Of a DNA stretch of 31,992 nucleotides, positions 1-31,992 are shown piece after piece (the stretch's first letter is position 1; the number at the start of each line of letters is the position of its first letter). Under the pieces are notes generated by a model. That model was not told where the DNA came from. It saw only the letters and a list, made by a program, of their open reading frames with translations, and made no database searches. This DNA is from Nitrospira sp. (lineage in GTDB: Bacteria; Nitrospirota; Thermodesulfovibrionia; Thermodesulfovibrionales; SM23-35). The position numbers and the translations under genes are program-made. The stretch spans positions 1 through 31,992 of the forward strand of contig VGWZ01000001.1 of NCBI GenBank assembly GCA_016873595.1, given 5' to 3'.

Positions 1-367
1 TACCAGTAACATATTTTTCTGCATCACCAATCCTTATATTGACTACATTTCCAGGTCTGGTAATTTTATGCTTCCATTTTTTACCTGATTCGTCAGTAAC
101 AGATAATACCTCTATTGGAGTCTTTATAGTTTTGCCAAGGTCATCTCTATATCTGAAGGGAATCTCTCTGTAAATCCCGTGTCTTTGACGATGAAAATCA
201 ACATGTATGGCTTCATTAACAGTAAAAGACGAATCTTCATTAATGGTTATGTCAGAATGGAATTGAGTGATGGTAAAATCCTGTGCAAAGACAGGTAAGG
301 CAAAGAAAGTCAATATAAAGAATGTGATTATGATCACGTTGAAATCCTTGTACCAGAGCTTATACAT
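1..367 (-). CDS. DUF2207 (YciQ-like) predicted membrane protein, N-terminal part; runs off the left edge
   Basis: Not in the ORF track. Manual translation from ATG at 367: MYKLWYKDFNVIIITFFILTFFALPVFAQDFTITQFHSDITINEDSSFTVNEAIHVDFHRQRHGIYREIPFRYRDDLGKT...VVNIRIGDAEKYVTG. It has a signal peptide plus the 'I..F.SDITINEDSS..V.E.I...F....HGIYR.IP' and 'IRIGDA' motifs typical of DUF2207. Confidence 0.85.
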   Translation of the reverse strand, partial: MYKLWYKDFNVIIITFFILTFFALPVFAQDFTITQFHSDITINEDSSFTVNEAIHVDFHRQRHGIYREIPFRYRDDLGKTIKTPIEVLSVTDESGKKWKHKITRPGNVVNIRIGDAEKYVTG

Positions 368-645
368 ATAACTTCCATTTTGAAGTTTAGCAGATAAATC
401 TTAAAAAATCATTGAAAAACAATAAGAATACTAAAGATATGATCAAAAAGACACTAAGAAAAATATCTATATTCAATAATTATAATAATTTATATTTATA
501 AATCAAATACTTTATTATCAATTATTTTATCAAAAAATAATTGAATATTTTTAGGCATTATGCTATACATTGATTCCAAAAATGTTATTAAAATATAACA
601 TTAGTATTGCCTACATAATTTATCACTTACGCCACATGTTTTTAT

Positions 646-671
646 TGAACAACTCTACAAACTTACTCATC
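646..671 (+). promoter_or_regulatory. Candidate ECF promoter copy 1: TGAAC-N17-CATC
   Basis: tgaac(646-650) aactctacaaacttact catc(668-671), then ta-ATG(674). Same motif and spacing as 8234, 17137 and 18945. Confidence 0.65.
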
Positions 672-673
672 TA

Positions 674-1588
674 ATGATTTATATAGAAGAACAATTTAAA
701 GAACTTTTACATCAGTGTTTGGATGGTAAAGAATATGCACTGGAAGAATTTCAGAATACTTTTGGAGAGGATATTTATAATTTTCCCATGAAGGTACATA
801 GACTTGAAAAAGAAATGGCTGCTGAGTTTTACTGTTACTGTTTTGACAAAGGCAGAATTTTTAAGAGATTGAAGACATTTGAAGGAAGGTGTAACCTGAG
901 AACTTATCAGTACTTAGTATTGAGAGACCTTTTTACAGAATGGTTTAGAACTCTCGATTTCACTAAAAATTTTACAGCTTCATTAAATGATCCGATAGAT
1001 CATGATGATGAGACAGAAAAGGGTGTCTTTGTCAAATCAGATGAATCATCCCCGGAAGAAACTTTATTAACTATTCAATCTATGGAAAAATTCGAGACGA
1101 CACTCGGAAAGATTCCGCAGAATGAACGTATATATCTCAAGTTACTGTTGTTTGCAGAGATGGACTTTGAACCTGAAGATATAAGAACAATAGCAAAGAT
1201 ATCAAAAAGAAGCTTCAGGGATGTTTTATATTCTCTGGCTCAACTTGAACAGTCTCTCATACAGAAAAGCGAAAAATATGCACTTAATGAAGAAAATCTT
1301 TATAAAGTTAGCTCTAAAATATTTTTTCACCAAAACGAAATTAGCGGCATTACAGAGTCATCAAATAGAGAAAATAAGGAAATGATACAGAGAATCGAAG
1401 GAAAGATAAAAAAGAGGTTATTACAAAGAAAAAGATACATATCAAAAAAACTTGGTGGTCAAGCAACAGTTTCATACAGAGATATAGCTGGTATTTTAGG
1501 GGTATCTCTTGGAACTATTGCTGCTAACCTCAATAAAGCAAAAGACCTTTTCTTGAAAATGTATCAGGAAGCTGAAAATGAAAAGTAA
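674..1588 (+). CDS. ECF-type (sigma-70 family) RNA polymerase sigma factor with a long insertion in region 4
   Basis: Region-2-like LHQCLDGKEYALEEF...KTFEGRCNLRTYQYLVLRDLFTEWFR. Region 4.1 helix LGKIPQNERIYLKL (aa144-157). Region 4.2 HTH SYRDIAGILGVSLGTIAANLNKAKDLF (aa267-293). Overlaps a zinc-finger anti-sigma gene. No SD upstream. Confidence 0.85.
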   Translation: MIYIEEQFKELLHQCLDGKEYALEEFQNTFGEDIYNFPMKVHRLEKEMAAEFYCYCFDKGRIFKRLKTFEGRCNLRTYQYLVLRDLFTEWFRTLDFTKNFTASLNDPIDHDDETEKGVFVKSDESSPEETLLTIQSMEKFETTLGKIPQNERIYLKLLLFAEMDFEPEDIRTIAKISKRSFRDVLYSLAQLEQSLIQKSEKYALNEENLYKVSSKIFFHQNEISGITESSNRENKEMIQRIEGKIKKRLLQRKRYISKKLGGQATVSYRDIAGILGVSLGTIAANLNKAKDLFLKMYQEAENEK

Positions 1589-2267
1589 CGAAGAAGCATG
1601 TCTTAACAATGAAATCATAGCAGCATATTTAGATAATACACTGTCTCCAAAAGATATGACTGTTGTTGAGGAACATCTCATGTCTTGTGATAAATGTTTA
1701 AGAGAAGCCATTTCTCTAAATGAGATATTATTGAGAATGTCCGAAGGAGAAGCCATTCCTCTCCCTGAAAAGCTTAGAGAAAAAGTAATTTCAACAAATC
1801 GAACTTCAAAGAAAGTAAAATATTTATCTGAATTTGTTATCTCCCTCTCTGAAAAAGCTATATCTTTAATTAAAACCGCTTTTCTTCCAGAAGGTACAGA
1901 ACTCAAAGTATTTGGTAGTCAGTCACCCGCCTTAATTTATCGTGGGAAAGAACTATCAGGGGATGTCCTTAATATTAACCAGAAGATTAATGATATAGAT
2001 ATTAGGATTCAGTTTTATAATACCGAGGGACCAGCCGCCTCTCTAAGAGTCTTATTTCTAAAAGAAAATTTACCTCTCAGCAAAGAGAGGATTACTCTTT
2101 ATAAGAAAGATAGGCTATTGTCCTCAAAGGTAACCTCTAAAGAGGGAAACGTCATATTTCCTGATATAAATTACGGTTATTATCGAATCTCCATACCGGG
2201 TGAAGACATCGAGATGTCCTTTAAAATATTACCGGAAGAAAATAACAAGAGGAAAAATAATGAATAG
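1578..2267 (+). CDS. Zinc-finger (zf-HC2/ZAS) anti-sigma factor, soluble, with a C-terminal Ig/prealbumin-like beta domain
   Basis: N-terminal CLNNEIIAAYLDNTLS...VEEHLMSCDKC (HxxxCxxC). No hydrophobic TM segment. C-terminal ITLYK...VTSKEGNVIFPDINYGYYRISI resembles carboxypeptidase-regulatory-like repeats. Overlaps the sigma stop by 11 nt. Confidence 0.85.
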   Translation: MKSNEEACLNNEIIAAYLDNTLSPKDMTVVEEHLMSCDKCLREAISLNEILLRMSEGEAIPLPEKLREKVISTNRTSKKVKYLSEFVISLSEKAISLIKTAFLPEGTELKVFGSQSPALIYRGKELSGDVLNINQKINDIDIRIQFYNTEGPAASLRVLFLKENLPLSKERITLYKKDRLLSSKVTSKEGNVIFPDINYGYYRISIPGEDIEMSFKILPEENNKRKNNE

Positions 2268-4071
2268 CGACCCAAAATACTTAACCATTTTTCGCCAGGG
2301 GAATATTCATATAGTAGACATGTTTGAACAAAACACCCTTTTCCCTAAAAGGGAGATAACCATAGAAGACAGTTTTATTCAGGATATATGCAGGGATGTT
2401 CAACGTATTACCTTGCTGGCTAACAGACGTTACTTTGACAGCTCTGTCAAACAAGGCGACACATTGGTTTTGGAAGAGCTAAAAAAAGTTGGATCTGTTA
2501 TCTTTTCGCAATTACTCCCTGATGAAGTAAAGACTAATCTGAGAAATTCGAAATCCACCGCTCTCTTTCTAAAACTTGACGAACATCTTATCCACATACC
2601 ATGGGAATTGTGTTTTGACGGAAACGATTTCTTAACAACGAAATTTAGAACAGGCAGGCAGATACTGACTGCGCAAACTTTTCAGAAAAAAGGACAGAGG
2701 CCGCATATTAATCAGGATTCAAAGGTAAAGATGTTGATAATTGTTGATCCTTCCGAAACGCTCAAATATGCTCAAGAAGAAGCAGAGTCACTTTGTTCCA
2801 TCCTTGATAAATCAACTAATATTGACGTTGAGCTTATCGGAGGACAGCAGGCAACTAAAATGAATCTTATTTCTGAGTTAAACGGAAAGGATATTGTTCA
2901 CTTCATAGGCCATTCCTTCTTTGACGTCAGGCATCCAGAAAATAGTGGGTGGGTTTTAAAAAACAGTATTTTAACTCCTTCTGAAATAATTCGCATGGAT
3001 TTACCTCCCTTTATGGTGTTTTCTAATTCATGCCAGGCAACTGCTGCTAAAAATCATCTGATGGGGTATGTGTATGATGAGCAATCTTTTGGTGTAGGTG
3101 GAGGATTTCTCTTATCAGGAGTGCAGAATTTTATAGGACCTTTCTGGATAGTTCATGATGAAGATAGTGTGAGCTTCTCTTCAGATTTCTACAAAGCTTT
3201 TATGGCGGGATCAAGCCTCGGAGAGGCATTGCATATTGCAAAGGAAAATATTATCAGAGAAAAAGGCTGGGACAATCTCCTCTGGGCTTCTTATGTATTA
3301 TACGGTGATCCAACATTGAGAATAAAATCTAATAGGGACAAGGAGAAGGTTGAAGAAAAAATAATTCATAATGATGACTTGGAGTTTAAAACAGTAACTA
3401 CTCCCCAGAGTGATGTCAGCTCATTAAATTATGAATCTTTGGTATATAAAACTAAATCCTCTATCTTCAAACCGATTATAATAAGTTTAGCATTAATCAT
3501 ATTGCTTGGTTTAGGTATTTATATCTTTGCCCCGACTATAATCCATTCTTTTAGCGATTTCATTTCAAATAGGCTGGAAACAAAATGGTATCCCGTCTCT
3601 GGTTCCTGGGGATACAAAGATGGCAAATATACATTAATTACTGAATTCTGGGATGGAACTGCTGTTTCATATTTTGATCAGAAGGAGTTTAGTAATTTTC
3701 AACTCACGATGAATATATATAAAGGCGAAGAGGCATGGCCAGATGCTGCTTTTGGCGTGATAATAAGTTCAAATGTCAAAGGGGATGCATTGATTCTCTA
3801 TTTCAGAGATGGTGAAGCTGGTTGGGTCATTGAAAGAAATGGAGTAAGGGGGGAGATAATAGGAAAAGCATTATCAGATGTTCCAGCGAAAAGTAGACTA
3901 AAGCTTATAGGCGCTAAAGGTTCTTATCAAGCTTACCTGAACGGAATTAAATTGGCAGAGATAGAAAATAACCTCTTTACAAAGGGCAAAATCGGTGTAA
4001 TAATTGAGTCACGCTGGAGAATACCCCCCGGATTTAAAAATATTGAGGTTAAAAAACTGGAGGGTTTATGA
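2260..4071 (+). CDS. CHAT (caspase-like) protease - transmembrane helix - extracytoplasmic DUF1080/ConA-like beta-sandwich
   Basis: Catalytic motifs IVHFIGHS (His 2911-2913) and MVFSNSCQA (Cys 3031-3033). CHAT C-terminal features FIGPFWIVHD and WASYVLYGDP. TM IIISLALIILLGLGIYIFA (~3475-3531). C-domain WYPVSGSW...YQAYLNGIKLAEIENNLFTKGKIGVII. Start moved to ATG 2260 (RBS AGAGGA; overlaps the anti-sigma stop). Confidence 0.88.
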   Translation: MNSDPKYLTIFRQGNIHIVDMFEQNTLFPKREITIEDSFIQDICRDVQRITLLANRRYFDSSVKQGDTLVLEELKKVGSVIFSQLLPDEVKTNLRNSKSTALFLKLDEHLIHIPWELCFDGNDFLTTKFRTGRQILTAQTFQKKGQRPHINQDSKVKMLIIVDPSETLKYAQEEAESLCSILDKSTNIDVELIGGQQATKMNLISELNGKDIVHFIGHSFFDVRHPENSGWVLKNSILTPSEIIRMDLPPFMVFSNSCQATAAKNHLMGYVYDEQSFGVGGGFLLSGVQNFIGPFWIVHDEDSVSFSSDFYKAFMAGSSLGEALHIAKENIIREKGWDNLLWASYVLYGDPTLRIKSNRDKEKVEEKIIHNDDLEFKTVTTPQSDVSSLNYESLVYKTKSSIFKPIIISLALIILLGLGIYIFAPTIIHSFSDFISNRLETKWYPVSGSWGYKDGKYTLITEFWDGTAVSYFDQKEFSNFQLTMNIYKGEEAWPDAAFGVIISSNVKGDALILYFRDGEAGWVIERNGVRGEIIGKALSDVPAKSRLKLIGAKGSYQAYLNGIKLAEIENNLFTKGKIGVIIESRWRIPPGFKNIEVKKLEGL

Positions 4072-4904
4072 GAAGGATTTTAAAAGTAGTATCCCTCATT
4101 TTATTCATGACTTCTCTTTGCCCCTATTATTCGGATGCTTCAACTAAAAACACCATTGCGGTCGTAGATTTTACCAATAATGCAGGCTATAGCAGTCCCT
4201 CTCAGATTGAACGAGTAGCCAGTGATATATTCTCTGTACTTCTGGCTAATACGGGTAAATTCCGGGTTTTGGAGAGAAATAAGGTTGATTCAGTAATAAG
4301 GGAACTACGCTTCAACAAGACAGAATTGGTAGATCCAAAAAAAGCGGTAAAGATGGGAAAGCTTCTCGGAGCTCAATATATTGCAACCGGTTCCATAATG
4401 GAAATGGGTACAGATGTAAAAACCTTTTCAGGTTATGGAGTAACTACAAAGAACATTAATTACACGGTTGCAATCGAGATAAGGATCATTGATGCAGAAA
4501 GGGGAGAGATAATCTATGGAGAAATGACGTCAGATTCAACAACAGTGCGTCAGACACAGAATCTGTCTACAGATCAAGGAGAGGAAATATATAAAAAGCT
4601 GCTTAAGAATGCACTTTCAAAAAGCGTTGATAAACTCATGGATAGTTTTTCCGGACGGTCTCAACGGAAATCCCTGACCAGAGGCAATCAAAAAATTTAC
4701 ATTATGTCTACTCCTGAGGGTGCTGATATAGAGATTAATGGAGCATTTGTTGGGAATACTCCATATGAAGCAACATTATCAGAAGGAGTGCATAAAATAA
4801 AACTGTCCAAGTCCGGCTATTCAACATGGGAAAAGAATGTAAGGGTTTCAGACGGAATGCAGATAAAGGCAACGCTTATAAGTGAAGGGTTTCAGCAAAA
4901 ATGA
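4068..4904 (+). CDS. CsgG/HfaB-family (TolB_N-like fold) exported protein with a C-terminal PEGA domain
   Basis: Signal peptide; TIAVVDFTN, KFRVLERNKVDSVIREL, AVKMGKLLGAQYIATGSI, IRIIDAERGEI. PEGA motif STPEGADIEINGAFVGNTP...HKIKLSKSGY. ATGA overlap with the CHAT gene. Confidence 0.8.
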   Translation: MRRILKVVSLILFMTSLCPYYSDASTKNTIAVVDFTNNAGYSSPSQIERVASDIFSVLLANTGKFRVLERNKVDSVIRELRFNKTELVDPKKAVKMGKLLGAQYIATGSIMEMGTDVKTFSGYGVTTKNINYTVAIEIRIIDAERGEIIYGEMTSDSTTVRQTQNLSTDQGEEIYKKLLKNALSKSVDKLMDSFSGRSQRKSLTRGNQKIYIMSTPEGADIEINGAFVGNTPYEATLSEGVHKIKLSKSGYSTWEKNVRVSDGMQIKATLISEGFQQK

Positions 4905-4941
4905 TATTAATTCATAGAATAATGAACAAGGAGAAAAGGGC

Positions 4942-5784
4942 ATGGTTAAGGAATTTATTTTAATTTTTATCTTTGGGTTTATATGTCTTAATGTCGTCCC
5001 GATTTATAAACAGTCTTTAGAAGCAGGTGTGAGGAAAGAAAGAATAATGGTAGTTATTCCTGAAGTTCATTTACGGATGCCTAAAGTCCCTGACCCTGCC
5101 GGAGAAACGGAAATAGTACGTACTCTCATTGAAGCTGGATATAAGCTTGTTGACCAGCAACAGGTTAAAAAAGTCAGGTACAACGATGTATTTGACAAGG
5201 CATGGAAGGGAGATGACGAAGGCGCGCTTAAGATTGCAAGAAAGTATGATGCAGAAATACTGATAGTTGGGCAGGCGTTCAGTGAATTTGCCGGGGTAAC
5301 AAGAGTGCCTTCAATGCGGGGAATGCCAGGCGGCGATCTCATCTCTTGCCGCGCAAGGGTTGAGGCAAAGGCAATAAGGACAGATACAGGGCAGATAATT
5401 GCTACATACGGAGCACATGGATCTGCTGCTGATATAAGTGAAAACATAGCAGGTAAAGGAGCGCTTGCTGATGCAGGTAGACAGGTTGCAGATTACTTCG
5501 TAAAGATGTTTGAAACAGCGTCTCTATCGGTTTCAGGGGCTGGAATAGAAATGATAGTGGAAGGCATAAAGGGATTCTCAGCATTGAATACCCTGAAAAA
5601 GAAATTAACTTCCGTTCAAGGAGTTGATGATGTTGAGGTATTAAATTTTGAAGGAGGTATCGCTACCATAGATGTCTCCTTTAAGGGGAATGCCATGGAA
5701 TTTGCCTCTGCTATGGAAGATAGTGGGATAAAGCTGAAGATAAAAAAACTTGAGGCAACACGAATAAAAGCTGAATACAGGTAA
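4942..5784 (+). CDS. Exported FlgT-middle/CsgG-like fold protein with a C-terminal ferredoxin-like domain
   Basis: N-terminal hydrophobic segment; RIMVVIPE, LIEAGYKLVD, ALKIARKYDAEILIVG, ARVEAKAIRTDTGQIIA. C-terminal IEMIVEGIKGFSALNTLKKKL...VDDVEV. Confidence 0.6.
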   Translation: MVKEFILIFIFGFICLNVVPIYKQSLEAGVRKERIMVVIPEVHLRMPKVPDPAGETEIVRTLIEAGYKLVDQQQVKKVRYNDVFDKAWKGDDEGALKIARKYDAEILIVGQAFSEFAGVTRVPSMRGMPGGDLISCRARVEAKAIRTDTGQIIATYGAHGSAADISENIAGKGALADAGRQVADYFVKMFETASLSVSGAGIEMIVEGIKGFSALNTLKKKLTSVQGVDDVEVLNFEGGIATIDVSFKGNAMEFASAMEDSGIKLKIKKLEATRIKAEYR

Positions 5785-5793
5785 GGGGGAGAT

Positions 5794-6417
5794 ATGTGGT
5801 TATTTAGAACTTTTTTATTTTTTATCGTTCTTTTCTGTTCATTGTCTTTTGTATCAGCACAGCAGAATCTAAGAATAGCAGTGATGAACTTTGAAAATCA
5901 CTCTTCTTATGGTGGTAAAAAATACTCACAAAAAGCTGCTGATTTAATGATGAATGAGCTCACAAAGAGTGGAGTCTTCACTGTTGTTGAAAGAAAAAGG
6001 CTTGATGCATTGTTACAAGAACAGGACTTTCAAAGTTCAGGTAATGTAGATCCTCAGACAGCAGTCAAAATAGGGAAAATGCTTGGTGCTGATATAGTTG
6101 TCCTCGGTACTATTGATAAACTGGGAGTTGGGACTAAAAAAATAAGAGTCGGTGATTCCACAATTACAAGATATAGCGCATTTGCCAATGTCAATATCAG
6201 AGCAGTTAATGTCCAGACAGGTGCAATACTTTTTTCAGATTCAGATGAGGCTTCAGTTGATGCAAAAAGTGCAACTGTCCCTGGTTATGACATGGGTTCA
6301 AATACCCCGTCTGTGGATGGACCGCTCAAGACTACAATTCAAAGGCTGTCTAAGAGGTTTATAGAAACAATGAAAAGTCCTGATAACAGACAAAAAGGGA
6401 AACCGTCAGTCCTGTAA
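5794..6417 (+). CDS. CsgG/HfaB-family exported protein
   Basis: SPI-type signal (VSA-QQ); RIAVMNFEN, SGVFTVVERKRLDALLQEQDF, AVKIGKMLGADIVVLG, IRAVNVQTGAIL. Confidence 0.85.
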   Translation: MWLFRTFLFFIVLFCSLSFVSAQQNLRIAVMNFENHSSYGGKKYSQKAADLMMNELTKSGVFTVVERKRLDALLQEQDFQSSGNVDPQTAVKIGKMLGADIVVLGTIDKLGVGTKKIRVGDSTITRYSAFANVNIRAVNVQTGAILFSDSDEASVDAKSATVPGYDMGSNTPSVDGPLKTTIQRLSKRFIETMKSPDNRQKGKPSVL

Positions 6418-6428
6418 AGGAGGAAAAG

Positions 6429-7703
6429 ATGCTTTATTGTCCCAAATGCAATTTGACATATGAAGAAGGGAAAAAGTTTTGTAAGGAATGTGGAGGGAAG
6501 CTTGTTGTAAAAGAAGAAGCTGATTCGGTTTCAACCGAAAGTCATGAAAAACCTGAAGTAGCATTTGTTCATGAGACAAAAATCATAGATGAAAAGAAAA
6601 AATACTGTCCTTCATGTGGCATAGAATATACCTCTGATAAAAAGTTTTGTAAAACCTGTGGAGTTGTGCTTTCCAATACACCAAAAAAAGATTCTCAAAC
6701 AGAATCTGTAAAAAATGCAACCACTGCTTTTAAATTTACTCCAACCCCTCCAAAACCTTCATTTGAGACTGTATCTGACATCCCCTCAAGTTCAAAGGTT
6801 AAATCAATACTCCGGAAAAAGAAGAAGCTCCTGAAGAATGGTCAAAAAATGATGACCCTCATAGGTAATCTGGAAAAGCAAAAAGGTCTTATTTCAGAAG
6901 ATGCACTGGCTATCACCATGAGACCTTATCAGATGAAGCTTGAGGAAATAGAAAAGGAGATAAGCGGAATTAATGATTTTTTGAATGAACTTCAGAAAAA
7001 AGTCACTGTTGAGATAGATGGACTCGAAAAAGAAGTTCTCCCGTTTAAAAACCGCCTTTCTGAACTAAAGACTATACGAAAAGCAAAAGGACTTACATCC
7101 AGCGATTTTAACAGGTTTAAAAAAGAGCCAAAACAGGCATCAAAGAGACTCGACAGCAAGATAAAAAAGAGAAAGAAAATAATGCAACTATTACTTCCAT
7201 CTACTACCGGAAAGCTTGAAGGAGCTGGTGCATCTCTCTACATGAAAGTAGCTGCTGGGATTGTTATCCTTGCTGTTTTAGGGGTTAGCGGCTATTTTGG
7301 ATATAAATATTTTAATAAAAAAGATAAAGATGAAATTACATTTCCAGACAAAGGAACTCCACAAGCTTTGCCTGAAGAAGAAATTAGAAAGGTTTTTGAA
7401 ACCATTAAGAAGGCGAATTTATCTGAAGATATAAATCTTTTTATGTCTTGCTATTCACCGTCTTACCCAACTCATGAGGACAAAAAGAACCAAACAGTTA
7501 AAAACTGGCAAGATTATGATTTTGCTGACCTTTCTTTTACTGTAAGAGATCTCATTGTTAATCAAAACACTGCAGAGGTCACCGTTGATTGGCAGATTAA
7601 CGCTCGTTCTGCAAAAACAGGAGAGACACAGACATTTAACATTACAAATAATGTAGTCTTGCAAAAAGAGTCGGGACAGTGGAAAATCACTGCTTTGAAA
7701 TAA
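6429..7703 (+). CDS. Double zinc-ribbon + coiled-coil + single TM + NTF2/SnoaL-like extracytoplasmic domain protein
   Basis: CPKC..FCKECG and CPSC..FCKTCG; Lys/Glu-rich helical middle; TM VAAGIVILAVLGVSGYFGY. C-terminal EEIRKVFETIKKANLSEDINLFMSCYS...NNVVLQKESGQWKITAL. Confidence 0.75.
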   Translation: MLYCPKCNLTYEEGKKFCKECGGKLVVKEEADSVSTESHEKPEVAFVHETKIIDEKKKYCPSCGIEYTSDKKFCKTCGVVLSNTPKKDSQTESVKNATTAFKFTPTPPKPSFETVSDIPSSSKVKSILRKKKKLLKNGQKMMTLIGNLEKQKGLISEDALAITMRPYQMKLEEIEKEISGINDFLNELQKKVTVEIDGLEKEVLPFKNRLSELKTIRKAKGLTSSDFNRFKKEPKQASKRLDSKIKKRKKIMQLLLPSTTGKLEGAGASLYMKVAAGIVILAVLGVSGYFGYKYFNKKDKDEITFPDKGTPQALPEEEIRKVFETIKKANLSEDINLFMSCYSPSYPTHEDKKNQTVKNWQDYDFADLSFTVRDLIVNQNTAEVTVDWQINARSAKTGETQTFNITNNVVLQKESGQWKITALK

Positions 7704-7721
7704 CTTCAGGAGGGACTTGGA

Positions 7722-8219
7722 ATGAGCGATTTTTTAGATAAGGTTAAAGGTAAAGTTGACGAGGGAATCAGCAAAATAAGCTCAAAGTCGAAAGAAGCAA
7801 TTGAACTTGCGCAATTAAGAAATCAACTCAGGCACCTTGGAAAAGAGAAAGAGGAAAAGATTAACGCATTGGGAAGGTTAGCGTATGATATGCTCCGCAA
7901 AGATGAATACAATGAGCAGAGGCTTAAAGAGCTTTATCTTCATATAAACGAAGTTGATCGTCAGATAGTGAATGTTGAGGAAGAAATAAAAAAGGTTCAG
8001 GCGATGTCAGCATCTGAAGATATAGGTATTGTCGCGCGATGTGAGTGTGGAGCAGGTATTACCGCCAACCAGAAATTTTGTGCGTCTTGTGGAGGGGATG
8101 TGAAAGCAGTTACTATGCAGCCGTCGGCGCCTCAAGAGGTAATGAAGCGTTGTTCAACCTGTGGTGCAGAAATCAAAGAAACAGCAAAATTCTGTGGAAA
8201 ATGCGGAGCAAAACAGTAA
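7722..8219 (+). CDS. Soluble coiled-coil + double zinc-ribbon protein
   Basis: N-terminal FLDKVKGKVDEG...LGRLAYDM helical region; CECG..FCASCG and CSTCG..FCGKCG; RBS GGAGGG. Confidence 0.8.
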   Translation: MSDFLDKVKGKVDEGISKISSKSKEAIELAQLRNQLRHLGKEKEEKINALGRLAYDMLRKDEYNEQRLKELYLHINEVDRQIVNVEEEIKKVQAMSASEDIGIVARCECGAGITANQKFCASCGGDVKAVTMQPSAPQEVMKRCSTCGAEIKETAKFCGKCGAKQ

Positions 8220-8233
8220 GGTATGAAAATAGA

Positions 8234-8259
8234 TGAACGGAAATATAGATTTTGGCATC
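8234..8259 (+). promoter_or_regulatory. Candidate ECF promoter copy 2: TGAAC-N17-CATC
   Basis: tgaac(8234-8238) ggaaatatagattttgg catc(8256-8259), intergenic and upstream of RBS GGAGGT and ATG 8295. Confidence 0.7.
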
Positions 8260-8294
8260 AAATAGATGTATAAGTTTATTTATTGGAGGTGACT

Positions 8295-8861
8295 ATGTTT
8301 TGTCCAGAATGTGGTGCAAAGAATGAAGAAGGAGCAAGGTTTTGTGAAGGGTGTGGAAAAGAGTTAAAAGGAGTAAAAATAGTACAACCAGTTGGAGCGA
8401 GAGCCGCAGCGGCAGTTATGCCGATTACTACTATTAAGAGGCCTTTGCCAATTGTATTAATAGCTACGTATTTAGCAATTACTGGAATACTATTGGTAGC
8501 TATTTCATTTATTATTGAATTCACGATAATCGCTGTTCCGAAAAAAATAGAAGCAGCTATGGATTTTACAAGTTTTGTCAGTGAGACTGGATTATCTCTT
8601 TTTAAGATTGCCTTAATCACTGAGATATACTTTTTCTTTAGTTTGCTCTGTATTGCTTCAGCTTACGGGCTTTGGAATTTTACTTCTTGGGGTAGACTTC
8701 TCACAATAATTGTAGCTGCAATCGGATTTATTGAATCTCTGATTACTTTGTTCATAACCAATACTGGTGGCATTTTTATAGCGATTGTGACCATGCTTGC
8801 CTCTATTGCTATAGTTTTATACCTGATATTATCTGATGTTGGTCATAGATTTTCGGAATAA
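8295..8861 (+). CDS. Zinc-ribbon multi-pass (about 4 TM) membrane protein
   Basis: MFCPECGAKNEEGARFCEGCG followed by four hydrophobic segments; start set at the ATG after GGAGGT. Confidence 0.8.
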   Translation: MFCPECGAKNEEGARFCEGCGKELKGVKIVQPVGARAAAAVMPITTIKRPLPIVLIATYLAITGILLVAISFIIEFTIIAVPKKIEAAMDFTSFVSETGLSLFKIALITEIYFFFSLLCIASAYGLWNFTSWGRLLTIIVAAIGFIESLITLFITNTGGIFIAIVTMLASIAIVLYLILSDVGHRFSE

Positions 8862-8889
8862 CCGGCTTCTTTACAGAGGAGGATATATT

Positions 8890-9570
8890 ATGATTAACAG
8901 AAGGTTATTAAATATATTTATTATAGTCATTTCAATACTATCTTTTTCTACAATATTTGTTGTTGGTACAAGCTATAGCTTTATTTTTGGTGAAACAGCA
9001 GAAGACTACTTCCCACCTGAGGGAACAACTAAAATTTTTGAATATACAACAGGTAAGAAGCCTACAGTTTATGCAACGGTTGGTAAAGCGACGTCTTTTC
9101 AGGGCAAAAAGACAATCCCGATTTTCAATAAGGCTGTTATAGTTGGAGAGAAATCAAAAGAACATACTTCTTATTATGAAGTTTCAGAGTCTTTTATAAA
9201 ACATGTAGGAAGTACTTACACAGAGGAAAACAAGAACATAGTATATGATCCTCCATATACTGAATGGCGTTTTCCAATGAAAGAAGGGATTAGCTGGGAA
9301 GAAAATTTTGTAAGAAGAACTACTGTTCAAAGAAACGAAAAAATACAAAGAATTAAAAGTAAATTTACTGTATTAGGTAAAGAAAAAATATGGGTACCAG
9401 CAGGAAGTTTTAATTGTTGGAAGATAGAATATATAGTTGAAGAAAACGGTATCACCAAAGGAAAAGGAATAGAATGGATAAGTAAAGGATTAGGAACTAT
9501 AAAAAATGTTGTAAAATTTCCAGATGAAAAAGAATCTGAAAAAGTTCTAAAAAGTTACTCCCGTAAATAG
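8890..9570 (+). CDS. Exported DUF3108-like/TapB-like beta-rich protein
   Basis: N-terminal signal/TM; FTVLGKEKIWVPAGSFNCWKIEY and WISKGLGTIK motifs; RBS GGAGGA before ATG 8890. Confidence 0.6.
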   Translation: MINRRLLNIFIIVISILSFSTIFVVGTSYSFIFGETAEDYFPPEGTTKIFEYTTGKKPTVYATVGKATSFQGKKTIPIFNKAVIVGEKSKEHTSYYEVSESFIKHVGSTYTEENKNIVYDPPYTEWRFPMKEGISWEENFVRRTTVQRNEKIQRIKSKFTVLGKEKIWVPAGSFNCWKIEYIVEENGITKGKGIEWISKGLGTIKNVVKFPDEKESEKVLKSYSRK

Positions 9571-9596
9571 AAAGTAAGAGAGAGGGTAATACAATT

Positions 9597-10337
9597 GTGA
9601 ATATTATTAAAAGATACTTGATAAAATTCAGCAGAAAATCATTTTTAATTATTTTTTGCCTAATAACGTTTTTAGTCTCATCCTGCATTGAAGTAAAACA
9701 TAAAATGACAATCAATAGAGATGGCTCAGGGAATGCATCTATTGAATTTTTAATACAGAAAGAGTTTGCACCTATGTTAGTTCAGGAAATAAAAAAAGAT
9801 ATCCCAAAAGGATGGAAAATTGCCGAGGAAAAAGAAAAAGATGGTAAATATTTGTTAGTTCTTAAAACAGAGTTCAATAATATTGGGGCATTAGAGGATA
9901 GTGACGTAAAATATACTTTTTCTTCAACTGAAAAGGGCCTTTTTAAAGAGTCTTATTATATCAATATAAAACAAAAGATAAGCAGAAGCGATCCCTTCCC
10001 CTATGAATTCATACTTAAAGTTCCAGGAACTATAGATACAACTAATGGAACGAAAATCTCATCTAATGAAGTCAAATGGAATTTTATGGGTCTTCAGAGG
10101 GGCGCTGAAATGTATGTAGAGTCTTCTGCTCTAAGGACTTACATTTTCATCATATTTGGCATCGTAGGGCTTTTGGTTCTCTTAGGGATAGCATTTATTA
10201 TTAAAATATCAATAAAACGAAGAGCACCTCAAATGGTATCTATTAGAAAAAGTATTTTTTGTACGCAATGTGGGAATGAAAATCCTATAAATGCCTCTTT
10301 CTGTACAAATTGTGGGATCAAAATTGATAGTAATTAA
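9597..10337 (+). CDS. LppM-like (lipo)protein with a C-terminal TM anchor and cytoplasmic zinc ribbon
   Basis: Lipobox-like LVSSC; MTINRDGSG and LKVPGTIDTTNG...VKW motifs; TM IFIIFGIVGLLVLLGIAFII; FCTQCGNENPINASFCTNCG. Confidence 0.65.
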   Translation: MNIIKRYLIKFSRKSFLIIFCLITFLVSSCIEVKHKMTINRDGSGNASIEFLIQKEFAPMLVQEIKKDIPKGWKIAEEKEKDGKYLLVLKTEFNNIGALEDSDVKYTFSSTEKGLFKESYYINIKQKISRSDPFPYEFILKVPGTIDTTNGTKISSNEVKWNFMGLQRGAEMYVESSALRTYIFIIFGIVGLLVLLGIAFIIKISIKRRAPQMVSIRKSIFCTQCGNENPINASFCTNCGIKIDSN

Positions 10338-10632
10338 TCGTACATTAATTATTACGTTATCACTTATATTCTTCCTATTATGTGTGGATTTATCGCGTAA
10401 ACCAGAACATCAGTTTAGCGCCAATTTTTTAATTTTTTCTATTGAACAATATCGTACATATGTATCACCTCGGCTTAGTGGTATTGTAGTCTGTAAGTTC
10501 AAACCAAGCTGTTCATCTTATACAATAACAGCTTTACGGGAATACGGATCTCTCAAAGGATCAGCGATGTCAATTAATCGCTTATTGAAGTGTTCACCTT
10601 TATCATCTGAACATGGTGCCGATTCTCCATGA
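10324..10632 (+). CDS. yidD: YidD-like membrane protein insertion efficiency factor with an extra N-terminal hydrophobic segment (start uncertain: TTG 10324 or ATG 10291)
   Basis: IEQYRTYVSP...CKFKPSCSSY...ALREYGSLKG...RLLKCSP matches the YidD (Haemolytic domain) signature with its three Cys. Confidence 0.8.
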   Translation: MIVINRTLIITLSLIFFLLCVDLSRKPEHQFSANFLIFSIEQYRTYVSPRLSGIVVCKFKPSCSSYTITALREYGSLKGSAMSINRLLKCSPLSSEHGADSP

Positions 10633-10660
10633 CTGCCACTTATTTATAAGAGGAGGAAAC

Positions 10661-11650
10661 ATGAAAAAATATTTTCTGTGTTTGGTCAGTCTTATTATTT
10701 TCATGTCGCAGTGTCAATTCGGGTTCGCAAGCAACACCAGAGAAAAAGCACCCTCCTTAGAAGTGCTCAGTGGTTCCAGCAAGGAAATTTACCGCCTGAT
10801 CGATTTTAAGGGTAAAGTTATATTCGTCAATTTCTGGGCTACATGGTGCCAGTCATGCCAAGAGGAGATGCCTTTCATTCAAGGTCTTTACAATCGTTTC
10901 AGAAATGACACGCTACTTCAGATTGTTAGCATTATCTATAGAGATGATTATCAGAAAGCTCTTGAATACAGGAATCAACATAATTATGATTATCCTTTTT
11001 TCTTAGATAGCAATAATAAGACAGCGATTTCCTATGGCGTGACAGGCGTGCCAGAGACTTATATTATAGACAAAAAAGGATTTGTGAGGAAGAAAGTAAT
11101 CGGGCCATTTAATTGGAGTTCTAAGGAGTCGATTTCGCTGATATCAGGTTTAGTCAATGAAACTACAGAGGTAACGGTTATGGCGCCCTCGCCTCAGACA
11201 GGCTACAGGGACGATCAACCTTTCCGGGCATGTGGAATTGCATGTGGTTCTTTTATATTCATAATTATAGCCATTTTTATACTGAACATTGCCCTCTTGG
11301 TGTGGGTTGCCAAAGATGCGAAGAATAGGGGAATGGGAAGTCCAGTTGGCTGGATTTTTCTGATATTATTCACCGGTGTAATTGGCCTTATTATTTATTT
11401 GTTCAGCAGACCAAAAGGCGAACTTGTTATTTGTGATGTTTGCAAGAACAAAAAGTTTAGAGTACAAAAAATTTGTCCACATTGTGGAAACTCCTCAAGT
11501 CCAATGGATGTTAAAGCTGATAAATATGATAAGCCAAAAACACAGATTGGTAGTGGTACAGGACCACTTCATAAGTTTTGTACGCAATGTGGTTCAAAAA
11601 ACGAGGCGAATAGTAAATTTTGTATTGATTGTGGTGAAAAGCTTGAATAA
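10661..11650 (+). CDS. TlpA/ResA-like thiol-disulfide oxidoreductase fused to PLDc_N-like TM segments and two zinc ribbons
   Basis: VNFWATWCQSC (Cys 10847 and 10856), YGVTGVPETYIIDKKG; WVAKDAKNRGM...GWIFLILFTGVIGLIIYLFSRPKG; CDVC..CPHC and FCTQC..FCIDC; RBS AGGAGG. Confidence 0.8.
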   Translation: MKKYFLCLVSLIIFMSQCQFGFASNTREKAPSLEVLSGSSKEIYRLIDFKGKVIFVNFWATWCQSCQEEMPFIQGLYNRFRNDTLLQIVSIIYRDDYQKALEYRNQHNYDYPFFLDSNNKTAISYGVTGVPETYIIDKKGFVRKKVIGPFNWSSKESISLISGLVNETTEVTVMAPSPQTGYRDDQPFRACGIACGSFIFIIIAIFILNIALLVWVAKDAKNRGMGSPVGWIFLILFTGVIGLIIYLFSRPKGELVICDVCKNKKFRVQKICPHCGNSSSPMDVKADKYDKPKTQIGSGTGPLHKFCTQCGSKNEANSKFCIDCGEKLE

Positions 11651-11681
11651 AGTTAGACATTCCTTTAAAGGGGGGAATTTT

Positions 11682-12260
11682 ATGAAGAAAAAGAATAGCA
11701 TAGCACTGTTGGTTCTTTCGTCCCTCATCTTTATAACATTATCATCATGCAGCAAAGACCTTTCGAGAAGTGCAGCGGAAAAAAAGCTTAAAACCCTCGA
11801 ACCACAGCTAATAACGCGCCAGATAAAAAGTCAATATGGCCCAGGCATTAGATTATTTGAGAGTCAAATTAAAGATCCGAATACTTTCAGACAATACGAA
11901 GATCTGCTTGATAAATTACAAGCCGGCGGCTGGATAAAATACAAAAGAAAAACAGATTCCGTTCAGTTTTTTTCACAGATGTTGTATGGTCTATGGTATG
12001 ACGTACATTTTACCGATAAATTAAAGCAATTCATTGTTAAGAGAAATCAGTCTGGTGTTGAAGTGTTAGTTGCTAAGAGGGAATTTGATAAAGTTACCGG
12101 TATTGCTAAGCATGATCCTAATACCTGTGAAGTGGAATTCATGTCTAAAGTAACACCAACCAAATTGACATCAGTTTTTCCACTAGAAAAGCACGAAGCA
12201 GAGCCTCAAAAGCACACGCGTGTCTTTAAACTATTTGATGATGGCTGGCGAATGCAATAG
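11682..12260 (+). CDS. Hypothetical lipoprotein
   Basis: RBS GGGGGG before ATG 11682; MKKKN + hydrophobic + TLSSC lipobox; C-terminal FKLFDDGWRM. Confidence 0.7.
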   Translation: MKKKNSIALLVLSSLIFITLSSCSKDLSRSAAEKKLKTLEPQLITRQIKSQYGPGIRLFESQIKDPNTFRQYEDLLDKLQAGGWIKYKRKTDSVQFFSQMLYGLWYDVHFTDKLKQFIVKRNQSGVEVLVAKREFDKVTGIAKHDPNTCEVEFMSKVTPTKLTSVFPLEKHEAEPQKHTRVFKLFDDGWRMQ

Positions 12261-12416
12261 GTTCATAACTTTTTTGTCTATCGATCAGATATTCAGTATA
12301 TATGAACCTAAAGAATGTTGTGATTTAAAAACAATAAGTCAAATTGAAGAACTTGCTGATTAAGTATGATACATTATGAGTGTAGATGTTATGAAAAAAA
12401 CAATGAGGAACAAATC

Positions 12417-12875
12417 ATGGTAAAGGTGACAGGAGACAGCCCCTGTTCTAACTGGAAAATTACAAAAAATCTTAGGTATCCCATCAAAGCTGTTTATACA
12501 GCAATCATTTTTCTTTTGGTTATTCTTCCCCTTGTTGCATGTCAATCAAGTAAGTATAAAGATAAAGGTGATGTTGTTAAAGTAAAATTTATTCGAAATT
12601 TCCATAATGCGATTATAAACAGTGATTACATTACTGCTATCAATTGTACATGTGAAGCTCAGGAAGCTAAAAAAAAGGGAAATTTTGGCATAGGAGAACA
12701 AGAAATCGAATTTATGCGTACCAAGTTCCCATGGAATGATCTTAAATTGCTTCAGGTGACTGAAATAGTTCCCAATTATTATGAATTAAAATTTGAAGGT
12801 AAGTCTGGAATTAAAATGCAAGACCTTGCCATAGATCAGAAAAATGGTAGTTTATGTATTTATCTACAATTGTAA
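12417..12875 (+). CDS. Hypothetical exported protein/lipoprotein (start uncertain)
   Basis: RBS GAGGA before ATG 12417; hydrophobic AVYTAIIFLLVILPLVAC lipobox-like segment; no family recognised. Confidence 0.5.
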   Translation: MVKVTGDSPCSNWKITKNLRYPIKAVYTAIIFLLVILPLVACQSSKYKDKGDVVKVKFIRNFHNAIINSDYITAINCTCEAQEAKKKGNFGIGEQEIEFMRTKFPWNDLKLLQVTEIVPNYYELKFEGKSGIKMQDLAIDQKNGSLCIYLQL

Positions 12876-12928
12876 TATATAGTGACAATAAATCAATATG
12901 CATGTAAGCATAATTAAGGAAAGTAATT

Positions 12929-13936
12929 ATGAAGAAAAAAGAGTTAGTTACACCTAAAATCTCTGAAGAAAACGAAACTGTGAAAATGGTTCTTTCAAAC
13001 AGAATAACTCTTATTTTATTGTTTAGCTTGATGCTGATTTGTATCAATTATACACATGCCATTGACAATAGCATTGTGGCAGAGGTTGGGAAATACAAGA
13101 TAACAACTGAGGAATACTGGAAGACCTATGATAATGTCATGCGCTTTTACAGGGACATTTACAAAGATAAGTTTGATGAGGAGATGGAAAAGAAAATGAA
13201 GCTGAAAGAAAAGGTTCTTGACTCCTTGATAAATGACAAGGTGCTTCTCATAGCTGCTGAAGATGCCGGGATCAGCGTGAGTGATAAAGAAATTCAAAAT
13301 GCAATAACACGAGAACCAGCTTTTATGAAGGAAGGGCGATTCAACGAACAAATTTTTCTAAATAGATTAAAACTGAACAGGATTACTGTTGAGGAATATA
13401 AGAGGTTAAAACGTCAGGAGCTAACTATTTCGAAAATGAAGAACTATATAACTAAAAATACGGCAAATGCTCAATTTAAAGAGGAAGAAATAAGAAAATT
13501 CATTGATAAATATAAGACTAAGGTGAGAATTATTATTAATCCAAATCAAACATACACAATAGAAACTTCTTCGGCTTTTGACAAATCACAAATAGCAAGG
13601 AATCAAATAGAGCTTTTAGGTCAGGCCCTGGATCAATTCAGATTGTACGTTGGGAGATATCCAACAACAGGTGAAGGGTTACAAGCACTCATGAGAAATC
13701 CCGGGATTCGAAAATGGGAGGGCCCATACCTTAAAAAAGAGATTCCAATGGATCCATGGGGAAGGCCATATATTTATGTCAGCCCTGGTAAACATGGGGA
13801 TTACGATTTATTTAGCTTGGGGAAAGATGGTATACCTGGTGGTACGGGTGAGAATGAAGATATCACAAGCTGGGGAGGTAGCACAGGATATTATGACGGA
13901 GAGCAGAAAAGAAGAAAACCATTGTCACCAATGTAA
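12929..13936 (+). CDS. SurA/PpiD N-terminal chaperone domain fused to a type II secretion major pseudopilin (GspG) globular domain
   Basis: Signal-like segment; IVAEVGKYKIT...VLDSLINDKVLLIAAEDAGISVSDKEIQNAITREPAFMKEGRFN (SurA_N). ALDQFRLYVGRYPTTGEGLQAL...GPYLKKEIPMDPWGRPYIYVSPGKHGDYDLFSLGKDGIPGGTGENEDITSW (T2SS-G). No G|FTLIE prepilin motif. Confidence 0.85.
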   Translation: MKKKELVTPKISEENETVKMVLSNRITLILLFSLMLICINYTHAIDNSIVAEVGKYKITTEEYWKTYDNVMRFYRDIYKDKFDEEMEKKMKLKEKVLDSLINDKVLLIAAEDAGISVSDKEIQNAITREPAFMKEGRFNEQIFLNRLKLNRITVEEYKRLKRQELTISKMKNYITKNTANAQFKEEEIRKFIDKYKTKVRIIINPNQTYTIETSSAFDKSQIARNQIELLGQALDQFRLYVGRYPTTGEGLQALMRNPGIRKWEGPYLKKEIPMDPWGRPYIYVSPGKHGDYDLFSLGKDGIPGGTGENEDITSWGGSTGYYDGEQKRRKPLSPM

Positions 13937-13986
13937 TTTATTAATGTGAATTGATTTGAATGCAAAATATTTGAAAGGGGAAGACT

Positions 13987-15447
13987 ATGAAAAAGATGCT
14001 ATTTCTAATAATAATTTTCCTGCTTATTACATCAGGTTGTGGGCTTCGAATACCTGGTACAGGAGGCGATTGTATTAACGTCAAAAAAATTGTTCCTGCT
14101 GAGGTTAACGTCGCAAAATATAAGAAGATTGCAGTTATTGATTTTGATGGTAAGGGCGGAAGGAATATAGCTGAGTGGATGGAGACAGAGCTTCAAAATG
14201 CACAAGTTGACGGTAAGCCTTATTTTGAGATAATAACGAGGTCACAATTGCTGAAATTACTCGGTGAGCAAATGCTTAGTCTTAAAGGATTTGTTGATCC
14301 TAATACTGCAGCACGGATTGGAAAAATATCAGGCACTCAAGCTATTGTTACTGGTACCGTCACTGCCTATCGCCATGATAAAGGTGTATATTATCGACAG
14401 GTAACAAGAGGCAGGGGAAAACAACAATATGTTGAAAACGTTCCCTGCGAGGTTCAATCTGCTTTTGTGCAATTCACAACCTCTTTTATAGACTCCACCA
14501 GTGGCAAGATTTTAGCAAGAACATCAGGTGAAGGTCAGTACATAGGTGATTCATGTGAAGGGATGGATGGATTAGCCGGACTCCTTATGGATTCTATTTT
14601 CAAATCAGTAAAAAAACAGACTGACAATGTGGTTAGAGGTCCTATAGATGTGCCAGAAAGGGTGATTAACAAAGCGTCTTTAATGGCGATTCAGCAATTC
14701 GTTAAAAAAATAGCTCCGCATTACCAGGATGTATGCATAATTCTAAAAAAAGATGATACTGAAGGAATAGACATCAGTTTTAAATCGAAGCCCGAAAATG
14801 AGAAACAGATCGAGAATTATTATGAGATAGGATATAAGTACGCAATAAGAGGACAGTGGGAAGATGCCATAACACAATGGGATAAGGTTCTTTCTATCGA
14901 TCAGAACAGACCTGCTGCAATATATAACATTGGAATCGCAAATGAAATGATGGGCGATTTATTTCTTGCTGAAAAGCTGTTTAAAAGGGTAACTGAAATA
15001 AAGGCTGATGATGTCTTTTTTGATGCCCTTGCAAGGGTGAGAAAATCAATAGAGCAACAGGAAATAATATGTAAACAAACAGGAAAAGGTTGTTACAGAC
15101 CCCCAACTCAAGCAGAGACTAAAACAAATAGAATAATGGCTCCTGCTAACGAAAAAGTTATTGTACCCTCAGAAATAGAAAGAGACTCTGCAGTAATCAA
15201 AGAAACCGTAGTAGCCAGAGCTAAACCTGATAGTAAAGCAAAATCAGTGGGAAAGATAAGTGCTGGCTCAAAAGCTGAAAGACTTGATACCAAAGGTGAC
15301 TGGATAAAAATAAGAGTTTTTAATGGTGAAAAATCAATAGAAGGATGGGTGCATAAATGTTATATAGAGGGTGAGGACATCAAATGTCCTGTCAAGAAAA
15401 TTAAAGAGAAAAAGCAAGAGGGAAAAGTTCCTGTTTCACCAATGTAG
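13987..15447 (+). CDS. Lipoprotein with CsgG-like domain, TPR region and C-terminal bacterial SH3 domain
   Basis: ITSGC lipobox; KKIAVIDF...AARIGKISGTQAIVTG; TPR-like GQWEDAITQWDK...AAIYNIGIANEMMGDLFLAEKLFKR; SH3-like ARAKPDSKAKSVGKI...KGDWIKIR...EGWVHK. Confidence 0.75.
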   Translation: MKKMLFLIIIFLLITSGCGLRIPGTGGDCINVKKIVPAEVNVAKYKKIAVIDFDGKGGRNIAEWMETELQNAQVDGKPYFEIITRSQLLKLLGEQMLSLKGFVDPNTAARIGKISGTQAIVTGTVTAYRHDKGVYYRQVTRGRGKQQYVENVPCEVQSAFVQFTTSFIDSTSGKILARTSGEGQYIGDSCEGMDGLAGLLMDSIFKSVKKQTDNVVRGPIDVPERVINKASLMAIQQFVKKIAPHYQDVCIILKKDDTEGIDISFKSKPENEKQIENYYEIGYKYAIRGQWEDAITQWDKVLSIDQNRPAAIYNIGIANEMMGDLFLAEKLFKRVTEIKADDVFFDALARVRKSIEQQEIICKQTGKGCYRPPTQAETKTNRIMAPANEKVIVPSEIERDSAVIKETVVARAKPDSKAKSVGKISAGSKAERLDTKGDWIKIRVFNGEKSIEGWVHKCYIEGEDIKCPVKKIKEKKQEGKVPVSPM

Positions 15448-15494
15448 AAGTTTATAGATAGAGTGAAAATTCTTATTATTTAGGAGGGAAAAGT

Positions 15495-16289
15495 ATGATT
15501 AGGATTCTGTTTGGAACTATTGCAGTAATTTTTATTCTGGGTTGCGCGGGTGAAGTAAAAGAGCTTCAGATGAGAGATACAAGCATCAATAAAGATGTTG
15601 GTAGTGGCGTGAAGACTGTTATTTTTCCAAATGGAACTGTATTCGGAGGTGCTTCAAAAGAACAGGCAAGCGCTCTTGCTCAAATATTTGTTGACTCTCA
15701 TAACATGGCAATGAAGGAACTCGAAGAGATTAAGGATGTTAGCAAGAAATCACGCGAAGATCTTGAAATAATCAAAAAGTCAACACAGAAGATAGAAGAG
15801 ACAACTCAGAAAAACCTTGAAACAGCTCAGTTGGCACTTAGGATGCTCGAACAGCTTTCTAAAAGACATGGAACAGGTGAAATAACACTATTCTTCCCTG
15901 TTGGATCTAGTGTACTCAATAAGGGTACTCTTGAATATGAAAGACTGGTTAATTTTGTTGATTACCTATCAAGGGAAAGTAAGGGCAGAAAAGTTTTACT
16001 TATCTCAATTGGTAGTGCCTCAGCCTTTGGAGATAAGAAGATTAATCAGAAACTGGCAATAAAACGCTCAGAAGTCCCTGTAGAGATTGTTGACAAATAT
16101 CTTGTGAATGTGCCACATGAGTTTTTCAGAGTTTACAGTACGGGTGATTTTTATAGCCCTAAGAATATTAGCATGAAGGAGCATCAGAGATATCAGCATA
16201 CACGGATAATTGCGTTTTATGAAACAGACCAGATTCCTCCTTTGCCAGAGGAGCCAGCAAAAGATACACCCAGCCCTCTTCAAAAATGA
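15495..16289 (+). CDS. Lipoprotein with coiled coil and OmpA-like (peptidoglycan-binding-type) domain
   Basis: FILGC lipobox; heptad-rich ELEEIKDV...LEQLSK; ITLFFPVGSSVL...ISIGSASAFGDKKINQKLAIKRS resembles OmpA_C (N..LS..RA), divergent. Confidence 0.65.
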   Translation: MIRILFGTIAVIFILGCAGEVKELQMRDTSINKDVGSGVKTVIFPNGTVFGGASKEQASALAQIFVDSHNMAMKELEEIKDVSKKSREDLEIIKKSTQKIEETTQKNLETAQLALRMLEQLSKRHGTGEITLFFPVGSSVLNKGTLEYERLVNFVDYLSRESKGRKVLLISIGSASAFGDKKINQKLAIKRSEVPVEIVDKYLVNVPHEFFRVYSTGDFYSPKNISMKEHQRYQHTRIIAFYETDQIPPLPEEPAKDTPSPLQK

Positions 16290-16307
16290 GTTGTTTTGTA
16301 AAAAAAC

Positions 16308-16344
16308 TGAAAGCCAATCTTACTATTATCAGATTGGCTCTTCA
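16308..16344 (+). terminator. Stem-loop after the OmpA-like gene (probable terminator)
   Basis: tgaa-agccaatct(16312-16320) / agattggct(16331-16339)-c-ttca; 10-nt loop. Confidence 0.45.
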
Positions 16345-16423
16345 TTACTAAATTTTTTGTGGTGATATAGTAGTATTATAAGTAATTGCTTGCGCGATAA
16401 TACTATAACAACGGAGGAGAAAA

Positions 16424-16757
16424 TTGAAAAAAGGTATTATTATAATTGTTAGTGTTGTAGGCATTATTACTCTTTTATTAACCTTTGGTTGTAACACCAT
16501 AGATAAACCATTGCAAGTCTGATTTAAAGATGGCTGCTGAGGAATGTTGCTGGCTATGGGGTAGTGGCGTGTCTATGGCTAAAGATGGGACACTCAGAGT
16601 CATCTCTGTTAAAAAATTGGACAGCAAGTCAGGTAAGGCATTTGGGGAAAATTTCTATCAGATATTATTCGAAGCTGATGCAGAGTATTTTAAAAAAGTC
16701 GGCAAGTTCGATAAAGGGCAAGTTGAAAGAAGACGTGGAAGGCATGCCTTTCCATAG
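16424..16757 (+). pseudogene. Frameshifted lipoprotein gene
   Basis: RBS GGAGG + TTG 16424 gives MKKGIIIIVSVVGIITLLLTFGCNTIDKPLQV* (stop 16520-16522). The +1 frame is open from 16503 to 16757 (NHCKSDLKMAAEECC...VISVKKLDSKSGKAFGENFYQILFEADAEY...). Confidence 0.55.
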
Positions 16758-17136
16758 TGAACGTGTGCGGTAGGTTTTTCAAATCCAATAGATGATGTTG
16801 GAAAGGTCAACGTGAAGTCCCTCTTTTACAGCATTCTGTTTGTGCCCTTTGCACTGGTCTCCTCTAAAAAAATCTCTAAGCGTGCACATTGGATGAAGGA
16901 CCTGTTGACATGTTATAAATCTTTCTGAGTGTAAATTTCATGGGTTAGTGTCAAGAATCTTTCGCAAATTCTTTGGCGACCTGAATCCGGTTATACTTTA
17001 TTTACGCAATTTCATTTAAGGACACTTACAGACCTTACAAAAATATTTCCCTCATTCAAATATTCCTGTGTTGAGAAATTATCTTGAAAATAGCTTATAG
17101 TTTCGACCATTAGATAATTATTTCACTGCCGTACTC

Positions 17137-17162
17137 TGAACACTTCATCAATTTTCCTCATC
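17137..17162 (+). promoter_or_regulatory. Candidate ECF promoter copy 3: TGAAC-N17-CATC
   Basis: tgaac(17137-17141) acttcatcaattttcct catc(17159-17162), intergenic and upstream of the M23 gene. Confidence 0.7.
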
Positions 17163-17295
17163 TTATAAAGAAAACAAGTCATTCAACGTAAGGAGGTGAT
17201 GAAGGTTTATTTACCAATAATAGAAAGGGAAGAAAGCATAGAATTGGGTCATCTTATGATTAACTATTTTAGAGCTTCAAAAAGGAGATACCAAA

Positions 17296-17874
17296 ATGAG
17301 AACAAAAATGAAACTTATCTCATTGTTGATATTTGCATCACTTTTTACTTTTGTATCCCATGCTTTTTCAGCAGATTATTGGTCTTATCCACTTAGTCCT
17401 TGGAGCCCTGTCACTCGTGGTTTCGGAATTTGGGTGAGTGGTTGGGGATATCATTTAGGCGAAGATGTTGTAAAACCAGCTTATACAATTGTTAAGAATG
17501 CGCGATGGGGATATGTTAGACACGTTGCTCCCCATACGAAATATGGTTGGGTTGTTGTTATTGAAAGCCCAAGAGAATGGGAGACATCTACTGATCCAAA
17601 AACATGGAAAAATCCTATATGTCATGTATATGGCCATCTTCGATATGATTCATACCTGGCTGCTACAAAAGTCAAATTAAATAAACTTATCGATAGAGGT
17701 TGGATTATTGGACGTTTAGGTACTTCAAGCGAAAACGGTGGATATACTCCCCATTTGCATTTTGGTGCCCGAAAGGGGCGATATACTTCTACTTGGGTTT
17801 ATTGGGGCTATTCAACAAGCTCATCTGTACTTTCTCAGTGGTACAAACCAAGCTCTGTAATTAACAATTATTGA
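17296..17874 (+). CDS. Exported M23-family metallopeptidase (stand-alone catalytic domain)
   Basis: Signal peptide (SHAFSA); HLGED (HxxxD), VYGHL and GGYTPHLHFG (HxH); RBS AAGGAG. Confidence 0.88.
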   Translation: MRTKMKLISLLIFASLFTFVSHAFSADYWSYPLSPWSPVTRGFGIWVSGWGYHLGEDVVKPAYTIVKNARWGYVRHVAPHTKYGWVVVIESPREWETSTDPKTWKNPICHVYGHLRYDSYLAATKVKLNKLIDRGWIIGRLGTSSENGGYTPHLHFGARKGRYTSTWVYWGYSTSSSVLSQWYKPSSVINNY

Positions 17875-17925
17875 ATATGATGAAATTGCAAAAGTTGTCC
17901 TTAAGTCAGTGCATAGAGTTGTTTA

Positions 17926-17951
17926 ACAGGAGGGGGTGCTCTCCCTCCTGT
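17926..17951 (+). terminator. GC-rich hairpin after the M23 gene
   Basis: acaggaggg-gg-tgct-ct-ccctcctgt, followed by a pyrimidine tract ctctctt. Confidence 0.55.
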
Positions 17952-17979
17952 CTCTCTTAAATCTATTAAAGTAAAATTT

Positions 17980-18846
17980 ATGAAAGGAACATCAGTCATG
18001 ATACATTATCTGAAGGAGAAGGACATTAAGAAAGTTATATTTTGCATTTTTTTAATTAGCTTTTCAGTTTTGTTAATTAAATGGATAATTAGCGATAGGC
18101 ATATTCAAGAATCAGGTCGTCCTAAGTGTGTGTTCAATTCGATTCTGAAAGTTCAAAAGCCCAACGCTCTCCGGAATTCTTTCAATGAAAATCTACTAAA
18201 TTTTTCAGTAAAGGAAGAAAATATACTGTCTTCAGACCTTCAATTATGGATCAAGAAATTTATTGAGGAAAGCCCATATGGAGAAGCTACATTTATTGAA
18301 CTAGGAAAATTACTCTTTTATAACGGTTACAAAGAATTAGGTCAAGAAATGGTTGAAAAGACTTTATGGGAAAATCCTCTTGATATAAGAGCCCTGCAAG
18401 AATTAGGCACTATTTATAAGGATTCGGGCAAATTAGAGAATTTTAGAGGTACTTATCAGGGGATCTTGGAGAGATTTCCTGATAAGTTAGAAACTTATGT
18501 TACCTTAGCTTCTTTTTTATCAGATAATTCAGATTTTAACGAAGCTCGGTCTATACTTGAATTTGGAATAGAAATGAACCCGAATAATACTGAATTTAGA
18601 TACGCTCTGGGGGATTATCTTGAAATTTCGGAGTCTTATTCAGAAGCCGAAGAACAATATAAGTTTGCATTGAAATTAAATGATAATGATCCCGAGGGAT
18701 ATTTCAAACTTGGAGAACTTTACCTTAAAATGGGCAAGAAAGAGGAGGCTGAATCCTTTTTCACTAAAGCGTCCCAACTTTCAGAAGACTTTGCAAGGGT
18801 AATTCAAGAATTCAAAGAGAGCTTCAGTAAAGATTATCCCATTTAA
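17980..18846 (+). CDS. Tetratricopeptide-repeat protein with N-terminal membrane anchor
   Basis: TM VIFCIFLISFSVLLIKWII; TPR-like units (ALQELGTIYKDSG, FRYALGDYLE...AEEQYKFALKLNDNDPEGYFKLGELYLKMGKKEEAESFF). Confidence 0.8.
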   Translation: MKGTSVMIHYLKEKDIKKVIFCIFLISFSVLLIKWIISDRHIQESGRPKCVFNSILKVQKPNALRNSFNENLLNFSVKEENILSSDLQLWIKKFIEESPYGEATFIELGKLLFYNGYKELGQEMVEKTLWENPLDIRALQELGTIYKDSGKLENFRGTYQGILERFPDKLETYVTLASFLSDNSDFNEARSILEFGIEMNPNNTEFRYALGDYLEISESYSEAEEQYKFALKLNDNDPEGYFKLGELYLKMGKKEEAESFFTKASQLSEDFARVIQEFKESFSKDYPI

Positions 18847-18944
18847 AGATATTTGTAGCTTAAAGAGCAGCAGAATCTACTATATATATCGTAAGTCGCA
18901 GTAGACTCTCCCAAGTAAAGAATTAGCAATAATCATTTTTTCGC

Positions 18945-18970
18945 TGAACAATCCTTAACTTTTTTTCATC
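18945..18970 (+). promoter_or_regulatory. Candidate ECF promoter copy 4: TGAAC-N17-CATC
   Basis: tgaac(18945-18949) aatccttaacttttttt catc(18967-18970), upstream of the strong RBS at 19023-19036. Confidence 0.7.
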
Positions 18971-19041
18971 TTCTAAAGATAGAAGATAGAAGTAAGCTGA
19001 GAAATTAACGATTGTTCAAATGAAGGAGGGAGGTGAGTAAC

Positions 19042-19527
19042 ATGTATAAAAAATTTCTAAATATTTGGAGAGTAAAAAGCTTTATTACAAACAAGGATAC
19101 TTATCTGGGAAGAAAGGAGGACATGATGAAGAAGTTATTATCCATAGGTATGCTGTTTATCATAGCAATTGGTTTAGTGATCATCGAAAGCGATGATGTA
19201 TATGCCATGAATAATGAGTCTGCTGCAATGCTGGCAGGCGCGATAGCCATTTTTGGTAAACCTGTCCTTAACGCAATAGCTGGTGAAATATTCTATCCCA
19301 CTTACTACAATTCATATCCTGTTTATAATTCCTATTACAATTCTTATCCAGTTCAGACAGGGGTTATCTATCAAACAGCTCCAATCTATGACTACGACTC
19401 GTACTATATACCATATAATGGCTACGGAAGGGGATATGACAGAGGATATTCAAGAGGATATAAAAGAGGGTATAGGAGAGGCTGGGATGATTGCGAATAT
19501 TACTCCCATAGATGCAGGAGATATTAG
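19042..19527 (+). CDS. Exported Tyr/Gly/Arg-rich low-complexity protein (alternative start ATG 19123)
   Basis: Signal peptide MMKKLLSIGMLFIIAIGLVII...VYA from 19123; YYNSYP twice; GYGRGYDRGYSRGYKRGYRRGW. Both ATG 19042 and ATG 19123 have strong SD sequences. Confidence 0.7.
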   Translation: MYKKFLNIWRVKSFITNKDTYLGRKEDMMKKLLSIGMLFIIAIGLVIIESDDVYAMNNESAAMLAGAIAIFGKPVLNAIAGEIFYPTYYNSYPVYNSYYNSYPVQTGVIYQTAPIYDYDSYYIPYNGYGRGYDRGYSRGYKRGYRRGWDDCEYYSHRCRRY

Positions 19528-19584
19528 TTGAGGTCTTATAGGATAAATAGTACTAAAAATTTAAAATTGAAAGGAGCTTTAGCG

Positions 19585-20421
19585 ATGAAAAAAACACTTT
19601 TCTTAATTACACTTTTAATGATTTTTATCCTTACAGCTTGTGGTGGAGGAGGCGGAGGAAGCAGTTCTCCAGGAGGCGGTGGAGGCGAGACTCCAACTTC
19701 AGAAGCAGTTAAAGAAGAAATCAGGCTTGGTGTACTGACTGCAAACAGTATTGTGATCTCCGTGATGAACAATATGAACGAGATTATTGATGAAGCTATT
19801 ACTAATTTCAATTGTACTAATTTCTCGACTTCTATATCAACAAACCTCATGATTAATAGTTTGCCTCATTATGTTTATGCGTCAGGACAGGCAAGACTTT
19901 ATAACGGACAGACGCTTCTTAATTGCGATTACTTTTTCAATACTGGTTCGTTCTTTGTTGAGAAAGCTGAAGTTGAGGGTAGTGGATACATAAATGGCGG
20001 CGAAGTTAATTCAAATTTTCAGGGGAATTTTAAAATAACAGGTAGCGAAGGGTTTCTAACTGCGGGGGATATATTCACTGATATAATCATTTCAGATTAT
20101 TTCTTTATCAACGGCCCAGGTTCATTTACAAATATAAACCATGCTGGGATCCAATATCCGGATATATTTGGCACCTTAAATAATGTAAAAGTAGATATGC
20201 AATCTGCAATGGATTTATTTTTTAATACCATGTCCGGGTACACTATATCCCTTGGTAATGTTGCTAAGGTTGTCAAAGATGGATATATATATGCCTATTC
20301 ATCAGACTGCCCAGAGCTCATAATCTATTTCAATGGTACTAACGTAGTTGATGTCTCCAGCCCCTGTACATCTCCATCTCAATTTAAAGTAAATGTTGAT
20401 ACAGGCAAAATTATTGAATAA
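19585..20421 (+). CDS. Lipoprotein with Gly/Ser linker and beta-rich domain (possibly surface exposed)
   Basis: RBS AAGGAG; MKKTLFLITLLMIFILTAC-GGGGGGSSSPGGGGG; Asn/Ser/Thr/Gly-rich body. Confidence 0.75.
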   Translation: MKKTLFLITLLMIFILTACGGGGGGSSSPGGGGGETPTSEAVKEEIRLGVLTANSIVISVMNNMNEIIDEAITNFNCTNFSTSISTNLMINSLPHYVYASGQARLYNGQTLLNCDYFFNTGSFFVEKAEVEGSGYINGGEVNSNFQGNFKITGSEGFLTAGDIFTDIIISDYFFINGPGSFTNINHAGIQYPDIFGTLNNVKVDMQSAMDLFFNTMSGYTISLGNVAKVVKDGYIYAYSSDCPELIIYFNGTNVVDVSSPCTSPSQFKVNVDTGKIIE

Positions 20422-20469
20422 TTGTAATGCCTTAACCCTGAAAAGAAGCCCGATACTATAGACAAAAGG

Positions 20470-20512
20470 AAATGGCTAATCCCACTGTTAGAATTGGTGG
20501 TATTAGCCATTT
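20470..20512. terminator. Hairpin between convergent genes (probable bidirectional terminator)
   Basis: aaatggctaat-c-ccac / gtgg-t-attagccattt, 11-nt loop. Confidence 0.6.
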
Positions 20513-20548
20513 AAATCTTGCAGTATTAGGCAATAAAGATGCTTCTCT

Positions 20549-21115
20549 CTATGAAAAACTCACCTTCACTGGTTTTCTTTCAACCTCTGGCGCTTCGAGC
20601 TCAAAGAACTCTTCTTTCTCGAACCTGAACATGGATGCCACGATGTTTGACGGAATTGATTCTATCATGATGTTATAGTCACGAACTATAGCATTATAAT
20701 ACCTTCTCGCATATTCTATATTGTCTTCCAGTTCCTTTAACTGTGATTGGAGTTGTAAAAAGTTTGTATTAGCCTTCAGCTCAGGATATGCCTCTGCAAC
20801 AGCGAACAAACTCTTTAATGTATCTGTCAACATATTCTCAGCCTTTGCTTTATCAGCAGGAGATGATGCATGTATCGCCTTTGACCTTGCCTCAGTGACC
20901 TTTTCAAAAACATGCTTTTCATGTGACGCATATCCCTTAACAGTTTCAACAAGATTTGGCACCAGATCATATCTCTTCTTAAGCTGCACATCAATATCCG
21001 ACCACGAGGATTTCACCGTGTTTCTCAATCGAATGAGTTTATTATAAATTGCGATGACTGCAAAGATAAAAACTAAAAAGATTCCAATGATGACCAGTAT
21101 TGTCATCATTACCAT
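20549..21115 (-). CDS. lemA: LemA family protein
   Basis: N-terminal TM; YNKLIRLRN...SWSDIDVQLKKRYDLVPNLVETVKGYASHEK, VAEAYPELKANTNFLQLQ, RRYYN. Confidence 0.95.
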   Translation of the reverse strand: MVMMTILVIIGIFLVFIFAVIAIYNKLIRLRNTVKSSWSDIDVQLKKRYDLVPNLVETVKGYASHEKHVFEKVTEARSKAIHASSPADKAKAENMLTDTLKSLFAVAEAYPELKANTNFLQLQSQLKELEDNIEYARRYYNAIVRDYNIMIESIPSNIVASMFRFEKEEFFELEAPEVERKPVKVSFS

Positions 21116-21131
21116 ATTTGCCTCCCTACAA

Positions 21132-21165
21132 AAATTAGAGACGCATCAAAATGCGTCTCTAATTT
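21132..21165. terminator. Perfect 15-bp inverted repeat (terminator or REP-like palindrome)
   Basis: aaattagagacgcat-caaa-atgcgtctctaattt, between the glycine-zipper gene stop and the lemA RBS. Confidence 0.65.
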
Positions 21166-21200
21166 ATCATAAAGAAATTGAGTATCAAAGCCTGATAACG

Positions 21201-21617
21201 CTAGTACCTTCGCTCATATTTCTCACCTTCACAAACTTCTTTTATCTGATCCTTTACAAGGTTACCGTCTTCCCATGCCCTCTCCTGAACTTTCCTGCAT
21301 TTTGTACGTGCATCGTAGTCTAATGGTTCAGAACGATACACACCGCGTCCGTCCTCTGTCCTGTATTCCACAGGTCTTCCAGAGTATGCTGCTTCCCGTG
21401 TTGCCCTCATGGAAACATCAACAAATGTTGCACCGGCAAGAGCACCAAGAGCTGCGCCAATGACGCCTCCCCGCCAGTGGTTTTTCCTGTCAAGTAATGC
21501 CCCGGCGACGCCTCCAACAGCAGCACCAGCACCAGCCCCCTGCGCATGATATTGTGTACAACCAAATGTCAAACCTATGAGTGACAAAATCACTATCAAT
21601 GAAATTACTTTTTTCAT
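21201..21617 (-). CDS. Glycine-zipper lipoprotein (17-kDa-antigen/YMGG-like)
   Basis: LTFGC lipobox; QGAGAGAAVGGVAGALL...GGVIGAALGALAGA; RBS GGGAGGA. Confidence 0.85.
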   Translation of the reverse strand: MKKVISLIVILSLIGLTFGCTQYHAQGAGAGAAVGGVAGALLDRKNHWRGGVIGAALGALAGATFVDVSMRATREAAYSGRPVEYRTEDGRGVYRSEPLDYDARTKCRKVQERAWEDGNLVKDQIKEVCEGEKYERRY

Positions 21618-21846
21618 ACATCCTCCCTTTCACACATTTTCTCTTTTAAAAATATAACATTTTATAATTCATAATACAAGTGCTGCTATATTGTTTTCTG
21701 TGTATTTTTGGAATGTCGATAAAGTACTCAAATATATTTGATTGTTGATACCAAAAGGATACTCGCAAATACAGATATATGTTTCACTATTAAGGTAAAA
21801 TAGTAAAAGGATGATTTTAATTCGTTAAGAAAGGTTTATTTTTTTG

Positions 21847-22737
21847 ATGAATGACCATATTGATAAATTTATTAAGCATCTTGAGCTTGAAAGGGCTGCA
21901 TCAGCCCATACATTACGGTCTTACAGGAAAGACCTTGAAGAATTTTTTCAATATGTAAAAACAAAACCTGAAGATATAGACATAATAGACGTGCGAGGGT
22001 TTATTGCAGAACAGATTAAAAGTGGACTTAAAAAAAGTACTGTGGGAAGAAGGCTTGCGAGCATAAGGTCTTTTTTTAAGTTTCTCCATAGAGAAGGTTA
22101 CCAAAAAACAAACCCTGCGAAATTTGTTTCTAACCCAAAGGTTTCAAAACTTCTCCCAAGATTTCTCTCTATTGATGATATATTTTCTCTTATTGAAAAA
22201 CCCGAGGGGATAGGATTGATACCTGCAAGAGACAAGTCTGTTCTTGAACTCCTTTATTCAAGTGGCCTGAGGGTAAGCGAGCTCTCAGGGCTCAATATAG
22301 ATGACATCAATATTAAGGAAGGATTGGTAAAGGTTAGGGGAAAAGGGAAGAAAGAGAGAATAGTTCCTGTTGGTTCAAAGGCGATTGATGCACTCAAATC
22401 ATATATCGTAGAGAAAATTCTGCTGAAAAGTAAAAATAAGGCATTGTTCCTCAATAGAGCAGGGGCAAGATTATCAGACAGAGGGGTAAGACGGATAGTG
22501 GTTAAATATGCAAGGATGGTGGGTGTGGCCGGACAGATAGGACCTCATACTATGAGACATACATTTGCAAGCCATCTCCTTCAGGCTGGTGCGGATCTCA
22601 GGGTGATACAGGAACTTCTGGGCCATTCATCACTTTCGACAACACAGAAGTATACACATCTGGACATTACACATTTAATGGATGTTTATGACAAGGCACA
22701 CCCTTTTGCAAAAGAAGAAGATAATGATGTATCATAA
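21847..22737 (+). CDS. xerC: Tyrosine recombinase XerC
   Basis: SAHTLRSYRKDL, YSSGLRVSEL, VRGKGKKERIVP, PHTMRHTFASHLLQAGADLRVIQELLGHSSLSTTQKYTH; synteny with hslVU. Confidence 0.9.
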   Translation: MNDHIDKFIKHLELERAASAHTLRSYRKDLEEFFQYVKTKPEDIDIIDVRGFIAEQIKSGLKKSTVGRRLASIRSFFKFLHREGYQKTNPAKFVSNPKVSKLLPRFLSIDDIFSLIEKPEGIGLIPARDKSVLELLYSSGLRVSELSGLNIDDINIKEGLVKVRGKGKKERIVPVGSKAIDALKSYIVEKILLKSKNKALFLNRAGARLSDRGVRRIVVKYARMVGVAGQIGPHTMRHTFASHLLQAGADLRVIQELLGHSSLSTTQKYTHLDITHLMDVYDKAHPFAKEEDNDVS

Positions 22738-22766
22738 AATATTCAGCTTGCAGGCTTATTAGTTAA

Positions 22767-22892
22767 TGTGCTGTCTCACAAATAGCTTTACTATAACTGT
22801 CATTCCGAGCGAAGCGAGGAATCTCGTTTTTAGATTGCTTCGGGACTTAGTCCCTCGCAATGACAATGTATAGAATTGTTAGGGACAGCACA
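22767..22892. repeat. Nested palindromic intergenic element (REP/MITE-like)
   Basis: Outer IR tgtgctgtc(22767-22775)/gacagcaca(22884-22892). Inner IR tgtcattccgag(22798-22809)/ctcgcaatgaca(22854-22865), 1 mismatch. Internal arms cgaagc..aatct/agattgcttcg and gggact/agtccc. Confidence 0.75.
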
Positions 22893-22921
22893 CTAAATAG
22901 TTTTTATAGGAGATAGTGTTT

Positions 22922-23467
22922 ATGGCAAATGAAACGAGCATGATTAAAGGAACGACAATATTATGCGTCAGGCGTAACGGCATGGTAGCAATCGGCGGTG
23001 ACGGCCAGGTTACCATAGGTAATACTATCCTTAAGCAAAATGCAAAAAAAATAAGGAAGATATTTGGCGAAAAAGTCCTCACTGGTTTTTCAGGGGCAAC
23101 AGCAGATGCACTTACATTGTTCGAGAAATTTGAAGGTAAGCTCGAATCTTATAGAGGAAATATAACCAGGGCTGCTGTTGAGCTCGCAAAAGACTGGAGA
23201 ACTGATAAAGTTTTAAGGAGGCTCGAGGCCCTTTTAATAGTAGCAGATATGGAACATAGTTTTATAATCTCTGGCACAGGGGATGTGATCGAGCCTGAGG
23301 AAGGAATCGCGGCTATTGGTTCTGGAGGTCCATTTGCTCAGGCAGCGGCAAGGGCACTCCATGAAAATACCTCACTTTCAGCAAAAGAAATCGTGGAGAA
23401 ATCCATGAAGATTACCTCTGATATTTGTATTTATACAAATAAAAATATAACGATAGAGGAGCTTTAG
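22922..23467 (+). CDS. hslV: ATP-dependent protease subunit HslV
   Basis: G-TTILCVRR (catalytic Thr), [31 protein letters not shown]; RBS AGGAG before ATG 22922. Confidence 0.97.
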
Positions 23468-23484
23468 TGGTATCGGAGTTCATG

Positions 23485-24831
23485 ATGGACATGGAGAAAC
23501 TCACACCGAGAAAAATAGTTGAAGAGCTTGATAAGTACATCATAGGACAACATAAAGCAAAAAAGGCTGTTTCCATTGCGTTAAGAAATAGGTGGAGAAG
23601 GCAGAAGCTCTCTCCTGAATTAAAAGACGAAGTCCTTCCTAAGAACATAATTATGATTGGCCCTACAGGAGTGGGGAAGACAGAGATCGCGAGAAGACTC
23701 TCCAGGCTTGCGCATGCGCCGTTTGTAAAGGTCGAAGCATCAAAGTTTACAGAGGTAGGTTATGTCGGTCGCGATGTAGAATCAATGATACGGGACCTCA
23801 TGGAGTTATCCATAGGTATGGTGAGGTCAGAACATGTAGAAAAAGTTCAGGAAAAGTCAAAAATGCTTGCTGAAGAGCGATTACTTGACCATCTCCTTCC
23901 CCAGCCAAGAATGGTAAAGGGAATTGGCCCCGAGGAAGAAGAAAAGGAGAGGTATAAAGAAACAAGAGAAAGACTAAGAACGCAGTTGCGAGAGGGAAAA
24001 CTTGACAACAGGTATGTAGATATTGAGGTAAAAGAAAAAATAATACCGTTTGGTGTTGTGTCAAATGTAGGTCTTGAAGAGCTTGAGATAAATCTTAAAG
24101 AGATGCTCGGCAGTTTTTTGCCTGAAAAGTCAAAGAAGAAGAAGGCGAAAGTTCCTGAAGCACTAAATATATTTTTGCAGGAAGAGGCAAATAAACTTAT
24201 TGATATAGATAAAGTGACAAAAGAGGCAATTGAAAGGGTTGAGCAGGCAGGAATTGTATTCGTTGATGAAATAGACAAAATAGCGAGTAGAGGATATACA
24301 CACGGTCCCGACGTCTCCCGGGAAGGTGTCCAGAGGGACCTTTTGCCAATAGTTGAAGGCTCTACCATAGCAACAAAACACGGCCCTGTAAAAACAGACC
24401 ATATCCTCTTTATCGCTGCAGGGGCATTTCATATGACAAAACCATCTGACCTGATTCCAGAGCTACAGGGAAGGTTTCCTATAAGGGTTGAACTCGATGC
24501 GCTCGGTAAAGATGAATTTGTAAGAATACTCACCGAACCTTATAACGCATTGATTAAACAATATACTGCTTTGCTTTCTACAGAAGACGTAGAGATAGAT
24601 TTTACAAAGGATGCAATTGATGAGATTGCTGACATTGCAGCAGTTGTGAATGAGAAGACAGAAAATATCGGTGCAAGAAGGCTGTATACTGTACTTGAGA
24701 AACTCCTTGAAGACATTTCCTTCGAAGCACCTGAAAAGAAGAACGGGAAACTTTCAATAGACAGAACATATGTCAAAGAGAAGCTAACCGAGATTGTCAA
24801 AGATGAAGACCTAAGTAGGTATATCCTGTGA
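23485..24831 (+). CDS. hslU: ATP-dependent protease ATPase subunit HslU (start among ATG 23482/23485/23491)
   Basis: [59 protein letters not shown]. Confidence 0.97.
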
Positions 24832-24835
24832 AAAG

Positions 24836-24980
24836 AAATCCTAAATACGAAATTCTAAATCCTAAACAAACTCACATATTTCAAATTAAAACCTGTCAGA
24901 ATCGACTCGTACCTCATTTGAGACATTGTAACTTGGAATTTTGAATTTGTTGAGCATTTGGTACTTGGGATTTAGAGTTT
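24836..24980. repeat. Heptamer-periodic imperfect inverted-repeat element
   Basis: Left arm aaatcct aaatacg aaattct aaatcct aaacaaa (24836-24870). Right arm read on the minus strand: aaactct aaatccc aagtacc aaatgct caacaaa (24980-24946). Confidence 0.7.
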
Positions 24981-25618
24981 TGTTTTGTTTCTCGCTTGTT
25001 TTACTTGCCTCCTGTACCACCGTGCGCTATGAATCATATCCAAAGGCAACCCATGCTGTTGCATCATGGTATGGACCTGATTTTCATGGCAGGCCAACAT
25101 CTTCCGGAGAAATATTTAATATGTATGCCTTGACCTGTGCTCACAGAGACTATCCTTTCGGAACAAAGCTAACAGTAACAAATGTTTCAAACAATAAATC
25201 AGTAAACTGTATCGTAAATGACAGGGGACCGTTCGTATCAGAAAGGGATCTGGATTTGTCCTATGGTGCAGCAAAAGAGATCGGCCTCATAGGTCCAGGT
25301 ACTGGAAAAGTGAGGATTGAATATGCAGGGAGAGATACTCAGTATGTGAGAGAAGTGAAATATATTCAAGGAAGCAAGGGGCCGTTTGCACTACAGGTTG
25401 GTTCTTTTAAGGAACTTTCGAATGCTGCCCGGCTCAAGATGGCCCTTGAACTCAAATATAGCAAGGTGTATATCACAGAGGCAGAGATTGATGGGAGCAG
25501 ATACTATAGGGTAAGGATTGGTAAATTCCCTGCAAAAGATGAGGCATCTCGCTTTGCAAAGACCCTTGCGAATGAAGGATACAGTGTCTTGATAACCAGT
25601 TACGATGAGATGATATGA
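24941..25618 (+). CDS. rlpA: Septal-ring lytic transglycosylase RlpA family lipoprotein with SPOR domain
   Basis: LLASC lipobox; ASWYGPDFHGRPTSSGE, TCAHRDYPFGT, VNDRGPFVSERDLDLSYGAA; SPOR FALQVGSF...YYRVRIG. Confidence 0.92.
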   Translation: MNLLSIWYLGFRVLFCFSLVLLASCTTVRYESYPKATHAVASWYGPDFHGRPTSSGEIFNMYALTCAHRDYPFGTKLTVTNVSNNKSVNCIVNDRGPFVSERDLDLSYGAAKEIGLIGPGTGKVRIEYAGRDTQYVREVKYIQGSKGPFALQVGSFKELSNAARLKMALELKYSKVYITEAEIDGSRYYRVRIGKFPAKDEASRFAKTLANEGYSVLITSYDEMI

Positions 25619-25675
25619 ACAGGTTTCCTGATACTTATTGAGAGGGGCTGCACCTCTTTGGTCACTTTTTCGATT

Positions 25676-28324
25676 TTAACTTTGCACTTGTTTCTTTATT
25701 ATATCATATACTGATTCAAGTGCCTCGTCCAGTTTTTCTATATTTCGTGTGCCTCCCTGTGCCATTTCGGGTTTTCCACCGCCTTTACCACCGGCAATTA
25801 TGGAAATACTTGTTACGATCTCTCCTGCATGATATCTGCCTTTCAAATCTTTTGTGACCATACAGACGATAGATGCCTGGCTATCGATAACTGACGAGAC
25901 AACAATAACACCTGATTTAATGCGGTCTCTAATATTATCAGCAAAGAGACGGAGTTCCTCTAAATTAAGTCCGTCCTTTCTTATTTTTACAATTTTTACT
26001 CCATCATGTTCGCGCGCCTCTTGCAATGCCTCAGAAATCATATCTCTGGTAGTACCTGTTTTGAGTTTCTGAATTTCTTTTTCAAGTGACTTCATATCAT
26101 TGAGAAGCTTTTCTACTTTCTCCAATGGTATATCAGTTTTTAATACTACCTTTATTTCGTCTATCTCCATTTTTTTCTGCTTGAGATACTCAAAGGCATA
26201 CTTCCCCGTCAGTGCTTCAATTCTCCTGATACCAGAGGCAACACTCCCTTCTGAGAGAATCACAAACAATCCTATTTCACCTGTTGCCTTACAGTGTGTA
26301 CCACCGCAGAGTTCTTTACTGAAATCTTCAACGTTCACAACCCTTACCGTTTCACCATATTTCTCATTAAATAATGCGACCGCACCTGTCTTCATCGCTT
26401 CATCGATCTTCATTATATCTGTTCTCACAGGTAAGTCTTCGAGTATCTTTTCGTTGACAAGGTCTTCAGTCCTGTTTATTTCTTCATCCTGCATTGCATT
26501 GAAATGGGTAAAATCAAACCTGAGTCTTTCAGGACTGACAACTGATCCTGATTGCTTAATATGGTCACCAAGAACTATACTCAATGCCCTATGGAGTAAG
26601 TGAGTAGCAGTATGGTTTCTCATGATAGCCCTTCTTCTCTCTCCATCAACAATACAGGTAACTTTTTCACCTTTCTTGATTTTCCCTTTCTCAATCTTTA
26701 CGTAATGAACATAAAGATGCAGAACAGGTTTTTTGGTATCAAGAACCTTTATATGTGAGCCATTTGACTCTATAGTTCCTGTGTCGCCTATCTGGCCACC
26801 AGATTCGCCATAAAATGGTGTCCTGTCAAGGATTACCTTACCTTCTTCGCCTTCTATTAACTCGTCTGCTAAATGACCGTTCTTTACTATAGCTGTGATA
26901 ACTGCCTCTGCCTTTAAGTTATCGTATCCTAAAAATTCTGTTTCAACCGTATGTCCACTTGCTTGTCCTTCTAACATTGGTAAAGTTATATCTGCCCCCT
27001 CCGTACTATCTGTCTGTGTTCTTCTTGATCTTTGCCGCTGTAATTCCATCTCTCTCTGGAATCCTTCTTCATCAAATCTTAAACCTGCGTCTATTACCAT
27101 GTCCTTTATTGAATCAGGATGAACGCCACGAGAATCATAAAGCCTAAAAGCCACTTCTCCAGGAAAAATATTTTCACTTTTTTCCTTCAATTTTGAGATT
27201 TCTTCAGCAGTAAGATTCATCCCTATCTCATCAATTCTCATAAATTGTTCTTCTTCCATATTCAGAAGCTTTTTAGTTCTTTCTTTCTCACGGACAATTT
27301 CTGGATATACATCACCCATAGAGTTAGTGACAGAGTCAACTAATGTATACAATGAGGGATCGTGCATATTAAGGATTCTTGCATGTCGTGATGCCCTGCG
27401 GATTATTCTTCGAAGAACATAACCTCTCCCTTCGTTCGATGGTACCACACCCTCGGAAAGGAGAAAGGTAATTGCACGGATGTGGTCTGCAATAACCCTT
27501 ATAGACACGTCTGTCTCTTGTGATGAACCGAATTTTACACCTGAAAGAGTGGAAATATTCTTGATGATTGGTTGAAATAGGTCTGTAACAAAATTGGTCG
27601 TTTTACCTTGTAGAATTGCACTGATTCTTTCAATACCCATGCCTGTGTCTATACTTGGTTTTGGCAGTGGTGTAAGGTTTCCCTTCTCATCCCTGTTAAA
27701 TTGCATAAACACAAGGTTCCAGAGTTCAAGAAACCTATCACATTCACACCCAACAGAACAGTCAGGCCTTCCGCATCCTATATGTGTTCCCTGATCTATT
27801 ATTATCTCGGAACACGGGCCACATGGGCCTGTATCACCCATCTGCCAGAAGTTATCCTTTGGACCAAGCTTTGCGATTCTTTCATCAGGAAGTCCTGTCA
27901 GTTCAGACCAGAGTTTTGCAGCCTCATCATCTTCCTCGTATACAGATACGTAGAGTCTTTCTTTTGGCAATTTAAACCAATCTGTTAAAAGTTCCCACGC
28001 AAAGAGAATTGCGTCCTTCTTAAAATAATCACCAAAGGAAAAATTTCCGAGCATCTCAAAAAATGTATGATGTCTTGCCGTATGTCCTACATTCTCAAGG
28101 TCACTATGTTTTCCTCCTGCCCGCATGCACTTTTGACAAGAGACTGCACGAAGATAAGGACTCCTTTCTTCTCCGAGAAAAAATGTTTTAAACTGAACCA
28201 TTCCTGCATTGACAAACAGAAGGGTAGGGTCATGTCGTGGAATGAGAGGAGCGCCTGGTACAATACTGTGCCCTTTTAATTTAAAGTATTCCAAAAATGC
28301 AGTTCTTATCTCTGAACTCTTCAT
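25676..28324 (-). CDS. alaS: Alanine--tRNA ligase
   Basis: DPTLLFVNAGMVQFK, RHHTFFEMLGNFSFGDYFK, DTGMGIER, NHTATHLLH, ELCGGTH, GGKGGGKPEMAQGG. Confidence 0.98.
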   Translation of the reverse strand: MKSSEIRTAFLEYFKLKGHSIVPGAPLIPRHDPTLLFVNAGMVQFKTFFLGEERSPYLRAVSCQKCMRAGGKHSDLENVGHTARHHTFFEMLGNFSFGDYFKKDAILFAWELLTDWFKLPKERLYVSVYEEDDEAAKLWSELTGLPDERIAKLGPKDNFWQMGDTGPCGPCSEIIIDQGTHIGCGRPDCSVGCECDRFLELWNLVFMQFNRDEKGNLTPLPKPSIDTGMGIERISAILQGKTTNFVTDLFQPIIKNISTLSGVKFGSSQETDVSIRVIADHIRAITFLLSEGVVPSNEGRGYVLRRIIRRASRHARILNMHDPSLYTLVDSVTNSMGDVYPEIVREKERTKKLLNMEEEQFMRIDEIGMNLTAEEISKLKEKSENIFPGEVAFRLYDSRGVHPDSIKDMVIDAGLRFDEEGFQREMELQRQRSRRTQTDSTEGADITLPMLEGQASGHTVETEFLGYDNLKAEAVITAIVKNGHLADELIEGEEGKVILDRTPFYGESGGQIGDTGTIESNGSHIKVLDTKKPVLHLYVHYVKIEKGKIKKGEKVTCIVDGERRRAIMRNHTATHLLHRALSIVLGDHIKQSGSVVSPERLRFDFTHFNAMQDEEINRTEDLVNEKILEDLPVRTDIMKIDEAMKTGAVALFNEKYGETVRVVNVEDFSKELCGGTHCKATGEIGLFVILSEGSVASGIRRIEALTGKYAFEYLKQKKMEIDEIKVVLKTDIPLEKVEKLLNDMKSLEKEIQKLKTGTTRDMISEALQEAREHDGVKIVKIRKDGLNLEELRLFADNIRDRIKSGVIVVSSVIDSQASIVCMVTKDLKGRYHAGEIVTSISIIAGGKGGGKPEMAQGGTRNIEKLDEALESVYDIIKKQVQS

Positions 28325-28381
28325 ATCAATGAGTTGTAGACCAGTTCCCTTTTGGTATCTACCTATGGGTCGAAGGCTTGA

Positions 28382-28693
28382 TTATTTCATATATATGAGT
28401 TTGCCGTCGAAAAATAGAAGAAGTTTTGTCTCAACCACCCCTAATGTGGAGTAAATCCATTCTTCTCTTGTCTTCCCTTCGAATGGTTCAAGAATTTTTA
28501 GGGAATCTGGAGATCCCCATGCGTACCTTACCTGTTGAGGGATCATACCAAGCACAACTTCACCGCTTTTTATGTGTTCCTGGATAGCAGGGGAAAATCC
28601 TTTAATCTCTTCTTCTGAATAGCGTATTGATTTTGTACAGCCTACCTGTGAAAAGAATAGTAAAGCTATGATGAAAACAACAACTTTTTTCAT
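28382..28693 (-). CDS. Small hypothetical lipoprotein (SmpA/OmlA-like fold possible)
   Basis: SQVGC lipobox; LGMIPQQVRYAWGSPD...EEWIY motif; RBS AAGGAGGA. Confidence 0.75.
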   Translation of the reverse strand: MKKVVVFIIALLFFSQVGCTKSIRYSEEEIKGFSPAIQEHIKSGEVVLGMIPQQVRYAWGSPDSLKILEPFEGKTREEWIYSTLGVVETKLLLFFDGKLIYMK

Positions 28694-28695
28694 TT

Positions 28696-29199
28696 TTAGT
28701 CCTCCTTAAAGTTTTTATACCTCATCACTGTCTTTATTGTATCGTAAGAATACCCTTTCCTGAGAAGAAGATTATAAACCCTTCTTTTTACTTTTTCCGG
28801 TGGGTAGTGTTCTAATTTACTGTATTTTTTATCCACAAGTTTTTGAGCATTTTCGATGTCTTTTTTTTCATAAGAGTTAAGCGCCACATCAACAATATGC
28901 TGAGGTATACCTCTATGGAGCATAAATCTCCTTGCTCCATGATAACCAAGTAATTTTATTGTCAGTGCCTCTCTTCTCAGAGAGTCAGCTAATGACATGT
29001 CATCAATGAGACCTATATGCCTGAGGTATTTTATTGCAGAGAAAATCACTGTTTCAGGGAAACCTTTTTTTATCAGCCTTTCTGACAGTTCCTTCTCGCT
29101 TCTTCCTCTGTAACACAGGAGTTTCAAGGCATATTGCCTTGCCTTATCGGCCAAATCTCTCAATGTCCATCTTTTCTTTATCAGTAGGTTTATCAACAA
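28696..29199 (-). CDS. recX: Regulatory protein RecX (true start probably TTG 29163 or 29154)
   Basis: ARQYALKLLCYRGRSEKELSERL...GLIDD...LLRKGYSYD; position between recA and alaS. Confidence 0.85.
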   Translation of the reverse strand: MLINLLIKKRWTLRDLADKARQYALKLLCYRGRSEKELSERLIKKGFPETVIFSAIKYLRHIGLIDDMSLADSLRREALTIKLLGYHGARRFMLHRGIPQHIVDVALNSYEKKDIENAQKLVDKKYSKLEHYPPEKVKRRVYNLLLRKGYSYDTIKTVMRYKNFKED

Positions 29200-30286
29200 A
29201 TGTCAGGTCGCTTGTGGACTGGACTCCCCTTACTCTCAGTGCAAAGTCGTCAGGATTTGTGGCTCTTCTCAGTGCTTCTTCATAGGCTATAAGCCCTGAT
29301 TTGAAAAGATTAAATAAAGATTGGTCAAAAGTTTGCATCCCCCAGTGTATGGCTCCTTGTGCGATTACATCATGAACCAATTTTGTTTTATCTGGATCAA
29401 GGATACAATCTTTTACGGTAACCGTAGCTACAAGAACCTCAACTGCAGGAACCCTGCCTTTCCCATCTACCCTTGGCACAAGCCTCATAGATATAATACC
29501 TTTCAGCACCGATGCAAGCTGTATCCTCACCTGTTTATGTTGATAAGGAGGAAATACAGAGATAATTCTGTTGATTGTCTCTACAGCATCTATTGTATGT
29601 AAAGTACTCAAGACAAGATGACCTGTCTCGGCTGCGACAAGTGCTGTCTGGATAGTTTCAAAATCACGCATCTCACCAACGAGTATTACGTCCGGGTCTT
29701 GCCTCAGAGCCTGTCTCAATGCCTTACTAAATGACTCGGTATCGCTTCCTATCTCCCTCTGGTTAATGATGCTTTTTTTATCTCTGTGGAGATATTCTAT
29801 CGGGTCTTCAATAGTCACAACATGTACTGTCCTGTTCGTATTTATCAGGTCTATCATTGAAGCAAGGGTTGTTGTTTTTCCGCTCCCGGTTGTCCCTGTA
29901 ACAAGGATGAGGCCCATTTGTTCCATAGTAAGTTTCTTAATGACATCAGGGAGAAGTAATTCCTCCATCGAAGGGATTCTGGTAGGGATAACTCTGAAGA
30001 CGATTCCTACGGTCCCCCTCTGTACGAATGCATTACATCTGAACCTTCCGAGACCTGAAACGCTGTAGGCAAGATCTATATCATTTTTCTTTTTGAATAT
30101 ATCCTTCTGTGCAGGTGACATAACAGAAAGAGCGATATTTAATGCATCTTCCTCGCTTACCCTCTTTTCTGAGGTGAGAGGGATAAGCTCTCCGTAAATT
30201 CTCAGTATCGGCGGAGAACCAACCTTAACATGAAGGTCTGAGGCATCTAAAGATCGCGCCTTTTTTAAAAGCTCATTAATTTCCAT
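29144..30286 (-). CDS. pilT: PilT/PilU-family type IV pilus retraction ATPase
   Basis: ASDLHVKVGSPP, GRFRCNAFVQRG, Walker A GTTGSGKTTT, TIEDPIEY, LRQDPDVILVGEMRD, GHLVLSTLHT, GMQTFDQSL. Lacks the AIRNLIRE motif, so this is a PilT paralog. Confidence 0.9.
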   Translation of the reverse strand: MEINELLKKARSLDASDLHVKVGSPPILRIYGELIPLTSEKRVSEEDALNIALSVMSPAQKDIFKKKNDIDLAYSVSGLGRFRCNAFVQRGTVGIVFRVIPTRIPSMEELLLPDVIKKLTMEQMGLILVTGTTGSGKTTTLASMIDLINTNRTVHVVTIEDPIEYLHRDKKSIINQREIGSDTESFSKALRQALRQDPDVILVGEMRDFETIQTALVAAETGHLVLSTLHTIDAVETINRIISVFPPYQHKQVRIQLASVLKGIISMRLVPRVDGKGRVPAVEVLVATVTVKDCILDPDKTKLVHDVIAQGAIHWGMQTFDQSLFNLFKSGLIAYEEALRRATNPDDFALRVRGVQSTSDLTFVDKPTDKEKMDIERFGR

Positions 30287-30288
30287 GA

Positions 30289-31287
30289 TTATCTCCTTAG
30301 GTTATATGAATCAATAATCCTTTTTTCAATTTCCTTTGCAACTTCCCCATTATTTCTCAAGAACTCTTTTGCATTTTCCCGACCCTGACCGATTCTGTTA
30401 CCACCATAACTGTACCACGCTCCTGATTTTTCGATGATGCCTTTTTCAACTCCGAGGTCAACAATTTCTCCAAATCTCGAAATCCCTTCACTGAAATATA
30501 TATCAAACTCAGCCTGTTTGAAAGGAGGGGCAACCTTATTTTTCACTACCTTGACTCTTACCCTTCCACCTATAACTTCCTGATTATCTTTAATATTTTC
30601 TATTCGTCTTATATCGAGCCTCATAGTAGAATAAAACTTTAATGCAGTTCCACCTGTCGTAGTCTCAGGGCTGCCGAACATAACACCTATCTTCATCCTT
30701 ATCTGGTTAATAAATATTACTGTGGTAAGTGATTTTGATATTGCAGCGGCGAGCTTTCTCAGTGCCTGGCTCATCAGCCGTGCCTGGAGACCCGGAAGGG
30801 AGTCACCCATCTCGCCTTCTATCTCTGCCCTTGGTACGAGAGCAGCAACTGAATCTATTGCAATAACATCAATGGCACCGCTCCTCACAAGAGCCTCTGC
30901 AATCTCAAGAGCCTGTTCCCCTGTATCAGGCTGTGAGATAAGGAGATCTTCTATTTTTACGCCGAGTTTTTGTGCATAATTCACATCAAGTGCATGCTCA
31001 GCATCAATAAATGCTGCGTTGCCACCTGACTTCTGTGCTTGTGCAATAGCACATAATGCTAATGTAGTTTTCCCTGAGGCCTCAGGACCGAAAATTTCTA
31101 TAACCCTGCCCCTCGGGTAACCGCTAATCCCTGTTGCAATATCGAGAGTTATTGAGCCAGTAGGTATTATCTGGAGACCTTCGGCAATACCCTCTGCGCC
31201 AAGCCGCATAATAGCACCTTTTCCAAAACTCTTTTCAATCTGCGCTATAGCCATTTCAATTGCCTTAACCCTATCTTTATTCGTCAT
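30289..31287 (-). CDS. recA: Recombinase RecA
   Basis: [66 protein letters not shown]. Confidence 0.99.
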
Positions 31288-31853
31288 ACTTTCCTCCCCA
31301 ACTGTATCTTATGTAAACAATAATAGTGAGCCCCTGTAGGTTTTAGTTCACTCTGCATCAGTTTTATATCGCTGACCTCTATACTTCCGAAGTCTTTTCC
31401 TGTGAAGTTATCAAGTTCATGAATAAGGTTTGATATTCCTTTTTGAGAGCGTACCCTTCCGAGTGTCAGGTGGGGATGGAAATTCTTGTCTTCCCTTTGA
31501 TAGCCTAATAATGACATAGAGTCTTCAATATCGCCTTGGAGCTTCTTTAATATATCTGACATTTCAACTCCTGCCCAAATCACCTTAGGATATTTATTGT
31601 TTGGAAACATACCCATAGTACATATTTTAATATAAAATGGATCATAAAAGAATGTAATTTTAGTCAAAGATTCAATTATCTTTGGAATCAAACCCTCAGA
31701 CGTATTACCAAGAAACTTAAGTGTAAGATGGAGGTTTTCAGAGTCTACCCACTTCACATCTCCATCGTAATTTTTCAGTACTTCGATAAGCTCACTTATA
31801 ACCCGTTTTATTGGTTCAGATATTTCTATTGCTATAAAACATCTCATGTACAT
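31284..31853 (-). CDS. thpR: RNA 2',3'-cyclic phosphodiesterase (2H family); start ATG 31853 or 31847 rather than 31904
   Basis: [27 protein letters not shown] (two HxT motifs), LMQSEL...GAHY; directly upstream of recA. Confidence 0.93.
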
Positions 31854-31992
31854 AGGATGATTTCTACCTAAATTGAGCGATTCTTTTTTGCTCAGAGTTT
31901 TCATCTACTAAAATTCATCAATCTTATCGTTTTGAGGTAGTACCAACCTCTATAACGGAATTTTTTGAATCAAAAATATTACATTTTGCTTC

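Follow-up and report, generated by a model that had tools for sequence, protein, structure and literature searches.

Four copies of a bipartite motif in a 20-kb envelope island are very likely promoters of the island's own ECF-type sigma factor

In the 31,992-nucleotide stretch of DNA analysed here (the window), the bipartite motif TGAAC-N17-CATC stands upstream of four gene groups of a 20-kb block, and these four copies (P1-P4) are very likely promoters of the block's own ECF-type sigma factor. The motif also precedes related sigma genes in distant bacteria. Based on the results presented below, it is probable that P1-P4 are ECF-type promoters read by the island sigma and that the island is a horizontally acquired, self-regulated unit. 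The regulon prediction is sound but fairly ordinary. With it, an as yet uncharacterised ECF-like sigma family has a concrete regulon that can be tested, and the 20-kb envelope island has a predicted set of four transcription units.

Motif copies in the window

A pattern scan of the window located the exact motif at the following positions.

646-671, + strand: P1, TGAAC-N17-CATC directly 5' of the sigma gene; 2 nt from the end of CATC to ATG 674, without a Shine-Dalgarno (SD) sequence
8234-8259, + strand: P2, an internal site 15 nt past stop 8219 of a 165-aa zinc-ribbon gene
17137-17162, + strand: P3, 5' of an M23 peptidase/TPR gene pair, 133 nt from ATG 17296
18945-18970, + strand: P4, 5' of a Tyr-rich small protein/lipoprotein pair
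12265-12240, - strand: fifth exact copy, antisense within a + strand ORF or at its end, with no - strand gene downstream

The first-pass annotation had described four + strand copies, each intergenic and 5' of a sense gene, and the scan returned all four at the same coordinates; its copy number of four holds for the + strand, but the fifth exact copy on the - strand had been missed. This fifth copy (12240-12265) is probably due to chance, and it is found neither among the matches of the full weight matrix described below (threshold 8 bits) nor among the best 30 of the core matrix. P2 lies 35 nt from ATG 8295, which has the SD sequence GGAGGTG, and P4 lies 71 nt from ATG 19042 and 152 nt from the better, SD-led ATG 19123. 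The 17-nt spacers of P1-P4 share no sequence relation, as had been claimed; T-rich 3' spacer ends, also claimed, are present at sites 2-4 but not at site 1. No longer repeat or mobile element was found around P1-P4, and there were no Rfam matches.

In 100 dinucleotide-preserving shuffles of the window, the mean number of exact copies was 0.23, in agreement with the earlier estimate of about 0.2 and with a chance expectation of approximately 0.2-0.3 per window; the largest shuffle count was 3, and none reached the five copies observed. Furthermore, the four + strand copies fall in approximately 2 kb of intergenic DNA, and for the 2 kb of intergenic DNA in the island approximately 0.008 chance copies are expected from base composition. 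That figure bears on whether P1-P4 are operators of a DNA-binding regulator or a functionless chance similarity. The motif fixes only nine bases, and chance copies are common at the genome scale, as this explanation requires. On the other hand, the motif halves form neither a palindrome nor a repeat, every site is oriented with the downstream genes at a promoter-like distance, and the site positions are kept across loci at 35-50% protein identity. Such an explanation is already disfavoured, and we consider it very improbable.

The sigma gene, its partners and the transcription units

The promoter reading of P1-P4 is framed by the following genes, all on the + strand, assigned by Pfam except where stated.

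674-1588, + strand: divergent ECF-type sigma factor, 304 aa, TIGR02937 above the cut-off
1578-2267, + strand: zf-HC2 (ZAS-type) anti-sigma factor, Pfam zf-HC2 at E 5e-08
2200-8219, + strand: remainder of unit 1, with a gene order common to loci L007/L022, L009 and L016
2200-4071, + strand: CHAT protease
4068-4904, + strand: CsgG+PEGA protein
4942-5784, + strand: unknown protein of 280 aa in unit 1
5794-6417, + strand: CsgG protein
6429-7703 and 7722-8219, + strand: zinc-ribbon proteins
8295-16289, + strand: transcription unit 2, start codon read from the sequence
17296-18846, + strand: transcription unit 3
17296-17874, + strand: secreted M23 peptidase with a signal-peptide-like N-terminus
17980-18846, + strand: TPR protein
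19042-20421, + strand: transcription unit 4, Tyr-rich protein and lipoprotein

The N-terminal part of the sigma factor is sigma-2-like; a helical hairpin insertion follows, and the C-terminus holds a region 4.2 HTH. TIGR02937 (sigma70-ECF) matches residues 22-291 with 46.9 bits, above its cut-off of 42.9, and also recognises 13 of 13 family members; through this profile the protein has the sigma-2 plus sigma-4 composition, without sigma-3, of ECF (group 4) sigma-70 factors. Pfam gives a weak Sigma70_r4_2 match, and a profile search of PDB sequences yields weak region 4 alignments with the RpoE, SigW, SigH and SigR chains; solved sigma complexes showed no significant sequence similarity beyond generic region 4. 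In the AF2 model (mean pLDDT 66.8, with low confidence in the N-terminal, sigma-2 half), long helices at residues 181-226 and 232-257 are followed by the HTH at 268-302, and a Foldseek search of this model against the PDB gave no match at E <= 0.001. The length of 304 aa and the long helical insertion of approximately 100 aa before the 4.2 HTH are atypical for ECF factors. The family comprises approximately 140 cluster representatives at E <= 1e-10, nearly all metagenomic, and the present member is the sole ECF-like sigma found in its 95%-complete genome.

The last 11 nt of the sigma gene are shared with the anti-sigma gene, and wherever a locus has downstream sequence, a zf-HC2 gene comes after the sigma gene. 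By this overlap and synteny, as for cognate anti-sigma factors of ECF (group 4) sigmas, it is the predicted partner of the sigma. Members of the sigma family always adjoin a zf-HC2 anti-sigma and a CHAT protease.

The first gene of unit 2 encodes a membrane zinc-ribbon protein, starting at the SD-led ATG 8295 and not at TTG 8283. It is followed by DUF3108-like, LppM-like/Zn-ribbon, YidD and AhpC/TlpA-like+Zn-ribbons proteins and two unknowns, and finally by a SurA_N+T2SSG fusion, a CsgG+TPR+SH3 protein and an unknown of 264 aa. In unit 4, the small Tyr/Gly/Arg-rich protein likely starts at ATG 19123, with its SD sequence, and the lipoprotein (ORF 19528-20421) carries the lipobox LTAC. Scans for terminators and for the sigma-70 consensus gave counts no higher than in shuffles.

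Conservation across homologous loci

Homologous loci were compared in Nitrospirota, Scalindua and Thermodesulfobacteriota MAGs and in metagenomes. Of 15 distinct loci whose upstream DNA could be read, 14 carry T[G/A][A/G]AC-N17-NNTC directly 5' of the sigma gene; in the remaining one, L005/L018, TGAAC-N17-TATT lies approximately 95 nt upstream. The motif is thus kept 5' of homologous sigma genes, although the homologous sigmas are only 34-50% identical in protein sequence, the MAGs are labelled as different phyla and the surrounding DNA is not conserved. An alignment of 13 sigma-upstream regions has its near-invariant columns concentrated in both motif blocks, with T..ACA and TC fully invariant. 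All sigma-upstream sites have a 17-nt spacer; two internal sites have one of 16 or 18 nt. The -10 element varies among the homologous sites as CGTC (L020), TGTC (G061) and CTTC/TCTC/CCTC, with TC invariant; CGTC and TGTC are canonical ECF -10 cores.

The internal sites were traced in the same loci. All four loci that share the gene order keep P2 at the same intergenic position, and its TGAAC and TC..AATA blocks are invariant in L007 (8651), L009 (10017) and L016 (7777), while the flanks diverge. A counterpart of P4, TGAAC-N18-TGTC, is found in the Nitrospirota MAG contig G061:C53, where the genes behind it encode a Tyr-rich protein of 120 aa and a lipoprotein with 48% identity. In the distant family member L041, CGAAC-N17-CATC stands before the sigma gene and CGAAC-N16-CATC after the CHAT gene. 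The M23 protein was not found in the four sigma-carrying genomes searched, and consequently P3 is without comparative support.

Distribution of the island

The 20-kb block is missing from the otherwise intact lemA-DUF2207 site of same-genus genomes. Window positions 3-283 and 20546 onward align contiguously to the same-genus loci L034 and L035, in which the lemA-DUF2207 gap is approximately 220 nt, compared with approximately 20.3 kb in the window. The block thus has the distribution of a genomic island, found in this genome while close relatives have the site empty, which fits the earlier proposal that it is a functional unit. Three same-genus genomes (76-86% complete) gave no match to the sigma, nor did 59 of 60 relatives, the single match being marginal (E 8.8e-5). 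The motif travels with the gene cluster.

Genome-wide frequency and weight matrices

The exact motif has 26 matches in the genome (2.01 Mb, both strands), compared with 14-28 for spacings of 14-20 nt; the bare pattern is therefore at background genome-wide and is not enriched as such. Its counts are also at background in five other sigma-carrying genomes, and consequently specificity rests on the flanking bases and context. The bare 9-base pattern alone is too weak for defining a regulon. The signal is local clustering plus conservation: 5 of the 26 matches lie in the window, which is 1.6% of the DNA, an approximately 15-fold excess over the rest. An equal frequency throughout the genome is thus not what was found, as the motif is at background outside the island, and the concentrated + strand copies are intergenic and in sense.

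A weight matrix (PWM) was trained on foreign sites only, with no window site included, and approximately 4 million genome positions were scored. With the full matrix, P3, P2, P1 and P4 rank 1, 3, 4 and 7 in the genome; with the core-column matrix, P3, P1 and P4 rank 1, 2 and 4. P3 is the top-scoring genome position with both foreign-trained matrices. High scorers outside the island (C258:269, C71:3707 and C128:4143) are located in coding or antisense DNA and are not followed by a gene, and the genome-wide PWM scan with inspection gave no convincing motif site outside the island. The earlier claim that the sites form a single regulon gains support from the conserved P2 position, the P4 counterpart and these ranks.

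Promoter reading and proposed mechanism

The AAC core of ECF -35 elements is contained in TGAAC at all four window sites, and its A-C is invariant in the 13 orthologous sigma-upstream sites and at the P2 position. The -10 element and spacing correspond to the ECF type (CGT/GTC, 16-17 nt), the window itself having CATC, not CGTC. In addition, as in ECF systems, a site lies 5' of the sigma's own operon and is conserved in orthologues (14 of 15 loci). Placement, conservation and the foreign-trained PWM thus support the first-pass suggestion that the motif is the promoter, and the four units the regulon, of the island sigma, insofar as sequence can tell.

An alternative is that P1-P4 are read by a host sigma, either housekeeping or another alternative factor. 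Housekeeping sigma-70 promoters follow TTGACA-N16-18-TATAAT, with conserved T-12, A-11 and T-7. The sequences tTGAAC and TCTAAT loosely resemble these hexamers, and it is we who infer the motif's tie to the island sigma in particular. However, when read as hexamers the sites have a 19-nt spacer, and the base before TGAAC is not conserved; the invariant bases, the C of AAC and the TC, are ECF hallmarks. MAGs labelled Nitrospirota, Scalindua and Thermodesulfobacteriota likewise have the motif together with the sigma gene, and elsewhere in the present genome the motif is at background and no other ECF-like sigma was found. Reading by a host sigma is accordingly quite unlikely.

With the island sigma as the reader, the mechanism may be outlined as follows. 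RNA polymerase carrying the sigma encoded at 674-1588 would recognise the -35 element TGAAC and, across the 17-nt spacer, the -10 element CATC followed by (T/A)(A/T)AT. The co-transcribed zf-HC2 anti-sigma would hold the sigma, and the adjacent membrane CHAT protease, once activated, may release it. Free sigma would then drive four + strand transcription units, all predicted to encode envelope or secreted proteins: P1 would serve the sigma, anti-sigma, CHAT, two CsgG-like and two Zn-ribbon proteins; P2, the membrane Zn-ribbon proteins, YidD, the TlpA-like protein, the SurA_N-GspG fusion and CsgG-TPR-SH3; P3, the M23 peptidase and TPR protein; and P4, the Tyr-rich protein and lipoprotein. A search for RNA runs covering the window returned none. 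Metatranscriptome contigs on the Scalindua-type locus L025, which are short, fragmentary and of low depth, yielded no start sites; one of them spans the promoter, so that read-through or DNA carry-over is possible.

P1 and the sigma start codon

In the usual ECF geometry, transcription starts several nt past the -10 tetramer. As P1 ends 2 nt before ATG 674, this geometry would place the start inside codons 2-4, and the P1 transcript in this genome may consequently fail to yield the sigma itself. It is therefore not assured here that the sigma activates its own gene through P1 in a simple positive loop. It is conceivable, although we find it doubtful, that P1-P4 are real promoters and that transcripts from P1 start past ATG 674. 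In that case the sigma would raise expression of the anti-sigma, CHAT and downstream genes while leaving its own unchanged, which would result in negative feedback or uncoupled expression, and a housekeeping promoter further upstream would supply the basal sigma. The 2-nt gap without an SD sequence is consistent with this arrangement, as is the same 2-nt spacing in the 82%-identical relative L010 and apparently also in L040. On the other hand, nine other distinct loci have the ATG 5-7 nt past the tetramer, again without an SD sequence, and such tight coupling fits a leaderless mRNA with the ATG as its 5' end. In addition, the N-terminus of the window sigma is merely shorter than the others and still aligns, and the upstream DNA shows no good candidate for a housekeeping promoter. 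For most of the family, 2-7 nt separate the -10 tetramer from a start codon without an SD sequence, and this coupling across the family is a small mechanistic question in itself.

A broader, tentative possibility, to which we give rather less than even weight, is that the cluster is a portable, self-contained module that moved between phyla with a leaderless sigma mRNA. It would consist of an orthogonal ECF-like sigma with a split region 4, the anti-sigma, the CHAT protease and cognate promoters, and would have moved among Nitrospirota, Planctomycetota and Thermodesulfobacteriota, gaining lineage-specific envelope cargo under new promoter copies. The first codon of the leaderless mRNA would be fixed a few nt from the -10 element, and anammox lineages would have swapped this design for an SD-led CTG/TTG start. 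As for use, the cognate sigma/promoter pair could switch on the whole island in a heterologous host, which could reveal the roles of the CsgG-like, zinc-ribbon and Tyr-rich proteins.

Comparison with known systems

Promoters of the Bacillus subtilis SigW/SigX/SigM type follow TGAAAC-N16/17-CGTx, and those of Escherichia coli RpoE follow GGAACTT-N16-TCAAA. The motif described here is likewise bipartite, with an AAC-core -35 element, a non-conserved spacer of 16-17 nt and a short -10 element containing C/T-C, and it similarly precedes a sigma/anti-sigma operon and a small envelope-related regulon. However, the -10 element here is CATC(T/A)(A/T)AT and not CGTC/CGTA, the sigma is approximately 300 aa long with the approximately 100-aa helical insertion before the 4.2 HTH, and the start codon mostly lies 2-7 nt past the -10 tetramer with no SD sequence. 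Autoregulated promoters of ECF sigma genes are a general principle (PMC7826278). Within its main text, the ECF reclassification mentions no CHAT- or CsgG-linked group.

In the type III-E CRISPR system, CASP-sigma has three motif matches in its own locus (PMC10028731), and in CASP-sigma/Csx30/Csx29 (TPR-CHAT) a CHAT-family protease is encoded beside the sigma and its inhibitor (PMC10028731). As here, the motif matches lie inside the system's own locus, and the system occurs in Scalindua and Desulfonema-type bacteria. Activation there is RNA-guided, whereas the present island has no CRISPR component.

DdvS of Myxococcus xanthus reads four promoters within a single island, and its anti-sigma carries a CHAT module (PMC6061681, PMC11506125). 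Those promoters were mapped by 5'RACE and reporters, whereas the present ones are predicted from sequence. Both systems pair one ECF sigma with four promoters, its own included, in a single contiguous island, and both have a zinc-binding anti-sigma domain and a CHAT protease module in the control circuit. DdvA joins the anti-sigma domain, TM helix and TPR-CHAT in one protein, whereas here they correspond to two genes (zf-HC2 and CHAT). Finally, the Ddv cargo is CBASS/CRISPR defence, while the cargo of the present island consists of CsgG-like, Zn-ribbon, M23 and chaperone-like envelope proteins.

Motif copies and gene content of the island

An exact-pattern scan of the window placed TGAAC-N17-CATC (TGAAC, proposed -35 element; CATC, proposed -10 tetramer) on the + strand at 646, 8234, 17137 and 18945 (sites 1 to 4), which are the four copies reported in the first-pass annotation; a fifth exact copy, on the - strand at 12265-12240, had been overlooked there. 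The four + strand copies do lie between genes and face + strand genes, and their spacers are unrelated, as had been claimed; no longer repeat embedding them was found. The mean number of copies expected by chance in the window is 0.23, and none of 100 dinucleotide-preserving shuffles reached five. Across the full assembly (2.01 Mb in 305 contigs, 40% GC), the exact pattern matches 26 times and other spacings 14-28 times, and the bare pattern is therefore genome background. Five of the 26 fall within the 1.6% of the DNA that makes up the window, four of them within about 2 kb of intergenic sequence, so that what stands out is local clustering, not genome-wide frequency. The gene content around the sites is as follows.

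674-1588, + strand: sigma-like protein of 304 aa (island sigma), after site 1
1578-2267, + strand: zf-HC2 anti-sigma
2200-4071, + strand: CHAT protease
After CHAT, ending at 8219, + strand: CsgG+PEGA, unknown, CsgG and two zinc-ribbon proteins, in this order
From ATG 8295 (Shine-Dalgarno, SD, GGAGGTG), + strand, after site 2: membrane zinc-ribbon protein
Next, + strand, in order: DUF3108-like, LppM-like, YidD, TlpA-like thioredoxin with zinc ribbons, two unknowns
Ending at 16289, + strand: SurA_N-T2SSG fusion, CsgG-TPR-SH3, unknown, in the gene run after site 2
After site 3, + strand: M23 peptidase, TPR protein
After site 4, + strand: Tyr-rich small protein, lipoprotein
20549 onward: core genes lemA, glycine-zipper protein, xerC, hslVU, rlpA, alaS

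Two of the mechanically assigned ORF starts are probably in error: ATG 8295 (MFCPECG..., preceded by its GGAGGTG) is preferable to TTG 8283, and ATG 19123 (SD GGAGG, signal-like MMKKLL...) to GTG 19033 or ATG 19042. The 850 nt at 16290-17136 hold no ORF of at least 80 aa; a small lipoprotein-like ORF with an SD (16424-16522) and a frame of about 77 aa (~16530-16760) are present, and degraded genes may have left remnants here, between transcription units 2 and 3. A short ORF at 17200-17295, opening with GGAGGTG-ATG, overlaps the M23 leader in another frame and is probably not translated, because its SD-to-ATG spacing is only about 2 nt.

Same-genus loci align to window positions 3-283 (DUF2207) and to the DNA from 20546 onward (lemA); there, about 220 nt separate the two genes, against about 20.3 kb in the window. 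Three same-genus genomes and two further genera have them side by side; in the window the block 284-20548 lies between them. This insertion holds all 22 island genes and the four predicted promoters, all on one strand. The window's DUF2207 ORF begins with 27 residues that find no match in the relatives; its 5' end may therefore have been replaced by the insertion. The island sigma was not found in 59 of the 60 relatives searched, and the single match is marginal (E 8.8e-5).

Conservation of the motif at sigma genes and at internal sites

Homologous sigma loci (34-82% sigma identity) were compared on contigs labelled Nitrospirota, Candidatus Scalindua, Scalinduaceae, Anammoxibacter and Thermodesulfobacteriota. 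The order sigma, anti-sigma, CHAT is preserved in every locus with downstream sequence. Of the 15 distinct loci whose upstream DNA is readable, 14 have T[G/A][A/G]AC-N17-NNTC followed by (T/A)(A/T)AT directly 5' of the sigma gene. In the alignment of 13 sigma-upstream sequences, near-invariant columns concentrate in the two motif blocks, T..ACA and TC being fully invariant. The -35 variants among these sites are TAAAC, TGGAC and CGAAC; the -10 variants are CTTC, TCTC, CCTC and, in L020, CGTC, the canonical ECF -10 core. The exception, an Anammoxibacter locus (L005/L018), has TGAAC-N17-TATT about 95 nt upstream. In the distant member L041, the sigma gene is preceded by CGAAC-N17-CATC and the CHAT gene is followed by CGAAC-N16-CATC. 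Based on this comparison, the proposal that the motif is the promoter and regulon signature of the island sigma is supported. A housekeeping promoter is rejected, since reading the motif as hexamers would give a 19-nt spacer and the bases that are conserved are those typical of ECF promoters. Orientation, placement and conservation likewise led to the rejection of an operator or of chance similarity.

The internal sites are conserved to different degrees. Among the loci sharing the window's gene order, site 2 directly follows the stop of the 165-aa zinc-ribbon gene and precedes the next zinc-ribbon gene in four of four (window, L007/L022, L009, L016), with TGAAC and TC..AATA invariant and the flanks divergent. 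Scalindua-type loci and L003 have a second site at the end of the TPR-CHAT gene. In a Nitrospirota MAG (G061:C53), a Tyr-rich secreted protein of 120 aa and a lipoprotein 48% identical to that of the window follow a TGAAC-N18-TGTC site, which matches site 4. Site 3 has no counterpart, and a search of four sigma-carrying genomes did not yield the M23 protein.

A weight matrix trained on 17 sites, all from other genomes, ranks the window sites 1, 3, 4 and 7 among all positions of the 2.0-Mb genome, both strands included, and a core-column matrix places three of them at 1, 2 and 4. Other high-scoring positions were rejected as promoters, since they fall in coding or antisense sequence and no gene follows them. 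To the extent that a 95%-complete assembly can show it, the regulon is limited to the island.

The sigma family and its start codon

Pfam detects only a weak region 4 in the island sigma; residues 22-291 score above the cut-off of the NCBIfam ECF superfamily model TIGR02937, which matches each of the 13 aligned family members. A whole-genome TIGR02937 search found no second ECF-like gene; its three strong matches were excluded because their open frames, at about 500 aa, do not have the size of an ECF sigma. Word-indexed searching gave 13 relatives and exhaustive profile searching 442 at E <= 0.001, with 140 cluster representatives at E <= 1e-10, mostly of about 300 aa; the family is larger than first apparent and essentially metagenomic. 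The AF2 model is confident in the C-terminal half only and has a long helical hairpin before the 4.2 HTH. One Anammoxibacter MAG (G065) has a single intact sigma copy, and its further matches (C21:12951-13712, C73:107-990), broken by stop codons, look like pseudogenised paralogues.

It is worth noting that CATC ends 2 nt before the sigma ATG in the window and in the 82%-identical relative L010; L040, whose -35 region is cut off, has an apparent 2-nt gap too. Nine other distinct loci have a wider gap, of 5-7 nt. No SD precedes the sigma ATG in either class (window 646-690; L003-L041), and all other island genes have a strong one. In anammox-type (Scalindua-type) loci the gene instead starts at CTG or TTG behind a 25-30 nt leader with an SD, pointing to a change between leaderless and SD-led translation inside one family. 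A leaderless mRNA would be compatible with the 5-7 nt class if the holoenzyme starts slightly nearer the -10 than RpoE does. The 2-nt class does not fit, and therefore P1, the predicted promoter at site 1, may in this genome express the genes downstream of sigma and not sigma itself. Leaderless expression of the family is a tentative reading, somewhat short of an even chance; that the P1 transcript of the window leaves out the sigma ATG is less likely than not. Short marine/seawater metatranscriptome contigs cover the Scalindua-type sigma/CHAT cluster (L025:1400-7400) at 99-100% identity, so this cluster is present in RNA libraries, at low depth and with possible DNA carry-over; the contigs do not place start sites, and a look for RNA runs on the window returned none.

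Regulon model and known systems

On the best reading, the island sigma has its cognate ECF-type promoter in the motif, and the island is a self-regulated unit of four transcription units in which, we infer, the neighbouring CHAT protease frees sigma from the zf-HC2 protein. In kind, this would be an ordinary autoregulated ECF regulon, for what appears to be an undescribed divergent ECF-like family; distinctive are its cross-phylum, island-borne, self-contained character and the unusual promoter-to-start-codon geometry. In DdvA/DdvS, a TPR-CHAT module is part of the anti-sigma, and a single sigma serves four promoters that were mapped over one island (PMC6061681, PMC11506125). That system offers an analogue for CHAT-linked sigma release, and the island described here likewise has four (predicted) promoters; Csx29/Csx30/CASP-sigma (PMC10028731) provides a second analogue for such release.

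Follow-up and report, generated by a model that had tools for sequence, protein, structure and literature searches.

Organization of the locus

The window, i.e., the whole stretch of 31,992 nucleotides that was analysed, was found only in DNA runs from lake-water metagenomes. It carries, on the plus strand, contiguous genes for an ECF-type sigma factor, an anti-sigma factor and a membrane protein with a CHAT protease domain, followed by genes for exported proteins. The features are:

646–671, + strand: ECF-type promoter-like motif, TGAAC-N17-CATC, directly 5' of the sigma start
674–1588, + strand: ECF-type sigma factor, 304 aa (TIGR02937, PRK12513, Sigma70_r4_2)
1578–2267, + strand: soluble zinc-finger (CHCC) anti-sigma factor, 229 aa (zf-HC2 5e-8; no TM)
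1923–1946, + strand: segment SPALIYRG of the anti-sigma factor (aa 116–123), candidate cleavage segment; R122 is nt 1941–1943
2260–3309, + strand: CHAT (caspase-like, clan CD) protease domain, predicted to be cytoplasmic (PF12770 7e-32)
3472–3543, + strand: single transmembrane helix, aa 405–428 (Kyte-Doolittle maximum 2.84; AF2 helix 403–439)
3592–4059, + strand: extracytoplasmic ConA-like beta-sandwich (CBM66/DUF1080-like by predicted structure), presumed sensor
4068–4904, + strand: CsgG/LpoB-like exported protein with a C-terminal PEGA domain (CsgG 1.4e-21, PEGA 3e-15)
4942–5784, + strand: exported protein, operon-conserved in close relatives (weak LipL46 match, 1e-8, far below cut-off)
5794–6417, + strand: second CsgG/LpoB/TolB_N-like exported protein (CsgG 2e-28)

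The open reading frames called for the sigma factor (674–1588), the anti-sigma factor (1578–2267) and the CHAT protein (2260–4071) overlap as had been described in a sequence-only reading of this DNA: the ATG of the anti-sigma gene at 1578 precedes the TAA of the sigma gene (1586–1588), giving an overlap of 11 nt, and the ATG of the CHAT gene at 2260 precedes the TAG of the anti-sigma gene (2265–2267), giving one of 8 nt. The CHAT gene is in turn coupled to the next gene by a 4-nt ATGA overlap at 4068. The downstream starts are preceded by the Shine-Dalgarno-like sequences GGAAG, AGAGGA and GGAGG, one per start, and the N-termini of homologues fit ATG 2260 as the start of the CHAT gene, and not the upstream GTG 2200. 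A Shine-Dalgarno sequence is absent 5' of the sigma start; accordingly, the sigma factor may be translated from a leaderless mRNA. The motif TGAAC-N17-CATC, or a one-base variant of it, occupies the equivalent position 5' of the sigma gene in the related loci L001, L002, L004 and L013; it also recurs 5' of a zinc-ribbon gene located further downstream, at 8234 in the window, 7777 in L001 and 8651 in L002.

Counterparts of the gene at 4068–4904 follow the CHAT gene in L001, L002 and L004, where homologues of the gene at 4942–5784 also lie at the equivalent position; homologues of the gene at 5794–6417 occur in 31 related loci. In 27 related loci the CHAT protein itself contains a CsgG-like domain, fused into its periplasmic portion, and the CsgG/LpoB-like product of 4068–4904 is likely a periplasmic partner of the receptor. 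This tie between the downstream CsgG-like genes and the receptor, through gene fusions in relatives, was absent from the sequence-only reading.

The sigma factor, the anti-sigma factor and the CHAT protein

The sigma factor scores 46.9 bits against TIGR02937 (cut-off 42.9), and by this curated model its sigma-2 and sigma-4 regions are recognised. The alignment with PRK12513 covers residues 9–197, and the first ~200 residues align with the entire short ECF sigma factors of sister clades. With 304 residues, the protein differs from the compact two-domain ECF format of ~200 residues that these sister clades show; its C-terminal extension of ~105 residues includes a coiled-coil-like stretch and a second, canonical HTH, matched by Sigma70_r4_2 at residues 267–290.

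It is established that the N-terminal helical domains of class I zinc anti-sigma factors hold the sigma factor, and zinc anti-sigma factors are able to respond to oxidants by themselves. The anti-sigma factor of the window matches zf-HC2 with 33.3 bits (cut-off 22.2), has the sequence HLMSCDKC at residues 33–40, and belongs to a family in which C8, H33, C37 and C40 are kept in 82–92% of 66 members. In the AF2 model (pLDDT 85) a helical domain, residues 11–74, is formed by helices 11–18, 24–36, 38–55 and 64–74, and residues 82–219 are all-beta, ending in a prealbumin/carboxypeptidase-regulatory-like sandwich; fold comparison returned only generic Ig-like matches. The HxxxCxxC motif had been noted together with the absence of a transmembrane helix, and both observations hold, given that the Kyte-Doolittle value stays at or below 1.2 in every 19-residue window; the hydrophobic segment typical of the membrane-spanning anti-sigma factors processed by site-1 and site-2 proteases (RIP) is therefore absent. 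A sensor domain is likewise missing from the protein.

Outside the zinc site and the C-terminal domain, R122 is the sole residue kept in every anti-sigma factor examined. An arginine is aligned at this position in 66/66 sequences, the median pairwise identity of which is 21%; the arginine comes after a hydrophobic residue in 65 of the 66 and is followed by G, S, N or A in 55. The predicted location of R122 is the tip of a beta-hairpin (108–121/124–137), in a part of the AF2 model of moderate confidence (pLDDT about 72). Conservation makes R122 a candidate for the P1 position of a cleavage site; alternatively, it could serve docking or structure and not be scissile. The segment SPALIYRG had previously been proposed to be cleaved as part of a linker between the zinc finger and the Ig domain; the choice of segment is favoured by the invariant arginine that it contains, but the prediction places this segment in the turn of a long hairpin within the all-beta region 82–219, and not in a free linker.

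The CHAT protein has 603 residues and matches PF12770 with 111 bits (7e-32). The solved structures nearest to its CHAT domain are those of Csx29 of Craspase and of separase, with E about 1e-12; using Foldseek, the model gave 8e-13 with 7zoq_A and about 1e-12 with separase, and separins were the top Swiss-Prot models. The catalytic dyad is formed by His214 (nt 2899–2901) in HFIGH, which also includes His218, and Cys258 (nt 3031–3033) in NSC, where the choice of His214 relies on its conservation and not on mapping onto a solved active site. Neither residue varies among 62 diverse homologues, an argument that the enzyme is active. As anticipated, they are located N-terminal to a single transmembrane helix: the protein has no N-terminal signal peptide, and residues 405–428 are its sole hydrophobic segment. 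Of 89 family members, 67 have one transmembrane helix C-terminal to the CHAT domain. Fusions in relatives place a class III nucleotide cyclase on the same face of the membrane as the CHAT domain, and TPR or CsgG-like domains on the opposite face. The missing signal peptide, the position of the helix and the cyclase fusions support a cytoplasmic location of the CHAT domain, with the C-terminal domain outside, and speak against the extracytoplasmic CHAT domain that had been considered beforehand.

The C-terminal 165 residues gave no Pfam match even at E = 10. On the other hand, comparison of predicted structures revealed similarity to PF06439/DUF1080 clusters (TM 0.78–0.84, predicted-structure Atlas matches) and to CBM66 4azz (TM by target 0.79), and the levanase from B. 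subtilis was also matched; hence the earlier label "DUF1080/ConA-like" is justified by fold, but not by sequence profile. This outer domain is present in only four known proteins, and the rest of the family carries TPR, CsgG/TolB-like or SnoaL-like domains instead, so that, judging from family composition, the outer sensor is swappable. A glycan or peptidoglycan fragment, which had been put forward as the ligand, is for this reason a guess.

Conservation and genomic context of the trio

Hundreds of uncultured bacteria share the trio of sigma, anti-sigma and CHAT genes, a trio for which we found no published description. In 7/7 annotated homologous loci, genes for a ~300-aa sigma-like protein and a ~230–290-aa zf-HC2 protein lie directly before the CHAT gene. 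A larger survey of species-representative genomes, drawn from about ten phyla, covered 80 loci, 77 of which had enough upstream DNA; the family anti-sigma gene was immediately upstream of the family CHAT gene in 62 of these 77. An ECF sigma factor was detected with a custom HMM in 42 of the 62 anti-sigma-CHAT loci, and Pfam finds one in 10/10 further upstream ORFs that were examined. No anti-sigma factor was detectable nearby in 12 of the 80 CHAT loci, thus the protease can have roles beyond the anti-sigma factor.

The reciprocal test in 401 Nitrospirota genomes gave a full-length anti-sigma factor in 10 genomes, with an adjacent CHAT gene in 10/10; the CHAT gene was adjacent in 0/20 loci with zinc-finger-only (generic ZAS) anti-sigma factors. 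The C-terminal beta region and the invariant arginine occur only with a family CHAT (10/10 versus 0/20), although related genomes are not independent samples and these linkage counts overstate the statistical weight. Conversely, a strong family CHAT is present in 12 Nitrospirota genomes, accompanied by the anti-sigma factor in 10 of them; one of the other two is at a contig edge. The expectation that such sigma/anti-sigma pairs adjoin CHAT genes was borne out in both directions, and the three genes are supported, by their linkage, as a conserved functional unit. The distribution of the trio is patchy: 0/13 genomes from the same family have it.

No cas genes were found in the window or in the loci of the seven annotated relatives, and the 95%-complete genome has no RAMP or SAVED match; Cas1 occurs in this genome only on unrelated contigs. 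These results agree with the earlier view of a CRISPR-independent module, in which the trio exists without cas genes.

Proposed mechanism and comparison with known systems

The reading that we favour, and consider reasonably probable, is that of an ECF sigma switch with one receptor and a protease as its gate, in which an external signal leads the CHAT protein to cut the soluble anti-sigma factor at R122 and sets the sigma factor free. At rest, the N-terminal helical domain of the anti-sigma factor would hold the sigma factor, and its C-terminal beta region would serve as both handle and substrate for the membrane CHAT protein. The signal would be perceived outside by the lectin-like ConA/CBM66 sensor, probably acting jointly with the co-encoded CsgG/LpoB-like exported proteins, and would activate the cytoplasmic CHAT domain. 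This domain would then cut the anti-sigma factor at the hairpin tip, after Arg122 (Tyr-Arg|Gly), and general proteases would clear the fragments. The freed sigma factor would transcribe its own operon from TGAAC-N17-CATC, as well as neighbouring envelope and zinc-ribbon membrane protein genes. The broader proposal, which we hold to be evenly balanced, is that the trio represents an undescribed, widespread class of signalling across the membrane, with a caspase-like protease as the output of a single-pass receptor, interchangeable sensors and CsgG-like periplasmic partners, and a one-step cut of the anti-sigma factor at a hairpin-tip arginine, in which neither CRISPR nor intramembrane proteolysis takes part.

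Other explanations assign a different task to the CHAT protein. It could be a target of the sigma factor, an effector that processes other substrates such as envelope factors or the zinc-ribbon tails that co-encoded membrane proteins have in the cytoplasm, while the anti-sigma factor is released by its own redox chemistry. The CHCC/HxxxCxxC zinc site, a weak RsrA-type match (25.6 bits, below cut-off) and the 12/80 CHAT genes that lack an adjacent anti-sigma gene are in line with this idea, as is the clustering of zinc-ribbon membrane proteins downstream of the trio in the long-sigma clade (17/116 downstream genes versus 1/70 upstream). However, this cluster is confined to a small subclade and the trio spans many phyla, and the exclusive association of the beta region and the invariant arginine with CHAT loci would be left unexplained if the two proteins did not interact; we regard this explanation as unlikely. 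Exclusive co-occurrence speaks for interaction and not for cleavage, hence the CHAT protein could also act by non-proteolytic partner switching, binding the C-terminal domain of the anti-sigma factor to remove it from the sigma factor or to tether the complex to the membrane. In DdvA the CHAT domain was found in a resting state, and mutation of the dyad produced no phenotype as long as the cells were unstimulated (PMC11506125). Partner switching is at odds with the invariant His-Cys dyad of the 62 homologues and with the hydrophobic-Arg-small motif, similar to the HetF site, in every anti-sigma factor, and seems improbable to us.

The long form of the sigma factor co-occurs with the closer CHAT relatives, and its extension of ~105 residues could be an inhibitory pro-sequence cut by the CHAT protein, comparable to pro-sigma processing in sporulation. 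We consider this very improbable, as most family loci pair ordinary sigma factors of ~200 residues with the anti-sigma factor and the CHAT protein, and the extension holds the best-scoring region-4 HTH, so that its removal would probably inactivate the sigma factor. A further proposal concerns the purpose of the module and not its mechanism, and is compatible with the protease-gated switch: an anti-phage sensor that triggers a defence or abortive response, comparable to DdvA/DdvS or to the protease/sigma circuits linked to CRISPR. Every CHAT-sigma circuit characterised so far is linked to defence, the distribution of the trio is patchy, and an integrase gene is located at 21844–22737; against this, PADLOC matches are limited to one weak match, no defence genes were found in the window, and the likely regulon consists of envelope proteins (CsgG/LpoB-like, SurA-like, thioredoxin, M23 peptidase and YidD), which makes a defence role doubtful.

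The anti-sigma factors of the DegS/RseP-RseA and PrsW/RasP-RsiW systems span the membrane and require site-1 and site-2 proteases. The switch proposed here shares with this classical RIP a signal from outside the cytoplasm that ends in the proteolytic destruction of an anti-sigma factor, but a single receptor-protease would both relay the signal and cut a soluble anti-sigma factor directly. The DdvS/DdvA pair of Myxococcus xanthus also forms a membrane-crossing signalling unit, in which an ECF sigma factor is combined with a CHAT domain and an anti-sigma domain of the CHCC zinc type; in contrast, DdvA carries its anti-sigma domain, TM and periplasmic TPR-CHAT on one chain, has an incomplete active site, and was proposed to cleave itself and then to undergo RseP-type intramembrane proteolysis (PMC11506125, PMC6061681). 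A DdvA-type anti-sigma factor was ruled out for the window, where the proteins are separate, the anti-sigma factor has no transmembrane helix and the CHAT domain, without signal peptide, is N-terminal to the membrane helix. ECF54-type contexts also place ECF sigma genes near genes for CHAT domains, and proteolytic regulation was proposed for them; however, they were described without an anti-sigma factor and with carboxypeptidase or subtilase neighbours (PMC8999054), in contrast with the clear zf-HC2 anti-sigma factor found here.

Dedicated proteases that free a sigma factor are known from CRISPR systems. In the type III CalpL/CalpT/CalpS system, a SAVED-Lon protease cuts a soluble anti-sigma factor and frees an ECF-like sigma factor; the protease is of the Lon type, is activated by a cyclic oligoadenylate and involves no membrane receptor (cited in 10.1101/2023.06.23.546230 and 10.1101/2024.05.08.593097). 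The type III-E Craspase (Cas7-11/Csx29/Csx30/Csx31/CASP-sigma) resembles the trio in its CHAT protease, its soluble inhibitor of an ECF-like sigma factor and Csx29 being the best solved-structure match. Csx29 (TPR-CHAT) cuts the inhibitor Csx30 in its C-terminal part, and the N-terminal part of Csx30 binds the sigma factor (PMC10028731). Nevertheless, Craspase is activated in the cytoplasm by crRNA-guided binding of a target RNA (PMC10028731), as opposed to the transmembrane receptor architecture described here; Csx29 cuts after Met or Leu and not after Arg, and the CHAT protein of the window lacks the N-terminal TPR. Membership in type III-E was rejected, given that there is no Cas7-11/RAMP in the genome, no cas genes at the locus and no Csx30-like substrate; the model of the anti-sigma factor matched no Csx30-like fold among solved structures. 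Separase, on the other hand, cuts after Arg (PMC11506125).

The closest precedent, absent from the sequence-only reading, is HetF of Anabaena sp. PCC 7120 (CHAT-TM-TPR), which cuts PatU3 after Tyr116-Arg117|Ser118, a cleavage that is blocked by mutation of R117; PatU3 is a soluble cytoplasmic protein that sequesters the transcription regulator HetZ (PMC9457339, PMC8406250). There are differences: the CHAT region of HetF is longer (aa 1–555), its substrate is not an anti-sigma factor and no sigma factor is involved, and hetF and patU3 have not been described as an operon. The comparison, made from described architecture and the mapped site, brings together membrane anchoring, an N-terminal CHAT domain, one transmembrane helix and an outer repeat or sensor domain, with TPR after the membrane helix also in relatives of the window protein, and sets the Tyr-Arg|Ser site of PatU3 beside a candidate site in the anti-sigma factors, the invariant hydrophobic-Arg-Gly/Ser motif, Tyr-Arg-Gly in the window.

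Organization and distribution of the three-gene module

Three overlapping ORFs make up the module, and a fourth gene is translationally coupled to the last of them:

674–1588, forward strand: ECF-type sigma factor of 304 residues; the ORF overlaps the next one by 11 nt
1578–2267, forward strand: zf-HC2 anti-sigma factor of 229 residues; the ORF has an 8-nt overlap with the CHAT ORF
2260–4071, forward strand: CHAT protein of 603 residues; the ORF shares an ATGA overlap with the next gene
start at 4068, forward strand: CsgG/LpoB-like and PEGA gene, coupled to the CHAT gene

The initial reading of the sequence alone (the sequence-only reading) was borne out in every element that it had observed, i.e., the ORFs and their overlaps, the zinc finger without a transmembrane helix, the CHAT motifs and the single transmembrane helix. 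A Shine-Dalgarno-like sequence is present at the three downstream starts (1578, 2260 and 4068), and the CHAT protein was assigned to the ATG at 2260, which fits all the homologues, unlike the GTG located upstream at 2200. The sigma gene of the window lacks a Shine-Dalgarno sequence, and its ATG lies 2–8 nt past a -10-like element (CATC/CCTC/TCTC-TA) both in the window (646–690) and in four orthologous loci from other genomes (L001, 172–208; L002, L004 and L013); together, these two features suggest that the sigma transcript is leaderless and autoregulated. Directly 5' of the sigma gene, the window and L001 share the motif TGAAC-N17-CATC, and L002, L004 and L013 have variants of it that differ by one base. 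In the window, L001 and L002 the motif is found a second time, at corresponding positions ahead of a zinc-ribbon gene further downstream. This placement fits an ECF promoter under autoregulation, whose local regulon would comprise envelope and zinc-ribbon membrane proteins.

The sigma factor scores 46.9 bits against the curated ECF sigma model TIGR02937 (cut-off 42.9). Its first ~200 residues, which contain a degenerate region-4-like HTH, align end to end with the 200-residue sigma factors of sister clades; another ~105 residues follow, with a stretch resembling a coiled coil and a second HTH that is canonical (1154–1588 spans residues 160–304). On this alignment, a C-terminal extension or duplication describes the tail better than a split region 4 does. 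Sigma factors of the long form are seen only in the closer clade, which includes the Leptospiraceae loci L075, L082 and L086. In locus L012 the sigma and anti-sigma models both hit a single open frame (6015–6989), which could be either a natural fusion or an assembly frameshift.

The module is real and widely conserved. In all seven loci with precomputed annotation, a gene for a protein of ~300 residues and a zf-HC2 gene of ~230–290 codons directly precede the CHAT gene. A scan of species-representative genomes detected at least 525 relatives of the CHAT protein, and eight sigma/anti-sigma pairs were used to build HMMs, with which the best 80 were examined. Upstream DNA was sufficient in 77 of these best 80, and in 62 of the 77 an anti-sigma of the family is located immediately upstream of the CHAT gene; in the other 15 it is elsewhere in the locus (3) or absent (12). 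An ECF sigma factor was detected before the anti-sigma by HMM in 42 loci, and Pfam found one in ten of ten further upstream ORFs tested. The records carrying these relatives are labelled as anammox Planctomycetota (Scalindua), Desulfobacterota-type 'Deltaproteobacteria', Binatia, Methylomirabilota, Nitrospirota, Omnitrophota, Margulisiibacteriota, Chloroflexota and Leptospiraceae. Four loci (L014, L018, L028 and L056) come from records labelled Klebsiella pneumoniae, Enterobacteriaceae or Hydrothermarchaeota archaeon; they are about 40% identical to Binatia or Deltaproteobacteria-type loci, and judging by this the labels of these metagenome-assembled genomes look wrong.

The reciprocal question was addressed in a sample of 401 genomes of the window's phylum, Nitrospirota. 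The anti-sigma profile was found full-length in 10 of them, and the zinc finger alone in many more. A CHAT gene adjoins the anti-sigma in all ten full-length loci and in none of the 20 zinc-finger-only loci that were checked, counts to be read as a pattern and not as a probability, since related genomes are not independent. A strong match to the family CHAT was present in 12 of the 401 genomes, ten of them the same ten that have the anti-sigma and one of the other two at a contig edge; weaker CHAT matches in this sample, from other subfamilies, were without such an anti-sigma. Because of this adjacency and its absence from the weaker CHATs, the beta region of the anti-sigma is specific to this CHAT protease, and this specificity is the strongest comparative argument for an interaction between both proteins. 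The distribution of the module is patchy: the sample includes 13 other genomes of the same family, and all of them lack it. Overall, it is almost certain that the trio represents a functional unit.

The membrane CHAT protein and the soluble anti-sigma

The CHAT protein matches profile PF12770 with an E value of 7e-32; the HFIGH motif starts at residue 214, and the cysteine of the NSC motif is residue 258 (nt 3031–3033). His214 and Cys258, the residues assigned as catalytic, are invariant in 62 homologues. The AlphaFold2 model (62 sequences, mean pLDDT 80) consists of a confident protease domain (residues 1–350), a long helix (403–439) and a beta-sandwich (450–599). Csx29, from the type III-E Craspase, and separase are the nearest folds to the protease domain (E about 1e-12). 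The sequence-only reading described the outer domain as lectin-like, and this holds at the level of fold, since the sandwich resembles CBM66 of the B. subtilis levanase (TM by target 0.79) and the PF06439/DUF1080 clusters (TM about 0.8); no Pfam profile detects this domain, so that the label refers to fold only.

A protein search recovered 82 relatives, in which the N-terminal 350 residues are 30–60% identical and the part beyond the membrane helix is variable, with TPR, SnoaL-like or 'TolB-like', or CsgG-like domains; the ConA-like outer domain of the window is present in only four of these proteins. Some relatives have an additional N-terminal class III nucleotide cyclase, and their domain order is cyclase, CHAT, membrane helix, TPR and CsgG-like. 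The window's protein has one hydrophobic helix (residues 405–428) and no signal peptide, and 67 of 89 family members have exactly one membrane helix after the end of the CHAT domain and none before it. We strongly infer that the CHAT domain is cytoplasmic, as had been proposed, because it precedes the only membrane helix without a signal peptide, and because the ATP-dependent cyclase is fused on the same side and typical periplasmic modules on the opposite one.

The anti-sigma has a zf-HC2 zinc finger (E 5e-8; HLMSCDKC at residues 33–40), and no hydrophobic segment was found in it. Its AlphaFold2 model (60 sequences, mean pLDDT 85) shows a helical anti-sigma domain (residues 11–74) followed by an all-beta region (82–219); an earlier description of residues 82–123 as an amphipathic helix followed by a linker was dropped, given that beta strands are modelled there. 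In fold searches, its matches were limited to generic Ig, prealbumin or carboxypeptidase-regulatory-like folds and to zinc-finger proteins without a name; neither Csx30 nor any named PatU protein was among them. When the sequences of the three proteins were compared with solved structures, the sole match was a weak one, of the zinc finger to RsiW, and no NCBIfam model covers the CHAT protein or the C-terminal region of the anti-sigma.

Across 66 aligned anti-sigmas (median pairwise identity 21%), conservation is confined to the zinc ligands C8, H33, C37 and C40, a small number of sites in the C-terminal sandwich and a single arginine, R122. This arginine is present in the 66 sequences, within two alignment columns; the preceding residue is hydrophobic in 65 of them, and the following one is G, S, N or A in 55. 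The segment SPALIYRG (residues 116–123), previously put forward as a candidate cleavage site, does contain this arginine; in the model, R122-G123 are not in a free linker and form the turn of a long beta-hairpin (108–121/124–137, pLDDT about 72). In one clade (L007 2598–3452, L008 5122–5994, L009 5120–5986, and L014–L017) the anti-sigma has an N-terminal addition of ~70 residues with a second HxxxCxxC-type motif, which results in two anti-sigma-like zinc fingers in tandem.

Neighbouring genes and the CRISPR context

The CsgG/LpoB-like and PEGA gene is followed by one encoding an exported protein of unknown function and then by a second CsgG-like gene, and the gene order downstream of CHAT is common to the three closest relatives. 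The CHAT protein itself carries a CsgG-like domain in its periplasmic region in 27 more distant loci; in 25 loci the domain is encoded by a separate neighbour gene. These fusions suggest that the CsgG-like proteins of the window work with the receptor on the outside. Weak LipL46/LIC10124 matches were also detected among the window proteins and pointed at first to a relative of Leptospira. This placement was rejected on sequence identity: two sampled genome loci are identical to records with the labels Nitrospiraceae and Nitrospirae, and one to the assembly of the closest relative, from which the window was assigned to a Nitrospirota metagenome-assembled genome that lies outside the Nitrospiraceae. 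Further downstream, the following genes were noted:

10291–10632: YidD paralogue (9e-20)
10613–11650: thioredoxin/AhpC-like protein fused to a PLDc_N segment and zinc ribbons, next after the YidD paralogue
12929–13936: SurA-like N-terminal chaperone domain (7e-34) and type II secretion GspG domain (4e-37) in one ORF
13987–15447: fourth CsgG-like protein, with TPR and SH3 domains; homologues in 21 related loci

The region 6429–11650 is a cluster of membrane proteins with zinc ribbons (DZR, Zn_Ribbon_1) on their predicted cytoplasmic tails, and similar clusters follow the CHAT gene in L001, L002, L008 and L009, beside M48 peptidase, LemA and RDD genes. Using the strict pattern CxxC-N8-18-CxxC, the motif was found in 17 of 116 downstream genes of the long-sigma loci versus 1 of 70 upstream genes. 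Given that the cluster occurs in only 4 of 28 long-sigma loci, it is regarded as a subclade feature outside the core module. An XerC/D-type integrase gene (21844–22737) lies just beyond the island. The window sequence was found in DNA runs from lake-water metagenomes, and no RNA runs containing it were found.

The proposed independence of CRISPR agrees with these data: there are no cas genes in the window or within 6 kb in the loci of the seven annotated relatives, and no RAMP match in the genome, which is 95% complete (2.0 Mb, 305 contigs) and has a single CHAT gene. A SAVED search of the genome also gave no match; this model was silent in control genomes too, so absence is not shown by it. 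Cas1 is present in the assembly only on two small unrelated contigs (C286 and C271). The PADLOC models returned a single weak BovA hit, and a defence-system label was not adopted for the module.

A proposed route of sigma release and its relation to known systems

ECF sigma factors form the third of the large pillars on which bacterial signal transduction rests, and they are known to be released by intramembrane proteolysis, partner switching, phosphorylation or redox sensing. For this module, the most likely mechanism is that the CHAT protein, acting as a receptor-protease, would cut the soluble anti-sigma after R122 and so release the ECF sigma factor. It is quite probable that the CHAT protein controls the sigma factor through the anti-sigma; that cleavage takes place at R122 is favoured, with less confidence. 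If true, a caspase-like protease receptor that cuts a soluble anti-sigma would be a further, very direct trans-membrane route, and one principle would join HetF (cyanobacterial development), Craspase (CRISPR immunity) and DdvA (myxobacteria), so far separate. The module may also be a general, engineerable input device, because its sensor domains are swappable.

Full-text literature searches, with many subscription papers outside their scope, revealed no system described as uniting an ECF sigma factor, a soluble zinc-binding anti-sigma and a membrane CHAT protein. A review describes CHAT genes near ECF54 sigma factors, a group that lacks an anti-sigma (PMC8999054), and for this reason the ECF54 context was not adopted for the trio. 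Protease-gated sigma release and a HetF-like membrane CHAT protease are each already known in kind. In type III-E CRISPR, Csx29 cleaves Csx30, an inhibitor of CASP-sigma (PMC10028731); likewise, CalpL cleaves the anti-sigma CalpT, according to the citations of that work in 10.1101/2023.06.23.546230 and 10.1101/2024.05.08.593097. In DdvA of Myxococcus, a single polypeptide carries a zinc anti-sigma domain, a membrane helix and a periplasmic TPR-CHAT (PMC11506125). The membrane protein HetF of Anabaena has a CHAT-TM-TPR architecture (PMC8406250). Its substrate PatU3 is soluble and sequesters the regulator HetZ; HetF cleaves it within Tyr-Arg-Ser, between R117 and S118, and mutation of R117 abolishes this cleavage (PMC9457339). 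In its architecture, membrane side and site preference, the HetF/PatU3 pair is the closest working analogue of the module.
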